DNA of 64,000 nt, taken from Eubacteriales bacterium (GTDB lineage Bacteria > Bacillota > Clostridia > Oscillospirales > RGIG5299). The notes under the pieces were generated by a model. That model was given only the letters and a program-made list of their open reading frames with translations. It had not been told where the DNA came from and ran no database searches. This document shows, in pieces, positions 1 to 64,000 of the stretch (within the stretch, counting starts at the first letter, position 1; every line of letters starts with the position of its first letter). The stretch lies in assembly GCA_045542315.1 (NCBI GenBank), contig JAZQKU010000075.1, positions 3,700 to 67,699 of the forward strand. Reading direction: 5' to 3'. The position numbers and the translations under genes were made by a program.

Positions 1-1
1 A

Positions 2-295
2 AACAGAGGTGAAAGATATGAGCTTTGCCGCTCGGTTCACGCCGAGGCAAACGCGATCATCGCCGCCAAAAGAGAGGAAATGCTCGGCGCAACTCTTTAC
101 CTTGTTGGCAGAGAGATGAAGACGGGCGAGCTTATGAGTGACGCAAACTCCTGCGCAATGTGCAAGCGTCTTATCATCAACGCGGGCATTTCTCGCGTAG
201 TTATAAGAAACGACAGAGAAAAATATACCGTCGTTGACGTCCGCGACTGGATCTACAAGGACGATTCTCTCGGAGAAAGCTTCGGCTACTGATTT
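2..295 (+). CDS. comEB: dCMP/cytidine deaminase family protein (ComEB-like), C-terminal part; the 5' end lies outside the window
   Basis: The frame is open from position 2. The translation contains RSVHAEANAI (H-A-E zinc/catalytic motif) and NSCAMCKRLIINAGI (C-x-x-C motif), both typical of deoxycytidylate deaminases. ORF-track entry 80..292 is the tail of this frame. Confidence 0.8.
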
Positions 296-320
296 TTAGT
301 TTAAAAGGAAGTGATCTTCC

Positions 321-1850
321 GTGTATGCAACCGTGTGGTCAATAGGACTTACGGGAATATCGGGGCAAAAGGTAAAGATAGAGGCGGATTTTGCAGAGGG
401 CAAATCCTCCTTTGATATCGTCGGCCTTCCCGACGCCGCCGTTAAGGAGTCGAAGGAGCGGGTACGCTTCGCGATGTTAAACAGCGGATATATCTTCCCC
501 GAGGGAAAGATAACGGTAAATCTTGCGCCCGCTTGCGTGAGAAAGGAAGGCTCGGCGTTTGACCTTGCCGTATGCCTTGCTCTTACGATAGCAAGCGGTC
601 AGGCCGCTCCCGCCTCCGATAAGACCGCCTTTTTGGGTGAGATTTCATTAAACGGCGAGCTTGTTGCAACGAAGGGAATTCTCCCTGCGGTAATGTCTGC
701 AAAGGAGCTTGGCTTTGAGGAGATAATAATTCCCGCCGCAAACGCTCTTGAGGCAGCGGCGGTAAGAAATACGGGCGCACGCGCCGCATCCTCTCTTCCC
801 GAGGCAGTGGCGCATATTTCAGGGAAAAAGCCTATTCCCGAAATTGAATATTTGCCCTTTGCACCCACCCACTCGGTTGACAGCGCCTTTGATTTTGCCG
901 ACGTAAAGGGGCAGATAATGGCAAAAAGGGCAATGGAGATAGCCGCCGCGGGCGGTCATAACCTGTTGCTTATTGGACCTCCCGGCTCGGGAAAGAGCAT
1001 GCTTGCCAAGCGGCTTCCCTCAATTATGCCGCCGATAAGCTATAACGAGGCCATCGAAACCACTAAAATATATTCGGTTGCGGGTCTTCTTTCAAAGGAA
1101 ACGCCCGTTATAACCGAGCGACCCTTCCGTTCGCCTCACCATACCGCCACCGTTGCGGGGCTTACGGGCGGCGGCTCGGTGCCGCGTCCCGGAGAAATAT
1201 CGCTTGCCCATAACGGAGTGCTGTTTTTAGATGAGCTTCCCGAATTTCAAAAGACCGCTCTCGAGGTGCTTCGTCAGCCGCTTGAGGACGGAAAAATAAC
1301 GATAGCGCGCGCCGCGGTAACCGTTTCTTACCCTTCGGATATTCTCGTGGTCGCGGCGATGAACCCCTGCCGCTGCGGATATTACGGTCACCCCACGAGA
1401 AAATGCGTTTGCAGTAAGGACGCCGTTTCGAATTATCTTCAGCGCGTTTCGGGTCCGCTTCTTGACAGGCTCGACCTTCACGTTGAGGTGCCTGCCGCGC
1501 CGTTTGAGGATTTGAGCAGCAAGGCGCTTTCGGAAAGCTCGGAGAGCATAAGAAAAAGAGTTACGGAGGCAAGAGAGCGAAGCCTTGAAAGATGCACCGC
1601 CGCAGGCGTTCAGTCCAACGCCCGCCTTTCGGGTAAGGCGCTTTCGGAGGCGGCAAGGCTTGACAGTCAAAGCGAGGCGTTTTTGAAAAACGTCTTTGAA
1701 AAGCTTGCCCTCACCGCAAGATCATACGATAAGATTTTACGAATCGCCCTTACGGTAAGCGATTTGAACGGAAACAAAGATGTAACGAAGGCGGATATCG
1801 CCGAGGCGTTACAGTACCGCAGTCTTGACAGAAAGTATTGGAGCAGATAA
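321..1850 (+). CDS. comM: YifB/ComM family Mg-chelatase-like ATPase
   Basis: 509 aa with Walker A GPPGSGKS, LFLDELPEF (Walker B-like) and AAMNPCRCGY, typical of the ComM/YifB family. GTG start preceded by AAGGAAG. Confidence 0.9.
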   Translation: MYATVWSIGLTGISGQKVKIEADFAEGKSSFDIVGLPDAAVKESKERVRFAMLNSGYIFPEGKITVNLAPACVRKEGSAFDLAVCLALTIASGQAAPASDKTAFLGEISLNGELVATKGILPAVMSAKELGFEEIIIPAANALEAAAVRNTGARAASSLPEAVAHISGKKPIPEIEYLPFAPTHSVDSAFDFADVKGQIMAKRAMEIAAAGGHNLLLIGPPGSGKSMLAKRLPSIMPPISYNEAIETTKIYSVAGLLSKETPVITERPFRSPHHTATVAGLTGGGSVPRPGEISLAHNGVLFLDELPEFQKTALEVLRQPLEDGKITIARAAVTVSYPSDILVVAAMNPCRCGYYGHPTRKCVCSKDAVSNYLQRVSGPLLDRLDLHVEVPAAPFEDLSSKALSESSESIRKRVTEARERSLERCTAAGVQSNARLSGKALSEAARLDSQSEAFLKNVFEKLALTARSYDKILRIALTVSDLNGNKDVTKADIAEALQYRSLDRKYWSR

Positions 1851-1851
1851 A

Positions 1852-2718
1852 ATGAGGCTTACCGATATAAACGAAATAAAGAGGCTTGCCGGAAAGCACG
1901 GCTTTCGGTTTTCAAAAACCCTCGGTCAGAACTTTCTTACCGATGAGGAGGTGGTTGAGGAGACCGCTTTTGCTTCCGCCGAAAACGGAGTAAAATACGT
2001 CCTTGAGGTAGGTCCCGGCTTCGGAGTGCTTACCGAAAAGCTTTCGAAGCAGTATGAAAAGGTGGTTGCGGTTGAAATAGACCGCGCTGTTTTGCCGGTT
2101 TTGGAGGAAACTCTTGCAAACTGCGAAAACGTCACCGTTATTAACGCCGACGTTATGAAAACAGACCTTCACGCCCTTATAAACGAGCATTTTGAGGGTG
2201 GGCCGATAAACGTTGCGGCGAATTTACCCTACTACATAACAACCCCCGTTATAACCTCGCTTCTGGAATCGGGCGCGAATATCGCCTCGATAACCGTTAT
2301 GGTGCAAAAGGAGGTTGCCGACAGGCTCGTAGCCGCTCCCGGCTCGAAGGACTGCGGTGCGATAACCGCCGCAGTGGCTTACAGAGCAAGAGCGAAAAAG
2401 CTTTTTGACGTGCCGCCCGAAAGCTTTATTCCCGCGCCGAAGGTCACCTCAAGCGTTATAAAGCTTGAAATGCTTTCGGAGCCTGCGGTAAAGGTTTTTG
2501 AGGAAAAATTATTTTTTGAAATTATCAAAGCGGCTTTCGCCCAAAGAAGAAAGCAGCTTTCAAACTCCCTTGCAAACGCATTTCCGCGCTTCTCGAAGGA
2601 AACGGTGCAAAGGGCAATAGAGCAAGCGGGGCTTTCCCCCGACGTGCGCGGCGAAAAGCTTACTCTTGATGATTTTGCCGCAATAAGCGATTTTTTATCC
2701 AAAGGAGATAATATATAA
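1852..2718 (+). CDS. rsmA: 16S rRNA (adenine1518/1519-N6)-dimethyltransferase RsmA/KsgA
   Basis: Motifs LGQNFL, VLEVGPGFGVLT (SAM-binding) and NLPYYITT. The ATG at 1852 follows GGAG and sits 1 nt after the comM stop, so the ORF-track start at 1825 is probably too early. Confidence 0.9.
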   Translation: MRLTDINEIKRLAGKHGFRFSKTLGQNFLTDEEVVEETAFASAENGVKYVLEVGPGFGVLTEKLSKQYEKVVAVEIDRAVLPVLEETLANCENVTVINADVMKTDLHALINEHFEGGPINVAANLPYYITTPVITSLLESGANIASITVMVQKEVADRLVAAPGSKDCGAITAAVAYRARAKKLFDVPPESFIPAPKVTSSVIKLEMLSEPAVKVFEEKLFFEIIKAAFAQRRKQLSNSLANAFPRFSKETVQRAIEQAGLSPDVRGEKLTLDDFAAISDFLSKGDNI

Positions 2719-3915
2719 ATGGACTACATTTTTTCAGACAGAATTTCGGGCTTAAAGCCGAGCGCAATAAGAGAAATACTCAAATACGGCTCCGATCCTA
2801 AAATGATAGCATTTTCTGCGGGCAACCCCGCTCCCGAGTCGTTTCCCGTTTCCGAAATGAAGGAGATCTCGGCGGAGATATTCGACACGATGCCCTCGCT
2901 TGCCCTTCAGTACGGCATTACCGAGGGATACACTCCCCTTCGTGAGAAGGTAAGGGCGCGCCTTATTAAAAAATTCGAAAGCGTTTCCGATAACGATGAG
3001 GTGATCATCACGTCGGGCGGTCAGCAGGGGCTTGAGCTTGCCTGCAAGGTGCTTTGCAACGAGCACGACACGGTGCTTTGCGAGGACCCCTCCTTTATAG
3101 GCGCTTTAAACTCCTTCCGTTCCTATAACGTAAACCTCGTCGGCGTTGAAACCGACTCGGAGGGTATTATAATCGAAAGGCTTGAGGAGGCACTCAAAAA
3201 AGAGAAAAACGTGCGCTTCCTTTACACTATTCCCACCTTCCACAACCCCACGGGAAAGACTCTTTCTCTTGAAAGAAGAAAAGCGATATATGAGCTTGCC
3301 TGCAAATATAATATAATTATCCTTGAGGATAACCCCTACGGCGAGCTTCGCTTCAAGGGAAAAGACGTTCCCACGATAAAGTCGATGGATAAAGAGGGCA
3401 GAGTTATCTATGCGGGAAGCTTCTCGAAGATACTTTCTGCGGGAATACGAATCGGCTTCGTTTCGGCGCCGAAGGAGATAGCGTCAAAGATGACGGTTGC
3501 AAAGCAGGTGTCCGACGTTCACACCAATCAGTTCTTCCAGATACTTGCCGACAAATATCTTGAAAAATACGATCTCGATACCCATATTGCAAAAATAAGA
3601 GAGCTTTATTTCAAAAAGGCGTCGCTTATGAGAAACGGGCTTTTGGAAAGCTCGAAGGGAATTTCAGATAAGGTAAGCTACACCGACCCCGAGGGCGGTC
3701 TCTTTATGTGGGCAGAGCTTCCCAAGGGCTTTGACGTTATAGCTTTCTCGAAGGTGCTTCTTGAAAACTGTGTTGCGATAGTCCCCGGCGTTGCCTTTGC
3801 GGCAGATCCCTCGGTGCCCGTTTCGGCATTCCGCTTAAACTACTCCACTCCCTCCGATGAGCAGATCATAAAGGGAACCGAAATAGTGGGCAAAGAGCTT
3901 GCAAAATTACTTTAA
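2719..3915 (+). CDS. PLP-dependent aminotransferase, class I/II (aminoadipate/aromatic aminotransferase-like)
   Basis: 398 aa with SFSKILSAGIRIGF (PLP-lysine SxSK motif) and the HNPTG motif. RBS AAAGGAGA upstream. The start directly abuts the rsmA stop. Confidence 0.8.
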   Translation: MDYIFSDRISGLKPSAIREILKYGSDPKMIAFSAGNPAPESFPVSEMKEISAEIFDTMPSLALQYGITEGYTPLREKVRARLIKKFESVSDNDEVIITSGGQQGLELACKVLCNEHDTVLCEDPSFIGALNSFRSYNVNLVGVETDSEGIIIERLEEALKKEKNVRFLYTIPTFHNPTGKTLSLERRKAIYELACKYNIIILEDNPYGELRFKGKDVPTIKSMDKEGRVIYAGSFSKILSAGIRIGFVSAPKEIASKMTVAKQVSDVHTNQFFQILADKYLEKYDLDTHIAKIRELYFKKASLMRNGLLESSKGISDKVSYTDPEGGLFMWAELPKGFDVIAFSKVLLENCVAIVPGVAFAADPSVPVSAFRLNYSTPSDEQIIKGTEIVGKELAKLL

Positions 3916-3928
3916 GAGGTGAAAATAT

Positions 3929-4723
3929 ATGGCAAAAATTGATTTTAACGCCAAAAAAGGCTTTATCTCCGATATGGACGGCGTTATCTATCACGGTAAC
4001 AAAATTCTTCCCGGAGTTGCCGAGTTTATTGAGTGGTTAAGCACCGAGAAAAAGGAATATCTTTTTCTCACAAACAACTCGAGCTACACCCCATTGGAGC
4101 TTCAGTATAAGCTTAAGAGAATGGGACTTGAGGTCCCCGAGCATCATTTCTACACCAGCGCACTTGCAACCGCAAGCTTTTTAAAGGATCAGGCGCCCGG
4201 TTGTTCGGTTTACGTTATAGGTGAGGCAGGTCTTACCCACGCTCTTTATGAGGTGGGCTGCACGATGAACGAAGTAAACCCCGATTACGTTGTTGTGGGT
4301 GAAGGTAAAACCTATACGTTAGACACCCTTACCAAAGCAACCAACCTCGTTTTGAAGGGCGCAAAGCTTATCGGTGCAAATTCCGATATTTCGGGTCCCA
4401 TCGAAAACGGCATTGCTCCCGCTTGCCGCGCTCTTGTTGCACCTATTGAAATGGCGGCAGGCGTTGAGGCGTATTTCTGCGGCAAGCCCAATCCTCTTAT
4501 GATGCGCTCGGCTCTTAAGAAGCTCGGCGTTCACTCGGAGGAGGCGGTTCTCGTGGGTGACAGAATGGATACCGACGTAGTTTCCGGTCTTGAATCGGGT
4601 ATGTCGACCGTTTTGGTGCTTTCGGGCATTTCAACTCCCGAAACTCTCAAAAGCTACGGCTACGGCCCCTCAATGGTGCTTGACGGCGTAGGCGACATCG
4701 TTAAAATTGCAAAGGAAGGATAA
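3929..4723 (+). CDS. HAD-IIA family hydrolase (NagD-like sugar phosphatase)
   Basis: N-terminal DMDGVIY (DxDG nucleophile motif), LTNNS, GKPNPLMM and VGDRMDTD motifs. Confidence 0.8.
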   Translation: MAKIDFNAKKGFISDMDGVIYHGNKILPGVAEFIEWLSTEKKEYLFLTNNSSYTPLELQYKLKRMGLEVPEHHFYTSALATASFLKDQAPGCSVYVIGEAGLTHALYEVGCTMNEVNPDYVVVGEGKTYTLDTLTKATNLVLKGAKLIGANSDISGPIENGIAPACRALVAPIEMAAGVEAYFCGKPNPLMMRSALKKLGVHSEEAVLVGDRMDTDVVSGLESGMSTVLVLSGISTPETLKSYGYGPSMVLDGVGDIVKIAKEG

Positions 4724-4799
4724 CCGAAATTTATCTGTTGACAGCGGCTTTTTCTTTTGATATAATAAAAATAATCCTATAAGAAAGGTAAGACTTATA

Positions 4800-5705
4800 A
4801 TGAAAAAACTCACAGTTATCACACTCGTAATGGCACTTTTACTCGCACTTTGCTTTTCGGGTAATGCGGCGGCGCTTCCCGAGGGCTGGATCCACACCGA
4901 AGAGGGCGGTGCATCGGCAAACAACTTTTATTTAAACGATGACGGCTCCGTTTCAATGGGATGGGGCAACCCCGACGTTTATTGGGCAAACCTCGGCGTA
5001 GCCTACGATGTTTCGGAGTTTAACAACAACTACACCGCAACGGTTGACGTTTACGTTCCCTCAAAGGTAATAAACGGAGAAACCGTTATTACCGGTGCTC
5101 CCGTAATCGGCGTTAAAGCAAACTTTGACGGCGGCGTTGAGAAAAACTGGATCCCCTCCTTTGCCTTCAAGCTCGTAAACTACGAGGGAGCCCCCAATAT
5201 CGATCCTTCTGCGTTTGAAAACTGGGGCGGCACCTGGAACGTAGTTGAAATCTGGGACTGCGCCCTGACCGGAACCTCGGTTACCCCCTCCTGCACCTTC
5301 TTCTCCGACCTCAATATCGTTGCGGGCGGCTGGAATAAGGTAACTATCGTCGTTAAGGGCGACTACGTCGGCTGTGTTATAAACGGTCAGGTAGTTCTTG
5401 ATGCGGTTGAGATACTCAATGCAAACGGAAACTATTTCGTGCTCGGCTCAAACGGTGACTGCGGTGATAAGGCAAATATGCCCTCATACAAAAACCTTAT
5501 AATCAAATCAAATGATGATTCCGTTGCAACGCTCACGGCGTTTACCGTTGATGAAAACGCGGAAATTCCCGAAATTCCCAACCTCTATTTCCCCTCGGTG
5601 ACCACCAAACCCGAATCGAGCGAGCCTGCTCCCTCCACTCCCGATTCCTCGATAACCATTCTTCCTCCCGCTGAAAATAAGGGCGGCTGCGGAAACAAAG
5701 CATAA
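4800..5705 (+). CDS. secreted protein of unknown function
   Basis: N-terminal signal peptide (MKKLTVITLVMALLLALCFSGNAAA), a beta-rich body and a Pro/Ser-rich C-terminal tail. No family was recognised. Confidence 0.7.
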   Translation: MKKLTVITLVMALLLALCFSGNAAALPEGWIHTEEGGASANNFYLNDDGSVSMGWGNPDVYWANLGVAYDVSEFNNNYTATVDVYVPSKVINGETVITGAPVIGVKANFDGGVEKNWIPSFAFKLVNYEGAPNIDPSAFENWGGTWNVVEIWDCALTGTSVTPSCTFFSDLNIVAGGWNKVTIVVKGDYVGCVINGQVVLDAVEILNANGNYFVLGSNGDCGDKANMPSYKNLIIKSNDDSVATLTAFTVDENAEIPEIPNLYFPSVTTKPESSEPAPSTPDSSITILPPAENKGGCGNKA

Positions 5706-5716
5706 TAATTGAAATA

Positions 5717-5747
5717 AAACTCCCACCCGAGAGGGCGGGAGTTTTTT
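5717..5747 (+). terminator. rho-independent terminator after the secreted-protein gene
   Basis: Hairpin aaaactcccAccc-gaga-gggCgggagtttt with one mismatch, followed by a run of six T. Confidence 0.8.
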
Positions 5748-5964
5748 AATGAATGAAGAATAATAAACAGTTAAGGTCAAGAGCGGTTTAAACGAAATAA
5801 AAAACGGCTTTACCTTATTGGGTGATGTCCTTATCGGAGAAATAAAATAAGGGTATGGGCATAGCCGGAGGCAGTTGTTAAACAAATGCGAAACTGGCGA
5901 TAAAAACAGAAGAGAGAGTAATGCGGGAACAAATTTCCGTGAAGCTCTCTCTTCTCTGCTTTAT

Positions 5965-6146
5965 AGGTGAGTGATATTGCCCTTCGGGCAGTGATATTGT
6001 TCGGCTTTGCCTCGCAGTGATATTCTATTCGCCTTAAAACTTGCGAAGCAAATATCACTCGGCGACAGCCGAATATCACTGCGCAGCAATAGAACTCGCC
6101 GCAGGCGAATAGAACTGGCGTGATACTCCGTTAAGAGTATCACGCC
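5965..6146. repeat. cluster of GTGATATT-type direct repeats and their inverted copies (AATATCAC), ending in a perfect 12-bp hairpin
   Basis: GTGATATT occurs at 5971, 5991 and 6017. AATATCAC occurs at 6051 and 6072. ttctattcgcc at 6023-6033 is complementary to ggcgaatagaa at 6103-6113. The hairpin ggcgtgatactc-cgttaa-gagtatcacgcc lies at 6117-6146. The region is non-coding, between convergent genes. Confidence 0.8.
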
Positions 6147-6164
6147 ATTGGCAAAGCCGTTTTG

Positions 6165-6494
6165 TTATTTGTGAATTATAACTCTTTTCGCGTAGATCTG
6201 ACCGGGATAGCTCATCATTATCTGACCGCTGTATTCCACCGTGATAACCGTGCCCTCGGAAATATCTTCTCTTGATGCGGACTCGCCGCCTTCAAAAAGA
6301 TAAACGGTGGCGTTGTCGGTAAGTGCCCAGAAGACCCCCGAAACATAGGTGCTTTCGGTGACGGTAAAATCAATATGATCGCCTATATCGTTTACCGTGC
6401 CGGTAAGGGTATATAATGGAGTGCTTTTTGCACAGCCCGCAACCGCAAGGCAGACGGCAACGAGCAAAACTGCCGTTAAAATTGCTTTTTTCAT
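6165..6494 (-). CDS. small lipoprotein of unknown function
   Basis: 109 aa. A signal peptide ends in the lipobox LAVAGC, followed by a small beta-rich domain. Confidence 0.7.
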   Translation of the reverse strand: MKKAILTAVLLVAVCLAVAGCAKSTPLYTLTGTVNDIGDHIDFTVTESTYVSGVFWALTDNATVYLFEGGESASREDISEGTVITVEYSGQIMMSYPGQIYAKRVIIHK

Positions 6495-6502
6495 TGTTTA
6501 CC

Positions 6503-7540
6503 TCATCTTATTCTCGGAAGTAAGCCGACCTTTTTATAGACCTTTGAAAGAACTCGGCAGGCAATGTAGGAGGCTCTTTCTGCGCCTTCCTTTATGCACT
6601 CCTCAAGATAAGCCTTGTCCTTCATAAGCTCGTCATAGCGCTCGCGAATGGGAGCAAGCGAATCGGCAACCGTTTCGCCCACAGCCATCTTGAAGTCGCC
6701 GTAGCCCTTACCTTGAAATTCGGCTTCAAGCTCGGAAATGGATCTGCCGGTGAAGGCGGACATAATGGTAAGAAGGTTGTTGATGCCGTCCTTACCCTCT
6801 TTATAGACTATCTCTGCGTCGGAGTCGGTGACCGCACGCTTGAATTTTCTCATAACGGTATCCTTATCGTCTAAAATGAGAACGTAAGCGTTCTGGTTTG
6901 CATCGGACTTGCTCATCTTTTTAGTGGGCTCGGCAAGCGATTTGACTCTCGCGCCGTAGGTGGGAATAAAGCTTTCGGGAACGTTGAAAACGTCGCCGTA
7001 AACGGAGTTGAAGCGAACGGCAATATCTCTTGCAAGCTCAACGTGCTGGCGCTGATCCTCACCGACGGGAACGACCTCGGTGTTGTAAAGCAGAATATCT
7101 GCCGCCATAAGCGAGGGATAGGTGAAAAGGCCTGCGTTTATATTGTCGGCGTTCTTTTGGGATTTATCCTTAAACTGCGTCATTCTCGAAAGCTCGCCGA
7201 ACATCGTGTAGCAGGAGAGGATCCACGAAAGCTCGGCATGCTCCGCAACGTGGCTCTGAATAAATACGGGGTGCTTTTTCGCGTCGATTCCGCAGGCGAT
7301 AAGGGAAGCCGCCATACCGAGGGTGTTTTTGCGAAGCTCGGCGGGATTCTGACGGACGGTGAGAGCGTGAAGGTCGGCAACCGAGAAGATGCTGTCGTAT
7401 TCGTCCTGAAGTATTTTCCAGTTCTTTATTGCTCCGAGATAGTTTCCGAGGGTGAGGTTGCCGCTCGGCTGAATTGCGGAAAACATTCTCTTTTGCTTTA
7501 CTTCCGCCGGCGCGTTTTGATTGTTTAACTGTTCGTTCAT
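6503..7540 (-). CDS. trpS: tryptophan--tRNA ligase
   Basis: Class I aaRS motifs TLGNYLGA (HIGH-like) and KMSKS, with overall TrpS-like sequence. The ATG at 7540 has an AAGGAG RBS, so the ORF-track start at 7588 is probably upstream of the real start. Confidence 0.9.
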   Translation of the reverse strand: MNEQLNNQNAPAEVKQKRMFSAIQPSGNLTLGNYLGAIKNWKILQDEYDSIFSVADLHALTVRQNPAELRKNTLGMAASLIACGIDAKKHPVFIQSHVAEHAELSWILSCYTMFGELSRMTQFKDKSQKNADNINAGLFTYPSLMAADILLYNTEVVPVGEDQRQHVELARDIAVRFNSVYGDVFNVPESFIPTYGARVKSLAEPTKKMSKSDANQNAYVLILDDKDTVMRKFKRAVTDSDAEIVYKEGKDGINNLLTIMSAFTGRSISELEAEFQGKGYGDFKMAVGETVADSLAPIRERYDELMKDKAYLEECIKEGAERASYIACRVLSKVYKKVGLLPRIR

Positions 7541-7633
7541 AAAAATATCTCCTTGCAATATGGGTGTTTTTGTTAAAATTTCTTGCACTTTTATTGAGTT
7601 TATAGTATTATATTATATAGAGATTAAAAAAGA

Positions 7634-7983
7634 AAGCGAGCAAACCCGTAAGCCGAGTTCTGTTCTATGCAATCATCTATCTCGAGCAGCCGTTACCGAC
7701 TGCCTCAAGCCACCATGGAAACGGGACGGGCAGCCCCATATGCTTCGCAGCGGTGTTGCTCCGGATAGGGTTTACAGGAAGCCTGTGTTACCATAGGCTT
7801 CGGTGAGCTCTTACCTCGCCTTTCCACCCTTACCTCGTAAACGAGGCGGTATATCTCTGTTGCACTTTCCCGGGAGTCGCCTCCGGCGGACGTTATCCGT
7901 TATCCTGCCCTTTGGAGCTCGGACTTTCCTCAACAGACGGTTTTTCAACGCTTGTCTGTCGCGACTGCTCGGTTTGCTCGCCG
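7634..7983 (-). ncRNA. rnpB: RNase P RNA, bacterial class A
   Basis: The minus-strand RNA reads GAGGAAAGUCCGAGCUCCAAAGGGCAGG ... GGUAAGGGUGGAAAGGCGAGGUAAGAGCUCACC ... ACAGAACUCGGCUUAC. P1 forms between 7971-7981 and 7636-7647. This is close to the E. coli M1 RNA universal core. Confidence 0.93.
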
Positions 7984-8053
7984 TTATATAATATAATATT
8001 TAGAGCGATTTGTCAAGATTTACGCGAAATATCATAAGAAAAGAGCGGAAAAA

Positions 8054-9031
8054 ATGGCTAAAAACGAACTGGAAAAGATAATAAAGAAGTCGAAAATAGA
8101 AATACTTAAGACCTTTAACGCCGCAGAATCAAAGGACTTTTTCGGCGGATTTCTCATCTATAATCCCAAGGGCACGGGGAAATTAAAGCTTATCGGCGGC
8201 ACGGGAAAGGACAGGCACTCCTACGAGATACTCACTCTTTCCGACCGTCCGCTTTTGAAGGTGCGCTCAAAAAAGACTCTTTTTGACGATGAGAGCGAAA
8301 AGGAGGTCGCGGCAGGCGTTTCCCTTGAAACGGTGCTGAAGAAAAAGCGCTTTATTGCCGACGGAGTTTGCGAAAACGATTTGAAAACAATGCTTTACCG
8401 CTCCCACGAGCTTATAAACTCGTTAAACCCCTCTCTTTATTTCGTGATAAAAAGAGATTTTTATCCCGCCTCGGGCGACGGAAGCTATTTTCAAAGCCTT
8501 AAAACCGATTTCAAAACCGAGCCGTCTTCCTCGATGCTCTACGAGGCGTCGTCGGATATAAACCATTCGCTCAGCTATCTTTTGCCCGTAAGGTCTGAGG
8601 TTAAGGATACGAGAGTTTTGAATGAAAAAATGCTTCTTTGCGGCAAAAACGCTCTCGGACTTTCGGTGGCGCTTTATCTCGGCAACGGAATAACGGTGCT
8701 TATTGACGGCCACGCCCGCGCCGCCGCCTCGGCAATGCTCGGGAAAAAGCTTTCTGCGCTTTGCATTATTCCCGCGTCGCGCTATATGAAAAAGGGCTTT
8801 AACAAATACACCATGGAATTTGCCTCGCTTTCCGCTTCAATTCCCGCCCTTCCCAAAAAATACGGCGGCGAAGGATTTTTCGATGTAAGCGACTGCGACA
8901 AGCCGGTAAAATACGTGGAAAAGCTTCTTGAAGATAAAAATCCCGCATTCGACGAGACCCCGCTTGGCAATCTCGATTCGATAGCATTCCCCACGATACA
9001 GGATATCGTGGGAGATACCCGAAAGGAATGA
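8054..9031 (+). CDS. hypothetical protein
   Basis: 325-aa ORF with host-like composition. It contains LIDGHARAAA, loosely reminiscent of the ParB/Srx-fold DGHHR motif. No secure family assignment. Confidence 0.6.
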   Translation: MAKNELEKIIKKSKIEILKTFNAAESKDFFGGFLIYNPKGTGKLKLIGGTGKDRHSYEILTLSDRPLLKVRSKKTLFDDESEKEVAAGVSLETVLKKKRFIADGVCENDLKTMLYRSHELINSLNPSLYFVIKRDFYPASGDGSYFQSLKTDFKTEPSSSMLYEASSDINHSLSYLLPVRSEVKDTRVLNEKMLLCGKNALGLSVALYLGNGITVLIDGHARAAASAMLGKKLSALCIIPASRYMKKGFNKYTMEFASLSASIPALPKKYGGEGFFDVSDCDKPVKYVEKLLEDKNPAFDETPLGNLDSIAFPTIQDIVGDTRKE

Positions 9032-9035
9032 CGTT

Positions 9036-10046
9036 ATGAAAACTCCGAAGAAAATGATAGAGGGCGTTAAAGAAAGCTTTGCCGCCTTCAAGGAAAATAA
9101 AAAGCTTTATAATATCGTTAGATTTTCCGTGTCGGCGGTAATAACGGTGCTGGTTATAATTCTCACCGCCGTCGCATTACGCGATATGGATTTTTCCACC
9201 ATTGCCCACATTGAAAACGATTGGAAAATGTTTCTTTTCGCGCTCCCCGTTTTTCTTGCGGGTCCCTTTTTCAAATCGGCATCAATGGCGTTTGGCTATG
9301 CCAAGGATGATATGAAATATTTTGACGCGGTAAAGGTAACGGTGATCGGAAACGGCCTTAATCTCGTGCTTCCCTTTAAGCTCGGAGAGGGTGTAAGGCT
9401 TTCAATGTATCCTCACGGAATGACGGTTGCAAAAAGAGCCAGATATTTCGGCTCAATGCTCATCTGCGAGGCGGTAATGCTCCTTATTTTTATGCTTTTG
9501 AGCGGCGTGTTTCAGATATCCGAAAACAACTATATCACCGACGAGCAGAGATATTTCGATTTCTGGCTTCCCGCATTTTTCATTCTTCTTGCGGGCGTAA
9601 TTCTCGTGGCGGCGGTCCTTCTTATCATCAAAAGGTCAAGAGAGCTTATAAAGGACCTCGTTACCACCGAAAAGGGAATAAACTCCCTTATCTTCAACGT
9701 TTTGAGCTGGTTATCGACCTACGCGGCAATAGTTTTGGTCCTTCTTTCCTTCTCAAACATCACCTTTTTCACCGCGCTTAAAATAGCCGCGTCGGTAATA
9801 GTTTTCATAAATCTTGCAATTCTCATTCCCTCAACGCCCGGACAGCTCGGCATCTTCGAGCTTTCGGTAATGCTTTCCTTCCTTGCCGCGGGGCTTACTC
9901 CCGAGCAGGGTGTCGTTGCGGGGCTTTTGCTCCATCTTGTCTATTATATCTGCCTGCTTCCCGCAACGGGAGTTGTCTATTTCATTCACAGAATAAAGGC
10001 AAGACGTTTTGAAAATACGGGCGAGATAGTAAAAAGGGAGAGCTGA
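9036..10046 (+). CDS. UPF0104 / lysylphosphatidylglycerol-synthase-TM-region-like (flippase-like) membrane protein
   Basis: 336-aa multi-pass membrane protein. Motifs GNGLNLVLPFKLGEGVRL and PSTPGQLGIFE resemble the LPG-synthase TM domain family. Confidence 0.7.
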   Translation: MKTPKKMIEGVKESFAAFKENKKLYNIVRFSVSAVITVLVIILTAVALRDMDFSTIAHIENDWKMFLFALPVFLAGPFFKSASMAFGYAKDDMKYFDAVKVTVIGNGLNLVLPFKLGEGVRLSMYPHGMTVAKRARYFGSMLICEAVMLLIFMLLSGVFQISENNYITDEQRYFDFWLPAFFILLAGVILVAAVLLIIKRSRELIKDLVTTEKGINSLIFNVLSWLSTYAAIVLVLLSFSNITFFTALKIAASVIVFINLAILIPSTPGQLGIFELSVMLSFLAAGLTPEQGVVAGLLLHLVYYICLLPATGVVYFIHRIKARRFENTGEIVKRES

Positions 10047-10047
10047 T

Positions 10048-11070
10048 ATGAAGAATTCTGTTTCGGATTTCGGAAAAGACTGTTATTTAATAACCTTAAC
10101 GAACGAAAAGGGAAACTCTGTTTCGGTGACCAACGCGGGCGCCGCTCTCGTTTCATTCGTTGTCGGAGGACGCGACACGGTGCTCGGATATAACAGAGGA
10201 GAGCATTATCTTTCCTCCGAATCTTATCAGGGCGAATTCGTGGGAAGATATGCGGGACGCATCGGAAACGCCCGTTTTTCCTTAAACGGAAAGGAATATA
10301 AGCTTTTTGAAAACACAAACGGCGGCTCGCTTCACGGCGGCAAGGTGGGATTTTCCCACAGACTTTGGGATATTTCTCTTGTCACCGCCGATTCGGTAAT
10401 GCTTTCTCTTTTCTCAGAGGACGGCGACGAGGGATATCCCGGCAACCTTTCGGTTGATATTCTTTACAGATTCAACGAGGAAAACGAGCTTACCGTTAAG
10501 ATAACGGCGGAATGTGACGCCGACACCGTCTTTAATCCCACTCTTCACCCCTATTTCAATTTAAATGAAAACCAAAACAGCACGGTACTTAACCACCTTC
10601 TTAAAATAAACGCCGATAATTTCACCCCCTTTACCGAGAGCTTTGTGCCGGACGGCACTCTTTTGCCGGTTGAAAACACTCCCTACGATTTCAGAAATCC
10701 AAAGCCCGTTTCGGAATGCGTTTTTGCCGCTTATCCGCAGGTAGAGCTGGGGGCGGGACTCGATATGTGCTTTTCTCTTTCAAAGGGCTTTGACTACGGC
10801 ACAGCCGCCACTCTTTGCTCGGAGGACGGAAGGCTTGCTCTCGAGATAACCACCGACAGACCCGCCGCCGTAATTTACAGCGCGAACTGGTTAGATGACG
10901 AAAACGGCAAATACGGGCCGCTTTTTATGCATCAGGGGCTTGCAATGGAGATGCAGATGTTTCCAAACAGCGTAAACGTCCCAACCTTTCCCTCCACCGT
11001 GCTTAAAAAGGGAGAAAAATACGAGTCGGTAACGGTTTATAAAATTACCGAAAGGGACCAAAAGGAGTAA
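10048..11070 (+). CDS. galM: aldose 1-epimerase (galactose mutarotase family)
   Basis: 340 aa with the GGSLHGG and HPYFNL motifs typical of the aldose epimerase family. Confidence 0.85.
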   Translation: MKNSVSDFGKDCYLITLTNEKGNSVSVTNAGAALVSFVVGGRDTVLGYNRGEHYLSSESYQGEFVGRYAGRIGNARFSLNGKEYKLFENTNGGSLHGGKVGFSHRLWDISLVTADSVMLSLFSEDGDEGYPGNLSVDILYRFNEENELTVKITAECDADTVFNPTLHPYFNLNENQNSTVLNHLLKINADNFTPFTESFVPDGTLLPVENTPYDFRNPKPVSECVFAAYPQVELGAGLDMCFSLSKGFDYGTAATLCSEDGRLALEITTDRPAAVIYSANWLDDENGKYGPLFMHQGLAMEMQMFPNSVNVPTFPSTVLKKGEKYESVTVYKITERDQKE

Positions 11071-11073
11071 TTT

Positions 11074-12123
11074 ATGACAGACCTTGAATTGACAGCCGAG
11101 GTTTTAAAAGAAAACGGTGCCGACGGAATAGTAGTCTTTGACGAGCCGTCTATCCGCTTTTTTGCAGGAATCGACGTTTCCGATAACGCCGCCGTAATAA
11201 CCGAAAAGGGCGTTTATCTCATTGCGGATATGCGCTATTTTGAGGACGTTAAGGGGCTAAAGGGCATTACCGCCGTTAAAAACGAGGGCGGACTTTTTGC
11301 CACTCTCAAGGGGCTTGCTTCGGAGCTTTCATTGAAAACGGTGCTTTTTGACGAATCCAAGCTCTCTCTTTCAAAATACGAGGCGCTTTCGGATATAATT
11401 TCCGCAAAGAAGGGTGAAAAAGCAATATCCCGTATTCTTGCCAAAAAAAGCGGCGAGGCACTTGACTTTATAAAAGAGGCGCAAAAAATAACCGACGCCG
11501 CATTTTTGCACGTCCTCCCCTTGCTTAAAGAGGGGGTAAGCGAGCAGGAGATAGTTTCGGAGATAATTTATTTTATGAAAAAAAGAGGCGCGGGCGAGGC
11601 GTTTGATACCATGGTGCTTTTCGGCGAAAAGACCTCGGTGCCTCACGGAGTGCCCTCTTCAAATAAACTGAAAAACGGTATGCCCGTGCTGTTTGACTTC
11701 GGCGCAAAGCTAAACGGCTTTTGCTCCGATATGTCAAGAAGCTTTTATTTCGGAGGAACCGTCCCCGAAGATTACGGGCGCGCCTTTAACACGGTGCTTT
11801 CGGCACAGGAGGCGGCGCTTTTGGGAATAAAGGCGGGAAAAAGCGGCAAGGAGTGCGATGCTCTTGCAAGAGATATGATCGACGCCTCCGAATTTTCGGG
11901 GCTTTTTACCCATTCGCTCGGTCACGGCGTTGGCGCCGAGATCCACGAATGGCCCTGCTTTGCGCCGCGTTGCGATTACCCGATACCCACTCGCTCGGTT
12001 TTAAGCGTTGAGCCTGGAGTTTATCTTGAGGGAAAATTCGGAATAAGGATAGAGGACCTTGTTTTCGTAACCGAAAACGGCGCCGAAAACCTCACCTCCT
12101 CACCCAAATTCATAAAGCTTTGA
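11074..12123 (+). CDS. M24 family Xaa-Pro aminopeptidase/dipeptidase
   Basis: 349 aa with metal-ligand motifs HSLGHGVGAEIHEWP, SVEPGVY and GIRIEDLV. Confidence 0.85.
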   Translation: MTDLELTAEVLKENGADGIVVFDEPSIRFFAGIDVSDNAAVITEKGVYLIADMRYFEDVKGLKGITAVKNEGGLFATLKGLASELSLKTVLFDESKLSLSKYEALSDIISAKKGEKAISRILAKKSGEALDFIKEAQKITDAAFLHVLPLLKEGVSEQEIVSEIIYFMKKRGAGEAFDTMVLFGEKTSVPHGVPSSNKLKNGMPVLFDFGAKLNGFCSDMSRSFYFGGTVPEDYGRAFNTVLSAQEAALLGIKAGKSGKECDALARDMIDASEFSGLFTHSLGHGVGAEIHEWPCFAPRCDYPIPTRSVLSVEPGVYLEGKFGIRIEDLVFVTENGAENLTSSPKFIKL

Positions 12124-12128
12124 AAAAT

Positions 12129-12156
12129 AAAACCGCGAACATGGTTCGCGGTTTTT
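12129..12156. terminator. bidirectional rho-independent terminator between convergent genes
   Basis: Perfect hairpin aaaaccgcgaac-atg-gttcgcggtttt, flanked by an A-run on one side and a T-run on the other. Confidence 0.85.
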
Positions 12157-12522
12157 CTATTTGCCCAAAATCACGTAAAGCAATGCAAGAAGCAGGTCGT
12201 TATCGGATTTTTCCTTAAAAAGCATAAAGGCAACGGCGTATAAAAGAAGGTCGTTTCCGTTTTTTCCGAAGAAGTCGGAAAGCGACGGCAAAAATGAAAG
12301 CGGTAAGGAGGGCGGGGAGACAGGCTGTGCGTTTGGCAAAGGTTTTTGGGGAGGCGCGGCGGCTTCGCCGCTTTGCGGAAGTGACCTTTCTTTGCCTTCG
12401 TCGGCTTGCAAAGGGCTTGGCGTCTCCTTTTCAAAGGGAGAAAACGAGGGGTCTCTTTTTTCGTTTATTTCCCTTGCCTCGGTTATTGCTTTTTCAATAA
12501 GGGCGGTTAAATCCTCACTCAT
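12157..12522 (-). CDS. small hypothetical protein (helical N-terminus, Pro/Ser-rich linker, hydrophobic LLL-rich C-terminus)
   Basis: 121-aa ORF, tightly packed with the next two minus-strand ORFs. No family was recognised. Confidence 0.55.
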   Translation of the reverse strand: MSEDLTALIEKAITEAREINEKRDPSFSPFEKETPSPLQADEGKERSLPQSGEAAAPPQKPLPNAQPVSPPSLPLSFLPSLSDFFGKNGNDLLLYAVAFMLFKEKSDNDLLLALLYVILGK

Positions 12523-12523
12523 C

Positions 12524-12943
12524 TCAACCTCTCCTTCCGAAAAGACGCTCGGGGTCTATCCCCAGAGCTTTTCCCACCTTTAAAATGCGAAGCATTCTCA
12601 CGGCACCGTCTATCCGCGAGCGTTTTTCCTCGGGGAGATAGGGCTTTAAGGAGTTTAAAAGGTTTACCTTGCCCTCGTCAACCGAGTTGTAGCCCGAAAT
12701 GAGAGAAAACGCCGTTTCCAGAAATTTGGGGTCAAGCCCCGAAAAAAGCGAGGTGAGGTCCGGCACCGACGAACCTTGCGAAGCTCCGTGCGATGCGGGC
12801 GAGGGCTTCTCTGCGGAAGCGGCTTCCTCGCTTTTCGAAAGCTCCGAGGCGATTTCTTTAAGCGCCTCAACGCTTTTCGGGTCTGAAAGAATTGATGAAA
12901 GAATATCGTTAAAGCCGTCCAAAATCCTTTTCTCCTTTGACAA
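12524..12943 (-). CDS. small hypothetical protein with a low-complexity Ser/Ala/Pro linker
   Basis: 139-aa ORF. Its stop lies 1 nt from the start of the downstream ORF. The C-terminus reads LLNSLKPYLPEEKRSRIDGAVRMLRILKV. Confidence 0.6.
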   Translation of the reverse strand: MSKEKRILDGFNDILSSILSDPKSVEALKEIASELSKSEEAASAEKPSPASHGASQGSSVPDLTSLFSGLDPKFLETAFSLISGYNSVDEGKVNLLNSLKPYLPEEKRSRIDGAVRMLRILKVGKALGIDPERLFGRRG

Positions 12944-12977
12944 ACGCCGTGAAATAGGCTATAATTATTTATAGGCG

Positions 12978-13247
12978 CTACGGCTTTTTAGAAAGAAAGC
13001 CGCGAAGCACCTCCTTCATTTTGGGATTTTTCAAAATCGTTTTCAAAAGGGCGGGGTTTGAAACGAGCGACGCTATCTTTTGCTTGTCTGCCTCGCTTAA
13101 GTGAAGATTGAATTGAGGCGCGTCGGTCTGCTTCAAGCGCTCCATCATATCGAAATCGTTTCCGAGGGCCTCTTTGATTATCTCCGAAGCCTCGGAGGCT
13201 CTTTTCGGGTCCTTTTTCACAAGGTCATTAAAAAAATTGTCCGACAT
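12978..13247 (-). CDS. small hypothetical protein
   Basis: 89-aa ORF, the first gene of the three-gene minus-strand cluster. Confidence 0.55.
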   Translation of the reverse strand: MSDNFFNDLVKKDPKRASEASEIIKEALGNDFDMMERLKQTDAPQFNLHLSEADKQKIASLVSNPALLKTILKNPKMKEVLRGFLSKKP

Positions 13248-13280
13248 AAAAATAACTCCTTTGAAATTTTAAGAAAGGGC

Positions 13281-13739
13281 GTGAGCAAATTGAAGATTGC
13301 CGTTTTTTCAGACAGTCACGGTCGCACCGCCAAAATGGTCGATGCCGTTTACGATGAAAAGCCCGACGTAATAATCCACCTCGGCGACGTTTTGCGGGAT
13401 ACGGAAGCCCTCTCGTTTTTTGAGATACCTATTTACAGAGTATGCGGCAACAACGATTTTTGTACCGTGTCCCGCGAACTTTTTTTGACTTTTTCGGGCA
13501 AAAGGCTCTTTTTCTGCCACGGTCACGGCTATAACGTAAAAAGCTCGCCCGAGGCACTCGTTTCTCTTGCAAAGGGAAAGGGTGCGGACATTCTTCTTTT
13601 CGGACACACTCACGCGCCGCTTTGTGAAAACAGAGGAGATATTTTCGTATTGAATCCCGGCTCTGTGGGTTATAAGGGAAGCTACGGTATCATTGAAATA
13701 AAGGGTAAAGAAATAAAAATCGACGTTAAATTTATTTAG
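13281..13739 (+). CDS. YfcE/MJ0936-family metallophosphoesterase
   Basis: Motifs KIAVFSDSHG, GDV, CGNND and GHTH. The start is probably the GTG at 13281 (or TTG at 13290), after GAAAGGG. The ORF-track start at 13101 would overlap the divergent gene. Confidence 0.8.
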   Translation: MSKLKIAVFSDSHGRTAKMVDAVYDEKPDVIIHLGDVLRDTEALSFFEIPIYRVCGNNDFCTVSRELFLTFSGKRLFFCHGHGYNVKSSPEALVSLAKGKGADILLFGHTHAPLCENRGDIFVLNPGSVGYKGSYGIIEIKGKEIKIDVKFI

Positions 13740-13750
13740 GAGGAATAAGC

Positions 13751-13942
13751 ATGGCAAAGGAAAAGAGATTTGAAAAGGTTTACGAGGAGAGCGGATTTAC
13801 AATGGGTAAAACTGTTTTGGTAGATACCGAAACGGGAGTAAATTACCTTTACGTTTCCTCGGGCTACGGCGGCGGACTCACTCCGCTTCTTGATGCAGAC
13901 GGCAAGCCGATAATAACGAGGGAGTATAAGCTCAATAAATAA
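13751..13942 (+). CDS. small conserved protein (DUF6440-like)
   Basis: 63 aa with RBS AGGAGG upstream. The sequence FEKVYEESGFTMGKTVLVDTETGVNYLY resembles a small family seen widely in Clostridia, from memory. This is the last host-like gene before the AT-rich island. Confidence 0.65.
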   Translation: MAKEKRFEKVYEESGFTMGKTVLVDTETGVNYLYVSSGYGGGLTPLLDADGKPIITREYKLNK

Positions 13943-13967
13943 AAAGAACAGCGAAGTGAGCGGAAAT

Positions 13968-14135
13968 ATGACTTTTGAAGAAGAAAAACAACTTAAAATG
14001 TTGTTGTTGTTAATGCTGGAAAGAAGTTACCAAACGGAATTCGAAAAAGCAGAAAAATTATTCAAACAAGCCATTTTGAATAAATGGCAGATGGGAATAG
14101 CGAAACATATAATAAAAAAATTAAAATGTTTTTAA
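13968..14135 (+). CDS. possible 55-aa ORF at the left edge of the island
   Basis: ATG at 13968 to TAA at 14133-14135, translating as MTFEEEKQLKMLLLLMLERSYQ.... The stop overlaps an in-frame ATG (14126) of the next ORF in the string ATGTTTTTAA. The RBS is weak. It is below the ORF-track size cutoff. Confidence 0.3.
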   Translation: MTFEEEKQLKMLLLLMLERSYQTEFEKAEKLFKQAILNKWQMGIAKHIIKKLKCF

Positions 14136-14671
14136 GTTCAAAGACGGCGGTGCAATTTACAGTTAATCAGTTTAAGATACTTGATATCGCTGCAACAGAA
14201 ATAAATAATTTATTTAATATGTTTGAGCTGCAAATAACGCCAGATTTGATCCTTAAAGATAAAATTAGGACCATTCACAATATAGTCGCGGAATTAAATG
14301 TTGACACAAAGACGCTAACACCAGAAGAATATATAGAATTAAAAATGACAAAAGAAGAATTCATCAATTTCAGTGATGAATTTGATGGATGTTTTATAGT
14401 AAAAGAGGAACATCCTTCGGATTTTCCACAACGTTATAGAGTACAAGAAACGTCATTACACAAACACGGATACAGCGTGGCGTCAACAAGCAAGCTTTCC
14501 AATTACCGCAGACAACAATTATTGAAGCAGATTATTGAAATGGGTAAAGAAGAAAAAGGTTATGTGGTTTGGCAATTACAACAGTATATAAAAGATAATA
14601 AAAATAAAAAGTGCAACGCTATGGCTGTTGCAAAATGGGAAATGGATTTGGAGTTTGTTTTAAAGTTATGA
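14126..14671 (+). CDS. hypothetical protein A of the island module (C-terminal LHxxGYxV...AVxKWExDL domain)
   Basis: The ORF-track frame is 14084..14671. Neither the start at 14084 nor the one at 14126 has a clear RBS. The stop TGA (14669-14671) overlaps the ATG (14668) of the next ORF. Confidence 0.6.
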   Translation: MFLSSKTAVQFTVNQFKILDIAATEINNLFNMFELQITPDLILKDKIRTIHNIVAELNVDTKTLTPEEYIELKMTKEEFINFSDEFDGCFIVKEEHPSDFPQRYRVQETSLHKHGYSVASTSKLSNYRRQQLLKQIIEMGKEEKGYVVWQLQQYIKDNKNKKCNAMAVAKWEMDLEFVLKL

Positions 14672-15756
14672 ATGATGTCGAATTGATACCAACAAATCTT
14701 GCTTTTATGGGAGCAATGGATGATTTTTATAATTTGTATTGCGAAATTAAGGTAATATATGAAACACATCGAAAACTTTATATTCGAGAAAATGGAAAAA
14801 AGTGTCCTCTTTTAAGCAAAACGTGGGATGAGTTGTGTTTAAAAGATGTCAGAAAAAGAATAGAACCACTATTAAATAAATATATACACTTGTTTACAAA
14901 CGACTATGATAGGGTTTTTGCTCGTTCGTATGCATTTCAAAATTTTTCTTTTATCAATAGGGATAAAACTTTTAAGAATTTTGATGGTGAGTCTCCTTTT
15001 ATATTAAGCTTTATATCTTTTTCTGATTTTCTAATTGAATTTCAAATTATCATCACAATGTTAAATTATAGAGAAAATTTTTCAAAAAATCCAGAACATT
15101 CCGTTCAAAAGTCTTGGTTACAAATTAATGAAAAAATTAGGACTTTGACAAAAGAAAAAAGATCGGAATGCGAAACATTAAGCAATACAATTCCCGCCTC
15201 AAGTGATATTTTGTATATTTTTGATAAACTCTCGAGTATTTCTTGCTATAAAAAAGATCATCCAATTATATCAGCAAGATATGTTGCGGTTGTTGCAAAA
15301 ACTGCAAAGAAAATATCACTTCCAGTGCATTATTGTGATTATTGTAAAAAATACTTTATTGGTGCAAAAACATTGGCGATATTTGAAAAAAATTTTGGAA
15401 AGTTAATAATAGATAAAAAAGATATAAGCGAAATGGAAACGGAATTCGGATGCTTCAATGCGGAATCCAAATTGCATTCATTGGGTTATAATGTTATCAA
15501 AGGTAGATTGTCCGCAGATGAGCGAGAGCAGCTGTTAATATATTTGTTGGAAAATAGATTAATTACTTATGTGGAATTGTGTTCAACAATAGAACAAAAT
15601 ATTAACATATTTAAAAGGTCACATAGCCACAGATTTGCTGTTGAAAAATGGGAAAATGATCTCAAGGCAATAGGAAAATACATTTTAAAGCATCCCGAAA
15701 AGAAGGATTATATAACATTAACTATTCCGTATAAAAAAGATAAAAACAATGAATAA
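14668..15756 (+). CDS. hypothetical protein B of the island module (Cys-pair motif HYCDYCKKYF and the same C-terminal domain as protein A)
   Basis: This is the ORF-track frame 14611..15756. The ATG at 14668 forms an ATGA overlap with the upstream stop. 362 aa, AT-rich codon usage. Confidence 0.65.
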   Translation: MNDVELIPTNLAFMGAMDDFYNLYCEIKVIYETHRKLYIRENGKKCPLLSKTWDELCLKDVRKRIEPLLNKYIHLFTNDYDRVFARSYAFQNFSFINRDKTFKNFDGESPFILSFISFSDFLIEFQIIITMLNYRENFSKNPEHSVQKSWLQINEKIRTLTKEKRSECETLSNTIPASSDILYIFDKLSSISCYKKDHPIISARYVAVVAKTAKKISLPVHYCDYCKKYFIGAKTLAIFEKNFGKLIIDKKDISEMETEFGCFNAESKLHSLGYNVIKGRLSADEREQLLIYLLENRLITYVELCSTIEQNINIFKRSHSHRFAVEKWENDLKAIGKYILKHPEKKDYITLTIPYKKDKNNE

Positions 15757-15760
15757 AAAT

Positions 15761-15789
15761 TTGACAAAGAGGTTCGGGTGTGGTATAAT
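15761..15789 (+). promoter_or_regulatory. near-consensus sigma-A promoter (TTGACA-17 nt-TATAAT with a TGn extended -10)
   Basis: TTGACA at 15761-15766, a 17-nt spacer ending in TGG, and TATAAT at 15784-15789. Confidence 0.7.
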
Positions 15790-15875
15790 CTACCACGCCC
15801 GATTTTCTTACATCGGTCTGCCGGGGCAGCCGAGTTTCGGGCGACAACGTTCGATGAAGAACCGGGTGAGAAAGA

Positions 15876-16022
15876 ATGGAAAACTATTGTGAAGAGTGTG
15901 GCGCAAGTTTGAAAGGTAGCTTTTATACAGATCCCTGGGAAGATGGCGACAATGATTACGGTTACTATACATGCAGACGTTGCGGTCACAAAAATATCGA
16001 CTGGGATAGCAGCGACGACTGA
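15876..16022 (+). CDS. 48-aa zinc-ribbon mini-protein (below the ORF-track cutoff)
   Basis: MENYCEECGASLKGSFYTDPWEDGDNDYGYYTCRRCGHKNIDWDSSDD carries two CxxC pairs. It lies between a consensus promoter and a UUCG-loop terminator. Confidence 0.55.
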   Translation: MENYCEECGASLKGSFYTDPWEDGDNDYGYYTCRRCGHKNIDWDSSDD

Positions 16023-16030
16023 ATACTTTG

Positions 16031-16060
16031 AAACGCACTCTCTTCGGAGGGCGTGTTTCT
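16031..16060 (+). terminator. rho-independent terminator (UUCG tetraloop)
   Basis: aaacgcactctc-ttcg-gagggcgtgttt with one mismatch, followed by a T-rich tail. Confidence 0.65.
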
Positions 16061-16190
16061 TGTCACCGAAAACCACGCGATAGTCGCGTGGTTTAAAGAA
16101 GGTTAACCGATGAAAGAAATCCTCCAAATATGTAATAATAGACTTGACCTGCCAGTCAAAGAATAAAAAACATATTTGGAGGATAAATCT

Positions 16191-16660
16191 ATGAAAAAAG
16201 TGGACATAGACAATAATAGTTTAGCACATACGAGTTGGAATTGCAAGTATCATATAGTGTTTGCGCCAAAATATAGACGAAAAGTTTTTTCGAAGGAAAA
16301 CGAATGGAAATACGAGAAATACTCCGCCAACTTTGCAAATGGAAAGGAGTGGAGATAATTGAAGGAGAAGTGTGTACAGATCACATACATATATTGGTGA
16401 GTATCCCGCCCAAAATGAGCGTTTCGGGGTTTATGGGATATCTCAAAGGGAAAAGCGCATTGCTGATATTTCAGAAATATAGAAATATGAAGTTTGCATA
16501 CCGAAACCGCGAATTTTGGTGTAAGGGATATTACGTAGATACCGTGGGGAAGAATACGAAAGCAATAAAAGAGTATATTGCAGATCAATTGAAGAGAGAT
16601 CAGGAGAGTGATCAATTAGCGATGTTTGACCCACGGGACCCATTTATGGGTGGTAAGTAA
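16191..16660 (+). pseudogene. tnpA: IS200-type Y1 transposase TnpA, interrupted by a -1 frameshift in a T6 run
   Basis: The N-terminal part (...SLAHTSWNCKYHIVFAPKYRRKVF) and the C-terminal part (MEIREILRQLCKWKGVEIIEGEVCTDHIHILVSIPPK...YYVDTVG) are in different frames. One extra T in the run at 16285-16290 would give a continuous KVFFEGKRMEIREIL. Confidence 0.85.
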
Positions 16661-16740
16661 CAATTGCATGGCTGGCAGGCCAATCTAAAGCGCACTTGTG
16701 CGCCGCCAGTAGTATTAGGGCTATGCCCGAAAATGAAATA

Positions 16741-16770
16741 CCCCCCGTTATACGCAATGTCATTAAGTTA
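16741..16770. repeat. left copy of a roughly 30-nt inverted repeat (partner at 29492-29523)
   Basis: The sequence is CCCCCCGTTATACGCAATGTCATTAAGTTA. The reverse complement of the partner is CCCCCCGTATAACGGCAATGTCATTAAGTTAA. Confidence 0.75.
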
Positions 16771-16810
16771 GAGGGTATCTTTGTAAAAGATACCCTCTAA
16801 CTTTCTTTTG
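16767..16810 (+). terminator. strong hairpin with a T-run at the IS200 right end
   Basis: Perfect 16-bp stem gttagagggtatcttt / aaagataccctctaac with loop gta, followed by tttcttttg. Confidence 0.75.
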
Positions 16811-16899
16811 TATTAGAAATGTCTGTTAAGTTAAGAAATTCGCAAAGAAAAAAAGCCACGTATACTCTATTGTAAAGTATCTTTTCAGCGTTTTTCTGT

Positions 16900-18610
16900 C
16901 TGAAGCTCGATTATTTCTTAATTTTAAGCAACATAAAAGAGCAAGAATTACTCCTTGCTTCATTTTTTATAAAAAATAACTATGCTGCTACGCGATAGGC
17001 AAATCCAACAAAATGCTTGGTTCTTAGATTGCGTTTATCTCTTCTTCCGGGACGTATGGGTTCTGTATATTTTTCAATTTCAATAATCAATTCTTTAAAA
17101 TCTGTTTTTAGTTTTTTATAAAAAAGTCTACACAAATGAACAGCCATCGTGTAATCGACCTTATAATTATAAACGGCATTATCTCGTTTGTGAATTTTTG
17201 CATTGCTCACTATTCGACTACAATAATTATACATAATTATTGATGAATATATCTCTTGTTTTACTAAATCCTCTTTTTTGCAATGGAAATTAATTAATCC
17301 TACTACATACTTTACTTCTCGAAAAGACGTCTCTATTCCCCAACGCATATGATAAAGCGCTTTAATCTCTGACATGGAAAATTTACTGCGGGGTAACGAA
17401 GTTATAACGGTTTCATATTCACCGGTATCTAACATAAAGCGAACTACACGAAAACTCATTGCATAGGGAGACCCGAAATCCCAATTTCTCATAACTGTGT
17501 TGGAACTATAGCACTTATTTTTATTGTGGATTTGTATAAATATCCTGTTATGCATTTTATCTTCTTTGGTTTGAGTTGTAGTTAACTCAAAAGAAATGTC
17601 TTTATCAAGTTCTATCATCGGAAGCTTCGAAATATCACGAAAAGCTCCCTTTCCTTGCTTGACTCGCATTAAAAAGTCTACGTTTTCCGTATTAATTAAA
17701 TGAGCAATCAAATTATATCCTTCATAACCGCGATCGGCAATAATTATATTATTCCCTTGAAATGCATTACGCTTTAACATCGTTATCAATGCTTCGTGTT
17801 CGTTAGATTTCGGAACAGGTTGTAGTAATATATCTTTGAAGGTCCTATTTAGTACATCGTATAAGGCATTTAAGTGAGTTTGGTTAAATCCTTTTTCATT
17901 TTTCAGAGTTGTAATAAAGCTTTCTAAATCAGGATTGCGAAAATGATTGATCTTCGACCCATCAACCGCAAAAACTCTATATCCTTTATATTTTTCTCTA
18001 TCGTTACTTAATGAGTTGAATTGCTTTAATATTGTTTCAAAAGCCTGATATTGTATTTTTGAACGTTGCTGCACAAACGCAGATGAGGTGACGTCAATTT
18101 TATTTGTCTTCCCAAAGTCATACAACTCTTTCTTTAGTGAGCCACCTTCCATCGATATAATAAGCTTAATGACCTTTTCTAATGTCAATTTACGGTTCCG
18201 TGTGAAATCGGTGGTGGGATTTTTAACAAAATCCTGTTTGTTTGCAATTACGAATTCAATTGCCTTTTCTAAATTTTGATGAATGTTTTTTACAATAGAC
18301 ATTATTTCCTTTCCGTATGCAGGTGCGGTTTAGAACTATAAAAGGGATACTTTAAATATCCGAAAGTTCTGTTCCGGCAGAACCTTTTTTCTTTTATAGT
18401 GGGGGTTTTAACACAAAAACGCCCTTACATACAAAAAACACTTGAAACATTACTGTGATGTAAACGTGTAAATAAATCACATTGTTTACAAGCAAGTGCT
18501 TTTTTAAAATGTAAGAGCGCAACACCTCAACCATATATCATGGAATTCTTGCCTATTCGATTTTTGTTTTGTACATTATACTCTATTATAGCATTTGATG
18601 TCAAGGAAAA
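16900..18610 (-). mobile_element. IS4-family insertion sequence; boundaries not resolved
   Basis: Contains the transposase CDS and a terminator-like hairpin (agcaag...cttgct) just past its stop. A possible TTGACA-18 nt-TATAAT promoter lies on the minus strand at 18575-18604. I could not identify terminal inverted repeats by eye. Confidence 0.4.
16980..18302 (-). CDS. IS4-family DDE transposase
   Basis: 440 aa with FAVDGS, ADRGYEGYNLIAHL and YHMRWGIETSFREVKY (Y-x2-R-x3-E-x6-K signature of the IS4 family). Confidence 0.85.
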   Translation of the reverse strand: MSIVKNIHQNLEKAIEFVIANKQDFVKNPTTDFTRNRKLTLEKVIKLIISMEGGSLKKELYDFGKTNKIDVTSSAFVQQRSKIQYQAFETILKQFNSLSNDREKYKGYRVFAVDGSKINHFRNPDLESFITTLKNEKGFNQTHLNALYDVLNRTFKDILLQPVPKSNEHEALITMLKRNAFQGNNIIIADRGYEGYNLIAHLINTENVDFLMRVKQGKGAFRDISKLPMIELDKDISFELTTTQTKEDKMHNRIFIQIHNKNKCYSSNTVMRNWDFGSPYAMSFRVVRFMLDTGEYETVITSLPRSKFSMSEIKALYHMRWGIETSFREVKYVVGLINFHCKKEDLVKQEIYSSIIMYNYCSRIVSNAKIHKRDNAVYNYKVDYTMAVHLCRLFYKKLKTDFKELIIEIEKYTEPIRPGRRDKRNLRTKHFVGFAYRVAA

Positions 18611-18673
18611 ATGTTATTATTATAATCGATTGGATTTTAAATTTACGCTATTTTTCATTTCTGTAAAAATATG

Positions 18674-18702
18674 TTGAATTTAGAAATTTAATGTGGTATA
18701 AT
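18674..18702 (+). promoter_or_regulatory. near-consensus sigma-A promoter upstream of the giant surface-protein gene
   Basis: TTGAAT at 18674-18679, a 17-nt spacer ending in TGG, and TATAAT at 18697-18702. Confidence 0.65.
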
Positions 18703-18708
18703 ATATAT

Positions 18709-18921
18709 GCCAAACCAAATGAATAATTGAAAGCAAGAACTATTTTTATCTTTATAGGGATAACTATAGTTTTTTTGCGTTGTATCCAAAACGAATTTGA
18801 TAAAAATGCAAATTCCCATTGGATATAGCGTAGAGTTGTTCTTGCTTTTTCAGTTGGTTTGGCGACTATCGGAGTTTGCATTTTAATGCGGCTGCTTCGG
18901 TAGTCGCATTTTTTATTTTTT
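18709..18921 (+). promoter_or_regulatory. structured leader ending in an intrinsic terminator, immediately before the RBS of the 2810-aa gene
   Basis: There are two perfect long-range complements: 18709-18718 with 18854-18863 (10 bp), and 18730-18740 with 18838-18848 (11 bp). The terminator stem is 18885-18895 / 18900-18910 with a UUCG loop and a T-run to 18921. An alternative pairing joins 18862-18872 with 18897-18907. Confidence 0.55.
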
Positions 18922-18934
18922 GGAGGAAAAATAA

Positions 18935-21900
18935 ATGCAATTTTGGAAAAACCTCAGACGATTAATTTCGTTCTTGCTGTGTATTGTAATGATTTCAACG
19001 ATGCTGCCTATGGGTATTTTTACAGTTAGTGCGGAAACCACAGATGGCGATTATATCTATACAGTATCAAATGGTGAGGCAATTATAATCGGGTACAACT
19101 CCATCAGTGGCAGTGTTGTTATACCCTCAACTTTAGGTGGATATCCTGTAACGGCTATAGGCGAGTATGCTTTTGAAAGTTGTTGGGGCTTAGAAGGTAT
19201 TATAATTCCAGACAGTATTACAATTATAGGCGATTACGCGTTCTCTTATTGCGGTGATCTTGCAAGTGTTATACTAGGTAATAGTGTTATAACTATAGGA
19301 GATTCTGCATTCTCTGATTGTTGGGAACTTAAAAATATAACAATTCCCGACAGCGTTATAACTATAGATGATTATGCATTTGCTTATTGTTCCAACCTTC
19401 AGAGCGTCACCTTGGGCAAGAGTGTTGCAACCATAGGCTCTGGAGCATTCTCTAGTTGCGATGGCCTTGAGAGTATTACAATTCCCGATAGCGTTATAAC
19501 TATAGGCAATTCTGCATTTAGGAATTGTTATAACCTTGAGAGTATTATAATTCCAGATAGCGTTACGACTATAGGCAGTTATGCATTTGCTAGTTGCTCT
19601 AACCTTGAGAACATCACTGTCGATAATAATAACAATTATTATTCTTCATTCGATGGGGTGTTATTTAATAAAGATAAAACAACACTTTTATCTTATCCTA
19701 AAGGTAATAAAGCAACGTCTTATACAATTCCCAATAGTGTTACAACTATAGAAGATGAGGCATTTTCTAATTGCGATAACCTTAATAATATTATAATTCC
19801 CGATAGTGTTACAACTATAGCCGACAGAGCGTTATCTTATTGTGACAATCTTAGGAGTGTTACAATTTTTAATGGCGTTATAACTATAGGCAATTCTGCA
19901 TTTAGGAATTGTTATAACCTTGAGAGTATTATAATTCCAGATAGCGTTACGACTATAGGCAGTTATGCATTTGCTAGTTGCACTAACCTTGACAGTGTAA
20001 CACTGGGAAAGGGTGTTGAAATCATAGGCTCTAGTGCATTCTCCAATTGTGATACCCTTCAGAATATCACTATTGATAATAATAACAATTATTATTCTTC
20101 AATCGATGGCAGTCTGTTTGATAAAGATAAAACAACACTTATATCTTATCTTGCAAGCAATACAGCAACGTCTTATACAATTCCTAATAGTGTTGTAGCT
20201 ATAGGTGATTCTGCATTCTCCGGTTGCGAGAATCTTGAGAGTATTACAATTCCCAATAGTGTTGTAACTATAGGTAGGTATGCATTTGAGAATTGTTCTA
20301 ACCTTGAAAGTGTTACAATTCTCAATAGCGCTATAAACATAGGCCATGGTGCATTTGATGGTTGTTCTAACCTTAAAAGCATAAGCAAACCGGCTGATAC
20401 TGATGAGTTTGCAGGAGGATGCGGCACAGAAACAGATCCGTATTTAATTGTAACAGAAGAACATCTTGACAATGTTCGTGATTATCTTTATGCACATTTT
20501 AAAATGATTGCGGATATTGAGTTTGCCGATAGTATAAATTGGGAACCGATTGGCGATGATTACAAACCCTTTACAGGCACCTTTGACGGAAATGGATGTA
20601 AGATTAAAAACCTTTATATTTATACTGAATATACCGGTGGAAGCGGTGTCGGACTTTTTGGTTATATCAAAGAAGGCACTGTAAAAAATCTCGGATTAGA
20701 AAACGGAAATATAACTGCGACCGAGGAAGAATGGTCCTCTTTACCCGGAGGAGGAATGGGAGTTGGTAGGGATCCGACAGTATACGTAGGCAGCATTGCA
20801 GGAATTGTAGAGAAAGGCACAATAACTAACTGTTACAATACAGGTAATGTATCTGGTTTAAATCCCGCAGATCCTTATACAGGCGGTATTGTGGGCGATT
20901 TATATGGAGGAACAATATCTGATTGCTATAATACCGGTAACATTACAGGAGAGGGTTGGGCTACTGGTGGTATTGCGGGTACTGCTTCAGGCACAATAAC
21001 CAATTGTTATAATGTAGGTAATGTTTCTGCAACTTCAACTTACGAATTTTACGTAGGTGGTATTATTGGCTCTGCTTCAGGCACAGTTTCTAATTGCTAT
21101 TATTTAGATAATATTTCTGTTGGTGTAGGGAACGGAACCGACACTTGCACAAAATGCTCTTGCGAAGAAATGCAACATCAATCAACCTTCGTTGGTTTTG
21201 ATTTTAACGAGGTTTGGGTTATTAATAGCAATATTAAGTATAAATTTCCTCAATTGCAAAACAATCCTTACATTGTTGAACTGTTATCAATTGAAATAAC
21301 CGTAAAACCAACCAAACTCACATATATCGAAGGTGAACCCATTGACCCGACAGGAATGGTTGTTACGGCTTACTATAACAATAACACTTCGAAAATTGTC
21401 ACGGATTACGCCGTTAGCGGTTCCACCGCTAACCCCGGAACTTCAACAATTACCATAACCTACGGCGGTAAAACCGCAACATTTAACGTTACGGTTGAAA
21501 CAAAGCAACTCACATCTATTGCGGTAACTACAAAACCCACCAAATTCACCTATCTTGAAGGCGAATCCTTTGACAAAACCGGTATGGTTGTTACCGCATA
21601 TTATAGCAATGGCACTTCCGAAATCATAACTGACTACGCCGTAAGCGGTTACGATTCAAATCCAGGAACTTATACAATTACCATAACCCATGGTGGAAAG
21701 ACTGCAACATTCAACGTTACAGTTGATGCAAAGCGACTCACATCTATTGCAGTTACAACAAAACCCAATAAGCTCACTTATTTTGAAGGCGAAAATTTTG
21801 ATGCCACAGGGTTGGTTGTCACGGCGTATTATAACAATAACTCCTCTGAAGTTATAAATAATTACACCATAAGTGGCTACGATTCTACGATTGGGAAAAA

Positions 21901-24900
21901 AGACATTGCAGTTACTTATAACGGTAGAGTCTACTATTTTTCCGTCGAAGTTATACCTATAGAAATTAAATTCATAAAGGTTACTACAGAACCAAGTAAA
22001 CTCACCTATGTCGTAGGCGAAGATTTTGATGCCACAGGTATGGTCGTTACGGCTTATTATAATAATGGTGCCTCTGAAGTTATAACCGATTACACCATAA
22101 GTAGTGATCCGTTTTCTGTTGTTGGTACTTATATGATCACTATAACTTATCGTGATAAAACTGATATTTTGATTGCTACGGTTATTCCTGTAGAACTCAT
22201 TTCAATAAAGGTTACCACAAAACCTAATCAACTCACCTATCACGAAGGAGAAGCCTTTAAAACTACAGGTATGGTTGTTACGGCTTATTATAACAATGGC
22301 ACCTCTGAAGTTATAACCGATTATACTGTCAGCGGTTATAATTCTGATTCTGGTACTAACAGCATTACTGTAGCTTACTGTGGTAAGACTGACAGTTTTG
22401 AACTCGAGGTAATTCCGCTTACTTCAATAGAAGTAGCTACGAAACCTACAAAACTTATATATCTCGAAGGCGACAACTTAAGCACAAGCGGTATGGTCGT
22501 TGTTGCGTATTACAGTGATGGCTACTCTATAAAAATAAGTGGGGCTAACATTCCTTATGGTTTTTACACTGTCTCCGGCTATACCTCCACTCCGGGCACA
22601 AAGACGATCACTGTAGCTTACTGTGGTAAGACTGACAGTTTTGAGGTTGAAGTAAGTCCAATTACTTCAATTACCGTTGGCAGACCAAATAAACTCACTT
22701 ATCTCGAAGGTGAAGATTTTGATGCTACGGGTATGGAGATTTATGTCTATTGCGCCAATCTTCAACTACCGGGTGATACTGTTCGAAATTATTATATAAG
22801 CACAACTGATTACACCATTAATGGCTATACTTCTACACCCGGTATTAAAACTATTACTATTACTTGCTGGGGTAAAACCGACAGTTTTGAGGTTGAAGTC
22901 CTTCCGCTTACTTCAATAGAAGTAACTACGAAACCTACTAAGCTCACCTATCTCGAAGGCGAAGATTTTGATGCTACGGGTATGGTTGTCACGGCTTATT
23001 ACAATAATTATATTCCTGTAGTTATAACTGATTATATAGTAGATGGGTACGATTCTGAATCAGGCACTAAAAACATTACTGTAACTTTCAATGGTAAAAC
23101 CGATAGTTTTAAAGTCGATGTAAGTCCGGAGGGACTCACCTCAATAGCTGTCGCTAAAAAACCAAGCAAGCGCACATATCTTGAAGGCGAAAGTTTTGAC
23201 GCTACAGATATGGTTGTTGTTGCGTATTACAGTGATGGCTACTTTGAACGAATAACAGACTACACCGTTAGTGGTTATACCTCTAAACCTGGTACTAAAA
23301 CAATTACTGTCAAATTTAACGGTAAAACTGATTCTTTTTCCGTTGTTGTCAATGATAAGGTTCCATCAACTAAAGTCTACTATTCAGATATCTTCTACGG
23401 ATATGATGCCTCGTATTTATCCAATGATGTTGGGTTAAAAATGCATTATTCGGATACCCATATTATTGAAAGAATATATAACGAGTATGCTGCAAGTAAC
23501 CAGAGTTTTTGGACTCAGTTTGAAACTGCGTTGGATGCAAGCCTCCCAGTGTTTAAATTGGATTTTAGACAGTATGCAATGTTGATGTCAGACACATTCG
23601 GAGGCACCGACTATATTTATCAGAAATCTTTAGATAGTGCCAATTTGGTATTTGCCCAAAATATATTCAAAAGCTACAGGGGGGCTGTTTTATCTGAAGA
23701 TGCAGATACATTTGGCGCTGCTAAAAAACTTTATAAGCGCGTAGAGTCACTGCTTAAAGTTTATGATACTTTCGAAAAAAACTACGACGTATATGAGATG
23801 ACAGACTACGAAGTCTTTTATGAAATGTTTGAGTATGTTAAGGGCCAAGGAATTTTTGTTTTTGTTGGTAGTGCAAACATAACCAAAATTGAAGAAGTAG
23901 TTCTAAAAGACGTTAAAAAATATATGGATATGTTTGATAAAGCAGCAACCGCGGCAGAAGTTGCTCAAGCAATTCTTATAGCCGCTATGATGGAAGATGT
24001 TAGAATGGAAATTGTTGATGAAGTTCTTGCAGCTGCTCCCACAGATTCAGTCATATACGATGGAATGTCGCGCTTAAAGAAACAACTCTCTGGAGGCTTT
24101 GTTACCTATTTTGCCGAAAACTATTTGAAAGAGGTCTTTTTGGATACTCTTGTTAAAGGAATTACTAAGCCCATAGTAGATACAATTAGAGAAGAACACG
24201 GTACATATGCTCTTTGTGTTGATGCGCTGTCAGTGGCATCGTGGGTATTCTTTGATCGTATATTTGATATTCCAGATCTTGGAGAAATGACAACCCAAAA
24301 GGTTTTGGGAGATTATGTTAACGGTTTTCACGAGATTCTTAAATCAAAATGTAATGCATTTAATGAGCAATTTACCGTAGATGATATATCAAAATTTGAA
24401 GCACTATTCGATGGTTATATTGCAGCTACAAATGCAGCACTTGAAGAGTCTAAAAAATTCCAATTGCCGAGCAACGAAGAAGATCTTCTTATTGCTACTG
24501 TTTTGTGGCAAAATTATGATTATGATGATTATATAAACGATATTATCAAAGAAATTGAAAATACTCCTGTTTCCGAAAGAAAAATTAAGTTTTTTGAGGA
24601 ATGGGACTATAACTTAGGAGATAAGTTCAGGGTTGCATCAGATACTATTGAAAAAAATTCAATATATATGTTTAACGGCGATTTTTTGGCAAATATGTAT
24701 ATTAGTTTTATTGTATATGATGATATATTTACAATATTTGCCGATGAAACAACACAAATAAGTATAAAGGGGGATTTAAATGTCTATAATCCATATAACG
24801 GTTATATCTATACTGATGATGGTCACTATAATCTTTTTATAACGATTCCTGAAGGAAAAACCTTGCGAATTGGTGGTAATTTTACAGTTGGTGGCGCAAA

Positions 24901-27367
24901 AGCACTAACATATATACGCAATTATGGAACGTTAATTTGTGAAAAAAATGTAAGTTTTGAAGAAAATTTGGGGCTATATAGACCTTATGAAGATTCAAAA
25001 ATAATTGTAAAGGGTAATTTGAGCATAGGTGACGGTATTTATGTTTATTACGGCACAATAGAATTTGCGGGAACCGAGCAACAAGAAATATATTTGCCTA
25101 AAGCACACAATGTCGAAGTTACAAATCCCAAGGGTATAAAGTATTTGACAGATTTAAGGTTGTATGGAGAATATAACCTTAATGGAAATCCATTACATTC
25201 AAATGGATTTTATACCATTTTGGAGCGGGCGCAATATTCCAAATTAGATGGTTCGGATTTTCAAGAAGTTATAATCAACAGCTATTATGATTTTATACTG
25301 GATTTTAATATTAAAGGCAATGTATATATTGCGAATAACATCACTGTAAATATTCCCGAGGAGGCTACTGTAGAAATTGACGGAAATATTACAATTGGAG
25401 ATGACTACGCCAGCACAGCACGTTTAATTAACGAAGGAACATTAATTTGTACAGGAAATATACATGACGACGGGTATGGAAGATTTTCTCAATCCGAAGA
25501 CAGTAGGTTGATTTTCAAGGGCAAAGAGTTGTCAATTGCGATAGGTGAGGGTACTATAGAATTTGCAGGAACCGAACAACAGCATATATACGGTTTTACA
25601 TATTTTGATAATATTGAAGTTACAAATCCAAATGGCATAAAGTACCACGGTCAGGTACGTGTGTCCGGGAAATACAACCTCAATGGTAACCCGTTAGATG
25701 TTAATGTCTACAATACTTTTTTACACAAAGGAGCTGATTTGGATGATTCGGAATTTCAAAGAGTTTATTTAGACGATGGGTATATAGTAAAAAATAGTAT
25801 AAATGCCGATATATATGTAACGTGTCCAGATAATGGTGCATTTATTGAATTCACAAACAGTGACAACCATAATATTATTATTAATGGAAATTTGTGTGTA
25901 CATAACGATTATGATTATTCAAGTAATCGTTACCCTATCAACATATATATTTCCGCAGAGACCACAGTAACGATCAATGGAAGTATTATGATTGATGGTG
26001 AATTTGGAAACACTTATGTAAACAATTATGGAACATTGATTTGTGAGCAAAATATCGCTTTCAAGAATAACGTCAAATATATACCATCCGCAGAATCTAA
26101 ATTGATATTAAAAGGGGATTTGAATTTTGGCTCAAATAACTATCAACACATCACCAGTGGCATAATAGAATTTGCAGGAACAGAGAAACAAGAGGCGAAC
26201 TTGGATTCAGCGAATATTGTTGAAATAAGTAATGCATCCAATGAAGGCGTAGTTTTTACCTCGAAAATTTCTGTTTATGAACTTTTCGACCACAAGGGCA
26301 ACAATTTCACCCTCTATAACAACGGCTCAGGTTCAACTTTTGTGGATTACGACGGCGACGGTATGCTTGATAATGTAGATCCGTATCCCACAATTGATAA
26401 TCACAAGCACGATTACGCCAACCAAGGCGCTTGCACCATTTGCGGAGCATATAGAGCAAAGTTTTCAGGTGCATCACTTACGCTTGAGGATAATATTGCA
26501 GTTAACTTTAAGGTTGATCCCAAACAATTCGAAGGAACCGAATACAGCAATCCCTACGTTGTATTTACCTTCAACGGAAATCAATTCACAGTAACAGATT
26601 ACACTATTGATTCAAATGGACGATATGCGTTTACATTCAGCGATATTGCACCGCGTATGATGAATGATTCCGTCGTTGCCACATTGTATGTCATATACAA
26701 CGGAGAACCGGTTGAATGTCAAACAAGAAGCTACAGCGTTAAAGAGTATTGCTATAATATGCTCTCTCGCTGCAACGAAGGTGGCGTATATGCCAACAAC
26801 GAAAAGTTTAAGGCATTGCTCGTGGACTTGCTTAACTACGGAGAAGCAGCTCAAATTTACGGCAATTATAACACCGATACACTTGTAACGGCAGATCTGA
26901 CCGAAACGCAAAAAGGTTGGGCAACAGATGCAAAACCGAATTTATCCACAGTCCAGAGTTTGACGTATAAAACAATCGAAAATCCCTCTGTAACTTGGAA
27001 AGCAGGCGGCTTGTTGCTCGAAGACGCGGTAACAATGAGGTTTAAATTTGCTACAGATTCCGTGGATGGCTTAACTGTAAAATTCTATACCGATAGTAAC
27101 CCCACCGGCTGGACGGTTGATGATAGCGAATTCGTTGAAACGACGGGTGGATATTATGTTTACTTTGACGGTTTAAAAGCTCGTCAAATGCGAGAAACTG
27201 TTTATATAACTGTTTATCGTGGCGACACTGCAGTTAGCAATACGGTCAGCTATAGCATTGAGTCTTATGCATATGCGAAACAAAACGATTCAAATGAGAA
27301 TTTGACGGCGTTATTGGAAGCAATGATGAAATACGGAGACTCGGCAGATAACTATATAAATGGATAA
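18935..27367 (+). CDS. giant secreted multi-repeat surface protein (BspA-type LRR, GLUG-like region, nine Ig-like repeats, helical region, three large repeats, duplicated C-terminal domain)
   Basis: 2810-aa ORF with RBS GGAGG and an N-terminal signal peptide. The LRR consensus is IPDSVTTIGxxAFxxCxNLxSITI. GGIVG/GGIAG/GGIIG motifs are present. There are nine copies of LTSIxVTTKPTKLTYLEGExFDxTGMVVTAYYxNG...GTKTITVxYxGKT. No LPxTG motif, SLH domain or C-terminal TM segment is visible. Confidence 0.9.
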   Translation: MQFWKNLRRLISFLLCIVMISTMLPMGIFTVSAETTDGDYIYTVSNGEAIIIGYNSISGSVVIPSTLGGYPVTAIGEYAFESCWGLEGIIIPDSITIIGDYAFSYCGDLASVILGNSVITIGDSAFSDCWELKNITIPDSVITIDDYAFAYCSNLQSVTLGKSVATIGSGAFSSCDGLESITIPDSVITIGNSAFRNCYNLESIIIPDSVTTIGSYAFASCSNLENITVDNNNNYYSSFDGVLFNKDKTTLLSYPKGNKATSYTIPNSVTTIEDEAFSNCDNLNNIIIPDSVTTIADRALSYCDNLRSVTIFNGVITIGNSAFRNCYNLESIIIPDSVTTIGSYAFASCTNLDSVTLGKGVEIIGSSAFSNCDTLQNITIDNNNNYYSSIDGSLFDKDKTTLISYLASNTATSYTIPNSVVAIGDSAFSGCENLESITIPNSVVTIGRYAFENCSNLESVTILNSAINIGHGAFDGCSNLKSISKPADTDEFAGGCGTETDPYLIVTEEHLDNVRDYLYAHFKMIADIEFADSINWEPIGDDYKPFTGTFDGNGCKIKNLYIYTEYTGGSGVGLFGYIKEGTVKNLGLENGNITATEEEWSSLPGGGMGVGRDPTVYVGSIAGIVEKGTITNCYNTGNVSGLNPADPYTGGIVGDLYGGTISDCYNTGNITGEGWATGGIAGTASGTITNCYNVGNVSATSTYEFYVGGIIGSASGTVSNCYYLDNISVGVGNGTDTCTKCSCEEMQHQSTFVGFDFNEVWVINSNIKYKFPQLQNNPYIVELLSIEITVKPTKLTYIEGEPIDPTGMVVTAYYNNNTSKIVTDYAVSGSTANPGTSTITITYGGKTATFNVTVETKQLTSIAVTTKPTKFTYLEGESFDKTGMVVTAYYSNGTSEIITDYAVSGYDSNPGTYTITITHGGKTATFNVTVDAKRLTSIAVTTKPNKLTYFEGENFDATGLVVTAYYNNNSSEVINNYTISGYDSTIGKKDIAVTYNGRVYYFSVEVIPIEIKFIKVTTEPSKLTYVVGEDFDATGMVVTAYYNNGASEVITDYTISSDPFSVVGTYMITITYRDKTDILIATVIPVELISIKVTTKPNQLTYHEGEAFKTTGMVVTAYYNNGTSEVITDYTVSGYNSDSGTNSITVAYCGKTDSFELEVIPLTSIEVATKPTKLIYLEGDNLSTSGMVVVAYYSDGYSIKISGANIPYGFYTVSGYTSTPGTKTITVAYCGKTDSFEVEVSPITSITVGRPNKLTYLEGEDFDATGMEIYVYCANLQLPGDTVRNYYISTTDYTINGYTSTPGIKTITITCWGKTDSFEVEVLPLTSIEVTTKPTKLTYLEGEDFDATGMVVTAYYNNYIPVVITDYIVDGYDSESGTKNITVTFNGKTDSFKVDVSPEGLTSIAVAKKPSKRTYLEGESFDATDMVVVAYYSDGYFERITDYTVSGYTSKPGTKTITVKFNGKTDSFSVVVNDKVPSTKVYYSDIFYGYDASYLSNDVGLKMHYSDTHIIERIYNEYAASNQSFWTQFETALDASLPVFKLDFRQYAMLMSDTFGGTDYIYQKSLDSANLVFAQNIFKSYRGAVLSEDADTFGAAKKLYKRVESLLKVYDTFEKNYDVYEMTDYEVFYEMFEYVKGQGIFVFVGSANITKIEEVVLKDVKKYMDMFDKAATAAEVAQAILIAAMMEDVRMEIVDEVLAAAPTDSVIYDGMSRLKKQLSGGFVTYFAENYLKEVFLDTLVKGITKPIVDTIREEHGTYALCVDALSVASWVFFDRIFDIPDLGEMTTQKVLGDYVNGFHEILKSKCNAFNEQFTVDDISKFEALFDGYIAATNAALEESKKFQLPSNEEDLLIATVLWQNYDYDDYINDIIKEIENTPVSERKIKFFEEWDYNLGDKFRVASDTIEKNSIYMFNGDFLANMYISFIVYDDIFTIFADETTQISIKGDLNVYNPYNGYIYTDDGHYNLFITIPEGKTLRIGGNFTVGGAKALTYIRNYGTLICEKNVSFEENLGLYRPYEDSKIIVKGNLSIGDGIYVYYGTIEFAGTEQQEIYLPKAHNVEVTNPKGIKYLTDLRLYGEYNLNGNPLHSNGFYTILERAQYSKLDGSDFQEVIINSYYDFILDFNIKGNVYIANNITVNIPEEATVEIDGNITIGDDYASTARLINEGTLICTGNIHDDGYGRFSQSEDSRLIFKGKELSIAIGEGTIEFAGTEQQHIYGFTYFDNIEVTNPNGIKYHGQVRVSGKYNLNGNPLDVNVYNTFLHKGADLDDSEFQRVYLDDGYIVKNSINADIYVTCPDNGAFIEFTNSDNHNIIINGNLCVHNDYDYSSNRYPINIYISAETTVTINGSIMIDGEFGNTYVNNYGTLICEQNIAFKNNVKYIPSAESKLILKGDLNFGSNNYQHITSGIIEFAGTEKQEANLDSANIVEISNASNEGVVFTSKISVYELFDHKGNNFTLYNNGSGSTFVDYDGDGMLDNVDPYPTIDNHKHDYANQGACTICGAYRAKFSGASLTLEDNIAVNFKVDPKQFEGTEYSNPYVVFTFNGNQFTVTDYTIDSNGRYAFTFSDIAPRMMNDSVVATLYVIYNGEPVECQTRSYSVKEYCYNMLSRCNEGGVYANNEKFKALLVDLLNYGEAAQIYGNYNTDTLVTADLTETQKGWATDAKPNLSTVQSLTYKTIENPSVTWKAGGLLLEDAVTMRFKFATDSVDGLTVKFYTDSNPTGWTVDDSEFVETTGGYYVYFDGLKARQMRETVYITVYRGDTAVSNTVSYSIESYAYAKQNDSNENLTALLEAMMKYGDSADNYING
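19491..19981 (+). repeat. two perfect 107-bp direct copies inside the LRR-coding region (19491-19597 and 19875-19981)
   Basis: gcgttataactataggcaattctgcatttaggaattgttataaccttgagagtattataattccagatagcgttacgactataggcagttatgcatttgctagttgc occurs identically twice, offset by 384 bp (128 codons). Confidence 0.9.
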
Positions 27368-27386
27368 TTAGGAAAGGAGAAAGATT

Positions 27387-27515
27387 ATGAAAAACTACAA
27401 AGCACCGGAAGTGGAAATTAATATTTTCGATATAGAAGATATTATTACAGTCAGCTCAACCGGTTCGGGAACAAGCTCAAACCCGGACGAGTTACCTGAT
27501 GATGAGTGGGAATAA
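27387..27515 (+). CDS. 42-aa acidic peptide gene, unannotated (below the ORF-track cutoff)
   Basis: The RBS AGGAAAGGAGA lies 20 nt after the giant-gene stop. The peptide is MKNYKAPEVEINIFDIEDIITVSSTGSGTSSNPDELPDDEWE. A strong terminator follows. Confidence 0.6.
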   Translation: MKNYKAPEVEINIFDIEDIITVSSTGSGTSSNPDELPDDEWE

Positions 27516-27555
27516 GGTTTTAGCAAAAAGAAAAAATAAGCTTTAAGCAATAAAT

Positions 27556-27595
27556 AAACTCCCGAAATTCATAATGAATCTCGGGAGTTTTTCTT
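27556..27595. terminator. bidirectional terminator between convergent genes
   Basis: aaactcccga ... tcgggagttt is a 10-bp stem, followed by a T-run and preceded by an A-rich stretch. Confidence 0.8.
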
Positions 27596-27624
27596 GCGTC
27601 ATTATTAAAATTTATATTTTTCTA

Positions 27625-28803
27625 TCAATCTACTTTTTCATATATATACGGTGTAGAAAAATATCTGCGGCGGTGGCCTTCTAATACTTCTTCTAACGAG
27701 TCTGTGTCAATTTCAATAGATAAATCCTCATGAGCTATGTTGTTTGTGCCATCAGGAAAAACAACAAGATTATTATAGTTTTTTTCTTTATACGTCACAT
27801 CTCCTGTATATTCCAAAGAAAGATAAACTTTATCATCAAAAGCACCGTTTTTGTTATAACGATCTGCAGAATAGATAGTTATTAATTTGACTGAAAGATC
27901 GGGATTTTCGGTTGGAGTATAAAAATACGTTCCGACATAAGAAAGAGCTTTGAATTTGGCATCCTCGTTTTCTTCTAACATTGAAAGCTCATTATTTTCA
28001 AAATTAGCCTTAATATCGTCTATTGTAGTTTTTGAAACGTCTTTTGCTGTCATAAATTGGGGCAAACCCGAAACAGTTATTACTTTAACGGTTTCATTGG
28101 GAACAGCGTTAAGCCTTATGGAATCGTCTAAATCATACTCTATCATAACGGTTACTTTATCGCCGTTTTTAAGCTTGTAACTGTTATCTGCTGAAAATCT
28201 GCAAAGCTGTGTAAATGGATTCTCGGAATTATTTATTATTTCTAAACGGGCATAACCACTAACGCCCGTTATTTCAAACTCAACGTCCTTGAAAACGTCT
28301 ATAACCTCGGCTTCGGGTAAATTTTCAACCGTGAACGTTTTACTGCCGCATTTGATCTTAGATGCGGCATCTCCTCTTGCCAAAATTGTAACGGTAACGG
28401 TATCGCCGTTGCTTAAGTTCTCTGTCTTATCGCAGCTGTACGATATTGTGTCGGAATACTCCTCGTATTTCATTTCCCATTTAAAATATTCCTCGAAGTT
28501 CATCTCATTGGGAGCTTCGCCGATAATTTTAGAAATAAGCGCTCTGTCATCAAACGAGACGTAAGCTGTGCCGTAACCGTCGTTACCGTCAAAGGTGACT
28601 TCAACGTAATCAAAGGTGTTTATCTTTGAGGAAACTGCCATTACAATTAAAATCGGTACCAATATAGCCACCGCGATAACGCCGATAATGGTCGCCTTCA
28701 TCGGAGTGGTCCACTTGCTCTCGCCCTGAGCCTTTTTTGCAGCCTCGCAGCTGCATTTTTCAAATAATGGTATCTTGTTACCGCAGTGTTCACAGTATTT
28801 CAT
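27625..28803 (-). CDS. membrane-anchored protein: N-terminal zinc ribbon, one TM helix, repeated extracellular beta-rich domains
   Basis: 392 aa. The N-terminus is MKYCEHCGN...CSCEAAKK, followed by a hydrophobic helix (ATIIGVIAVAILVPILIVMAV). Two similar modules each contain NGDxVTV. Confidence 0.7.
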   Translation of the reverse strand: MKYCEHCGNKIPLFEKCSCEAAKKAQGESKWTTPMKATIIGVIAVAILVPILIVMAVSSKINTFDYVEVTFDGNDGYGTAYVSFDDRALISKIIGEAPNEMNFEEYFKWEMKYEEYSDTISYSCDKTENLSNGDTVTVTILARGDAASKIKCGSKTFTVENLPEAEVIDVFKDVEFEITGVSGYARLEIINNSENPFTQLCRFSADNSYKLKNGDKVTVMIEYDLDDSIRLNAVPNETVKVITVSGLPQFMTAKDVSKTTIDDIKANFENNELSMLEENEDAKFKALSYVGTYFYTPTENPDLSVKLITIYSADRYNKNGAFDDKVYLSLEYTGDVTYKEKNYNNLVVFPDGTNNIAHEDLSIEIDTDSLEEVLEGHRRRYFSTPYIYEKVD

Positions 28804-28814
28804 TGTTATGCCTC

Positions 28815-29018
28815 CTAATTCTTTTTCTTGTATTCGTCAAACTTGAATATAAACGGCTCATAGCCGGGTAGACCGATAATAGCCTCACCTATTTGCAGGC
28901 GGGATATATCCCAATCCTCTACAACGTTGCCTTCACGCTGATTAGAATGCGTATATTCTTTTCCTAAAACATCGCCGCAATGCTTGCAGCGCACCTTACA
29001 AACACGTAAAAATTTCAT
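28815..29018 (-). CDS. 67-aa hypothetical protein (Cys-rich N-terminus)
   Basis: RBS AAGGAG. The gene sits 11 nt upstream of the 392-aa gene, whose own RBS GGAGG lies in that spacer. The N-terminus is MKFLRVCKVRCKHCGDV. Confidence 0.55.
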   Translation of the reverse strand: MKFLRVCKVRCKHCGDVLGKEYTHSNQREGNVVEDWDISRLQIGEAIIGLPGYEPFIFKFDEYKKKN

Positions 29019-29029
29019 TTTTTCTCCTT

Positions 29030-29334
29030 AAAAAACAAAAAAGACGCACTTACCCTCTTTCAAAAATGAAAGAAAGTAAAGTACGTCTTAAATTACATAC
29101 TTTCACAGAAAAGCTGGATCGACTTTTCCGTATACTATCTTTTTGGTTGCTGTTACCGTAGCCTTAATAATGGCCCCGTCCCCTTACGGCGATGAATCTG
29201 CTCTAAGACAGTTTGACCTTGGCGATAACTGATCCGCACAACCGGCGGCTTCCACTTATTACTGAATATATGCCATCTTCCCGGCGCTGGCTCAAGCGCT
29301 ACTTTTCTCGGTTGAGATGACTTCAGTTAATGTT
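29030..29334 (-). promoter_or_regulatory. roughly 300-nt GC-rich structured leader ending in an intrinsic terminator (candidate riboswitch or attenuator, class not recognised)
   Basis: The minus-strand terminator is aagacguacuuuacuuucuuuca-uuuu-ugaaagaggguaagugcgucuu plus UUUUUGUUUUUU (29030-29089), directly before the RBS. The leader is noticeably more GC-rich than the surrounding island and has many local helices. Confidence 0.5.
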
Positions 29335-29340
29335 GCTAAT

Positions 29341-29369
29341 ATTATATTATACCGCACACGTTTTGTCAA
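29341..29369 (-). promoter_or_regulatory. consensus sigma-A promoter (TTGACA-17 nt-TATAAT) on the minus strand
   Basis: tgtcaa at 29364-29369 and attata at 29341-29346 (plus-strand reading), giving a 17-nt spacer. Confidence 0.65.
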
Positions 29370-29491
29370 GTACATTATACCGCATTTGGCTTGTTAATAG
29401 CTACATTATACTTCAAAGGAGTATTGTAAAAAATACCCCCTATAGTTTCTTCTGCTATAGGGGGATTGTTAATATTATAAATTGTTTTTCC

Positions 29492-29523
29492 TTAACTTAA
29501 TGACATTGCCGTTATACGGGGGG
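29492..29523. repeat. right copy of the roughly 30-nt inverted repeat (partner at 16741-16770)
   Basis: The sequence is TTAACTTAATGACATTGCCGTTATACGGGGGG. It lies at the AT-rich/GC-normal transition, 15 nt from the stop of the beta-helix gene. Confidence 0.75.
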
Positions 29524-29537
29524 ATTTTTATTGTTTT

Positions 29538-31694
29538 TTATTTCGAAATAAAGGTTGCGGTGCCGCCCGAATAGTAATAGCCCTTTTGTGCGGGAGCACC
29601 CTGAAGCGCGGCATCGTCCGCGACGGTACGGTCACAGTCAAGACCCTTGATGATATCTCCGAAGTAGGCGATAAACAGGTCGCCGTTTACGGTGATCTCC
29701 TGATTTTTAAGATTTCCCACCGATTCCGAAACGGTAAGCCTTACGGTGTTGTAGTTTATCTTCTCGAGTGCGGTTACGGTGTAGCCCTTAAGGGAGATAT
29801 CCTTTTTGTCGGGGCTTATTGCGAGCATCGGGAAGCAGTCGCCGCCGAAGGTGACGTCAACGGTATGCTCGCCCGATTTTACTGCGGTGGCATTCATATC
29901 GGGAATAAACTGCACGAAATCAAGAGAAATCGAGCCGCCCTTTGCAGAGGGCTTGAATACAAGGAGGATATCGGTCATATTTCCCGCTATCTGACCGTCT
30001 GCAAGGGGAAGAAGATATCCGCCTGCGCCGTTTATTTTTATCTCCTTGCTCTGCGTTACTCCCTCGGAGGTTTTATACTGGCAGTATAAAACGCCCTTGG
30101 CATCATTTGTAACGTTTAAAAGCATCTCATTGTAGCAGTAGCCGTTTATCGGAAGAGTGAGAAGGGCAGCGCCGAGCTTGCCGTCGGCGGTTATCGTTGC
30201 GCTTCCGCCCGAAACGTTAAAGCTTCCGGTGTGGGCCTTGAAACCCTCGCCGTTTCCGTCCTTGTTAAAGGAAAATCTCGTGCGGTATTCGGTGAGATAT
30301 TCGGTGACGTTCCCTGAGATAACGGTGCCGCCGAGATAGCCCTGCTCGCCCAGATTTCCGTAGAACTTCGTCTTGCCGCCGGTTGCTCTTTCGGGGGTGA
30401 AGAAGAAGTTGTCGATCAAGAACATATTGTCCTTGCCGTTTTTATTGTAAAGAATAACGTCGTAGTTATAGCCTGCGTTTTTGGTCCTTCTTAAGTTTCC
30501 GTAAAAGAGGTTACGGGCAAGCGTTACGGAATCGTGCGCCTGAGGATCGGGAAGCTGCATAAAGAGAATGCCGCCCGAATCGTTGTGGTGAAGGACGTTA
30601 TCGACGAAGTTGATGTGATTGCAGGCGTATTCGAAGTCGAAGCCGCAGCCGTCGTTTTCACCGAGATTATATTCGTAGGCAAATTCCGAATTTGAAACGG
30701 TAACGTTATCGACCTCGCCCAAAAAGCTTCCGCAGGTGCCGCCGAAGAAGGTGTAGGTCTCGCTGCCGCCCATAAGCCTTGCTCTGTTTACCGTGATATT
30801 CTTGCAGTTTGAGGAAAAACGGATAATGCCGCCGTAGGAGCCTGTGTTGATAACGTCGTGGATATTTACGTTATCCATTCGGATTCCTTCGATTCCAACC
30901 GTTGCGTTATCCATTACAACGTTACAGATCTCAACGCCGCTGAAGATCTTGGAGCTGTGGCCTGAAAAGCGAATTGCGGTGGCAAGAAGCCATTCGCCGG
31001 CGCCGCCGCCCGTAGGCTCTATTTTGAGATTGTTTCTGTTAAGCTTGGGAAGATTTCCCTTCGGAATGTCGGAAAGCTCGTGCATCTTTTCCACGCTTCC
31101 GCCGTTTGCGGTGGCAAGCAGACGCAAAACCTCGTCGCACCAGATCTCCGCAATATCGCAGTTTCTTATGAGAAGCCCCTCGTTTTCAACCGACATCTCG
31201 GTTCTTACGTAGATGCCGAGGTAGGCGTTTCGGAGGTCAAGCTCCTCAACGGTGATAAAGCGGCTCGGGTTTATCTTTTCATATTCGCTTTCACCGCCGC
31301 CGAAAACGTTTATGTCGGAGATGAGCAGACAGATATCGTCGATGGTGTTATTGAGTCTGATTATCGGCTTGGGTGCCTTTTTGTCGCCGTAAGAGGAAAC
31401 GGTAACGTGATTTTTTTCGTCGCCGCCGCCGTAAATTTCAAGGCGCTCGTTCCATACGTCGCCGCGCTTTAAAAGCACCTTGTCGCCCGGCTTCAAAACG
31501 CGGGTGTTGACGTTTTCAAAGCTTTTCCAGGCGCTCCCCTTCGAGGTGCCGCTGTTTGAGTCGTCACCGCTTGACGAGCTTACGTAATAGGTGGTGCCCA
31601 CGCCGCCGCAAGAGGTCATCATAACAATCACTCCCAAAAACGTTGAAATAAATAAAATGAGGGATAATGCAAGCGAAATAATTTTCTTTTGCAA
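29538..31694 (-). CDS. secreted/lipoprotein-like right-handed parallel beta-helix repeat protein
   Basis: 718 aa. The signal peptide contains MMTSCGG. Repeated short beta-helix-like segments are present (NVTVSNSEF, NINFVDNVLHHN, ICNVVMDNATVGIEG). Composition is host-like. Confidence 0.65.
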   Translation of the reverse strand: MQKKIISLALSLILFISTFLGVIVMMTSCGGVGTTYYVSSSSGDDSNSGTSKGSAWKSFENVNTRVLKPGDKVLLKRGDVWNERLEIYGGGDEKNHVTVSSYGDKKAPKPIIRLNNTIDDICLLISDINVFGGGESEYEKINPSRFITVEELDLRNAYLGIYVRTEMSVENEGLLIRNCDIAEIWCDEVLRLLATANGGSVEKMHELSDIPKGNLPKLNRNNLKIEPTGGGAGEWLLATAIRFSGHSSKIFSGVEICNVVMDNATVGIEGIRMDNVNIHDVINTGSYGGIIRFSSNCKNITVNRARLMGGSETYTFFGGTCGSFLGEVDNVTVSNSEFAYEYNLGENDGCGFDFEYACNHINFVDNVLHHNDSGGILFMQLPDPQAHDSVTLARNLFYGNLRRTKNAGYNYDVILYNKNGKDNMFLIDNFFFTPERATGGKTKFYGNLGEQGYLGGTVISGNVTEYLTEYRTRFSFNKDGNGEGFKAHTGSFNVSGGSATITADGKLGAALLTLPINGYCYNEMLLNVTNDAKGVLYCQYKTSEGVTQSKEIKINGAGGYLLPLADGQIAGNMTDILLVFKPSAKGGSISLDFVQFIPDMNATAVKSGEHTVDVTFGGDCFPMLAISPDKKDISLKGYTVTALEKINYNTVRLTVSESVGNLKNQEITVNGDLFIAYFGDIIKGLDCDRTVADDAALQGAPAQKGYYYSGGTATFISK

Positions 31695-32071
31695 GACAAA
31701 TCAATCCTTTCTGTATAGGATTATAACAAATATTTTAATATATTACAAGAGGAAAAGGAAAATTGAGCAATTTTTTGACATCGAGAGCAATTTATTGCAT
31801 ATTTGCGGCAACTGTTTGACGCCGTTTTGTTGAATTTTGTAAAAATTGCAGAGAAAAAATCGTCAAAAGAAGGTTAAAAACCAAAAAATAAGATAATAAC
31901 GGTAAACTTGAAAACAAAAACAAAGATAATTTGTAATATATAAACAAAACCGCAAAATTCTCAAAACCAAAAGCTGTTTTATAGGAATTTTGTTAAAAGA
32001 GGATTTATTGTTTTGCAAATTGTAAAAATATGGTAAAATTTAAAACAACGTTCAAAGAAAGGAGAGAAACG

Positions 32072-32845
32072 ATGGAAAAAATCAAGGTAATTATTTTAGA
32101 TGACAGCACGACCTTCAGAAATCAGATGTCGATCGAGCTTCATCGAAAGGATTTTGAAATTGTCGGCGTAAGCGGAAACGGCGAAGAGGGAATAAAGCTC
32201 ATAAAGAGCGAGCGTCCCGACGTTGTAATAACCGATATTCTGCTTTCGGGAATCGACGGAATCGGAGTTATAAAAAAGATAAAGGAAGAAAATTTAAGGC
32301 GCGCACCCGTTTTTATAATAGCGACCAAGCTTTCAAGCGACTATCTCATGAGGGAGGCGAACGCTCTCGGAGTTGGCTATTATCTGTTAAAGCCGGTAAC
32401 TCCCGAGATCCTTTGTGAGAGGATCTCGAAGATAGCGGCGGCAAGAGGTAGAGCGGTAACGGAGCCGACGGCAGAGGGAAGCTTCTCGGGCGAGCTTGAA
32501 AGAGAGGTTACCGACTGCATTTTAGAGCTTGGTATTCCCGCACATATAAAGGGCTACTATTACATAAGAACGGCAATAATTATGGCAATGGAAAATCCCG
32601 AGCTTTTACACGCGGTAACGAAGATACTTTATCCCTCTATTGCAAAGAAATTTCAAACCACGCCCTCCCGCGTTGAACGGGCGATCCGCCACGCCATTGA
32701 GGTATCGTGGGAAAGAGGGGATATTGAGAAGCTTCAGGCGGTTTTCGGCTACACCGTTTCTGTAAGCAAGGGAAAGCCCACCAATTCGGAGTTTATCGCG
32801 CTTCTTGCAGATAAGCTTCGCTTAAAGCACAAAATAGCGGTGTAA
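32072..32845 (+). CDS. spo0A: sporulation master regulator Spo0A
   Basis: A receiver domain (VIILDDS ... [14 protein letters not shown]) is followed by the Spo0A C-terminal signature [20 protein letters not shown]...[15 protein letters not shown]. The ATG at 32072 follows AAGGAGAG. Confidence 0.93.
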
Positions 32846-32879
32846 AAAATTCCCGTCGGAGCTCCGACGGGAATTTTTT
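32845..32879 (+). terminator. rho-independent terminator after spo0A
   Basis: aaaaattcccgtcgg-agc-tccgacgggaatttttt, a perfect stem with a T-run. Confidence 0.85.
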
Positions 32880-32880
32880 G

Positions 32881-32909
32881 TTGCAATGAAAAGTGAAATA
32901 TGATATTAT
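32881..32909 (+). promoter_or_regulatory. sigma-A-type promoter (TTGCAA-17 nt-TATTAT)
   Basis: TTGCAA at 32881-32886, a 17-nt spacer, and TATTAT at 32904-32909. Confidence 0.5.
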
Positions 32910-32939
32910 ATAACCATAAAAAGATCGGAGAAAGAAGAA

Positions 32940-33290
32940 ATGAAAAGCATAAACGGAAGATCTCTCGTTTTTTCAGCTGTGTTTTTTCTCATAATTTCAG
33001 TTTTGCCCGTGGCAATGATAAAGCTCATAGGCTTTTTGTTTACGGACGAGGTGGCCTCGGTGCTTTTGCAGCTTACAGACTCGTTTACCGTCCCGCCCTT
33101 TGCCGTTACGCTTTTGCTCGCGGCGATATTTTATCTTTTCAATGCAAAAAAAGAAGCTCGAAAATGGCAAAAGGCGGTTTTTTATCCTGTGTTTTGCCTT
33201 ATCTCTTTTGCGGTATCGCTTCTTCTGACCACCGTTAACGGCGTGCCCGTTTTCGTGGTTTTAAAGGCGGCTCTGGAGGTGTTTATATGA
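32940..33290 (+). CDS. small integral membrane protein, unknown function
   Basis: 116 aa with 3-4 hydrophobic helices. RBS GGAGAAAG. ATGA overlap with the next gene. Confidence 0.6.
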   Translation: MKSINGRSLVFSAVFFLIISVLPVAMIKLIGFLFTDEVASVLLQLTDSFTVPPFAVTLLLAAIFYLFNAKKEARKWQKAVFYPVFCLISFAVSLLLTTVNGVPVFVVLKAALEVFI

Positions 33291-34705
33291 AAAAGGCGGC
33301 ATTGATAATTATCTCTCTTGTTCTTCTCTTTTCGCTCTTTTCGGGCTGTGCCGTTAACCGCGGCATAAGCGGCTTTTCCGAAGAAGGAGAAAGCTTTTTT
33401 GCGGGCTTCGGAAAGTGCGAGATAAAAATACCCGATTACGAGCCCCTGTATATTGCCGGTTACCGAAACGGCTACGGGATAACGGGGGTGCTTGACCCGC
33501 TTTATTCCCGTGCAGTTGCCCTTTCGGTGGGCGGTAAAACAATCGTTGCCGTCGCGGTCGATTGCGTGGGACTTGCTTCCGGCACGGTAAACGATATAAA
33601 ACGCGAAATGAAAAAGAACCCCTTGCTTTCAGAGGTTGAAATAACGGTAAGCGCCACCCACACTCACGCGGGAATTGATACGATGGGTCTTTGGGGAAAA
33701 GTCGCAGAGGACGGTAAAAGCCCCGCTTTTATGGAAGCGGTAAAGGCGTCTGCGGCGTCTGCGGCGGTTGCGGCTGCTTCCGATATGAGAGAGGGAAGCC
33801 TTTATTTTTCAAAGGCCTCGGTAAAGGAGCTCCTTTACGATTCGAGAATGCCAAAGGCTTATGATGAAAACGTCTATCAGATAAGATTTGAGCCGAGTGA
33901 CGGAGGCGCGGGCTTTCGCATAATAAATCTCGGGGCGCACGCCGAGGCGCTTCGCTCTGAAAACACCCTCGCAAGTCCCGATTATCCCGCACACACGGGC
34001 AAATATATCTTCGAAAAAACGGGTGACGAATATATTTATTTCGCAGGGGCGCTCGGAGGTCTTATCTATACGAAAATGCAAAAGGACGCAAACGGCGTCG
34101 AGCTTGCCCCAACCGAAAACGTGAAGAAAACGGGAGAAAGGATAGGGGAGGCGCTCCTTTCGGTAACGGAGGAAAGGAAGCTTTCCCCGACCCTTTCCTT
34201 TGCAACGGTGTCGGTGACGCTTCCGATTGAAAACAACACCTTCGTTGCCCTTCGTGCCCTCGGAGTTCTCGAAAACGAGTTTGTTTACAACGGCGCGGGC
34301 AAGCTCGGAGTGTCGGCAAAAAGCAGACTTTCGCTTTTGAGGATAGGGGAGGTAACGGCGGCGTTGGTTCCCGGGGAGCTTTTCCCCGAGCTTGCCTACG
34401 GACTTCCCGAATTCACCGAGTTTTATTCGGTGAACGGACGTGTTAAAAACCCAAAAACCTTCAAGGAGATTTTAAATACCGACGAATTTCTCGTTTTCGG
34501 TCTTACCGACGACGAAATAGGATATATCGTGCCGCCCAATGATTTTCTTCTTCACGAAAGCTCTCCCTATCTGGAGGAGGCGCGTGACGGCTACGGCAGA
34601 AATCATTACGAGGAAACGAATTCGCTTTCTCCGCACACCGCGGGGCTTATTGCAAAAGCTCTTGAAGAACTTGCGGCATCGCCTTTTATGAGCAAAATAG
34701 GCTGA
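33287..34705 (+). CDS. lipoprotein, neutral/alkaline ceramidase-N-terminal-domain-like hydrolase
   Basis: 472 aa with lipobox LFSGC. The SATHTHAG motif and overall layout recall bacterial neutral-ceramidase-like proteins. The assignment is from memory and is not secure. Confidence 0.5.
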   Translation: MKKAALIIISLVLLFSLFSGCAVNRGISGFSEEGESFFAGFGKCEIKIPDYEPLYIAGYRNGYGITGVLDPLYSRAVALSVGGKTIVAVAVDCVGLASGTVNDIKREMKKNPLLSEVEITVSATHTHAGIDTMGLWGKVAEDGKSPAFMEAVKASAASAAVAAASDMREGSLYFSKASVKELLYDSRMPKAYDENVYQIRFEPSDGGAGFRIINLGAHAEALRSENTLASPDYPAHTGKYIFEKTGDEYIYFAGALGGLIYTKMQKDANGVELAPTENVKKTGERIGEALLSVTEERKLSPTLSFATVSVTLPIENNTFVALRALGVLENEFVYNGAGKLGVSAKSRLSLLRIGEVTAALVPGELFPELAYGLPEFTEFYSVNGRVKNPKTFKEILNTDEFLVFGLTDDEIGYIVPPNDFLLHESSPYLEEARDGYGRNHYEETNSLSPHTAGLIAKALEELAASPFMSKIG

Positions 34706-34747
34706 TGAACCCGAAAATTTTTCACCTGTCCACGTTTTTTCGGGGGG

Positions 34748-34776
34748 TTGAAATTCACAAAAAAATATGTTATAAT
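34748..34776 (+). promoter_or_regulatory. sigma-A promoter (TTGAAA-17 nt-TATAAT, TGn extended -10)
   Basis: TTGAAA at 34748-34753, a spacer ending in TGT, and TATAAT at 34771-34776. Confidence 0.6.
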
Positions 34777-34797
34777 GAAACCAAAGGAGATGATATT

Positions 34798-36663
34798 ATG
34801 AAAAAGTTATTTGCTTTATTGGTTGGGCTTACAATGGTCGCTGTCACGGCGGCGTGCACAGTTACCGAGGGCGGAAGCTCTCTTCCCGTTGGCTCCGAAG
34901 CCTCGTCGGAGGCAGGCTCCTCGGGGGCAGCTTCTTCAGAGGTATCGTCGTCTGAGGTGAATTCATCTGAAGCGTCGTCGGATGCTACTTCCTCCGAAAC
35001 AACCTCAAACAGCTCGGAGGTTGAAGGAAAAAAGAAATTCTACTCGCTCGATGAGATTGGAAGTTATGTCGCAAGCTGTATTAACGGTAAGGATTTCAAC
35101 GCACTTTCAGAGGCTTTCCCAAATTATAATACGTCAACGAATAAATATGAGAAATTCGATTACTCGGCGCTTGCGTCTCTTGAGGGCATCGAGGCGTCTT
35201 ATGAGGTGGAGGATGAAGGGGTGGAAAGCGTTATACTGACGCTAAACGTCCCCGAACCGAAGAATACCCCTCTCTTAAAGGGCGAAAATAAAATTCAGCT
35301 GTTTTTTATGCAAGACCAAGATACTAGCTTTGGCTTGATCTACGCGGTAAGAGTAGGCATCTCTGACGACGCTCTTGAAAAAGCGTTCGGCGTAAACAGA
35401 TTCGATGCGGGTGTGTTCGATTTTCTGTTAAACGTGACTAAATTGAAGCCGTTTGCTTCGTTCGATGAAATAGCGGCTATAGACGTTAATTTGGTGGTAA
35501 GCTTAAACGTCGGTACGGCTGAAATGGGCGACGTTGATATTCTTAACGGTGTGGTTGAGCAATTCTTCGGTGTAAGCGATTATTACAGAGTGGAAAACGG
35601 AAAGATAGTTGCTGAAAACGGCGAGGAATATATGGATATCTGCGCAAGCGGCTGGCATATCGGCGGAATCGGAGCATCTATATTTGATTACACCGTTTCG
35701 GGCGATACCGTTACGGTAAGAGTTATCGATACCTGCGATCCGCTCGGAATTATCATTGAGGGCGGCTGTGAATATACAATAAAGCTCGTTGAGGGCGGCT
35801 ATAACATAGTTTCAGGAAAGCAAATCGACGCATCGGAGTTTTTTAATTTAGCGGTAAAAAGCTATTTTTCCACTCCAAAGGAAATGGGAGATTATATCGT
35901 AAGATGCTTTGATGAAAAGCGCTTTGATATTCTTGCAAAGGCGTTTTCGCCAAGCTATGATATTTACGATTATTCGGTGCTTTCCTCGCTTGACGGTATC
36001 GAGGTATCGTATGAGGTCAAAGCCGCAGATGATTACTACGCGACGGTTTGCCTGATGCTGAACGTTCCCGATCCGAAAAATACCGCAATGATTGCCGGAA
36101 TGAATAAAATAACGCTTAATCTGCACAATTACGGCGACGGTTTTTACCTGTTGGCCGCAACGAGAGAGCCGAACGAGCCGGTTGATCTTACGGCGGCGCT
36201 TGGAGTGTCGCACGATTGGGACACCATTCCTTTTACCGAATTTTTGAATCACACCAAGCTAAAAACCTTTGATTCCACCGCAGAGCTTACAACCAACGAT
36301 ATAGAATCGGCGATTTCTTACCTTATTGGCAATCCGGACAATCTCGATAAGGTAAACAACGCCATTTATGAATATTTCGGTATTGAAAACTATTGCAGTA
36401 TGGAAAACGGCTTGATTGTTGACAAAAACGGTATGGAGTTCCCCGGCGTTGGTCTTACGGTTGTCGGAATAAACTCAAGCCGCGGTGCATCGTATTACTC
36501 TTACACCACCTCGGGCAAGGTGGTTACGATAAGAATTTTGGCAACCCTTGACCCGCTTGGATTATTCCTCGATGAGTTTGTTGACTACACGGTAGAGCTT
36601 TCTGAAAACAGCTACAGAATAATCTCCGCGGTGTCAGTTCCCGTAACCGAGCTTTTAAATTAA
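34798..36663 (+). CDS. lipoprotein with a Ser-rich linker and an internally duplicated domain of about 270 aa
   Basis: The ATG at 34798 follows AAAGGAGA. The lipobox is VTAAC. The linker is of the SSEASSEAGSSGAASSEVSSSEV type. The two halves share the pattern ...DYSxLxSLxGIExSYEV...LNVPxPKNT.... The ORF-track start at 34705 is upstream of the promoter. Confidence 0.75.
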   Translation: MKKLFALLVGLTMVAVTAACTVTEGGSSLPVGSEASSEAGSSGAASSEVSSSEVNSSEASSDATSSETTSNSSEVEGKKKFYSLDEIGSYVASCINGKDFNALSEAFPNYNTSTNKYEKFDYSALASLEGIEASYEVEDEGVESVILTLNVPEPKNTPLLKGENKIQLFFMQDQDTSFGLIYAVRVGISDDALEKAFGVNRFDAGVFDFLLNVTKLKPFASFDEIAAIDVNLVVSLNVGTAEMGDVDILNGVVEQFFGVSDYYRVENGKIVAENGEEYMDICASGWHIGGIGASIFDYTVSGDTVTVRVIDTCDPLGIIIEGGCEYTIKLVEGGYNIVSGKQIDASEFFNLAVKSYFSTPKEMGDYIVRCFDEKRFDILAKAFSPSYDIYDYSVLSSLDGIEVSYEVKAADDYYATVCLMLNVPDPKNTAMIAGMNKITLNLHNYGDGFYLLAATREPNEPVDLTAALGVSHDWDTIPFTEFLNHTKLKTFDSTAELTTNDIESAISYLIGNPDNLDKVNNAIYEYFGIENYCSMENGLIVDKNGMEFPGVGLTVVGINSSRGASYYSYTTSGKVVTIRILATLDPLGLFLDEFVDYTVELSENSYRIISAVSVPVTELLN

Positions 36664-36676
36664 AACCCACAAATTT

Positions 36677-36709
36677 AACCGCAGGCAGAAGCCTGCGGTT
36701 TTGTTTTTT
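36677..36709 (+). terminator. rho-independent terminator
   Basis: aaccgcaggc-agaa-gcctgcggtt followed by ttgtttttt. Confidence 0.85.
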
Positions 36710-36828
36710 GAAAATCAGCAAAAAAGTTGATGAAAATGGAAATTTTCGGTTGTGTTTTTGCTGTATTTGTGATATACTTAAAATACTGTATTTTATAATT
36801 ATAAAAATAAAAGAAAGGAAGTGCGGCT

Positions 36829-37524
36829 TTGTCGATAACAACCGAAAGAAGCTTTCGCCACGAGTTTAAATATTTCGTGAACAATTCCGATATATGGCAG
36901 CTTCGCAACCGTCTGCGGTTCGTAATGGAAAAGGACTTGAACGTTTCCAAAAACGGGCGCTACAAAATTAAAAGTCTTTACTTCGACAACGCTTACGACG
37001 ATGCTTTGAAGGAAAAGTACGATGGCATTTCCGACAGAGAAAAATTCCGAATAAGGCTTTATAACGATGATGACAGCTTTATAAGGCTTGAAAAGAAGCT
37101 CAAGCACAACGGTCTTAACGAAAAGACGAGCGCAAGGCTCACAAGAGAACAGGTCGAGGCGCTGCTCAAGGGCGATTACGATTGGCTCAAGAGCTTTGAC
37201 AAGGAAATTTACGCAGATTTTTACTATAATCTCCGAGTTAAAGGATTAAGACCGAAAACAATAGTTCAATATATAAGAGAGCCATACGTTTACCGCTACG
37301 GAAACGTGCGAGTCACCATCGACAGCGACGTGCGCACAGGCTTAAACAGCGTTGATCTTTTCGATAAGGAGCTGCTTACCGTTCCCGTTCTGGAAAGCGG
37401 AAAGTCGATTTTGGAGATCAAATACGACGAGTATTTGCCCGATATAATCAAAACACTCACCCAGATAGGCGCAAGAGAGAGAACCCAGGCATCGAAATAC
37501 GCCGCCTGCAGAATTTATTTATGA
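36829..37524 (+). CDS. VTC-domain (polyphosphate-polymerase-like / CYTH-like) protein
   Basis: 231 aa with a TTG start after AAAGGAAG. The N-terminal FRHEFKY and the Arg/Lys/Glu-rich beta-tunnel-like pattern are as recalled for bacterial VTC-domain proteins that sit next to DUF4956 and CotH genes. Confidence 0.6.
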   Translation: MSITTERSFRHEFKYFVNNSDIWQLRNRLRFVMEKDLNVSKNGRYKIKSLYFDNAYDDALKEKYDGISDREKFRIRLYNDDDSFIRLEKKLKHNGLNEKTSARLTREQVEALLKGDYDWLKSFDKEIYADFYYNLRVKGLRPKTIVQYIREPYVYRYGNVRVTIDSDVRTGLNSVDLFDKELLTVPVLESGKSILEIKYDEYLPDIIKTLTQIGARERTQASKYAACRIYL

Positions 37525-37536
37525 GGAGAAAAAATC

Positions 37537-38220
37537 ATGGTTTACGCATTATCCTTTTCAGACGTTTTCAAAAACAGCTTTTTCAACAACTTTGAAAGCA
37601 TTGAGCCCTGGCAGATAGCTCTTGCATTTGGCTTTTCGCTTCTTTTGAGCATTGGCATCTTCTACGTTTATAAGTACACCTTCTCGGGCGTTCTTTATTC
37701 AAAGAGCCTTGGCTTTACCTTCGTTATTCTCTCGCTCGTTACCACCTTGGTAATTATGGCGGTATCTTCTAACATGATACTTTCACTCGGTATGGTCGGT
37801 GCTCTTTCGATCGTTCGTTTCCGTGCGGCAATCAAGGAGCCGGTTGACATCGGCTTTATCTTCTGGGCACTTGCGGTAGGTATCGTAAACGGCGCAGGAC
37901 TTTTTGCACTTTCGGTTGTAGGCTCGGTTGTAATTGCAGCCGTAGTTCTTGTTTTTGCAAACCTCAAATCGAAATACAATCCCTACGTTCTCGTTATCGA
38001 CCTTGAGCCCGAATACAACGAGGAAAAGCTCATGGCTTTCCTTAAAGCAAGATGTAAGATGTTCTCGGTTAAATCAAAAACCATCGGCGCAAACGGCGCA
38101 GATATTACCGTTGAGGTAAGAATTGAGGATAGCGGCGTTAAAATCGTAAACGAGCTTAACCGCTTTGACTTTGTAAGAAGCGCAGCTTTGATAAGCTTTA
38201 ACGGCGACTACGCAGGATAA
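37537..38220 (+). CDS. DUF4956-family membrane protein
   Basis: 227 aa with 4-5 TM helices and the conserved LSIVRFRAAIKEPVD motif. Confidence 0.65.
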   Translation: MVYALSFSDVFKNSFFNNFESIEPWQIALAFGFSLLLSIGIFYVYKYTFSGVLYSKSLGFTFVILSLVTTLVIMAVSSNMILSLGMVGALSIVRFRAAIKEPVDIGFIFWALAVGIVNGAGLFALSVVGSVVIAAVVLVFANLKSKYNPYVLVIDLEPEYNEEKLMAFLKARCKMFSVKSKTIGANGADITVEVRIEDSGVKIVNELNRFDFVRSAALISFNGDYAG

Positions 38221-38243
38221 TAAAAAGTAAGGAGATCCGAAGG

Positions 38244-41200
38244 ATGAAAAAGCTTTCATCTATAATTAAACGCAGCCTGTCGGCGCTTTTGGCGGCGTCA
38301 ATGCTGCTTTGCGTTTCCTGCGGGACTGCCGGATCGATAGTTTCGGGCGCGCTTCTCGACAAAGAGATTTACGTAAGCGAGTTTATGGCGCTTAACACCA
38401 ATACCATTATCGATATGGACGGCGAGCCCGAGGATTGGATCGAAATAAGAAACAACTCGGATAAGGATATAAATCTTATAGGCTACACCCTCTCCGATGA
38501 CCCCGAAAAGCCCGACAAATGGGAATTTCCCGATTGCACGGTAGCGGCGCACGGTCATATTCTCGTTTTCGCATCGGGTAAAAACAGGGAGATAAACGGT
38601 GAGATTCACACCAACTTCTCGCTTTCCTCCTCGGGAGAGAGAATAATTCTCACCACCTCAAGAGGCAAGGTCGTATCAGATATCGAATACGGCAAGCAAA
38701 ACGCCGATATCTCGATGGGCGTTGCCCTTGAAAACGGCGTAAGAAAGCTCGTAAACTTCTACGAGGCAACTCCCGGTCTTGAAAACGCGGGCGAATATAT
38801 CGACGTGGGAAAGGTCATTGAGCAGTCGGATTTCGCACTTCTCATTAACGAGATAACCCCCAGAAACGCATACAGCTACTACACCCAGAGCGGCAGCTAT
38901 GAGCAGTGGGTGGAAATTATAAACAGATCAGATAAGGCGGTAAAGGTTTCGGAATATTATCTTTCCGACGATGCCGAAAAGCCGCTCAAATACCGTCTGC
39001 CCGACGTAACGCTCGAGGCGGGCGAAACGGTTGTGATATTCGTTTCGGGAGAGGGAACTACCTTTGCCGACATCGAAGAATATCACACCAACTTCTCAAT
39101 GAGTGCAGAGGAAACCACACTCTATCTTGCACACGTTTCGGGAGCAACCGTAGATGCGGTTGAGTTATCCCCCGAAATGAAAAAGAATAACAGCTACGGA
39201 CGAAGCCTTGCAGACCCCGAAAAGTGGGTTTACTATGCACGTCCCACCCCCAATAAACCGAACACAACACAGGAATTTGAATCTTTGACAAAGGCGGCGG
39301 AGCTTACATCTTCGTCGCTTATTGTAACTGAAGTATCCACCGCAAACGTTTCGGGATTAAAGCTTACCAACAAGACATACGCCAAAAACCACGGTCTTGT
39401 TTACTCATTTATGTATTATGCCGACTGGCTTGAGCTTTATAATCCCACCGATAGCGAGATAAGCCTTTCCGATTATATTCTCGGAAACGATAAAGCGCTT
39501 TTAACAAGCTTTGCCACCCTTCCCGATTACAAGATCGCACCCGGTGAATATAAGATCGTTTTTATCGGTCTTGAAGAGGACTATTACGTTAAAAGCAGTG
39601 AGGAAATAGGCTCGGTGCTTCATCTTTCCGCCGAGGGCGACACCGTTTTTCTTGTTTTGAAGGAAAGCGGCGAGGTAGTTGACTTTATGGAAACGGGCAG
39701 GCAGTTTGACTACGTGACCGTTGGCAGAAAGGGCACTGTAAGCTCCGAAGCCTACTATTTTCAGAAGGCAACTCCCGGCTCGGAAAATATCTACGACGGC
39801 GTTAACAAGGTGAGCCGACAGCCCGAATTTTCGGTTGACGGCGGCATCGTTCCCGAGGGCACCGTTATAACACTTACGCCTCCCACTCCGTCGGCAAAGA
39901 TCTATTACACCACCGACGGCAGTATGCCAAACGCCTCCTCCAAGCTTTATACCGACGGTATAAAAATCAACAAGACCACCGTTATAAGAGCCGTTGCCGT
40001 TGAGGAGGGCAAGCTCGTTTCGATAGACGTGACGAGAACCTTTTTCGTAAACGTGAGCCACACCCTTACCGTGCTTTCGGTTTCGGGCGACCCCGAGGGA
40101 TTTTATAACGACGAATACGGACTTTTCGGATATCCCTACGACGGTGTTTCCACCACTCACGGCGGATATATAACAAAGCTCAAAAACAGAGGTCTTAAAA
40201 GCGTTAAGACGTCGGGCAGCATTGAGTTTTACAAGGACGGCAACTTAAATCTTCAGTTCGATGGCGAGCTTTCGCTTTTCGGTCAGTACAGCCTTGTTAC
40301 CGACCAGAAATCCTTTAAGGTCGAGCTTAAGAGCAAATACGGAATAGACGAGATAAACTATCCTCTTATTGAAACCAACGAGATAAACTATTACACCGAT
40401 TTCGTGCTCCGTCAGGGCGGCTACCCCGACAGCTCCCGCACGAGAATTTTAGACCTAACCTTTGCAAGACTTGCAAAGACCTCACTTGATATCGACGTTA
40501 TGGACGGCATTCCCGTCGTAGTTTATATAAACGGTGAATATCACGGACTTTATAATCTCCGTGAAAGATTTGACGTTGACTATATCGTAAACCACTACGG
40601 CTCAAATCCCGAGGACGTGGATATGATAAAGGGAAACAAGACCATTCTCTACGGCTCTCTTGCCGATTACAACGCCCTTAAGGCATATGTCACCACTCAC
40701 GATCTTTCGGTTAAGGAGTATTACGATTACGTTTGCTCGCAGGTAGATATCGAAAGCCTTATGAACTGGTGGGCAATGGAAAGCTTTTTGGTAAACACCG
40801 ACTCGGGTAACATCAAATTCTTTAGAGATAAGGCAAACGGTAAGTGGCGATGGTTTTTGTTTGACCTCGACTGGTCGCTTTTCGGCTCGAATTATCTCGG
40901 CACCTACGATATGCTCCGTCAGTTTGCCTTCGACCCTGCCGGTCACGGAATAGGGAACGGCTTTGAAACCTGGCTTACCTGCGGACTCGTTAAAAACAAG
41001 GACTTCAAGGAACGCTTTATTCACAGATATATGTACGTTATCCATTACGTTTTCGAGGATAACCGTGTAAGCGATACGGTTGATTACCTTTCATCTCTTA
41101 TTGAGAGCGAAATTCCGAACCATATAAAGAGATGGAAGACCGAGAACGATAACTACGCAAATAACGAATACCGCTCTTCACCCGGCTCACTTTCGGGCTG

Positions 41201-41390
41201 GAAAAATGCGGTTGAGGGCATAAAGACACGCGTTCAGAAGAGAAAGCCCTACGCTCTTAAGGAAATAAAGAATTTCTTTAAGCTTACCGATGCCGAAATG
41301 GAATATTATGCAACCCACGATATCGACGGCAACCCCTACGTTCTTTACGATATGCACGGAAACGTTGTAGAGCCGGAGGCGGCGTTATGA
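38244..41390 (+). CDS. CotH-family atypical kinase-fold protein with three lamin-tail domains and an Fn3-associated (YYTTDGS) domain
   Basis: 1048 aa with a lipoprotein-type signal (LLCVSCG). The lamin-tail domain signatures are DWIEIRNNSDKDINLIGYTLSDD, QWVEIINRSDKAVKVSEYYLSDD and DWLELYNPTDSEISLSDYILGND. The IYYTTDGSMP motif is present. The C-terminal region is CotH-like (NGEYHGLYNLRERFD, NIKFFRD, WRWFLFDLDWS). Confidence 0.75.
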   Translation: MKKLSSIIKRSLSALLAASMLLCVSCGTAGSIVSGALLDKEIYVSEFMALNTNTIIDMDGEPEDWIEIRNNSDKDINLIGYTLSDDPEKPDKWEFPDCTVAAHGHILVFASGKNREINGEIHTNFSLSSSGERIILTTSRGKVVSDIEYGKQNADISMGVALENGVRKLVNFYEATPGLENAGEYIDVGKVIEQSDFALLINEITPRNAYSYYTQSGSYEQWVEIINRSDKAVKVSEYYLSDDAEKPLKYRLPDVTLEAGETVVIFVSGEGTTFADIEEYHTNFSMSAEETTLYLAHVSGATVDAVELSPEMKKNNSYGRSLADPEKWVYYARPTPNKPNTTQEFESLTKAAELTSSSLIVTEVSTANVSGLKLTNKTYAKNHGLVYSFMYYADWLELYNPTDSEISLSDYILGNDKALLTSFATLPDYKIAPGEYKIVFIGLEEDYYVKSSEEIGSVLHLSAEGDTVFLVLKESGEVVDFMETGRQFDYVTVGRKGTVSSEAYYFQKATPGSENIYDGVNKVSRQPEFSVDGGIVPEGTVITLTPPTPSAKIYYTTDGSMPNASSKLYTDGIKINKTTVIRAVAVEEGKLVSIDVTRTFFVNVSHTLTVLSVSGDPEGFYNDEYGLFGYPYDGVSTTHGGYITKLKNRGLKSVKTSGSIEFYKDGNLNLQFDGELSLFGQYSLVTDQKSFKVELKSKYGIDEINYPLIETNEINYYTDFVLRQGGYPDSSRTRILDLTFARLAKTSLDIDVMDGIPVVVYINGEYHGLYNLRERFDVDYIVNHYGSNPEDVDMIKGNKTILYGSLADYNALKAYVTTHDLSVKEYYDYVCSQVDIESLMNWWAMESFLVNTDSGNIKFFRDKANGKWRWFLFDLDWSLFGSNYLGTYDMLRQFAFDPAGHGIGNGFETWLTCGLVKNKDFKERFIHRYMYVIHYVFEDNRVSDTVDYLSSLIESEIPNHIKRWKTENDNYANNEYRSSPGSLSGWKNAVEGIKTRVQKRKPYALKEIKNFFKLTDAEMEYYATHDIDGNPYVLYDMHGNVVEPEAAL

Positions 41391-42412
41391 CGAAAAAGCA
41401 AAAGATAGGGCTTGTTACGGCAGTAGCTGTCTTTTTACTCGTCGCCGTTATAGGAATTCTCACCATTTCGGGTGCGCAAGAGATAGTTATATCGGAGTTT
41501 AACGGCAAAAAGGTGCTTCTTGGCGATTACGACTGCTTTATTGAATTCAACCGCCGAATAGCGATGAGGGATAGCAGGGATTTTATTGCAAGAAGTCTGA
41601 AATATTCCCATTATCTTGCAAAGCAAAACGTCAAGCTTACCGATGAGGATATAGCAAAGGCTTTAGAGAAGCTTGAAAAGGAGTATTTTGAGGAAGAAAA
41701 TTTTGCGGATTATTATATTCCGATTGCAAAATCCGCGAAAATGGAGTATAATAGTTTCAGAGAATCGTTGGCCTGCTACGCCGCCTGCGTTGCGGTAACC
41801 GAGCTTTTTGAGGATTATGCAAAAAGCGAGTATGAAAAGCAGGATAAGGAATCGGAAAATTATATCTCCGAGCTTGACAGCTTCCTTTACACCCTTGAAA
41901 AAGAGGCGATGAAGGAGGAGGCAAAGATAGTTACCTCCTTTAACGATTCGAAAAACGAATTCGGCGTTTCAAACTACGAAAAGCATTACGAGTGCTTTGT
42001 GGGGCTTATTGGCGAGACAAGTAAATTCGAGTCGATCAGGTCGATAACGCTCTATATAGGAATAGATAAGCGCTACGGCAGAGAGGCTGATATCTCTCAG
42101 CTTGAGGCATATCTCGACACTATTTATTCAGGAATAAAAAGAATAGAGGGCTATGAGGGAATTTTGAACGATATGGGCGCCTCTGATTTTGAATTCTGGA
42201 TTCAGGCAAAGAAATTTTACCGAAACGTTTACGTTTACGAGCAGTTAACGCAGGATTATTTCGCCTCGCGCTTTCAGCTTAAAAAGACGGCGGGAACTCT
42301 TCCCGAGGGAGTTACCACTCTCGAGGAATACGCCGCATATATCCTTATTGACACCGCTCTTATGTGCAAGGTGGTCAACACGGATTTTGAATGGAACAGA
42401 AACCAGAAATAA
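41387..42412 (+). CDS. membrane-anchored hypothetical protein
   Basis: 341 aa. ATGA overlap with the cotH-like gene. A single N-terminal TM helix is followed by a helical, Glu/Lys-rich body. Confidence 0.6.
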   Translation: MTKKQKIGLVTAVAVFLLVAVIGILTISGAQEIVISEFNGKKVLLGDYDCFIEFNRRIAMRDSRDFIARSLKYSHYLAKQNVKLTDEDIAKALEKLEKEYFEEENFADYYIPIAKSAKMEYNSFRESLACYAACVAVTELFEDYAKSEYEKQDKESENYISELDSFLYTLEKEAMKEEAKIVTSFNDSKNEFGVSNYEKHYECFVGLIGETSKFESIRSITLYIGIDKRYGREADISQLEAYLDTIYSGIKRIEGYEGILNDMGASDFEFWIQAKKFYRNVYVYEQLTQDYFASRFQLKKTAGTLPEGVTTLEEYAAYILIDTALMCKVVNTDFEWNRNQK

Positions 42413-42430
42413 ATATAAAGGATGAAAAAA

Positions 42431-43579
42431 ATGACGTCTAAGGAAAGCGAAAAAATCTTCGGCAAAGAAAAATCAGTTGCGAGGCTCGGAATTATTGCCC
42501 TTAAAGGCACCGAGGAGCTTGCAAAGAAAATCGATTACTATTTAACCGACTGGTCAAACCAGCTTGACGAGCCTGTTGAGACCTTCTTGATAGAGGCGGA
42601 TTGTCCCCGTTTTTCTTCGGGTGATGCAAAGGGCATAATCAAGCAGCCGGTAAGAGGTCTTGACCTCTACATTCTCGTTGACGTGGCAAACTACAGCTGC
42701 ACCTACAATATGTTCGGATTCGAGAACAATATGTCGCCCGACGATCATTATCAGGACCTCAAGAGAATTATTCAGGCGGTTTCGGGCAAGGCTCACAGAA
42801 TCAACGTAATTATGCCGGTGCTTTACGGCGGACGTCAGCACAGAAGAAACTACCGCGAGTCGCTTGACTGTGCAGTTGCGCTTCAGGAGCTTCAGTCAAT
42901 GGGCGTTGTAAACGTTATTACCGTTGACGCTCACGACCCCAAGGTTAACAACGCAGTCCCCCTTATGGGCTTTGATAACATTATGCCCGTTTATCAGACG
43001 TTAAAGACTATCTTCCGCACCGTTCCCGATATTAAATTCGATAAAGATCACTTTATGGTGGTAAGCCCCGATGAAGGCGCAATGAACCGCAATATGTATT
43101 ACGCATCGGTCCTCGGCGTTGACCTCGGTATGTTCTATAAAAGACGTGACTACTCAAAGATAGTAAACGGCAGAAATCCCATTGTGGCTCACGAATACCT
43201 CGGAAACTCGGTTGAGGGTAAGGACGTATTCATTGCCGACGATATGATATCCTCGGGTGAATCAATGCTTGACCTTGCTTACGAGCTTAAGAAGCGCAAG
43301 GCAAACAAGATCTTTGCATACGTAACCTACGGCTTCTTTACCAACGGTCTTGAGAAGTTTGACAAGGCTTATGCCGACGGCGTGCTTTCGGGCGTTTTCG
43401 CAACAAACCTCACCTACCGTATGCCCGAGCTTCTCGAAAGAGAGTGGTTTAATGAGGTTGACGTTTCGAAATATCTTTCCTATTATATAGCATCTCTCAA
43501 TCACGATCTTTCTATCGGTAAGGTAATAGATCCTCATCAGAAGATAAAAGCGCTTTTGGAAAAGACGAATAATAAATAA
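42431..43579 (+). CDS. prs: ribose-phosphate diphosphokinase (PRPP synthetase family)
   Basis: VSPDEGA and the PRPP-binding loop DDMISSGES are present. The ATG at 42431 has better spacing from AAAGGA than the ORF-track start at 42422. Confidence 0.8.
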   Translation: MTSKESEKIFGKEKSVARLGIIALKGTEELAKKIDYYLTDWSNQLDEPVETFLIEADCPRFSSGDAKGIIKQPVRGLDLYILVDVANYSCTYNMFGFENNMSPDDHYQDLKRIIQAVSGKAHRINVIMPVLYGGRQHRRNYRESLDCAVALQELQSMGVVNVITVDAHDPKVNNAVPLMGFDNIMPVYQTLKTIFRTVPDIKFDKDHFMVVSPDEGAMNRNMYYASVLGVDLGMFYKRRDYSKIVNGRNPIVAHEYLGNSVEGKDVFIADDMISSGESMLDLAYELKKRKANKIFAYVTYGFFTNGLEKFDKAYADGVLSGVFATNLTYRMPELLEREWFNEVDVSKYLSYYIASLNHDLSIGKVIDPHQKIKALLEKTNNK

Positions 43580-43586
43580 GAAAAAC

Positions 43587-43620
43587 GATCCCGCCATTTT
43601 GGCGGGATCTTTGCTTTTTG
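43587..43620 (+). terminator. rho-independent terminator after prs
   Basis: gatcccgcc-atttt-ggcgggatc followed by tttgcttttt. Confidence 0.85.
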
Positions 43621-43749
43621 TTTCCGATGCGGAGGTTTTTCCGTAAAATTTGCCGTTTGTAAAAAAATATGTTATAATAATAAAAACTTCTCTTTTTACG
43701 TAGTTTTTCGCAGTAAAACCGTAGTATATAGGTAAAGGAGGTCGGTAAT

Positions 43750-44307
43750 ATGAACGATGAAAGAATAATCGGTCTGTTTTTTGAACGCTCGGAAACGGCA
43801 ATTTCGGAGCTTGAGAAAAAATACGGCAAGCTTCTTTATGCGGTAGCAAATAACGTTCTTAATGATAGCGAGGACGCGCGCGAGTGCGTAAACGACACCT
43901 ATCTTGCAACGTGGAACGCCGTTCCGCCAGCAAACCCCAATCCGCTTCTTTCCTTTGTCTGCAAAATAGTAAGGAACCTTTCACTTAAGCGTTACGAGCA
44001 AAACACCGCAAAAAAGAGAAACAGCGCTTATGACCTTTCTCTTTCGGAGATTGGCGATTTTGTTTCTGCAAAGGAAAACGTTGAGGCGGAAAACGAAAGA
44101 AAAGAGCTTTTGGCGGCGGTTGAAGGCTTTTTGAAAACGCTTTCAACCGAAAACCGAGTGATCTTTATGCGCCGCTACTGGTTTTTCGACAGCTATGCCG
44201 ACATCTCCAAAAGGGTGGGAATTTCGGAAAAGAACGTTTCTGTCCGGCTTGTAAGGCTGCGCGACCAACTGCGTAGCTATTTAAAGGAAAGAGAGGTAAT
44301 AATATGA
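43750..44307 (+). CDS. ECF-type sigma-70 family RNA polymerase sigma factor
   Basis: 185 aa. The region 2-like segment is DSEDARECVNDTYLATW. The region 4 HTH is SYADISKRVGISEKNVSVRLVRLRDQL. Confidence 0.8.
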   Translation: MNDERIIGLFFERSETAISELEKKYGKLLYAVANNVLNDSEDARECVNDTYLATWNAVPPANPNPLLSFVCKIVRNLSLKRYEQNTAKKRNSAYDLSLSEIGDFVSAKENVEAENERKELLAAVEGFLKTLSTENRVIFMRRYWFFDSYADISKRVGISEKNVSVRLVRLRDQLRSYLKEREVII

Positions 44308-45131
44308 ATAATAAGGAATTTTTAAGCTCGCTTAACGAAATTGACGAGCGCTACGTTAACGAGGCTGCCGAATATAACGTAAATAGCAGGCGTTCGTTTT
44401 TCTTAAAGCTCGGCGCATTGGCCGCCTGCCTGTGCATTTGCATTGTGGCGGTGCTAAATCCATTTGGACAGGAATTTACATATGGCAGCTCAAGCAGTCC
44501 CGGAACTAACAGTGTGCCGGGGGTGCCTCCTTTGCAATTTACAAGCCGAAGCTTTTACAGCAAGGAAGAGCTTATCACTTGGATAAAGGACGGCGGTAAA
44601 TGGGAAGGGAATTGGGGCAGCGGATATTATAATCCGGAATATGACGGCGCTTATGATAAAAACTTATTTTATAATGCCGCTGTTGAAAACGGCTATTTCC
44701 CTTCAATAAAGCTTAAAATATCGGAAGATTATAAATATTATTATACTGTAAGTGCCGATAGCTATTCATTTTTCTATTGCACCCCAAAAGGAGATTCCGA
44801 TATTGAAAGCTGCTCAATTATGATTTATGTTGTTTCAGACGGGGAAAAGGAGCTTTCAATTAAAGAAAAGGCGGAAAAATACGGACTTATAGGTGATTGG
44901 ATACCAAAGGATGCAATTAACGTGTATTCCGATTCCGACGAGATTTATAATCAGTATGGCGAATACGTTGCGGTAAAATCCTATGAATATGAGGAAAATA
45001 AATTTAAGGTGCCGCGAATCATTATTGAAAAAGACAATTTTTTGATTAAGATATCTGTGGTTGGAGGCGTTGACGATCCGCTGAAAATATTTGATTATTT
45101 TGAAGTTGCTTTTGAGAAAATTAACACGTAA
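44304..45131 (+). CDS. putative anti-sigma factor / single-pass membrane protein
   Basis: ATGA overlap with the sigma gene. A short cytoplasmic N-terminus is followed by one TM helix (FFLKLGALAACLCICIVAVL) and an extracytoplasmic domain. Confidence 0.5.
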   Translation: MNNKEFLSSLNEIDERYVNEAAEYNVNSRRSFFLKLGALAACLCICIVAVLNPFGQEFTYGSSSSPGTNSVPGVPPLQFTSRSFYSKEELITWIKDGGKWEGNWGSGYYNPEYDGAYDKNLFYNAAVENGYFPSIKLKISEDYKYYYTVSADSYSFFYCTPKGDSDIESCSIMIYVVSDGEKELSIKEKAEKYGLIGDWIPKDAINVYSDSDEIYNQYGEYVAVKSYEYEENKFKVPRIIIEKDNFLIKISVVGGVDDPLKIFDYFEVAFEKINT

Positions 45132-45213
45132 GTCAAAAATTATAAACGGCAACAATGATGTGCTTGAGTAAAAAAACGCCCCGCAAAATCGGTGCGTTAA
45201 AGGAGGCAATTTT

Positions 45214-45618
45214 ATGAAAAGGCTGGCAGTATTGGTCTTTACGTTAACTCTTGTTTTTGCCTTGGTTGGCTGTGTGGGAGTTACGTCGGGGAAAGGGCTT
45301 CTTAAGGAGGGTACGGTAAAAAGCGTTTCGGTTTCCTCTTTGCCCGAGGGTTATTCCTACTCATTTAGCGGCGAAGAAGCAATGGCTGTCGTCGGTTATA
45401 TTCAAGATTTAAATTTAATCGCAAAATTTGAGGAGAATCCTAACGATTATGACGGATTGACATGGGTTATCACTTTTAAATACGATAACGGAAAGGTTTT
45501 GAAGCTCTACCATTTCGGTAATATGTTTATAGGAACGGAAGACGGCAAATGGTATAAAATGAAAACCGAGGAAGCAAACTGTTTCGGAGAATTGTTAAAC
45601 GAGTTAAAATCCCGCTAA
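45214..45618 (+). CDS. small lipoprotein, unknown function
   Basis: 134 aa with lipobox LVGC after a signal peptide and RBS AAGGAGG. Confidence 0.65.
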   Translation: MKRLAVLVFTLTLVFALVGCVGVTSGKGLLKEGTVKSVSVSSLPEGYSYSFSGEEAMAVVGYIQDLNLIAKFEENPNDYDGLTWVITFKYDNGKVLKLYHFGNMFIGTEDGKWYKMKTEEANCFGELLNELKSR

Positions 45619-45626
45619 TTGTTAAA

Positions 45627-45660
45627 CACCCCCGCCTCGAAAGAGGCGGGGGGTCATTTT
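45627..45660 (+). terminator. rho-independent terminator
   Basis: cccccgcctc-gaaa-gaggcggggg followed by tcatttt. Confidence 0.8.
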
Positions 45661-45775
45661 GCTTGTTTGCGCTTTTATGCGGGCAAATTGAAAAGTGCCC
45701 CGCGCAGAGAGGATATGCTTCGTCGGCTTTGCCGCCACCACACCTCTTCACTATTCACTTTTCACTCTTAACTTA

Positions 45776-45806
45776 AAAAGCTCCGTCCTTTCGGGACGGA
45801 GCTTTT
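45776..45806. terminator. bidirectional terminator next to the 3' end of the acyl-CoA ligase gene
   Basis: aaaagctccgtcc-tttcg-ggacggagctttt is a perfect 13-bp stem. Confidence 0.8.
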
Positions 45807-45810
45807 AGCT

Positions 45811-47460
45811 TTATTTATTATCGCTTTTTCTTATTTCCGCGCGCTTTATCTTGCCCGATATAGTCTTGGGAAGCTCGGTTACGAACTCAACTATTCGGGG
45901 ATATTTGTAGGGCGCGGTGGTGCGCTTGACGTGGTCCTGAAGCTCCTTTTTAAGCTCCTCGGAGGGGGTGTAGCCCTTTGCGAGAATTATAGTTGCCTTA
46001 ACTATCTGACCTCTTACGGGGTCGGGCACGGCGGTAATAGCCGTTTCCAGAACAGCGGGGTGCTCAAGAAGCGCCGATTCGACCTCGAAGGGACTTATGC
46101 GGTAGTCCGACGATTTGATAACGTCGTCGGTTCTGCCGACAAACCAGAAGTATCCTTCTTCATCAAACCAGGCGACGTCGCCTGTGTGATAGTAGCCGTC
46201 ATACATAACGGAGGAGGTCTTGTCCTCGTCGTTTGCATAGCCCGTGAAAAGTCCGTAGGGGTGGCGCTCCGTCATATCAATACAGATCTCGCCCTCCTCG
46301 CCGACCTCACAGGGGTCGCCCTTATCGTTCAACAAAATTGTGTTGAAATGGGGTGAAGGCTTGCCCATTGAGCCGGGCTTGGGAGTGACCCAGGGGAAGG
46401 TTGCCGCCAAAACCGCGGTTTCGGTCTGACCGCAGCCCTCGCGAAGCTCAAGGCCGGTCATATTTTTCCACTGTTTAAAGACCTCTGCGTTTAAAGGCTC
46501 GCCCGCAATGTAGGTTGCGCGAAGAGAGGAAAGGTCAATGCCCGTAAGGTCCTCCTTGATGAGAAAGCGGAAGACGGTGGGCGGTGCGCAGAAGGTCGTT
46601 ATCTTGTGCTTTTCAATCATTTTTGCCATTTCAAGGGGCAAAAAGCGGGTATCGAAATCGTAAACGAATACCGAGGCTCCGCAAAGCCACTGACCGAAGA
46701 TCTTGCCCCACGAGCATTTTGCCCAGCCTGTTTCGGCAAGGGAGAAGTGAAGGTCGGTCTCCTTGAGGCTTTGCCAGAAGCCTGCGGTGAGAATGTGACC
46801 CAAGGGGTAGAAAAAGTTGTGGGTAACCATTTTGGGCATGCCTGTTGTGCCCGAGGTGAAGTAGATTATCATATTACCGTTCGGGTCGATATCGCGGCGG
46901 GGAAATTCCTCCGAGGCAGCCTCGACGCATTCGTCGAAATCAAGCCTGTTTTCCGCCTTGCCCTCAACGGTTGCCAAAATTACGGGGTGGTCAAACTCCT
47001 TTTCCGCCTCGATGAAGGAATGCTCTATCTCGCTATCGGTAACGTAAACCGCCATTTTGGCGTTTGAGCTGTTAACACGGTAAACGATATCCTTTTTCGT
47101 GAGCTGATGGGTGGCGGGAATAAGGGTTGCACCGAGCCTGCAAAGAGCGGGAACGATATACCAATACTGATAGCGGCGCTTTACGATAACAAGCACTCTG
47201 TCGCCCTTTCCGATGCCGAGCGCTTCAAAGGCATTTGCCGCCTTTTTGGAAAGGCGGGAGATATCGGCAAAGGAGAAGGTTTTTGTTTCGCCCTTGTCGT
47301 TTGCCCAGACGAGTGCGCGCTGTGAGGGCGCTTCCGCGGCGTAAACGTCAACAACGTCGTTTGCAAAGTTGAAGTTATCGGGGGCGGTTATTTTGAAATT
47401 TTTGCGAAAATCCTCGTAGCTTTCGAAATTTTCGTTGCAAAATCGGGATAAAAGTCTCAT
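45811..47460 (-). CDS. AMP-forming acyl-CoA synthetase (medium/short-chain acyl-CoA ligase-like)
   Basis: 549 aa with AMP-binding motifs YFTSGTTGMPK, YYHTGDVA and ISGKIKR. Confidence 0.85.
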   Translation of the reverse strand: MRLLSRFCNENFESYEDFRKNFKITAPDNFNFANDVVDVYAAEAPSQRALVWANDKGETKTFSFADISRLSKKAANAFEALGIGKGDRVLVIVKRRYQYWYIVPALCRLGATLIPATHQLTKKDIVYRVNSSNAKMAVYVTDSEIEHSFIEAEKEFDHPVILATVEGKAENRLDFDECVEAASEEFPRRDIDPNGNMIIYFTSGTTGMPKMVTHNFFYPLGHILTAGFWQSLKETDLHFSLAETGWAKCSWGKIFGQWLCGASVFVYDFDTRFLPLEMAKMIEKHKITTFCAPPTVFRFLIKEDLTGIDLSSLRATYIAGEPLNAEVFKQWKNMTGLELREGCGQTETAVLAATFPWVTPKPGSMGKPSPHFNTILLNDKGDPCEVGEEGEICIDMTERHPYGLFTGYANDEDKTSSVMYDGYYHTGDVAWFDEEGYFWFVGRTDDVIKSSDYRISPFEVESALLEHPAVLETAITAVPDPVRGQIVKATIILAKGYTPSEELKKELQDHVKRTTAPYKYPRIVEFVTELPKTISGKIKRAEIRKSDNK

Positions 47461-47480
47461 ATTTTGTTAGTCCTTTAAAT

Positions 47481-48041
47481 TCAGATTACTATGACTAAGA
47501 TTCTCGCATCGTTTTCGTTTGCCGCCTTCATTGCGTGGGGATAGGAAGAGTCGAAATAAAGGCTGTCGCCCTCGTTTAAGATCATTTCCTTGCCGTCGAT
47601 GCATATCTTGTAGCTGCCCTCGAGGCAGTAATGATATTCCTGACCCTTGTGAAAGTCGAAATGATATTCGGCCTTTCTTTTTTCACCGGGAATGGTGACC
47701 AAAAGGGGCTCTATCTTTCTGTCGGCAAAATGGCTTGCGAGATTCTGATAATGATACGCGTCGTTTCTGTCAACCGCGAGTCCTCTGCTTTTGCGGACTA
47801 CGGAGAAGTTGCGAAGCTTGGGCGTATCGCCTGTAAGAAGCTCCGTCATAGAAATCTTAAGCTCGTTACAGACGTTGTATAAAAGGCTCACCGGTATATC
47901 CTTTTCTCCGCTTTCATAGGCGAGATATTCTTCGGGAGCCAATCCCACTCGCACCGCTATTTCTTCGGGCGTTATATCGGAAAGCTCTCTCATAGCCTTC
48001 ATTCTCTCTGCGATTTCAAAATTTTTAACAGACATTGCCAA
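47481..48041 (-). CDS. XRE-family HTH regulator with a C-terminal cupin domain
   Basis: 186 aa. The N-terminal HTH resembles XRE regulators (ERMKAMRELSDITPEEIAVRVGL). The C-terminal cupin-like segment is GQEYHYCLEGSY...GDSLYFDSSYPHAM. Confidence 0.8.
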   Translation of the reverse strand: MAMSVKNFEIAERMKAMRELSDITPEEIAVRVGLAPEEYLAYESGEKDIPVSLLYNVCNELKISMTELLTGDTPKLRNFSVVRKSRGLAVDRNDAYHYQNLASHFADRKIEPLLVTIPGEKRKAEYHFDFHKGQEYHYCLEGSYKICIDGKEMILNEGDSLYFDSSYPHAMKAANENDARILVIVI

Positions 48042-48070
48042 AAGCTCCTTTCGGATTTATTTGCGGCTTA

Positions 48071-48616
48071 TTATTCGGCGTAGTTATAGCCGATCTCGAA
48101 AGCCTTGTTGTTTCTCTCGGTAATTTCGGGAAGATTTTTCTTGTTGTTCTTCTCCAAGGCCTTCAAAACGGTTTCCTTGGGAAGGAAGGGATATTCCTTG
48201 CAGATCTTACCGAGCATGATGATATTTGCAAGTCCCTTGAGCCCGTTTTCGTTTGCAAGGCTCGTTGCGGGAATGTAGAAAACGCTTATATCGGTTCTCT
48301 CGGATTTTGAGGAAACGAGAGAGCTGTCGATAAAGGTGTAGCCGCCTGCTACGGTAGCCTTGTCGAATTTATCGAAGGAGGGCTGATTCATGACCACAAG
48401 ACAGGAGGGGGTAAGTACCTGGGGGGAGCCGATCTCCTCGTCGGATACGGTTACGGAGCAGTTACAGGTGCCGCCTCTCATTTCGGGGCCGTAGGAGGGA
48501 AGCCAGGAAAGCTCCTTGCCTTCAAGAAGACCCGAAACGGCGATTGCCTTTCCGAGGAAGAGTATGCCCTGACCGCCGAAGCCTGCAAGTAAGAAGGTAT
48601 GAGTTGTATTATTCAT
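48071..48616 (-). CDS. 2-oxoacid:ferredoxin oxidoreductase, gamma subunit
   Basis: 181 aa. LAGFGGQGILFLGK is typical of the Kor/Vor/Por gamma subunit. Confidence 0.85.
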   Translation of the reverse strand: MNNTTHTFLLAGFGGQGILFLGKAIAVSGLLEGKELSWLPSYGPEMRGGTCNCSVTVSDEEIGSPQVLTPSCLVVMNQPSFDKFDKATVAGGYTFIDSSLVSSKSERTDISVFYIPATSLANENGLKGLANIIMLGKICKEYPFLPKETVLKALEKNNKKNLPEITERNNKAFEIGYNYAE

Positions 48617-48629
48617 TTTTATTTCCTCC

Positions 48630-49367
48630 TTATTCCTTATCCTTGTAGCAACCCAAGGGATAATAGGTTTCCATATTTTCCTTAAGCCACTTTATAGAGT
48701 CCTTGGGAGTCATGCCCCAGTTGGTGGGACAGGTCGAAAGAACCTCAACGAAGGAAAGACCCTTGCCTGCCTTCTGGGTTTCAAAAGCTTTTCTGATTGC
48801 CTTTTTGGCGTTCATAATGCCGGGAACGCCGTCGATGGCAACGCGCTCTGCGTAGGCAACGCCGTCAAGAGTTGCAAGCATTTCGCAAACTCTTATGGGG
48901 TAACCCTGAGTAGCAACGTTTCTTCCGTAGGGTGAGGTCTGGGTGACCTGACCGGGCAGGGTAGTGGGAGCCATCTGACCGCCGGTCATACCGTAGATGG
49001 CGTTGTTGATGAATATAACGGTGATATTCTCGCCTCTTGTGCCGACGTGAACGGTCTCGTTGGTGCCGATTGCGGCAAGGTCGCCGTCACCCTGATAGGT
49101 GAATACAAAGCGGTCGGGTCTTGCTCTCTTTACACCGGTTGCAACTGCGGGCGCTCTGCCGTGAGGAGCCTGGATAACGTCACAGTTGAAGTAATCGTAT
49201 GCGAAAACGGAGCAGCCTACGGGTGCAACACCGATAGTCTCTCCCTCGATGCCCATTTCGTCAAGAACCTCGGCAACAAGACGGTGAACGATACCGTGGG
49301 TGCAGCCGGGGCAATAGTGAAGGGGCTTATCTGTAAGCGCGTGAGGCTTTTTGAATACAATAGCCAT
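48630..49367 (-). CDS. 2-oxoacid:ferredoxin oxidoreductase, beta (TPP-binding) subunit
   Basis: 245 aa with YCPGCTHG and GDGD...NNAIYGMTGGQ (TPP-binding motif). Confidence 0.85.
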   Translation of the reverse strand: MAIVFKKPHALTDKPLHYCPGCTHGIVHRLVAEVLDEMGIEGETIGVAPVGCSVFAYDYFNCDVIQAPHGRAPAVATGVKRARPDRFVFTYQGDGDLAAIGTNETVHVGTRGENITVIFINNAIYGMTGGQMAPTTLPGQVTQTSPYGRNVATQGYPIRVCEMLATLDGVAYAERVAIDGVPGIMNAKKAIRKAFETQKAGKGLSFVEVLSTCPTNWGMTPKDSIKWLKENMETYYPLGCYKDKE

Positions 49368-50428
49368 TATTTGTTACCTCCGTTAAGTCTTACTATTTCG
49401 TTGAAGATCTCGTCGGTGGTGGGAACCATACCGCCGGTACGTCCGAAAAATTCAACGGGAGCCTTGAACTCCGAAGCGAGCTTTACGTCCTCGACCATCT
49501 GACCCATTGAAAGCTCAACGGTAAGGAAAGCCTTTACGTTGTCTGCGGCTTCTCTGATAGCGTCGGAGGGGAAGGGCCAAAGGGTGATGGGACGGATAAG
49601 GCCTGCCTTGATACCTGCGGCTCTTGCGTTTCTTACCGCACTCTTTGCAACACGGGCGGCAATGCCGTAGGCAACTACGATGACCTCTGCGTCGTCGGTC
49701 ATAAACTTCTCAACGCGGGTCTCGGTCTTTTTGATCTCTTCGTATTTTTCAAATCTCTCTTTAACGATTCTCTCAAGCTCGTCGGGCTGAATGTAGAGAG
49801 AGTTTACTATGTTGTGAGCTCTCTTGTTCTCGTGGCCGTTGGTTGCCCAGGGCTTTTCGGGAGGAGTTATCTCCTTATCCTCGAAAACAACGGGCTCCAT
49901 CATCTGACCGAGTGCACCGTCGCCGAGAATCATCGCGGGCATACGGTATTTGTCGGCAAGATCAAAGGCGTCGGTAACGAGAGTTACCATCTCCTGAACG
50001 GAGGCGGGAGCGAAAACGAGCATGTGCGCGTCACCGTGACCGGGAGAACGGGTTGCCTGGAAATAGTCTGCCTGAGAGGGCTGAATGCCGCCGAGACCGG
50101 GGCCGCCTCTCTGGATGTTGAGGATTACGCAGGGAAGGTCAGAACCGATTATGTAGGAAATGGCCTCCTGCTTGAGGGAGATGCCGGGGGAGGAGGACGA
50201 GGTCATCGTTCTCACACCTGCGCTTGCGGCGCCGAGAACCATATTTGCGGCGGCGATTTCACTTTCCGCCTGAAGAAAAACACCGCCTATTTTAGGCATC
50301 TTTTTTGCCATATAAGCGGAAACCTCTGTTTGAGGAGTGATGGGGTAACCGAAGAAATGCTTGCAGCCTGCTCTTATAGCGGCCTCGGCAATAGCTTCGT
50401 TACCCTTCATAAGTACTTTTTCAGCCAT
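49367..50428 (-). CDS. 2-oxoacid:ferredoxin oxidoreductase, alpha subunit
   Basis: 353 aa. MKGNEAIAEAAIRAGCKHFFGYPITPQTE is typical of KorA/VorB. Confidence 0.85.
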   Translation of the reverse strand: MAEKVLMKGNEAIAEAAIRAGCKHFFGYPITPQTEVSAYMAKKMPKIGGVFLQAESEIAAANMVLGAASAGVRTMTSSSSPGISLKQEAISYIIGSDLPCVILNIQRGGPGLGGIQPSQADYFQATRSPGHGDAHMLVFAPASVQEMVTLVTDAFDLADKYRMPAMILGDGALGQMMEPVVFEDKEITPPEKPWATNGHENKRAHNIVNSLYIQPDELERIVKERFEKYEEIKKTETRVEKFMTDDAEVIVVAYGIAARVAKSAVRNARAAGIKAGLIRPITLWPFPSDAIREAADNVKAFLTVELSMGQMVEDVKLASEFKAPVEFFGRTGGMVPTTDEIFNEIVRLNGGNK

Positions 50429-50441
50429 TTTGATCTTCCTT

Positions 50442-50657
50442 TCAGTTCTTCTCGACGGTGATTACACAGTCGGGGCACATTCTTGCACACATTGCGCAGG
50501 CAATACATTTTGCCATATCCTCATCGGATACCTCCGCAACGTTGTAGCCCTTCGCGTTAAGCTTGTCGGGATTGAGCTTTACGATTTTTTTGGGACAGGC
50601 TTCCTCGCAAAGACCGCAGCCCTTGCAAAGCTCTGTTTTAAACGTAACTTTATTCAT
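50442..50657 (-). CDS. 2-oxoacid:ferredoxin oxidoreductase, delta subunit (2x[4Fe-4S] ferredoxin)
   Basis: 71 aa with two CxxCxxCxxxCP motifs (CKGCGLCEEACP, CIACAMCARMCP). Confidence 0.85.
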   Translation of the reverse strand: MNKVTFKTELCKGCGLCEEACPKKIVKLNPDKLNAKGYNVAEVSDEDMAKCIACAMCARMCPDCVITVEKN

Positions 50658-50669
50658 TATAGGTACCTC

Positions 50670-51329
50670 CTAAAAAAGTCTTTTTGTGTATATTGCTATG
50701 GGGAGAATATCTCCGAGCTTTTCTTTTTCATCATCGGAAAGGGTATTATATACCTCTTCCTTTACCGCCGTGTATAAAAGCGGCTTGCCCGAAAGGCGAG
50801 AGACCTCTTTTGCATAGTCGGCGGAATCGGTTACCGTTTTCGCGTCGGTATCCTCGCCGAGCGACGAGGTGTTTACTATTCCCGTTACCTTAAGCCGTGA
50901 CGTTGCCTCGATGGCTTTGATCATTTCGGCGGCGTCATCGGGTGTTTTCGTAAAGGGACGGTAGCGGCTTATCACACATATCATCTCGTAGCCCGATTCG
51001 GCTATCTTTCCCGCATAACGCCCCAAAACGATGGCTCCGTCATCATCGCCTCCGATGTCGAGGAATGCGTTTCCGTCGTAGCGGAAAAGCTTTTCAACCT
51101 CGGGCGGCAGATAGACCGATTCGAGATTGGAGTTTGCACCGTAGGGAATTACCGCCTCTATTCCCAGCTCGTTTAAGAGGGGAAGAGAATCGGCGGTGCG
51201 GAAAAATGGGTTTACGATGTCAAGGTCGGCAATGGCGGTCTTCACACCGCTTTTTGCCGAATTTACGGCAAGGTTTACCGCAAGGGTGGTCTTACCGCTT
51301 CCGTAGTGACCGGTTATAATCGTGAGCAT
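50670..51329 (-). CDS. P-loop NTPase (MinD/ParA/CooC-like)
   Basis: 219 aa with a deviant Walker A (GHYGSGKTT). It is the first gene of the oxidoreductase operon. Confidence 0.65.
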   Translation of the reverse strand: MLTIITGHYGSGKTTLAVNLAVNSAKSGVKTAIADLDIVNPFFRTADSLPLLNELGIEAVIPYGANSNLESVYLPPEVEKLFRYDGNAFLDIGGDDDGAIVLGRYAGKIAESGYEMICVISRYRPFTKTPDDAAEMIKAIEATSRLKVTGIVNTSSLGEDTDAKTVTDSADYAKEVSRLSGKPLLYTAVKEEVYNTLSDDEKEKLGDILPIAIYTKRLF

Positions 51330-51350
51330 AACAAATCCTTCTTTAAACAG

Positions 51351-51381
51351 TAAAAAGCCCGTTTGTTAAAAACGGGCAGTT
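51351..51381 (-). terminator. rho-independent terminator after ptsH
   Basis: On the minus strand: gcccguuu-uuaac-aaacgggc followed by UUUUU. Confidence 0.7.
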
Positions 51382-51393
51382 TTGAAATGACCG

Positions 51394-51660
51394 TTATTTC
51401 GATTCGAGACCGTTTAAAATAAGCTCACAGAGAGCGTCAACAGCGGCTTCTTCATCAACGCCGTTTGCAACAATATTGATCTCCATGCCCTTGACAACGC
51501 CGAGCGACAAAACGCCGAGCAAGCTCTTTGCGTTAACTCTTCTGCCGTCGCGTAAAATGTCGATATTCGACTTGAACTCGTTGGCTTTCTGGATAAAATA
51601 GGTTGCGGGACGGGCGTGAAGCCCGTAGGGATGATCAACAATAATTTTTCTTGATGTCAT
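51394..51660 (-). CDS. ptsH: phosphocarrier protein HPr
   Basis: 88 aa from the ATG at 51660 (RBS AAAGGTGG). GLHARPA is the His15 site and NAKSLLGVLSLG the Ser46 site. The ORF-track start at 51711 is too far upstream. Confidence 0.9.
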   Translation of the reverse strand: MTSRKIIVDHPYGLHARPATYFIQKANEFKSNIDILRDGRRVNAKSLLGVLSLGVVKGMEINIVANGVDEEAAVDALCELILNGLESK

Positions 51661-52391
51661 TTCATTACCACCTTTAAGAAATAGATATTTTCTTATATTA
51701 AAGTATAACATATTAAACCATAAATTTGCAAGTATTATTTTGTATTTTTTTCACATTTATAAACAACCCGTTTTGTGCAATTTGACAAAATTCGAGTATT
51801 ACAAGTTTAAGGGGGCGGAAAAAGAGAAAAGCTGCGGTGGTTTTTTGCGCTTCGCAGCGGTGAATTTTTCGCTACGCGGAGGGCGCATTTTCTTTCCCAC
51901 TTACGCCGCTTATGCTCCCCTTTTCGGGGAGATGAGAAAAGGGGAAAAAGAATCTTTTTAAGGGGAGGTTTCCCCTATGCTCGCGAGAATAAAAAAGATA
52001 CAAGCCGCCTTCCGCTTAAGCGAAATGCAAACGTCGCTTCGCTCCCTTTGCTATTTCTTATGCGTAAGGTAAGAACTCACAAAACCAAAGGCTCTTGCCT
52101 CGCTCGCATCTACCCCTCTTTTGGTGCGCGTCCACACTCGGTTAGTTGCCCGAGGGGAAGCTCCCCCTCAATAAAGGATCTTCTTTTCCCATTTCTTGTA
52201 TCCCTACAAGAAATGGGCGCCCCGCGCGCAAGCGGAGTAAAAACAGAGCCCCCACAGCCTTGCGCGGGAAGGAAAGAAGAAAAACAGCGCGCGTAAAACG
52301 GGAAAAACCGCTCGAAAAGCCATTTTAATTAATAAAAATTCTATTTCTGAAAATTTTTTGAAAAAATTTTTTTTGAAATTAAAAAATGTGC

Positions 52392-52420
52392 TTGACATAT
52401 TGAAAAATCTGTGGTATTAT
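52392..52420 (+). promoter_or_regulatory. sigma-A promoter upstream of rpoB (TTGACA-17 nt-TATTAT, TGn extended -10)
   Basis: TTGACA at 52392-52397, a spacer ending in TGG, and TATTAT at 52415-52420. Confidence 0.6.
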
Positions 52421-52600
52421 TGTAAAATCCCATAAAATGCAATATAATGCCCATTTGTGCCCGAAAAAAGCGCAAATGTTTTGGGAAAAGACAAAAAATG
52501 CGAGTGTTTCAACGCTGTTTTTCAAAAACCTGAAAAACCCCGAAACCCGCGCCATTGCTTGTTTTACAAAGAATTTTTTATAAACGGAGCTGAAGAACTG

Positions 52601-55600
52601 ATGGCAAAAGCGAAGGAACAGCCGATATCTAAAATGGACCCGGCTGCAGTCGGCGCAAAATTCGTCCAGTTAGGCAAAAACACAAGGGTAAGTTTTTCGA
52701 AAATTGAAGAAATTCACGAAATGCCTCATCTCATTGAGGTACAGAAAAACTCCTACAAGTGGTTTTTGGAGGAAGGTCTTGCAGAGGTGCTCAAGGATGC
52801 ATCTCCCGTTCGCGACCACGCCGAGAACTACGAGATCGTTTACAAGAACGTAACTATCTCCGACACCCCCAAGTACACCATTGAGGAGTGCAAGGAGAGG
52901 GACGCGACCTACAACACCGCTCTCAAAATGACGATCGGTCTTCGTAAGCTTGAGACCGGCGAGGAGATCGAGCAGGAGATTTTCGTAGGCGAGATCCCGA
53001 AGATGACCGAAACGGGTACCTTTATCATCAACGGTGCGGAGCGCGTTGTCGTTTCGCAGCTTATCCGTTCCCCCGGTATCTATTTCAACTATGAGTACGA
53101 TAAAGACGGCAACCGTCTTTACAGCGGTACCATCAACCCCTCGAGAGGTCCTTGGGTAGAGTATGAGTCCGACACCACAGGCGCTCTTTGGGTAAGAGTT
53201 GATAAAAACAGAAAGATCCCCGCAACGAGCCTTATGAGAATGCTCGGCGTTACCACCGACGAGGAGCTTATCGAGAAGTACGGCAAGAGCCCGATCCTCG
53301 ACTCCACCATTGAGAAGGACCCCGCAAACGATAAGCTTATCGGTGCGGAGGAGAATATGGGTCTTAACCCCTATCAGCTTTCCATTATAGAGCTTTACAA
53401 AAAGCTCCGTCCGGGTGAGCCCCCCACGATAGAAAGCGCGGAGAACCATATCAGAAATATGTTCTTCACCAAGCGCTCCTACGACCTCTCCAGAGTAGGC
53501 CGTTATAAATACAATAAAAAGCTTGCACTTGCAAAGCGCGTAAGAAACCACACTCTTGCACGTCCCGCAGTAAATCCCTTTACCGGCGAGATTCTCTTTG
53601 AAGCAGGCACCAAGCTTTCCTACGACGACGGACTTGCACTTGAGGCAAACGGCGTAAACGAGGTATATCTCGCAGTCAAGGGTCCCGACGGCGAGGACAG
53701 AGAGCAGGTAGTATTCGGCAACAATATGATCGATATGTCGGTATTCACCGGAATCGACGCCGATACACTTAAAGCGGCAGGAATCAATGAAAAGGTAAGA
53801 ATAAACGTGCTTCGCTCTATCCTTGAGGGCGCAACCACCATCGTTCTTTGCCTTGACGACGATAAAGACAGAGATAAGATAATCGCAACCGACCTTTACA
53901 CCGTTGAAAAGACGGTCAAGGCAGTTGCGGGCGTTCCCTATGTACTCGTCCGCCGTCGCGGCGAGAAGGACCGCACCGACGGTAAGAAGAAGACCATCAT
54001 CGAGATCGAGACCCCCATGCTCGAGGAGAGCGTAAAGCAGGAGGTAATCAAGGCCGTTTCGGAGAAATACCGCCTTTCCAAGAAGGATCAGCGTTGGCTC
54101 CGTGACGTTTCCGATACTCTTCCCGCCGAGGGCACCGACGCTATAATCGACGCCGCAAAGAAGAGAGTTTCCGAGCTTATCCCGATGCACGTTATCGAGG
54201 AGGACCTCATCGCTTCCTTCAACTACGTTCTCGGCCTTGAATACGGCGTAGGTCAGACCGACGATATCGACCATCTCGGAAACCGCCGCATCAGAAGCGT
54301 CGGCGAGCTTTTGCAGAACCAGTTCAGAATCGGCTTTGCAAAGGTTGAGAGAAACGTTAAGGAAAAGTTAAACGTTCCCGATGCAGATCTCACTCCCACC
54401 GCGATCGTAAATACCAGACCCATTATCGGCTCGGTCAAGGAATTTTTCGGATCCTCGCCCCTTTCTCAGTTTATGGATCAGAACAACCCCCTTGCAGAGC
54501 TTACCCATAAGAGACGTCTTTCGGCTCTCGGCCCCGGCGGTCTTACCAGAGACAGAGCGGGCTTCGAGGTTCGTGACGTTCACTACACCCATTACGGACG
54601 TATGTGTCCTATCGAAACGCCTGAAGGTCCCAACATCGGTCTTATCTCCTATATTTCCGGTTTCGCCCGCATAAACGAATACGGCTTTATCGAGGCTCCC
54701 TACCGCAAGATAGATAAGGTAAATAAGCAGATAACCGATGAGATCGAATATATGACCGCAGACGTTGAGGACGAATATATCGTTGCACAGGCTAACGAGC
54801 CCATCGTCAACGGATATTTCGCAAACAACAGAGTTTCGGGCCGTTACCGCGATACCTTCGTTGAAATTTCGCCCGACAAGGTAGATTATATCGATATTTC
54901 ACCGAAGATGGTCGTTTCCATAGCAACCGCTATGATACCCTTCCTTGAAAACGACGACGCAAACCGTGCACTCATGGGCGCGAACATGCAGCGTCAGGCA
55001 GTTCCGCTTCTCGTAACCGAAAGCCCCATCGTCGGTACCGGTATGGAATATAAGGCAGCGCACGACTCGGGCGTTTGCATTCTCGCGGAGGACGACGGCG
55101 TCGTTCTCAAGTCGGCAGCGGATTCCATCACCGTAAAATACGATACTCTCGGCATCAAGACTTATAAGCTTACCAAGTTTATGCGCTCCAACCAGGGCAC
55201 CTGCATAAACCAGAAGACGATAGTCGATAACGGTCAGAGAATCGCGAAGGACGACGTACTTGCCGACGGTGCCTCCACCGATAACGGCGAGATCGCACTC
55301 GGTAAGAACGTTCTTATCGGATTTATGACCTGGGAAGGCTACAACTACGAAGACGCAGTTTTGCTTAACGAGCGCCTTGTAAAAGAGGACGTTTACACCT
55401 CTATCCATATAGAAGAATATCCCATTGAGCTTCGCGAGACCAAGCTCGGTCCGGAGGAGATCACGAGAGAGATCCCCAACGTAAGCGAAGACGCTCTTAA
55501 AGACCTTGACGAGCACGGTATCATCAGAATCGGCGCAGAGGTAAGAGCAGGAGATATTCTCGTAGGTAAGGTCACCCCGAAGGGCGAGACCGAGCTTACC

Positions 55601-56701
55601 GCAGAGGAAAAGCTCCTTCGCGCAATATTCGGCGAGAAGGCAAGAGAGGTAAGAGATACCTCACTCCGCATTCCTCACGGCGAATCGGGTATAGTAGTTG
55701 ACGTTAAGATATTTACCCGCGAAAACTGCAGCGAGCTTTCTCCCGGCGTACAGGAAAAGGTTTGCGTTTACATCGCTCAGAAGAGAAAGATCTCCGTTGG
55801 CGATAAAATGGCGGGCCGTCACGGTAACAAGGGTGTTATTTCGAGAATCCTTCCTCAGGAGGATATGCCCTTCCTTCCCAACGGTCAGCCCCTTGATATA
55901 GTTCTTAACCCCCTTGGCGTTCCCTCACGTATGAACATCGGTCAGGTTCTCGAGGTTCACCTCGGCTACGCCGCAAAGGCGCTCGGCTGGAAGATCATGA
56001 CCCCCGTATTCGACGGCGCTCACGAGCAGGATATCTCCAAGTGTCTTGAGCTTGCGGGCTATGACAAGAGCGGTAAGACCGTTCTTTACGACGGACGTAC
56101 CGGCGAAGCCTTCGACGGCCCCGTAACCGTTGGTTATATGTACTACCTCAAGCTTGCTCACCTTGTTGACGATAAGATCCACGCCCGTTCCACCGGTCCC
56201 TACTCGCTCGTAACTCAGCAGCCTCTCGGAGGTAAAGCGCAGTTCGGCGGTCAGCGTTTCGGTGAAATGGAGGTTTGGGCACTTGAAGCTTACGGTGCGG
56301 CTTACACCCTTCAGGAGATACTCACCGTCAAGTCTGACGACGTTATCGGCCGTGTAAAGACCTACGAGTCGATACTCAAGGGCCAGAACGTTCCCACTCC
56401 CGGAATTCCCGAGTCGTTTAAGGTGCTTGTAAAAGAGCTTCAGTCTCTTGCACTTGACGTCAAGGTTCTTGACGGAAACGACGAACCCGTTGATATAGCC
56501 ACCAACTTTGATAAGGAAGAGGATACTCCCACCGCAATAAGCAAGAGCATCAACTTCGATGCCGACATCGTTGCGGACGACGATGAGATCAGGCAAAACT
56601 ACCTCATCGAGGACGAAAACGGCGACCTTATTGAAGAAGAGTACGTAATGGAAACCGAATCGGATATGGATATGATGTCCGACGAATCGGATTATAACTA
56701 A
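52601..56701 (+). CDS. rpoB: DNA-directed RNA polymerase subunit beta
   Basis: RpoB signatures [31 protein letters not shown] and GRHGNKGV. The ATG at 52601 follows GGAG. The ORF-track start at 52457 lies in the leader. Confidence 0.95.
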
Positions 56702-56716
56702 GGAGGGCAATGAACA

Positions 56717-59700
56717 ATGGAATTTAAAACATTTGAATCGATAAAGATCGGGCTTGCCTCTCCCGAAGCAATAAGAAGCTGGTCATTCGGCGAAGTTAAA
56801 AAGCCCGAGACCATAAACTACCGCACCTTGAAGCCCGAGCGCGAGGGTCTTTTCTGCGAAAAGATCTTCGGCCCCACCAAGGACTGGGAATGCTCTTGCG
56901 GAAAATACAAGAGAATCAGCTATAAGGGTAAGGTCTGCGAGCGCTGCGGAGTTGAAGTAACGAGAAATAAGGTCCGCCGCGAGAGAATGGGACACATCGA
57001 GCTTGCCGCTCCCGTATCTCATATCTGGTATTTCAAGGGAATGCCCTCGAGGATCGGCCTTATGCTCGATATCTCTCCCAAGGCACTTGAAAAGGTACTC
57101 TACTTCTCCGATTATATAGTAACCTACGTTGACGAAGACGGCGCAGCTTACGGCAAGATCGAGAAGAAGGAGATCCTTTCCGAAAAGGAATACCGCGATC
57201 TCAAGGAAAAATACGAAGAGGACTTCGAGGCACGTATGGGCGCCGAAGCCATCAAGCAGCTCCTTGACGAAATAGACATTGAGGAGCTTTCCAAGGAGCT
57301 TAAGGAAGAGCTTAACGACGCTGTCGGTCAGAAGAGAGTAAAGCTCTTGAAGAGATTTGAAGCAGTTGAGTCGTTCAGACTTTCCGGAAACAAGCCCGGC
57401 TGGATGATTCTCGAGGTATTACCCGTAATTCCTCCGGATCTCCGTCCGATGGTCCAGCTCGACGGCGGCCGTTTCGCAACCAGCGACTTGAATGACCTCT
57501 ACCGCAGAGTTATAAACAGAAATAACCGCCTTCGCAAGCTCATCGAGCTTCAGGCACCCGAAATAATCATCAGAAACGAAAAGAGAATGCTTCAGGAGGC
57601 CGTTGACAGTCTTATCGACAACGGCAGAAGAGGCAAGGCGGTCGGAGGCCCCTCCAACCGTGACCTCAAATCTCTTACCGATATGCTTAAGGGTAAGCAG
57701 GGCCGCTTCCGTCAGAACCTTCTCGGTAAGCGTGTTGACTACTCCGGCCGTTCCGTTATCGTTGTAGGACCCGACCTCAAGCTTTACCAGTGCGGTCTTC
57801 CCAAGGAGATGGCGGTAGAGCTCTTCAAGCCCTTCGTTATGAAGCGCCTCGTTGAGATCGGCGAAGCCAAAAACATCAAGTCGGCAAAGAAGATGGTTGA
57901 AAGACTCGACGTTAAGGTATGGGACTGCCTTGAGGAAGTAATCAAGAACCACCCCGTTCTTCTTAACCGTGCGCCCACCCTCCACCGTCTTGGTATTCAG
58001 GCGTTTGAGCCCGTGCTCGTAGAGGGCAGAGCTCTTAAGCTCCACCCCCTCGTATGTACCGCTTACAACGCGGACTTCGACGGCGACCAGATGGCTGTTC
58101 ACGTTCCGATATCGGTTGAAGCACAGGCAGAGGCACGAATCCTTATGCTTGCCGCAAACAACCTTCTTAAGCCGCAGGACGGCGAGCCTATCACCGTTCC
58201 CACCCAGGATATGATCCTCGGCTCCTACTACCTCACCGTTGAGAACGACGAGGAGATCGGAACCGGCAATATCTACAGAAACAAAGACGAAGCCATTATG
58301 GCTTATCAGACCGGCGCGGTCGGTCTTCACGCTCCCGTTAAGGTAAGACTTTACGGCGAGTGGGAGGGAACCCCCGTAAGCAAGATAGTTTCCTGCACCG
58401 TCGGTCAGCTTATATTCAACACCCCCATTCCGCAGGACCTCGGCTTCGTAAAGCGTAATGCCGATAACTGCCTCGATCTCGAGGTAACGCCCGCATCCAT
58501 AAGAGAGCTTATGTATAACGGCGCAGGTCCCAAGAATGCGGACGGAAGCTTCAAGAAGCTTGCGGTTGACAAGAAGGTACTTTCAAAGATAATCGAGCTC
58601 TGCATAAAGAACCACGGAATTGCAAAGACCTCCGAGATCCTTGATATGATCAAGGCTCAGGGCTTCAAATACTCCACCAAGGGTGCTATTACCATCTCGG
58701 TTTCCGATATGGTTGTTCCCGCAGAGAAGGTCGATTACCTTAAGGAAGCCGAAGAGAAGGTTGATAACGTTATCAAGAACTTCAACCGCGGCTTTATGAG
58801 TGACGAGGAACGCTCGAGTGCAGTTATCAAGATCTGGGAAGAGTGTAACAAGAAGGTTACCGCAAAGCTCGTTGAGGGCCTTGACGAATTCAACCCGATC
58901 TATATGATGTCCAACTCCGGCGCCCGTGGATCATTGAATCAGATGAGACAGCTCGCAGGTATGCGCGGACTTATGGCTAACACCTCAGGTAAGACCATTG
59001 AGGTCCCGATTCGTGCAAACTTCCGTGAAGGTCTTAATATATTGGAATACTTCATTTCGTCGCGTGGTGCGCGTAAGGGTCTTGCCGATACCGCTCTCCG
59101 TACCGCTGACTCCGGTTACCTGACCAGACGTCTTGTTGACGTTTCGCAGGAGGTCATCGTAAGAGAGCCCGATTGCGGAACCGACGACGGAATCTGGATC
59201 TCCGAGATCAGTGAGGGCAACGAGAAGATCGAGAAGCTCGATGCACGTCTTACCGGACGTACCGCAGCAGAGGATATTATCGATCCCGCTACCGGCGAGG
59301 TGCTCGTTATGAAGAACGAGCTTATGGACGAGGTCGATGCAAAGCGCGTAGTAGCAGCAGGCATCACCAGAGTAAAGATCCGTTCTATCCTCACCTGTAA
59401 GTCACGTCACGGAATCTGTGCAAAGTGCTACGGCTCCAACCTTGCAGAGGGTATCTACAAGGCAGAGGAAATCCTTGAGGGCAAGAAGGAGAAGAAGTGG
59501 GTAAATCTCGGCGAGGCTGTCGGTATCATCGCGGCTCAGGCTATCGGTGAACCCGGTACACAGCTCACCATGAGAACCTTCCATACCGGCGGTGTTGCAG
59601 GTAAGGATATCACCCAGGGTCTTCCCCGTGTTGAAGAGCTCTTCGAGGCAAGAAGACCCAAGTCGGTTGCAATGATCTCCGAAATATTCGGTACCGTAAA

Positions 59701-60574
59701 GATAGAGGACGTCAAGAACATCAAGAAGATAGTAGTATCCGACGATGAAAACGGCGTTATCAGAGAATATCTCATTCCTTACACCCTCAGAATCAAGCAG
59801 CAGGTCGTTGACGGCTACAAGCTCAAGAAGGGTGAGGAGATGACCGACGGCTCCAAATATCCTCAGGATATTCTGGCAGTCGGTGCGGTTGAAGCGATCA
59901 ACGATGAGGAGCTTATCGGCCTTATCGACGATGAATACAACAAGAACAACACCTTCCTTGTAGAGGACGAGCCCTACGTAAAGGTAGGAGAGCGCACCTT
60001 TATCCGCTTTGACGGAAAATACTATGAGTATTTCTACGGCGAGGACGCGGTAAGAAACTACATCGTCAAAGAGGTACAGAAGGTTTACCGCTTACAGAGC
60101 GTTAAGATCGACGACAGACACATTGAGGTCATCGTACGTCAGATGATGAGCAAGGTAAAGGTTGAGAACATCAACGATACCGAGCTTCTCTGCGGAATAA
60201 CCACCAACAAGCAGGAGGTTTACGCCGCAAACCGTAAGATAGACGAGCGCACCGCCGCAGGCGAGGAAAATCTCGTAAAGGCCGAAACCAGCCCGATGAT
60301 ACTCGGTATCACCAAGGCTTCTCTTGCCACCGAAAGCTTCCTCTCGGCAGCATCCTTCCAGGAGACCACCAGAGTCCTCACCGACGCTGCGGTCAAGGGC
60401 AAAAAGGACCCGCTTGTAGGTCTTAAGGAAAACGTTATCATCGGTAAGCTCATTCCCGCAGGTACCGGTCTTGAATACTATCGCGATTGCGAGGTATCGG
60501 TAAACTACGTTGAGCCCGAGGTCGAGGAAGAGGAGCCCTCGGTAAGCATTGAGGACGAGCTTTACATCGACTGA
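56717..60574 (+). CDS. rpoC: DNA-directed RNA polymerase subunit beta'
   Basis: A zinc-binding CxC...CxxC motif lies near the N-terminus, the catalytic [12 protein letters not shown] motif is present, and [15 protein letters not shown] is typical of beta'. Confidence 0.95.
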
Positions 60575-60589
60575 TAAATAACAAAAAAA

Positions 60590-60644
60590 TCACCGTTTCC
60601 GACAGCAAAAATGCAGTCGGAAACGGTGAGATTGATATTTTTTT
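60590..60644 (+). terminator. terminator after rpoC
   Basis: Perfect 14-bp stem tcaccgtttccgac / gtcggaaacggtga with a 12-nt loop. A T-run follows at 60637-60644. Confidence 0.7.
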
Positions 60645-60664
60645 AACTAAAACAGAAAAAAATC

Positions 60665-60693
60665 TTGACAATCCGAGAAATATACATTATAAT
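60665..60693 (+). promoter_or_regulatory. perfect consensus sigma-A promoter (TTGACA-17 nt-TATAAT)
   Basis: TTGACA at 60665-60670 and TATAAT at 60688-60693. The ATG of the next gene lies only 11 nt downstream of the -10 element. Confidence 0.7.
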
Positions 60694-60704
60694 ATCGTGA
60701 GATA

Positions 60705-60947
60705 ATGGATAAGAATGCGAAAAAACCCACTGTTACAGTGGGCTATAATCAGGTTATGAGGTCTGTTATCGCAAAAAATGCGGAAATCGTTTACGTTGCC
60801 GCAGATACCGACAGCGATATGCTTGCCCACATCCGCTCGAAATGCGCCGAAAAGGGCGTTAAGACGGAATTTGTGAAAAGCAAGGCAGAGCTCGGAAAAA
60901 TTGCGGGAATCGAAGTGCCCGCAGCCGTTATGGCAATATTAAAATAG
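60705..60947 (+). CDS. ribosome-associated L7Ae-family protein (YbxF/RplGB-like)
   Basis: 80 aa. It occupies the conserved position between rpoC and rpsL, as B. subtilis ybxF does. The C-terminus LGKIAGIEVPAAVMAIL resembles the L7Ae/L30e family. Confidence 0.8.
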   Translation: MDKNAKKPTVTVGYNQVMRSVIAKNAEIVYVAADTDSDMLAHIRSKCAEKGVKTEFVKSKAELGKIAGIEVPAAVMAILK

Positions 60948-60998
60948 TATATTACCGCCATTGGCGGAGAATATAAATATTTTGCAAGGAGGTGTAAC

Positions 60999-61421
60999 AT
61001 GCCTACTTTTAACCAACTCGTAAGAAAGGGCAGGGAGACGTCTGTTTACAAGTCAACCGCACCCGCACTCCAGAGGGGCTTCAACACGCTGAAAAACCGT
61101 CCCACCGACGCATCGGCACCCCAGAAGAGAGGCGTCTGCACCGTTGTTAAAACGATGACCCCCAAAAAGCCTAACTCAGCTCTTCGTAAGGTTGCCAGAG
61201 TACGTCTTACCAACGGAATCGAGGTTACTTCCTACATTCCCGGTATCGGCCACAACCTTCAGGAACACAGCGTTGTTCTCATAAGAGGCGGCAGAGTTAA
61301 GGACCTTCCCGGTGTACGTTACCACATCATTCGCGGTACGCTCGATACTCAGGGCGTTGCCAACAGAATGCAGGGCCGTTCCAAATACGGTGCAAAGCGT
61401 CCCAAGAAGGCAGCAAAGTAA
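60999..61421 (+). CDS. rpsL: 30S ribosomal protein S12
   Basis: [12 protein letters not shown]... and [16 protein letters not shown] are S12 hallmark sequences. Confidence 0.95.
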
Positions 61422-61572
61422 TTTGCAAAAATTAAAAAGCTTGTCAGTCTGACAAGGCAAAAAGTGCTTTGTTAGGTAATTATATATAAGTTACCGATAC
61501 AAAAGCGCTTGACGGTGGCCCCGTGAGGTCACAGAGTACCTATGATATCATTATATGAAGGAGGGAAGTAAA

Positions 61573-62043
61573 GTGCCGAGAAGAGGTAACGTTCCCAAGA
61601 GAGATGTGTTGACCGATCCGCTTTACAACAGCAAGTTGGTGACCCGTCTTATTAACAACATCATGTACGACGGCAAAAAAGGCGTCGCACAGAAAATCGT
61701 TTACGATGCATTCGCAATCGTAGAGGAGAAAGCAGGCAAGCCCGCACTCGAGGTTTTCGAGCAGGCTATGGAAAATATCATGCCTACCCTTGAGGTTAAG
61801 GCAAGAAGAGTCGGCGGCTCTAACTATCAGGTTCCTATGGAAGTAAGACCCGAGAGAAGAACCACCTTAGGCCTTCGTTGGTTATCTCTCTATTCTCGTA
61901 AGAGAAGCGAGAAGACCATGAAGGAAAGACTCGCAAACGAGATCCTTGATGCATTCAACAACACCGGTGCATCTGTTAAGAAGAGAGAAGAAACGCACAA
62001 AATGGCAGAAGCAAACAGAGCGTTTGCACATTACCGTTGGTAA
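61573..62043 (+). CDS. rpsG: 30S ribosomal protein S7
   Basis: GTG start after GAAGGAGGG. The sequence reads [27 protein letters not shown].... Confidence 0.93.
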
Positions 62044-62072
62044 TTTTCTGCAAGAAAGGATGGTCATAAATT

Positions 62073-64000
62073 ATGGCAAGATCACATCAGTTAAATATGT
62101 ACCGCAACATCGGTATCATGGCACATATTGACGCCGGCAAGACCACCACTACCGAGCGTATTCTTTTCTACACCGGAAAGAATTACAAAATGGGCGAGAC
62201 CCACGAGGGTGCCGCCACCATGGACTGGATGGAGCAGGAACAGGAGAGAGGTATTACCATTACCTCCGCAGCAACCACTTGCTTCTGGAAGAACCACAGA
62301 ATCAATATCATCGACACCCCCGGACACGTTGACTTCACCGTTGAGGTTGAGCGTTCGCTCAAGGTTCTCGACGGCGCAGTTACCGTTCTTTGCGCAAAGG
62401 GCGGTGTTGAGCCTCAGTCCGAGACTGTATGGCGTCAGGCAGACCAGTATCAGGTTCCCCGTATGGCATACGTCAATAAAATGGACATTATGGGCGCAGA
62501 CTTCTTCCGCGTTCTCGATATGATGAAGAGCCGTCTTAAGTGTAACGCAGTTCCGATTCAGCTTCCTATCGGAAGAGAATCCACCTTCAAGGGCATTGTT
62601 GACCTTGTTGAGATGAAGGCCTACGTTTACTACGACGATCTCGGAAAAGATATCCGTGAGGAAGAGATCCCCGCCGACATGCTCGCACAGGCTGAAGAAT
62701 ACCGTCAGAACCTTATCGAGCACGTAGCAGAGCAGGACGATGAGCTTATGGAAAAATTCTTCAACGGTGAAGAGCTCACCATTGAAGAGATAAAGAAAGG
62801 TATCCGCGTTTCTACCATCGCTAACCGTATGGTTCCCGTTGTTTGCGGTACCTCTTATAAGAATAAGGGTGTTCAGAAGCTTCTTGATGCCGTTATCGAC
62901 TATATGCCCTCGCCCCTCGACATTCCCGCGATCAAGGGCGTAAATCCCGATACCGAAGAGGAAGAAGAGAGAATTGCAGACGATAAGGCTCCCTTCTCAT
63001 CTCTCGCATTCAAGATTGCAACCGACCCCTTCGTAGGAAGAATTACCTTCTTCAGAGTATATTCCGGCTTTGTAAATACCGGTGCAACCGTTATGAACTC
63101 CACTAAGGACGGCCGTGAAAGACTCGGAAGAATCGTTCTTATGCACTCCAACCACCGTGAAGACGTTGATGCCGTTTATACCGGCGACATCGCTGCAGCG
63201 GTTGGTCTTAAGAATACCACCACAGGTGATACTCTTTGCGACGAAAAGCACCCCGTTATCCTCGAATCGATGGTATTCCCCGAGCCTGTTATCAGGGTTG
63301 CTATCGAGCCCAAGACCAAAGCAGGTCAGGAGAAGATGGGTATAGCTCTTTCCAAGCTCGCTGAAGAGGATCCCACCTTTAAGACCTATACCGACGAGGA
63401 GACCGGTCAGACCATCATCGCAGGTATGGGTGAGCTTCACCTCGAAATCATCGTTGACAGACTTTTGCGCGAATTCAAGGTTGAGGCAAACGTAGGTAAG
63501 CCCCAGGTTGCCTATAAGGAAACCATTAAGGGCAACGCCAACGTAGATATGAAATATGCACGTCAGTCAGGCGGTAAGGGACAGTACGGCCACGTTAAGA
63601 TCACTCTTGAGCCCAACGAATCCGGTAAGGGCTACGAGTTTGTTAACAAGATCGTCGGCGGTGCAATTCCGAAGGAATATATCCCCGCAGTTGACGCAGG
63701 TATCAAGGGCGCCATGAACTCCGGCGTTCTCGCAGGATATCAGGTAGTTGACTGTAAGGTAACCCTTTACGACGGTTCTTACCACGAGGTTGACTCTTCT
63801 GAAATGGCATTCAAGATTGCCGGTTCTATGGCATTCAAGGAAGCTATGAGAAAAGCACAGCCCACCATCATGGAACCCATCATGAAGGTTGTTGCTATCG
63901 TTCCCGACGAGTATATGGGCGACGTTATGGGTGACCTTAACAGCCGCCGCGGTCTTATCCAGGGTATGGAAGCACAGAACGGCACTCAGCAGATCACTGC
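62073..64000 (+). CDS. fusA: elongation factor G, N-terminal ~640 aa (3' end outside the window; absent from the ORF track because it has no stop in the window)
   Basis: The ATG at 62073 follows AAAGGATGG. The translation is [35 protein letters not shown]...[22 protein letters not shown]...[11 protein letters not shown]. The frame stays open to position 64000. Confidence 0.95.

Follow-up and report, generated by a model that had tools for sequence, protein, structure and literature searches.

A strain-variable AT-rich block in a ruminant-gut Clostridia genome as a probable stack of three insertions

An AT-rich, strain-variable block between two core genes

How does an AT-rich block of about 15.6 kb, without an integrase, a tRNA gene, or flanking direct repeats, come to lie between two core genes? 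The question is raised by an uncultured ruminant-gut member of the Clostridia (Eubacteriales), represented by a metagenome-assembled genome (MAG) of 1.48 Mb in 97 contigs that is 86.5% complete. We analyzed a 64,000-nucleotide stretch of it, called the window here. An earlier note, made from the letters of the window, described an abrupt fall in GC and AT-rich codon usage within the block and proposed GC and k-mer profiles as a check. The GC profile shows the step at both limits, with GC falling from ∼0.47 to 0.36 between 13946 and 29527−29532, and codon usage follows the same pattern, GC3 being 0.24−0.38 in the island genes and 0.48−0.63 in the flanking genes. In 1-kb windows, GC drops from 0.44−0.50 outside to 0.29−0.41 inside, from ∼13.9 to 29.5 kb. 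The island (13946−29527) has a GC content of 0.359 against 0.457 for the genome, where other 12-kb windows average 0.459 (sd 0.020, minimum 0.404). In tetranucleotide usage it lies at a distance of 0.425 from the rest of the genome, compared with a maximum of 0.276 elsewhere, and it is the most deviant long stretch in the MAG. The low GC mirrors the general AT-richness of the mobile gene pool of this lineage and need not point to a distant donor. The insert and its two flanks are as follows.

13946..29527, no strand: strain-variable insert, whole, 15,582 bp, delimited by BLAST of empty-site contigs, junction sequences, the contig of run X2, and GC and tetranucleotide statistics
13751..13942, + strand: left core flank, DUF6440 gene, 63 aa (Pfam PF20037, E = 1.7e-25), GC3 0.48, native composition
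29538..31694, − strand: right core flank, gene for a 718-aa beta-helix lipoprotein, GC3 0.63, native composition

The right edge can be placed only to within 5 nt (29527−29532) because TTATT is common to the end of an IS200 element, described below, and to the empty site. Orthologs of the beta-helix lipoprotein are found in congeneric genomes at 84−91% identity.

The note took the block to be accessory and predicted a variant with the DUF6440 gene directly beside the beta-helix gene. That variant exists: seven same-species metagenome contigs (L001−L006 and L008) run from the DUF6440 gene through a terminator hairpin to the beta-helix gene, their match to the window ending at 13945 and resuming at 29528, with flanks 96−98% identical. 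A 9.4-kb contig of run X2 has the same empty form and jumps from 13945 to 29535. In the empty allele, the hairpin between the two genes is a bidirectional terminator of 34−36 bp, which the window lacks; the island stands in its place. The exact DUF6440 protein sequence occurs on 10 other contigs. The left island junction recurs independently in contig L007 and in run X1, where one contig bridges it, a second contig ends at 13945, and pieces internal to the island have a depth like that of the flanks. The right junction (29508−29535) is spanned by the MAG contig and by none of the listed independent contigs. With both empty and island-bearing contigs in one species, the block is an accessory, strain-variable insertion.

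Deviant composition and strain variability are features of a classical genomic island, but the other hallmarks are missing, as the note had remarked. No integrase was found among the island ORFs, ARAGORN returned no tRNA in the window, and no direct repeat was found at the island limits (13946/29527). The remark holds at the level of the island and fails within it, where a 10-bp direct repeat bounds an inner transposon. The near-consensus promoters that had been pointed out fare unevenly as well; three sigma-70-type promoters within the island match perfectly (12/12), but the total of promoter-like sites equals the shuffle expectation.

An IS4-family transposon inside an IS200 element

The block had been read as a single island holding two IS transposases, one of IS200 type with a frameshift and one of IS4 type. 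Pfam and NCBIfam matches bear out both transposases. The single island has to be given up, since 82% of it is one IS4-family transposon (16755−29508) nested in an IS200.

16067..16754, + strand: layer B, main part of the IS200, with the left-end hairpin (16070−16095), tnpA, and the left half of the right-end hairpin
16176−16660, + strand: IS200 tnpA in two frames (16176−16358 and 16304−16660), both pieces matching Pfam Y1_Tnp (PF01797) and NCBIfam IS200 (NF033573)
29519..29532, + strand: IS200 right end, its last 14 nt, forming the right edge of the island; GGGGGATTTTTATT, nine homologs
16755..29508, no strand: layer C, IS4-family cargo transposon, 12,754 bp, with cognate inverted repeats, a 10-bp duplication, and a relative in L183
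16745..16754, no strand: target duplication, left copy, CCGTTATACG
29509..29518, no strand: target duplication, right copy, CCGTTATACG, perfect over 10 bp
16755..16772, + strand: IRR, the transposase-proximal inverted repeat, then a perfect 18-bp hairpin (16765−16803)
29491..29508, − strand: IRL, the transposase-distal inverted repeat, with a hairpin (29436−29464) just inside
16980..18302, − strand: IS4-family DDE transposase, intact, 440 aa; Pfam DDE_Tnp_1 (PF01609), E = 2e-28
18604−18575, − strand: perfect-match promoter upstream of the transposase gene

Layer B resembles the IS200/IS605 family in its length of ∼700 bp, its single Y1 (HUH) transposase, its subterminal hairpins, and the lack of inverted repeats and of a target duplication; it differs in that tnpA is not intact and the right-end hairpin is split. 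The −1 frameshift lies near 16285, where one N inserted after 16285 restores an open 160-aa frame, and a contig of run X6 has an extra G at this position. The copy is now inert because tnpA is frameshifted and the IS4 transposon splits the hairpin. Homologs of this IS200 occur in 48 of the 201 genomes of the order, their ends align, and IS200-like sequence reaches a depth of 700−2000 in ruminant-gut metagenomes. The left flank is a terminator hairpin followed by a T-run in four of the five homologs examined and in the window copy.

The right end of the IS200 fixes the position of the transposon. Nine homologs in other genomes all end in the same hairpin followed by GGGGGAT(A/T)TTTATT, beyond which their sequences diverge. 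When 16755−29518 is removed in silico and 16754 is joined to 29519, the result is, letter for letter, the IS200 right end in L199 (the G116 copy). Loose ends in runs X1, X6, and X7 are consistent with this end. The transposon sits in the loop of the right-end hairpin. Because the transposon has cognate ends and is nested in the IS200, whose right end forms the island edge, the IS4 transposase is probably the vehicle and not a passenger.

The ends themselves belong to a large IS group. A repeat search returned a pair of inverted arms at 16736 and 29527, the inner 16−18 nt of which are the terminal repeat of this group, and the repeats begin CAATGTCATTAAGTTA at both ends of the transposon. The terminal repeat is present in >120 public contigs, where pairs 1.4−1.7 kb apart enclose homologous 435−441-aa transposases and shorter pairs resemble MITEs; the same 16−18-nt ends bound homologous IS copies in L048, L081, L091, L095, and L183. 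Perfect 8−10-bp duplications are found in 14 of 22 repeat pairs, and ends of the group adjoin a CC-N(2−7)-GG motif in 44% of cases, as against 1.2% of control positions. A hairpin loop is the normal landing site of the group, which prefers short GC-stem hairpins between A and T runs. A hairpin homologous to the one on the IRR side adjoins IRR in L175−L183.

The transposase scores 171 bits against NCBIfam NF033592 (cut-off 115), and its YREK motif (Y-2-R-3-E-6-K) spans Y317−K331. It is single-copy in the MAG, and its best relative in a collection of 5.8 billion proteins is 68% identical. Only one copy of the 12.75-kb transposon is known. The unit may still be mobile, since both ends remain intact, as do the transposase and the promoter that serves it.

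Cargo of the transposon and the cassette beside it

The cargo lies between IRL and the transposase gene.

18674−18934, + strand: structured 5′ leader of the giant gene, 76−79% identical to sequences in G000:C46 and G003:C48
18935..27367, + strand: gene for a 2810-aa secreted surface protein; Pfam LRR_5 (E = 1.7e-135), Big_3 (E = 1.1e-81), and GLUG; internal repeats
27625..29384, − strand: decayed conjugative-element fragment, with homologous pieces in the congeneric genome G002
27625−28803, − strand: 392-aa membrane protein, part of this fragment
28815−29018, − strand: 67-aa fusion ORF, the 5′ end of a DUF7695 gene plus the last 38 codons of a coupling-protein gene
29019−29384, − strand: structured 366-nt leader with a perfect promoter, fold z = −3.3

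The giant surface-protein gene, already noticed from the letters, is confirmed by its LRR_5, Big_3, and GLUG matches. Its product has a signal peptide, BspA-type LRR (LRR_5 arrays), GLUG, and nine Big_3 domains, an architecture that it shares with BspA-like LRR surface proteins containing Big_3, and an adhesin-type role is predicted. The two differ in the C-terminal ∼1300 aa of the window protein, which stand outside any family: neither a family nor a fold was assigned to this region, and its homologs are distant and patchy in the order, with none in the genus.

The homologous element in G002 has an integrase and a type IV coupling protein. In the window, the coupling-protein gene is reduced to its last 38 codons and the region of the G002 integrase is deleted, so the fragment does not amount to a conjugative or mobilizable element. 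Judged from this comparison, an integrase was once present in the conjugative-element fragment carried by the transposon and was lost via an internal deletion. The 366-nt leader has no Rfam match.

To the left of the IS200 lies a cassette with its own promoter and terminator, the ORFs of which are taken from the ORF list.

13946..16066, + strand: layer A, 2.1-kb cassette
13956−14135, + strand: ORF, 59 aa
14084−14671, + strand: ORF, 195 aa
14611−15756, + strand: ORF, 381 aa
15761−15789: perfect promoter
15876−16022: 48-aa zinc-ribbon ORF, then a terminator hairpin ending at ∼16058

None of the layer A ORFs matched a Pfam, NCBIfam, or PADLOC family, and a fold search with a confident AF2 model (pLDDT 82) gave no match. 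The 195-aa and 381-aa proteins have a C-terminal module of ∼70 aa in common. The 381-aa protein has 26 homologs, found in metagenomes only and in varied contexts, usually with a small zinc-ribbon gene next downstream. The cassette shows no repeats, recombinase, or recognizable ends, and two metagenome scans for ends found nothing. We infer that it arrived by illegitimate recombination or by allele replacement via homologous recombination through the flanks. The mode of acquisition, called unclear in the note, is thus narrowed to the question of this stretch (13946−16066), with transposition accounting for layers B and C.

Order of insertion, rival explanations, and known relatives

Taken together, these observations make it probable that the island consists of three insertions (cassette, IS200, and IS4 transposon) stacked in the terminator region that separates two convergent core genes. 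That the events were sequential and nested is shown by the internal 10-bp duplication and by the exactness with which the IS200 end is restored, and the three layers differ greatly in distribution. In the first step, the 2.1-kb cassette with its promoter and terminator would have taken the place of the 34−36-bp intergenic terminator. The 0.7-kb IS200 would then have entered just 3′ of the cassette terminator, a site that matches the usual position of its relatives just after terminators, and its right end would have become the right edge of the island. Finally, the 12.75-kb transposon would have entered the loop of the IS200 right-end hairpin by cut-and-paste DDE transposition, duplicating 10 bp. 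As only one copy of the element is known, we infer from the duplication and from relatives that the cargo moved together with the transposase.

The closest of these relatives (63−65% identity) form an element in L183 that is 10,818 bp long and has the same layout. It sits in a terminator hairpin, with a duplication of 10 bp, and its cargo of restriction-modification genes and an integrase occupies the stretch from the distal repeat to the transposase. A sister element, 79% identical, has the same cargo side and another insertion site.

These relatives bear directly on the explanation that competes best, namely, that an ordinary ∼1.6-kb IS4-family IS landed in the IS200 hairpin and that the 11 kb cargo entered later between the distal repeat and the transposase, so that the 12.75-kb unit would never have moved in one piece. 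The sole known copy of the element, the typical size of group members (1.4−1.7 kb), and the mosaic nature of the cargo, which includes a deleted conjugative-element fragment, would all suit such a history. We nevertheless consider it unlikely: the two closest relatives bear ∼9 kb cargo in the same position at two different sites, so cargo-bearing forms of the clade do move. Furthermore, no remnant of the proximal repeat was found upstream of the transposase gene, and neither at 18.3−18.9 kb nor at 29.4 kb is there a duplication or repeat to mark a secondary insertion.

Could the species have had the island ancestrally, with the empty site arising from it by deletion or replacement? Other species give no root for the polarity, as synteny around the site is not conserved in the genus, the DUF6440 block being apart from the beta-helix gene in G001 and G003. 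A simple deletion, however, cannot yield the empty allele because the well-formed terminator of that allele is absent from the window. Analogous terminators follow the beta-helix gene in other species, the empty form is in the majority (seven contigs versus one), and layers B and C are demonstrably insertions; we regard an ancestral island as quite improbable.

Slighter still is the chance of a classical genomic island that site-specific integration or conjugation brought in as a single step, with the ISs as later passengers. It would account for the uniformly low GC across the block and for a fragment akin to a conjugative element that, in a congeneric species, carries an integrase, but not for the missing integrase, tRNA, and flanking direct repeat. 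The conjugative fragment, moreover, is only 1.8 kb long and lies inside the IS4 transposon, and the internal duplication, the exact IS200 restoration, and the differing layer distributions all speak against a single event. Finally, an assembly or binning artefact, in which foreign AT-rich contigs were joined into the MAG contig, is hardly credible despite the fragmented state of the MAG and the extreme abundance of IS200-like sequence in these metagenomes, given that the left junction is repeated in the independent assembly L007 and in the X1 contig, that X1 pieces internal to the island have a depth near that of the flanks, and that the right junction takes up the IS200 end exactly where it broke off 12.75 kb before and has a perfect duplication, a pattern that no chimeric join would produce.

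Events of this kind are familiar, and the stack of three insertions involves no new mechanism. Within the IS4 family, the subgroups IS4 and IS4Sa were described by De Palmenaer et al. in 2008, with ends -AATR--------WTW and duplications of 10−13 bp for IS4, ends CA------T and duplications of 8−10 bp for IS4Sa, and sizes of 1.15−1.75 kb (PMC2266710). The window element shares with them a single-ORF DDE transposase, the YREK motif, and a target duplication that spans roughly one helical turn (10 bp); duplications in its group measure 8−10 bp, and relatives are 1.44−1.70 kb long. Because the first 16 nt of its ends fit both signatures, we leave its placement between IS4 and IS4Sa. It differs from both in its 12.75-kb length with 11 kb of passenger DNA and in a transposase ≤68% identical to any protein of the 5.8-billion-protein collection. 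Among named elements, the closest relative found is IS1675 of Lactococcus (36% amino-acid identity).

In layout, the element recalls the modular IS231, which has ends CAT-------AA--TAA, duplications of 10−12 bp, and passenger DNA that separates the transposase gene from the left repeat; the published size range of IS231/MIC231 in the Bacillus cereus group is 1.45−5.4 kb (PMC2266710). The window ends, CAATGTCATTAAGTTAAG, fit this signature in AA at 11−12 and TAA at 15−17 and depart from it at position 3, which is A and not T, so that they start CAA and not CAT. The 10-bp duplication and the passenger position fit as well, in a comparison by ends and layout. Transposase-less derivatives and a short GC palindrome as target are further points of likeness; Hallet and co-workers are said to have found in 1994 that IS231A prefers a GGG-N5-CCC target. 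The length of 12.75 kb and the gut Clostridia host set the window element apart, and in a plasmid search no Bacillus match stood out. Insertion in palindromes also has precedent in ISRm22, an IS4-family element that inserts in REP elements of Sinorhizobium meliloti (PMC1525189). In both cases the element enters an extragenic hairpin at its axis of symmetry, and a short duplication results; the targets of the window group, however, are diverse terminator-like hairpins, here the end hairpin of another IS, and not one REP family.

These findings support the notion that an AT-rich "island" without integrase, tRNA, or flanking repeats can arise largely through nested transposition, and they add one well-documented case and one relative to the IS4-family elements that move >10 kb of cargo. 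Exact junctions are now given for the island and its nested pieces, and the case, from a ruminant-gut bacterium with a small genome, bears on strain-level surface-protein variation in gut communities and on the treatment of such blocks by MAG annotators. More tentatively, the element and its 10.8-kb relative might represent an undescribed IS4-family unit-transposon clade of gut Firmicutes that routinely carries 9−11 kb of cargo and homes to terminator hairpin loops, including the end hairpins of other ISs. If so, such a clade would be a safe-harbour shuttle of surface-protein and defence genes between strains. The cargo that we envisage for it comprises giant adhesin genes, restriction-modification systems, and pieces of conjugative elements.

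The insert and its empty site

The AT-rich block between the DUF6440 gene and the beta-helix lipoprotein gene is a three-layer nested insertion, with 82% of its length taken up by an IS4-family cargo transposon. This reading replaces the single island of unknown origin that an earlier note had described. The features discussed below are listed in window coordinates.

13946-29527 (right edge ambiguous to 29532): whole insert
13946-16066: layer A, the first 2.1 kb of the island; a cassette whose 59-, 195- and 381-aa ORFs overlap, and which also has a perfect promoter, an ORF for a 48-aa zinc-ribbon protein and its own terminator
16070-16095: left-end hairpin of layer B, an IS200 element
16755-29508: layer C, the IS4-family transposon
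16980-18302, minus strand: IS4 transposase gene; the product passes the NCBIfam IS4 model and has a DDE_Tnp_1 domain and a YREK motif
18793-18930: 5' leader of the giant gene, which encodes a 2810-aa protein with a signal peptide, LRR_5 arrays, GLUG, nine Big_3 domains and a ~1300-aa C-terminal region without a family
27625-29384: decayed fragment of a conjugative or mobilisable element
29019-29384, minus strand: ~366-nt leader with a perfect promoter at 29369-29341

The MAG that holds the window comprises 1.48 Mb in 97 contigs at a GC of 0.457. From ~13.9 to ~29.5 kb, GC is 0.29-0.41 versus 0.44-0.50 outside; the value for the island as a whole is 0.359, with other 12-kb windows at 0.459 +/- 0.020 (minimum 0.404), and the assembly contains no longer low-GC run. 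The tetranucleotide distance between the island and the remaining genome is 0.425 (maximum elsewhere, 0.276), and GC3 is 0.24-0.38 in island genes versus 0.48-0.63 in flanking genes. These three measures bear out the AT-rich block claimed in the earlier note, whose gene list also agrees with the genes that we found. The spo0A gene at 32030-32845 places the host among spore-forming Firmicutes. Among public genomes, the closest are yak and sheep gut MAGs that bear the labels Eubacteriales and Clostridia, and the metagenome runs with the locus are from animal gut, bovine for the most part. A tRNA search of the window found none, an Rfam search of the island found no known RNA family even at a relaxed threshold, and exact-protein look-ups of three island proteins gave no match. 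Outside the island, a bacterial RNase P RNA of class A lies at 7633-7980 on the minus strand (275.7 bits).

The identical 63-aa DUF6440 protein is encoded by ten further public contigs. One of these, L001 (9.4 kb), runs from the left flank of the window through the DUF6440 gene and the oppositely oriented beta-helix gene to spo0A. By BLAST it is 98.1% identical to the window up to 13945 and 96.5% identical from 29528 on, and the 34-36 nt in between form a terminator hairpin, with A and T runs beside it, that is absent from the entire window. The same-species contigs L002-L006 and L008 likewise have this form, in which the DUF6440 gene adjoins the beta-helix gene as had been predicted for an unoccupied site. 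L007, from a separate assembly, carries the left island junction identical letter for letter. We also compared Logan contigs from four metagenome runs with the locus. In run X2, a 9366-bp contig jumps from 13945 to 29535 with 42 different letters instead, so that this run too contains the empty site. Run X1 has a 151-bp contig that spans 13915-14065, and thus the left junction, together with island-internal pieces and one contig ending at 13945. Taken together, the public and run contigs show that the insert is real, polymorphic within the species and a minority allele. An intermediate allele, with just the cassette or with cassette and IS200, was not recovered, and metagenome scans for the layer A terminator and the left junction were empty.

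The order of the DUF6440 and beta-helix genes is not kept in other species of the genus. In the congeneric genome G003, the beta-helix gene adjoins dnaJ and the DUF6440 block lies elsewhere, 13 kb off on the other side. Because the genus lacks a conserved order here, no outgroup roots the polarity of the first step, the arrival of layer A. We note that synteny in the genus breaks in the terminator region 3' of the beta-helix gene, where each species has a hairpin terminator of its own (L045 = G003:C29, L046 = G001:C13). The 718-aa beta-helix lipoprotein is one of a multigene family specific to the genus; the MAG under study has at least three more copies, and six tandem paralogs, at 45-51% identity, occupy G002:C8:131905-149847 in another congeneric genome.

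IS200 and the IS4-family transposon

Homologs of the IS200 occur in 48 of 201 genomes searched within the order, and depth reaches 700-2000 at ~16067-16754 in the compared runs. A -1 frameshift near 16285 disrupts the tnpA gene; insertion of one N restores a 160-aa frame, and a contig from run X6 has an additional G at this site. The element starts with the hairpin at 16070-16095, where the abundant repeat unit also begins. Layer A as cargo of the IS200 was considered and rejected, as no such hairpin is found near 13946. At the other end, run contigs that match to 16751-16754 go on with a G-run and ATTT and then diverge. An alignment of nine IS200 right ends gives the hairpin, then GGGGGAT(A/T)TTTATT, then divergence in all, and joining window position 16754 to 29519 yields the exact right end of the L199 copy. 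The IS200 therefore ends at 29532, and the edge is ambiguous over 29527-29532 because TTATT is common to the IS200 end and the empty site. The left flank consists of a terminator hairpin, a T-run and a TTGT-type motif in 4/5 homologs and in the window copy. Copies L198, L199, L200 and L203 and the window copy (flank 16031-16066) stand directly after this arrangement, the motif being of the TTGTAAA/TTGTCAA type, which suggests that the IS200 lineage prefers the 3' side of intrinsic terminators. The final ~115-130 nt of the IS200 also stand alone in many genomes, at 83-95% identity.

A repeat search returned a 35-nt inverted repeat with arms at 16736-16770 and 29493-29527. Comparison across the family led us to reject the full repeat as the end of the transposon: transposon sequence is confined to the inner 16-18 nt, and the outer 19 nt consist of the split target hairpin and the duplication. 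When one-genome-per-species contigs were scanned for the shared 17-mer, >120 contigs matched; they come from Bacteroidota and Firmicutes, and many have the 17-mer twice, in inverted orientation. Where such copies are 1.44-1.70 kb apart, they bracket a 435-441-aa homolog of the window transposase, and pairs at a distance of 70-350 bp resemble MITEs. From the aligned ends, the element proper starts CAATGTCATTAAGTTA, with the split hairpin outside. Perfect 8-10-bp duplications lie across the hairpin loop in 14 of 22 pairs, and CC-N(2-7)-GG is abutted by 46 of 104 ends versus 1.2% of control positions. The window element measures 12,754 bp and has a perfect 10-bp duplication, CCGTTATACG; its target hairpin is part of the IS200. 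For layers B and C, the mechanism has good support.

The transposase gene, with a perfect promoter match upstream, is present in one copy in the MAG. Its product has at most 68% identity to any of 3951 database homologs, and a separate scan of one-genome-per-species contigs found no close relatives. We searched around 18.3-18.9 kb for a second, proximal repeat, which is absent. Between the transposase promoter and the giant-gene leader, 18431-18506 holds a ~76-nt AT-rich near-perfect palindrome with chance-level Rfam matches only. A survey of the IS4 family lists end signatures, duplication lengths and sizes per subgroup (PMC2266710). The window ends match the signatures of both IS4 and IS4Sa, as do the duplication and the sizes of the relatives; they match that of IS231 save at position 3. 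The nearest named relative of the transposase is IS1675, at 36% identity. At the date of the survey, only IS231 was known to carry passenger DNA in the space from its left repeat to its transposase gene (PMC2266710), and ISRm22, of the IS4 family, inserts into REP palindromes (PMC1525189).

The nearest relatives of the transposon, at 63-65% identity, have the same unusual layout. The element in L183 (ENA ERZ27297778 k141_432056) extends over 725-11542 (10,818 bp), with a 10-bp duplication, CCCTTGTGGG, within a terminator hairpin, the transposase at one end and ~9 kb of cargo between the distal repeat and the transposase. This cargo encodes a HAD protein, two metallophosphoesterases, a restriction-modification pair of Methylase_S and N6_Mtase/Eco57I, and a tyrosine integrase. 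A sister element in L179 is 79% identical over a common 4 kb that includes the cargo side and sits at another insertion site. The L183/L179 pair supports movement of cargo with the transposase; by analogy, the cargo of the window copy would have moved in the same way.

Contents of the transposon and the cassette

Homologs of the ~1300-aa C-terminal region of the giant protein are distant and patchy; of 150 other genomes of the order, 12 have them, and no genome of the genus does. The giant-gene leader resembles G000:C46:12255-12389 and G003:C48:2693-2828 (76-79% identity), and the bin 18840-19473 reaches a depth of 446 in X2; it looks like a leader/signal-peptide module common to surface-protein genes of these communities. 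A 42-aa acidic candidate ORF at 27387-27515 begins 20 nt past the giant gene's stop codon, and a 16-bp bidirectional terminator hairpin follows 3' of it at 27556-27590.

The segment 27625-29384 is what remains of an element that was conjugative or mobilisable. Directly after the core gene rsgA, G002 has a related element with genes for HTH_17, YopX, HIRAN and DUF7695 proteins, a tyrosine integrase, a TrwB/TraG coupling protein and a homolog of the 392-aa protein that the window segment encodes at 27625-28803; the G002 element also contains a sequence 79% identical to window 29021-29384. In the window's 67-aa ORF, the start of the DUF7695 gene (33 codons) is fused to the end of the coupling-protein gene (38 codons, 95% identity), so ~6.6 kb, integrase included, was deleted. 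In the ~366-nt leader, a terminator-like hairpin directly adjoins the 67-aa ORF's ribosome-binding site. The leader has a folding z of -3.3 and no Rfam match; its counterpart in the G002 conjugative element (L043:5518-5876, 79% identity) precedes the HIRAN-domain gene. It is probably the regulatory region of the conjugative element's operon.

In layer A, the 195-aa and 381-aa proteins have a C-terminal module in common. The 381-aa family consists of 26 metagenome-only proteins in unrelated contexts, usually with a small zinc-ribbon gene after them. The structural model of the 381-aa protein is confident (pLDDT 82, pTM 0.67) and has no significant match in the PDB or ESM Atlas; the sequence has none in Pfam, NCBIfam or PADLOC, and a defence or homing cassette was rejected on these searches. 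Our search for repeats, ends or a recombinase that would account for the arrival of layer A found none. The stretch 15761-15875 opens with a perfect TG-extended promoter. Its -10 box falls within the loop of a GC-rich 12-bp hairpin, after which comes a T-run (15774-15802). The GC-rich leader between this promoter and the 48-aa zinc-ribbon ORF is without an Rfam match, and the promoter/hairpin could be an attenuator.

Follow-up and report, generated by a model that had tools for sequence, protein, structure and literature searches.

Positions 18674-18934 of the window, the 64,000-nucleotide stretch of DNA analysed here, contain one copy of a widespread and previously unannotated leader RNA of about 200 nt that occurs in gut Clostridia and in some phages. 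The segment is probably a complete, intact and conserved cis-acting leader, predicted to control the giant LRR/Ig gene behind it by transcription attenuation. Comparison of the homologues shows that three mutually exclusive predicted pairings are each kept across the family: an antiterminator helix, a terminator hairpin, and a pairing of about 15 bp between the tip of a long arm (P3) and a downstream segment (C), which we propose to act as an anti-antiterminator. The predicted parts of the window copy are:

18674-18702, + strand: sigma-70 promoter, with the -35 box TTGAAT (18674-18679), a 17-nt spacer and the TG-extended -10 box TGgTATAAT (18694-18702)
18709-18722, + strand: 5' strand of helix P1, GCCAAACCAAAUGA, partner 18850-18863
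18729-18738, + strand: 5' strand of helix P1b, GAAAGCAAGA, partner 18840-18849
18739-18770, + strand: hairpin P2, ACUAU/AUAGU plus UUAUCUU/GGGAUAA
18773-18835, + strand: long arm P3, basal helix 18773-18789/18819-18835
18793-18815, + strand: apical hairpin of P3, made of A (GAAUUUG, 18793-18799), the loop AUAAAAAUG (18800-18808) and B (CAAAUUC, 18809-18815)
18840-18863, + strand: 3' strands of P1b (18840-18849) and P1 (18850-18863)
18863-18875, + strand: 5' strand of the antiterminator, CGACUAUCGGAGU, partner GCUUCGGUAGUCG at 18894-18906
18871-18884, + strand: segment C, GGAGUUUGCAUUUU, complementary to the loop and 3' strand of the P3 tip, AAAAAUGCAAAUUCC, at 18802-18816
18885-18921, + strand: intrinsic terminator, an 11-bp stem AAUGCGGCUGC/GUAGUCGCAUU with a UUCG loop (18885-18910) and a T-run (18911-18921)
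18922-18937, + strand: RBS GGAGG (18922-18926) and start codon ATG (18935)
18935-27367, + strand: downstream gene for a 2810-aa secreted protein with LRR_5 (BspA-type), Big_3 and GLUG domains

An initial annotation had described the promoter, two long-range helices, the UUCG terminator with its T-run, the RBS and the ATG, and all of these lie in the sequence where it had placed them. The outer helix (gccaaaccaa 18709-18718/ttggtttggc 18854-18863) belongs to P1, and the inner helix pairs aaagcaagaac (18730-18740) with gttcttgcttt (18838-18848). In a promoter scan the window copy scores 10 of 12 matches plus the TG extension, and transcription is predicted to start at or beside G18709. P1 pairing begins at that same nucleotide, so the 5' end of the transcript would sit within the P1 helix. 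The antiterminator partner GCUUCGGUAGUCG consists of the terminator loop and 3' strand. The copy spans the full covariance model of the family (positions 1-211).

The RNA of the + strand (18709-18934) folds at -86.6 kcal/mol, versus -45.0 +/- 4.3 kcal/mol for 200 dinucleotide shuffles (z = -9.6), none of which folded equally well; the - strand of the same region reaches only -58.7 kcal/mol. Thirteen of the 77 predicted pairs in the window copy are G-U pairs, which form solely in + strand RNA, and the covariance model gives the copy 212.8 bits on the + strand versus 29.2 bits on the - strand. The RNAfold minimum-energy structure contains the antiterminator (18864-18875/18894-18905) plus an inner helix (18876-18881/18886-18891). 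This is the alternative pairing that had been noted at 18862-18872/18897-18907; it is real, and longer than first described.

At least about 170 homologous copies were recovered by pattern scans and the covariance model, where the genome scan fixed the 3' strand of P1/P1b and the metagenome scan fixed B and C. In the genome records, 44 of 56 pattern-matched loci are true homologues, nearly all of them in MAGs, with titles naming Clostridia, Christensenellaceae, Eubacteriales or Oscillospiraceae. Gut and rumen metagenome contigs yielded at least 118 homologues (118 of 120 among the matches listed), and ten IMG/VR viral contigs carry the leader. The viral matches all fall in a single small set of related contigs, in which the unit lies shortly upstream of small and large terminase genes and is separated from them by a lipoprotein or zinc-ribbon gene. 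A consensus-like copy matched the unverified GenBank phage scaffold MT835503.1, in which the model then located a full, diverged copy. No match to the viral-subfamily copy was found in the phage collection, nor any BLAST match to the intergenic region of the window copy among plasmids or GenBank phages. Most copies are chromosomal and adjoin housekeeping genes. A literature search by sequence strings returned no match, and the leader was not found in the supplements of a human-microbiome RNA catalogue; large catalogues of unnamed motifs could still contain it.

Covariation across the family is heavy. In alignment A5, 97.7% of cells are paired and 43 of 60 pairs show double changes; in A6, a set not ascertained on P1, the corresponding values are 93.8% and compensatory changes in 48 of 60 pairs (1252 compensatory cells), and these percentages of paired cells, like those given below, are inflated by the fitting of both alignments to the covariance model. 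Covariation scores are 0.327 for A5 versus about 0.05 in slid controls, and 0.570 for A6 versus about 0.06. In A6, 98.7% of P1 cells are paired, with single pairs occurring as UA:40/CG:34/AU:15 and UA:37/CG:34/AU:19. Compensatory changes affect all eight model pairs of P1b in both alignments, double changes are seen in all eight pairs of P2, and every one of the 11-13 pairs in the basal helix of P3 shows them too. P2 is the least certain of the predicted arms, and an alternative register (GGG...CCC), judged by eye, suits some subgroups.

The family keeps pairing and length, not sequence, in P1b, P2 and the base of P3, and the sequences of the internal loops and of the junctions in the three-arm domain are not conserved either. 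Strand lengths are held at 26-31 nt for P1/P1b and 24-25 nt for P3, with interquartile ranges of 2-3 nt, and the apical hairpin of P3 is at least 90% invariant in sequence. The terminator has 99.2% of its cells paired in A6 and double changes in nine of ten pairs; the conservation of CUUCGG could partly reflect the mere stability of a UUCG tetraloop.

These patterns bear on the proposal, also made in the initial annotation, that the 30-nt imperfect inverted repeats are the ends of a MITE. A DNA-level element of this kind, or an invertible switch of the cwpV type, would fit the long inverted repeats, the presence of the unit at many genomic sites, its inclusion in one clade in an inverted-end cassette inserted in terminator hairpins, and the choice of a surface-protein gene as target, which recalls phase-variable systems. 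The arms, however, carry compensatory and G-U changes and covary as RNA helices, which indicates selection at the RNA level, and the two strands are strongly asymmetric in folding energy and bit score. Beyond the repeats, conservation continues for about 35 nt into the promoter on the upstream side and for about 55 nt through segment C and the terminator on the downstream side, so that the arms are not the ends of an element. The flanks (atatat before gcc, gactat after ggc) are not direct repeats, and no target-site duplication is seen. The window copy has neither a plasmid match nor a phage-collection match; it is the only copy in the 64-kb window, the stretch to which its copy number refers, and exact-pattern matches in the GTDB scan amount to at most two per genome. 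We therefore reject a MITE on the single window copy, the RNA-type covariation, the strand asymmetry and the boundaries that lie off the repeats. An invertible switch is rejected as well, because the internal segment is inverted in none of the 171 recovered copies, all of which are collinear with the model. Any DNA-level reading is, on this evidence, extremely improbable. Promoter- or terminator-carrying MITEs (Correia, RUP, ERIC-type) resemble the leader in being palindromic, about 150 nt long, intergenic and able to affect the expression of a neighbour, but the leader differs in its compensating RNA helices, in its boundaries, in its fixed orientation relative to the gene, and in showing neither target duplication nor, within the window and the GTDB scan, a multi-copy burst.

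An IS4-like element apparently ends at 18422 (inverted repeats GCGTTTTTCTGT/ACACAAAAACGC), 284 nt upstream of the RNA. We considered the leader as a part of this insertion sequence and rejected the idea, since about 170 homologues were recovered beside unrelated genes, which makes the leader independent of the neighbouring element. A phage island in the window was rejected too, the flanking genes being housekeeping genes or of unassigned function. Exact-protein look-ups returned no record for the 2810-aa protein or for the neighbouring transposase. A homologue search with the first 400 residues of the giant protein found only generic LRR proteins, at no more than 52% identity, so this route supplied no orthologous leaders for comparison.

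The transcription unit is preserved along with the RNA. A sigma-70 promoter precedes 137 of 143 copies and is TG-extended in 100, and the distance from the end of the -10 box to the G of GCCAAAC is 6 nt in 126 copies and 7 nt in 11. Of the 154 copies for which an ORF could be called, 110 have its start on the same strand no more than 30 nt past the element end, and 126 no more than 60 nt past the terminator; about 10-17 copies have no ORF nearby. The orientation of the leader relative to the downstream ORF is fixed. The genes themselves are mutually unrelated and share no metabolic theme; among their products are lipoproteins, zinc-ribbon proteins, methylases and LRR_5 proteins, the last accounting for 9 of 124 non-redundant downstream proteins. 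An intrinsic terminator, conserved with covariation, lies between promoter and start codon, and compensatory changes indicate that selection maintains an antiterminator helix that excludes it. A leader peptide or small ORF was rejected: the ATG at 18707, which coincides with or precedes the predicted start, is not kept in the family, and stop-free stretches vary in strand and length among members.

The evidence for a switch comes from the helices that compete at the 3' end. Paired cells make up 97.2% of the antiterminator in A5 and 94.5% in A6, and compensatory changes (UA:46/AU:20 and AU:74/GC:7) occur at positions outside the search pattern. Those antiterminator positions that lie in the terminator also covary with the terminator 5' strand, which amounts to a three-way covariation. 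For the pairing of the P3 tip with segment C, whose family consensus is GGAGUUUGCrUUUU, 99.6% of cells are paired in A5 and compensatory changes occur at loci L039 and L065; such events are few (three pairs) because both partners are nearly invariant. The tip:C duplex, taken alone, is worth about -18.4 to -18.7 kcal/mol versus -4.0 kcal/mol for the consensus apical hairpin, and with P1 closed the pairing is a pseudoknot. When C is free, the 3' region folds as the antiterminator in 108 of 134 distinct members, by 3.2 kcal/mol on average; when C is blocked, the terminator forms in all 134.

From these pairings a mechanism can be proposed at the level of sequence and predicted structure. The strong TG-extended promoter would start the RNA at the first base pair of P1, and the first 155 nt or so would form a scaffold of three arms, P1-P1b, P2 and P3. 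Given two long arms of roughly the same length, the scaffold would position the P3 tip beside the emerging 3' tail, and this proximity would render the choice sensitive to factors that bind or stabilise the tip and tail region. With the P3 tip closed, C would remain free, the antiterminator would win and RNA polymerase would read into the gene; with C capturing the P3 tip, the terminator would form, an RNA of about 200 nt would be released and the gene would be off. The switch would act as a relay through the tip of P3 and not through the closing helix.

This bears on the layout of aptamer, antiterminator and terminator that the initial annotation had put forward. The attenuator part is supported, in that the domain, the terminator and the competing antiterminator are conserved and covary across about 170 homologues, with an ORF starting closely behind the terminator in most of them. 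The notion of a classic aptamer calls for revision, because the junctions are unconserved and the relay would run through the tip of the long arm. That the domain had not been recognised as any known riboswitch class agrees with the database searches: Rfam 15 at gathering thresholds gave a single match in the window, RNase P at 7633-7980, and nothing on the leader, and no match fell on the leader in 18 diverse homologous loci. At E <= 10, region 18300-19000 gave only sub-threshold chance matches, for example to models of snoRNAs and miRNAs; the highest score on the leader was 19.5 bits, against a cut-off of 50.

Cyclic-di-GMP riboswitches are known upstream of clostridial adhesins and surface proteins, and c-di-GMP had been suggested as a candidate ligand. 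The GEMM classes, c-di-GMP-I and -II, share with the leader a position before large surface proteins and mixed clostridial genes, a transcription terminator and a possible tandem arrangement. The leader nevertheless differs in architecture and matches them in neither sequence nor structure, with no hit to RF01051 or RF01786 at E <= 10, and the suggestion finds no support from these or other Rfam families. More generally, a small-molecule riboswitch, in which c-di-GMP or another global metabolite would set the choice between terminator and antiterminator by stabilising a pseudoknot of the A-rich P3 loop with the U-rich tail, would suit the riboswitch-like layout, the diversity of controlled genes that recalls second-messenger riboswitches, the clustering of conserved residues where the P3 tip could meet the tail, and the tandem copy at L036. 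We regard it as quite unlikely, as a search at E <= 10 found no matching Rfam riboswitch model, the three-way junction and internal loops are not conserved in sequence, the alternative Watson-Crick pairing already explains every invariant segment, and the cargo genes lack a common metabolic theme. Given the unconserved junctions and a set of controlled accessory genes with no relation to each other, we consider a pathway-specific metabolite less likely than a protein or RNA acting in trans, or than a signal of a global or kinetic kind, for instance a pause at the U-tract behind C.

The terminated RNA of about 200 nt could be stable and double as an sRNA, which is compatible with the attenuator reading. 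That the locus is instead an independent small RNA gene, acting in trans by base pairing or protein sequestration with incidental read-through into the adjacent gene, appears unlikely. Its own consensus promoter and strong terminator would suit such a gene, as would a 5' end buried in a helix, which should favour stability, and the invariant single-stranded apical loop and linker could be seeds; some copies lie without a nearby ORF, and there are two copies in tandem at L036 and a close pair at L166. Yet a same-strand RBS and ORF follow the U-run within 60 nt in 126 of 154 copies, before unrelated genes; a conserved, three-way-covarying antiterminator that competes with the terminator would be purposeless in a purely trans-acting RNA; and the intramolecular pairings fully account for the invariant putative seeds.

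Attenuation is also the mode of the terminator/antiterminator leaders of Firmicutes (T-box, PyrR, BglG/LicT-RAT and riboswitch platforms), which likewise consist of a structured promoter-proximal leader with a terminator just before the RBS, an antiterminator that overlaps the terminator 3' strand and an upstream deciding pairing with anti-antiterminator logic. The leader described here differs in matching no Rfam model of these families and in lacking a specifier or T-box sequence, a RAT or PyrR site and a conserved ligand-pocket junction; its sensor would be the tip of a long arm acting as a relay, kept near the 3' tail by a scaffold of variable sequence and fixed length. This leader also precedes unrelated accessory genes and not those of one pathway. 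A type III toxin-antitoxin system (ToxIN-like) was rejected, since the RNA has no tandem repeats and the downstream genes are mutually unrelated; ToxN and AbiE families are absent from the listed Pfam families of these genes.

The geometry of a promoter, an RNA of about 200 nt and a terminator is that of lambda PR'/tR'. More broadly, lambda PR'-6S RNA-tR' (with Q), HK022 put, Bacillus EAR and the LoaP leader share with the present family a constitutive promoter and a short terminated RNA of about 200 nt unless termination is overcome, as well as the phage context of some copies. A late-promoter or processive-antitermination module of the phage type, in which RNA polymerase would become terminator-resistant through the RNA or a partner protein and no local hairpin would be switched, would be in line with this geometry, with the IMG/VR units just upstream of terminase genes and with a conserved A/T-rich, -10-like GAATAA early in the transcripts of the family. 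It is nonetheless very unlikely: most copies are chromosomal beside housekeeping genes, the viral matches come from a single small set of related contigs, the phage terminase genes are separated from the unit by a gene for a lipoprotein or zinc-ribbon protein, and the covarying local antiterminator hairpin, which sets the leader apart from these systems, would be unnecessary for such a mechanism. An unsystematic look found no Q, LoaP or NusG-like gene with the leader.

The promoter, leader and terminator behave as a portable expression module that is reused before many different genes. Closely similar promoter regions before non-homologous genes, within and between genomes, have been described as 'putative mobile' promoters (PMC3575422). 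As with phage morons, single accessory genes here have their own promoter and terminators and are placed between core genes or before phage terminase genes. Compared with both, the unit reused here additionally contains a covarying RNA switch of about 200 nt and a terminator, and is conserved across many species-level genomes. We raise tentatively, as a possible but doubtful extension, that it represents a new class of sensory leader, either a riboswitch or protein-responsive, forming a portable promoter-switch-terminator module that accompanies single accessory genes. If so, it would define a horizontally spread regulon, with dozens of unrelated mobile genes under one common signal.

With this leader, gut Clostridia gain a structured RNA family that is abundant, well supported and hitherto unannotated. 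The carriers include Christensenellaceae-type lineages, for which, to our knowledge, almost no regulatory biology has been described. The family offers one handle on the switching of a large number of mutually unrelated accessory genes, among them surface, envelope, defence and prophage moron genes, and the proposed three-tier switch is specified to the nucleotide level, which makes it directly testable by mutation and compensation. Identifying its effector would reveal a signal heeded by mobile genes in these bacteria, and in the engineering of gut anaerobes the module could find use as a small, portable switch of expression.

The cargo of the module includes restriction-modification genes and genes for surface LRR proteins, lipoproteins, zinc-ribbon membrane proteins and superinfection-exclusion proteins. 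At least one clade carries the leader inside a larger cassette with inverted ends, inserted in the loops of host terminator hairpins. An uninterrupted form of the terminator at locus L026 would read AAAAACGGCAAAGAATA-loop-TATTCTTTGCCGTTTTT, and the cassette ends carry ..CTCTTnnnTTAGGGATTT.

The structure at 18674-18935 of the window, which is part of a 73.9-kb contig in the MAG of an uncultured member of the Clostridia, was confirmed to go beyond a chance palindrome. The promoter, both long-range complements, the UUCG hairpin, the ribosome-binding site (RBS) and the ATG are all present where the initial annotation placed them:

18674-18702, + strand: promoter TTGAAT, 17-nt spacer, TGgTATAAT (promoter scan 10/12, with TG extension)
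18709-18718/18854-18863, + strand: outer long-range complement, an inverted repeat collinear with the inner one
18730-18740/18838-18848, + strand: inner long-range complement, an inverted repeat collinear with the outer one
18885-18910, + strand: 11-bp UUCG hairpin, then a T-run (terminator scan)
18922 and 18935, + strand: GGAGG and ATG, opening a 2810-aa ORF with LRR_5, Big_3 and GLUG domains

The + strand RNA at 18709-18934 folds at -86.6 kcal/mol (shuffles -45.0 +/- 4.3, z = -9.6; 13 of 77 predicted pairs are G-U), and the - strand of this region reaches only -58.7 kcal/mol. With R1, a covariance model built from 38 genome copies, the + strand of the window copy scores 212.8 bits and its - strand 29.2 bits.

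The element occurs once within the 64-kb window and is a family member, not a one-off. It comprises a three-arm domain (helices P1, P1b, P2 and P3, the last ending in an apical hairpin, the P3 tip, 18793-18815), a segment C (18871-18884) and the terminator. Scanning GTDB genomes with the pattern GCCAAACCAA-N(3-14)-AAAGCAAGAAC returned 56 loci, 44 of which align along the whole element; their record titles name Clostridia, Christensenellaceae, Eubacteriales, Oscillospiraceae and similar groups from human, ruminant and rabbit gut. A diverged subfamily was found in 10 IMG/VR contigs with a 20-mer of the P1 3' strand and linker as query, and the covariance model located a diverged copy in the GenBank phage scaffold MT835503.1. 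At least 120 metagenome contigs matched a pattern in which the P3 tip and C were fixed and nothing else, and 118 of the 120 listed fit the profile. Consistent with the initial annotation, which recognised no known riboswitch class, Rfam 15 has no family for the window copy or for 18 diverse homologues. Literature searches by sequence strings gave no match, and unnamed entries of large RNA-motif catalogues could already include the motif.

Homologous leaders, in which the initial annotation had proposed to look for covariation, covary in their helices in both of our alignments. In A5 (genome and viral, 56 copies) 97.7% of cells are paired and 43 of 60 pairs show both-side changes, and in A6 (mostly metagenome, 101 copies) 93.8% and 48 of 60 (1252 cells), the percentages paired being flattered by the fitting of both alignments to R1. 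Covariation scores are 0.327 in A5 and 0.570 in A6, against about 0.05 and 0.06 in slid controls; no shuffle equalled the observed values in either alignment, and slid-partner controls and pair-type numbers lie far from them despite the model-fitted alignments. Because the search patterns fixed some segments (the P1 and P1b 3' strands in the genome scan, the 3' strand of the P3 apical hairpin and C in the metagenome scan), each helix was assessed in whichever set had left it unfixed. P1 covaries in A6 too (e.g. UA:40/CG:34/AU:15), and a second P1 type occurs (GUCACAC/GUGUGAC). The initial annotation had also offered a miniature transposable element (MITE), a reading that we reject on RNA-type covariation, strand asymmetry, boundaries and fixed orientation. 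An invertible switch fails on the same points, with inverted cores in 0 of 171.

Positions at least 90% invariant in the diverse set fall in the outer P1 helix (GCcAAAc/GUUUgGC), a short AAUA between the 5' strands of P1 and P1b, the entire P3 tip (GAAUUUG-nUAaAAAUG-CAAAUUCC), the linker with segment C (GACuauCGGAGUUUGCGuUUUU) and the terminator (GUGCG....CUUCGG....CGCAc). P1b, P2, basal P3 and the junctions keep pairing but not sequence, with an alternative register of P2 in some subgroups. Arm lengths are held at 26-31 nt per strand for P1/P1b and 24-25 nt for P3 (interquartile range 2-3 nt). Judged from the alignments, this pattern is not that of a junction-pocket aptamer, since the junctions vary in sequence, and the aptamer part of the layout first proposed needs revision.

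The competing pairing in that layout, an alternative to the terminator stem, is kept and covaries across A5 and A6. Two extra helices are kept in all, each of which excludes either the terminator or the other helix:

18863-18875 with 18894-18906, + strand: antiterminator, CGACUAUCGGAGU with GCUUCGGUAGUCG, the latter being the terminator loop and 3' strand
18871-18884 with 18802-18816: proposed anti-antiterminator, C (GGAGUUUGCrUUUUU) with the P3-tip loop and 3' strand, about 15 bp

The antiterminator is paired in 97.2% of cells in A5 and 94.5% in A6, with pair types such as UA:46/AU:20 and AU:74/GC:7 where no search pattern fixed the positions, and variants such as CUAU/GUAG, CAGU/GCUG, CAAU/GUUG and CGAU/GUCG. 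Its terminator positions also covary with the terminator 5' strand, so the covariation is three-way. Tip:C pairing is kept in 99.6% of cells, and the few changes are compensated in C, not in the hairpin's own 5' strand (U-A to C-G in L065, A-U to G-C in L039). With C free, the predicted fold downstream of P1 is the antiterminator in 108 of 134 distinct members, 3.2 kcal/mol better on average; with C blocked, it is the terminator in all 134. The tip:C duplex is predicted at -18.7 kcal/mol versus -4.0 for the apical hairpin and, by our own rough sum, the states 'tip captured plus terminator' and 'tip closed plus antiterminator' would come out about even once a pseudoknot penalty is allowed for.

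We hypothesize that the scaffold brings the invariant P3 tip close to the emerging tail. If C stayed unpaired, it would capture the terminator loop once made, and the polymerase would continue into the gene; if C invaded the P3 tip, with the A-rich loop as toehold, the terminator would form and an RNA of about 200 nt would be released. As the source of the bias we rank highest a protein or RNA acting in trans, together with global or kinetic signals (pausing at the U-tract behind C, for instance); a loop-tail pseudoknot stabilised by a ligand comes second and processive antitermination third.

A sigma-70 promoter precedes 137 of the 143 copies with enough upstream sequence, 100 copies having the TG extension. 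The -10 box ends 6 nt ahead of the first paired G in 126 copies and 7 nt ahead in 11, and given this fixed spacing the RNA should start at the P1 base. In 154 of 171 copies a same-strand ORF with an RBS can be called after the element; its start falls within 30 nt of the element end in 110 copies and no farther than 60 nt away in 126. This fixed position close to the RBS and the antiterminator under selection are difficult to explain for an sRNA that acts purely in trans, although the terminated leader RNA could also be active in trans.

The genes behind the leader are diverse. Among 124 non-redundant downstream proteins surveyed with Pfam, most have no family; the recurrent families are zinc ribbons (11), LRR_5, the type of the window's giant gene (9), Flg_new (6), EcoRI-like methylases (6), SHOCT (3), Ltp superinfection-exclusion lipoproteins (2), SPFH (2) and ECF-type sigma factors (2). 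A regex heuristic gave a lipoprotein-like signal peptide in 45 of 151 proteins. Upstream genes are unrelated housekeeping genes (e.g. gyrA/B, EF-G, EF-Tu, smpB, RNase R), and tRNA or tmRNA genes are frequently nearby. In IMG/VR phages the leader and a lipoprotein or zinc-ribbon gene immediately precede the terminase genes (small and large), a typical moron position. The unverified human-faecal phage scaffold MT835503.1 (L187, 335-2829) has the leader followed by genes for an EcoRI-like adenine methyltransferase and a GmrSD-N/HNH nuclease, the two resembling a pair for restriction or defence that the leader would control. In the IMG/VR phage contig L058 a DUF3800-VIII RNA (RF03075, 69.2 bits) lies at 5474-5541, downstream of the leader at a distance of about 1.2 kb. 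L036 has tandem copies (2003-2217 and 2265-2475), the upstream one strongly diverged with a GUCACAC-type P1, and L166 has two (4229-4446 and 6369-6573) with a different gene after each.

In one Christensenellaceae-type clade (L056, 4490-5264; also L026, L025, L043, L047, L010, L040, L038 and L185) a larger conserved cassette encloses the leader and cargo gene. Its left end (..GCTCTTCCCaTAGGGATTTAAAT and a terminator) is followed by the promoter, leader and a variable ORF, and its right end is a 3' module of about 120 nt with a hairpin (GUGUAGCACACUAUACUUUGC..), a terminator and an inverted AAATCCCTAAGAG end; no transposase was found inside. Outside these ends are perfect, locus-specific inverted repeats with A- and T-runs (AAAAACGGCAAAGAATA...TATTCTTTGCCGTTTTT in L026, AAAACCGCCGACG...CGTCGGCGGTTTT in L056), so the cassette looks like an insertion into a host terminator hairpin, at its loop.

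The window holds several other features:

7633-7980, - strand: bacterial RNase P RNA class A (Rfam, 275.7 bits)
16304-16660: 5'-truncated IS200-type Y1 transposase ORF (Pfam Y1_Tnp match begins at profile position 27)
16765-16803: perfect 18-bp palindrome after the truncated Y1 transposase ORF
16888-16899 and 18411-18422: candidate IS inverted ends GCGTTTTTCTGT/ACACAAAAACGC (inverted-repeat search)
16980-18302, - strand: DDE_Tnp_1/IS4-like transposase, 440 aa, upstream of the leader
18366-18383, + strand: terminator-like hairpin with no + strand gene upstream
18431-18506: near-perfect palindrome of about 76 nt with A- and T-runs, between IS end and leader
18604-18575, - strand: perfect consensus promoter (TTGACA, 18 nt, TATAAT), between IS end and leader
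27388-27592: 42-codon ORF with RBS (MKNYKAPEVEINIF...), directly after the giant gene
about 27560-27592: terminator-like hairpin after the 42-codon ORF

The candidate end at 18422 leaves 284 nt between the IS and the RNA. The IS transposase is a singleton in a 15-billion-protein collection, with distant relatives annotated as IS1675-family on Lactococcus plasmids; past this IS come the truncated IS200-type gene and, further on, housekeeping genes. Early giant-gene coding sequence at 18960-18985 (GTTCTTGCT) complements the P1b 5' strand (inverted repeat I3, 73% over 26 nt), which may be chance and cannot be a family feature because cargo genes differ. GC content at about 16000-29000, covering the giant gene, IS copies and neighbouring unknown genes, is 0.28-0.44 versus 0.45 for the whole window, and the 392-aa product of 27625-28803 is likewise a protein-collection singleton; the two observations together suggest a recently acquired island.

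Follow-up and report, generated by a model that had tools for sequence, protein, structure and literature searches.

On the minus strand of the window, by which we mean the whole 64,000-nt stretch of Eubacteriales DNA that was analysed, a promoter matching the sigma-A consensus at 12 of 12 positions (TTGACA-17-TATAAT, 29341..29369) precedes a leader of about 290 nt whose transcription probably starts near 29334. The leader ends in an intrinsic terminator (29030..29088) made up of a 20-bp interrupted hairpin (29088-29042) with the U tract UUUUUUGUUUUUU (29042-29030) directly 3' of it. This is followed at once by the AAGGAG ribosome-binding site (29029-24) and ATG (29018-16; together 29016..29029) of a 67-aa open reading frame (28815..29018), then by a gene for a 392-aa zinc-ribbon/transmembrane protein with no family match (27625..28803) and by a terminator with a 16-pair stem (27556..27590) that closes this remnant operon, all on the minus strand. 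The G+C content is 0.45-0.54 over 29100-29300, as against 0.26-0.35 in both flanks. A preliminary description made from the sequence alone had already pointed to the consensus promoter (12/12 at 29369-29341), to a leader richer in G+C than its surroundings and to a long interrupted hairpin just before AAGGAG and ATG (here 20 pairs with one mismatch). All three are borne out, and the arrangement of promoter, terminator and ribosome-binding site proves to be conserved in the relatives described below.

Perfect TTGACA-17-TATAAT sites number five in the window, against 0.03 expected by chance, the other four lying at 4738, 12937, 15761 and 60665 (+). The spacer of the leader promoter contains a conserved box, GTGTGCGGTATAAT, and the -35 element, spacer box and -10 element are kept together in 13 relatives. 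An operator-like upstream copy of the box, (A)TGCGGTATAAT, lies at 29374..29385 on the minus strand, and the same duplicate is present in two related loci, L001 and L002 in our numbering. Similarity to the related elements starts at around 29385, roughly at this copy. Just outside that point, between a 718-aa gene and the leader region, there is an 11-bp G+C-rich hairpin at 29436-29464 (CCCCCTATAG...CTATAGGGGG) that reads as a terminator both ways.

The arms of the leader terminator, GACGUACUUUACUUUCUUUC and GAAAGAGGGUAAGUGCGUC, form 20 pairs with one mismatch and a predicted stability of -27.8 kcal/mol; across the relatives the stems measure 18-21 bp, with values from -21 to -29 kcal/mol. These stems are far longer than usual, typical Bacillus subtilis terminator stems being 9 +/- 2 bp (PMC10325885). 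In its lower part the stem does not vary, in its upper part it covaries, and the same design recurs in each of the three leader types distinguished below (A, B and C). In most relatives the ribosome-binding site lies no more than about 25 nt from the U tract, and no promoter-like site scoring at least 9/12 is present in the interval between terminator and gene. The terminator 5' arm is pyrimidine-rich at 29068-29080 (-) of the window and in homologues, and in the L042 clade reads ACCUUCUUUCUA, which resembles the 3' end of 16S rRNA (ACCUCCUUUCUA). The 3' arm is correspondingly like a Shine-Dalgarno sequence, and the resemblance may be a coincidence.

The 67-aa reading frame is a chimera. Residues 1-30 match the N-terminus of DUF7695 proteins (about 74 aa) and residues 26-67 the extreme C-terminus of TraG/VirD4-type coupling proteins, the two halves overlapping at a common NQREG; an exact look-up of the whole protein returned no contig. 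The order leader-then-DUF7695 is native, since it is also found in L040. The window contains no other part of the related elements and has neither an integrase nor an HTH gene. The chimeric reading frame and the absence of other element parts therefore indicate a deletion running from codon 30 of the first cassette gene to the end of the coupling-protein gene, the integrase included; the 392-aa gene presumably followed the coupling-protein gene in the intact element. Judged by its sequence, then, the window copy is a deleted, immobile remnant, and the 'two-gene operon' of the preliminary description is what the deletion left rather than the native context of the leader. Converging on the last gene of the relic is a gene for a 2810-aa secreted repeat protein with leucine-rich-repeat-like and Ig-like parts (18935-27367, +). 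The window also encodes Spo0A, with receiver and Spo0A_C domains (32030-32845, +), and the host is therefore an endospore-forming Firmicute (Clostridia).

The leader has relatives, all of them in Clostridia metagenome-assembled genomes and gut metagenomes: ten further distinct sequences of the same kind (type A), three of a second kind (type B) and one inverted, degenerate copy. Intergenic DNA of L001 and L002 matches the window leader at 79% identity across 372 nt, and L005 matches it at 69%, while further loci are recognised by nhmmer with E values of 1e-74 to 1e-114, bringing type A to 11 distinct sequences including that of the window. Additional copies were collected by a pattern scan of genomes (L006, L032) and from the neighbours of a conserved upstream gene. 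The scan of genome contigs gave 34 matches, five of them real and representing four distinct loci (L006, L032, L024 = L005 and L036 = L001); the remainder are not relatives, and the four that were examined are chance matches in coding DNA. A reading of the region as a pseudogene was set aside: there is no long reading frame in any frame, and tblastx similarity appears in all frames, as for conservation at the DNA level. The relatives have no reading frame in common.

The leader as a whole folds better than its shuffled versions (z = -3.4; none of 100 shuffles as good). RNAalifold applied to the 11 type-A RNAs (alignment A3) indicated compensatory changes in several helices, and the model, subsequently refined by eye and counted, comprises 67 pairs in 12 helices, every one of which is kept in the window copy. 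Paired cells amount to 96.0%, falling to 41-51% when the 3' partners are slid by one to three columns, and the covariation score is 0.202, which none of 500 shuffles reaches and which compares with 0.05-0.09 for the slid versions. Twelve pairs change on both sides, compared with 0-7 after sliding. The family was represented by about 14 distinct sequences from few clades, so that several of the covariations may go back to few events. The tally of pair types puts G-U at around 9% of paired cells, and for this reason the sense strand is taken to be the structured one.

The 5' domain (29261..29327; this and all following leader coordinates are on the minus strand) is a long irregular hairpin composed of P0a (29327-22 with 29266-61), P0b (29321-16 with 29277-72), P1a (29311-09 with 29283-81) and P1 (29299-95 with 29288-84). 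P0 recurs in single-sequence folds, three of the four pairs of P1 show changes on both sides, and a conserved A-rich bulge of about 10 nt separates P1a from P1. The core that follows, of about 160 nt (29103..29260), is a multi-helix junction with two pseudoknots. It opens with the junction UAUAAGUGGAA, the 5' junction J of the window copy reading UAAUAAGUGGAA, and with hairpin P2 (29248-45 with 29237-34). P3 (29229-23 with 29158-52) is closed by GUUAUCG/CGAUAAC, with an A-U pair, an A·C mismatch and a G-C pair all present among close relatives; it opens via P3d (29218-15 with 29175-72) into a junction bearing P3a (29211-08 with 29201-198) and P3b (29189-86 with 29179-76), after which come an A/C-rich strand and P4 (29130-23 with 29113-06). 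P3, P3a and P4 covary. In the first pseudoknot, PK1, the P2 loop GRUUGU (29243-38) pairs with ACAAYC just 3' of P3 (29150-45), and alignment columns 107 and 204, which correspond to 29242 and 29146 in the window, are G-C in four sequences and A-U in seven, with no exception. The second, PK2, joins UGGA of the 5' junction (29254-51) to the UCCA of the P4 loop (29118-15), which is invariant and hence gives no covariation signal. Many unpaired junction bases of the core are likewise invariant.

A covariance model of the type-A core, R1, scores the 11 type-A copies at 144-182 bits and finds a single copy within the window, at 177.8 bits. Type B (L041, L065 and L058) resembles type A in three respects: the promoter including its box, GTGCGGTATA, the way in which the terminator is built, and a spacing of about 316 nt (312-320 nt) between -35 element and terminator; its central part differs from that of type A. 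Helices analogous to those of type A can be drawn in type B. Compensatory changes of its own are present in its counterparts of P2 (GUCGC/GCGAC versus GCCGU/GCGGC), of PK1, which joins the P2 loop to a downstream strand (GACCGU/ACGGUU versus AAACGU/ACGUUU), and of P3 (GUUGAU/AUCAGC versus GUUCUG/CAGAGC) and P4 (GCAAGGAA/UUCUUGC versus GCAAAGA/UCUUUGC). R1 gives neither type B nor type C a significant score, even with filters off, and we infer that types A, B and C form one family from their shared promoter, terminator and length and their analogous helices, not from any model score. A leader-like unit in L060 (3445-3700, -) has the same type of terminator and a degenerate promoter box, AACCGTGTGTGG; it sits in inverted orientation in the interval from the HTH gene to the integrase gene, and a small-gene cassette is missing there.

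At gathering scores, the 4227 models of Rfam 15, among them T-box, the riboswitch classes, EAR, c4 and 6S, produce a sole match in the window, the bacterial class A RNase P RNA at 7633-7980 (-; 275.7 bits), and none in the leader. At E<=10 the leader attracts low scores only, mostly from its terminator hairpin and all far below gathering; the best, on that hairpin, is 26.7 bits against a threshold of 55.8. The type-B and type-C leaders and another type-A copy were also without a match (E<=10 or E<=1; four variants in all). A BLAST search with the leader found no match among PLSDB plasmids or INPHARED phages, and scans of IMG/VR and the JGI metagenomes with a type-A core pattern gave none either. 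A pattern combining promoter and terminator found nothing in IMG/VR and one type-B match in metagenomes (L065). The literature searched contains no description of this leader RNA family. We conclude that the leader stands for a genuine, conserved family of structured RNAs with no entry in Rfam 15. The preliminary description, which had reported no resemblance to known RNA classes, is upheld in that respect for every variant, and so is its view of the leader as a genuine structured RNA, which it proposed to check through homologues and covariation: both were found (79% identity over 372 nt in L001 and L002, nhmmer E values of 1e-74 to 1e-114, 12 pairs changing on both sides), and the fold exceeds that of shuffles. 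Its label of 'orphan' falls, type-A, type-B and inverted relatives having been found, all within one family of mobile elements.

The relatives lie in elements whose common features are an HTH_17 gene, the leader, variable small genes, a tyrosine integrase and a VirD4-like ATPase. The full order begins with an IS1595-type transposase and, on the opposite strand, a protein of 830-850 aa in which an LHH nuclease is fused to an IS1595-type DDE domain. Next come an approximately 150-aa protein whose C-terminal domain is HTH_17/excisionase-like, the leader, the variable small genes (HIRAN, YopX-like, DUF7695, Metallophos, HAD_SAK_2 and others without known family), the tyrosine integrase, a zinc-ribbon/membrane protein with two proteins without known family and, last, the VirD4/TraD-like ATPase. 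By this gene content the element is of an integrative kind, whether ICE, IME or prophage-like. In intact elements the leader heads the small-gene cassette, which runs up to the integrase. Leader and cassette occur together and are absent together: in L061 the HTH gene is directly followed by the integrase, with neither cassette nor leader. IMG/VR relatives of the HTH protein (L068-L070) have no leader; in one of them, L069, the same strong promoter is followed by a short leader of only about 40 nt.

Several of the transposase-related genes deserve mention in their own right. The fusion protein consists of an LHH (HNH/EndoVII-type) nuclease, a zinc ribbon and an IS1595-type DDE domain (1916-4453, -, in L005; homologues in L040-L045, L052, L058, L060, L061 and L066). 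Its gene always adjoins a separate 350-aa IS1595 transposase gene, the two forming an unusual conserved pair at one end of the element. In L006 an IS4-like transposase gene (441 aa; 2941-4266, -) has been inserted just downstream of the leader, and the window has a transposase gene 55% identical to it (16983-18302, -) about 11 kb from its own leader. The idea that the leader is an RNA guide for the IS1595/LHH genes or for the integrase was rejected, the former being absent from L001, L002 and the window and the integrase of L061 having no leader.

The promoter box has a second place in these elements. In the generalised form TTATACCGCAYAC, it occupies the promoter spacer (29346-29356, -, in the window) and recurs in seven loci, facing the other way, some 128 nt ahead of the integrase gene (for example at L005 7854, L040 7019, L041 6819, L058 5343 and L060 3860), where it sits within the palindrome TTATAC-N8-GTATAA. 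Copies of the box thus bracket leader and cassette. The box is probably the operator of a DNA-binding protein, and the adjacent HTH_17 protein is a candidate for binding it because it matches the PHROG family 'Cox-like excisionase and repressor'. If it does bind there, the leader would provide a second level of control, exerted after initiation, by analogy with pLS20 (PMC13401043).

A cis-regulatory, riboswitch-like function for the leader is plausible. In the mechanism that we favour, and to which we give about an even chance of being the whole explanation, the leader is a cis-acting conditional attenuator that gates transcription into the cassette. Transcribed from the sigma-A consensus promoter that heads the variable cassette of small genes, the RNA would fold into the 5' hairpin domain and the core of some 160 nt and end in the terminator of about 20 bp at the ribosome-binding site of the first cassette gene. 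By default transcription would stop there, an expectation founded on the terminator stem (18-21 bp) being far longer than usual, and this would silence the cassette together with the integrase gene where that lies downstream on the same strand. A gate acting in cis on the cassette is suggested because the promoter is of consensus type, the terminator abuts the ribosome-binding site in most copies and no promoter of at least 9/12 lies between terminator and gene. Leader attenuators and antiterminators at the head of operons of Gram-positive conjugative elements provide precedents (PMC13401043, PMC11658703, PMC8191782).

For read-through, a weak hairpin adjoining P4 and taking up the base of the terminator 5' arm would have to be stabilised by the folded core, probably with the help of a protein of the element or host or of a small ligand. 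The stabilisation might come from stacking on P4 in the pseudoknotted core, from the bound protein or ligand, or from both. The candidate strand is the linker just 3' of P4 (29090..29104), which as AAAGUAUGU can pair with ACGUACUUU at the base of the terminator 5' arm and would serve as a weak antiterminator. The linker reads AAAGUAUGU, GUGCGU, GUAUGU or AAGUAC in the type-A clades and GAAGU in type B, its partner being ACGUACUUU or ACUUC, and despite these different linker sequences the same terminator site is used in all type-A clades. The duplexes have 5-9 bp and -5 to -10 kcal/mol, with z values of -1.2 to -2.4 in type A. Searched for without restriction, upstream sequences able to pair with the terminator arms proved to lie at sites that differ from one homologue to the next, and no strong conserved antiterminator emerged. 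Against attenuation by this route stands the imbalance between the candidate antiterminator (-6 to -10 kcal/mol) and the terminator (-21 to -29 kcal/mol), and the degenerate L060 unit, which points the opposite way from the HTH and integrase genes, would be peculiar as an element acting purely in cis.

A narrower proposal in the same spirit is that the core is the aptamer of a new riboswitch class, with at least two structural versions, letting the element read a small molecule or second messenger of the host so as to time expression of the early cassette and, in elements that have it downstream, of the integrase. The covarying, aptamer-like core with its conserved unpaired bases is what such a class would display; the cassette genes are heterogeneous, do not form one pathway as the genes downstream of a riboswitch would, and hold no clue to a ligand. 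We regard this as possible, if rather unlikely; were it true, a mobile element would be carrying its own metabolite sensor for induction.

Other readings place the function of the leader elsewhere. Its main product might be the terminated RNA of about 300 nt itself, an abundant species with a function in trans, be it in immunity, in regulation or as a decoy or sponge, read-through being incidental. A perfect promoter and a very strong terminator do predict an abundant, discrete RNA, distinct cores (A, B and perhaps C) in a conserved promoter/terminator frame recall immunity types, and the inverted L060 unit would suit a stand-alone gene. Yet in the fetched flanks no complementarity of at least 11 nt to other parts of the loci was found, only chance-level stretches of 9-10 nt at non-homologous places, the covarying loop-to-strand pairings lie within the RNA, and the leader is always directly before a ribosome-binding site and accompanied by a cassette, a carrier of the HTH gene without cassette having no leader; we therefore hold a trans-acting role to be unlikely. 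Processive antitermination of the put, EAR, canT or conAn2 type, in which the leader would modify its own RNA polymerase to ignore this and later terminators, appears decidedly unlikely. It would account for the presence of so large and complex a cis RNA where a mobile-element operon begins, as in canT of Tn916 (340-450 nt with a complex predicted fold; PMC11658703), and for the fact that no convincing alternative pairing explains read-through. The cassettes, however, contain no strong same-strand terminators between leader and integrase, no Rfam family matches at all, and a 15-bp stem was already enough to make the terminator TerR resistant to conAn antitermination (PMC10325885), compared with some 20 bp here. 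That the terminator is a constitutive insulator, with a 5' structure that only stabilises or processes the transcript and does no switching, would fit the weak evidence for an antiterminator and the resemblance of its long stem to insulating terminators of ICEs such as T1 of Tn916 (PMC11658703). A core of 160 nt with two pseudoknots, covariation and many invariant unpaired bases exceeds what an insulator needs, and one placed right after the element's own consensus promoter would merely silence the cassette; we find a passive role quite improbable.

Two further readings seem to us highly improbable. The structure might act in single-stranded DNA, as a single-strand origin (sso) or Frpo-like promoter of a transferred element; the element does encode a VirD4-like coupling protein, and a strand-specific structure precedes a small-gene cassette resembling a leading region. 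Against this, a double-strand promoter, a U-tract terminator and a ribosome-binding site frame the structure on the same strand, the fold does not build -35 and -10 boxes, and G-U pairs are frequent. Equally improbable would be attenuation driven by a countertranscript, as in pIP501, pT181 and pCF10, or by a leader peptide, for which the layout of a leader of about 300 nt with a terminator just before the ribosome-binding site is classical; moreover, read on the antisense strand, P1 and the UAUUUUGU after it resemble a weak terminator. But no antisense promoter is conserved, none of at least 9/12 being present in the window, L001, L002, L006, L032 or L040 (6 of 11 sequences), and the antisense promoter-like site of the L042 clade falls on bases explained by P3d and PK1. 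For a leader peptide, no reading frame with a Shine-Dalgarno sequence is common to the clades, and the indels are of single bases, not multiples of three. The ideas of an antisense promoter, a leader peptide, a long-range antiterminator and, for the fetched flanks, a trans target were all set aside.

To our knowledge, the gating of Gram-positive mobile-element operons by leader RNAs (conAn, canT and the zipper attenuator) has come to light only recently, and all these cases stem from Bacilli-type plasmids and ICEs. The leader described here adds an unrelated and more elaborately folded example, with two pseudoknots in a covarying core, from uncultured gut Clostridia, and its design is modular: promoter and terminator are kept and the core is exchanged. 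Should the leader prove to respond to a signal, it would reveal the way in which these elements choose the moment for excision or for early gene expression. Whichever function holds, the family is a clean candidate for addition to Rfam, and the covariance model R1 would help to find and annotate these elements.

Among known systems, the pseudoknotted terminating riboswitches share with the leader a conserved, covarying core with invariant junction bases, followed by a terminator and a ribosome-binding site. The leader differs in that no known class matches and that a variable mobile-element cassette, rather than a coherent pathway, lies downstream; in addition, its terminator is better conserved than its core, which exists in at least two very different versions within the same frame. 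In satellite phage P4 (CI RNA) and in P1/P7 (c4), a constitutive promoter in the integrated element is followed by premature termination before the early genes. The leader resembles these in its layout of strong promoter and terminated leader and in having sequence types that could set specificity. Those systems need complementarity of a processed small RNA to target sites in the same transcript, whereas no extended complementarity was found here and the Rfam c4 model gave no match.

The put RNA of HK022 and EAR are cis-acting processive antiterminator RNAs. Like canT of Tn916 (PMC11658703) and conAn2 (PMC8191782), they resemble the leader in being structured RNAs made early in the transcript of a mobile element or operon, and they act in cis on termination, as is proposed for the leader. 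All four suppress several terminators further downstream, whereas the leader has a single terminator with a very long stem immediately after it; the first genes after the leader bear no conAn1 or conAn2 annotation.

The nearest parallel in layout is cATT, the zipper-type attenuator of pLS20-family plasmids (PMC13401043). As with the leader, it is long (456 nt in pLS20), lies downstream of a main promoter of a Gram-positive mobile element and has an intrinsic terminator just upstream of the Shine-Dalgarno sequence of the first operon gene; there, the folding of the RNA determines whether transcription continues, which is the logic proposed here for the leader. In the zipper design, a long imperfect stem-loop lies between a weak upstream hairpin and the terminator, and mutually complementary strands allow its stem to be extended (PMC13401043); cATT precedes conAn1/conAn2, where a conjugation operon begins. 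The leader folds instead into a multi-helix junction with two pseudoknots and belongs to an integrase-bearing element. Its sole candidate antiterminator is short and local. A long-range sequence complementary to the terminator is not conserved, and the upstream strands that pair best with the terminator arms lie at different points from homologue to homologue. In logic the family comes closest to the attenuators and antiterminators found in the leaders of Gram-positive conjugative elements, yet it has no relationship to them in sequence or fold.
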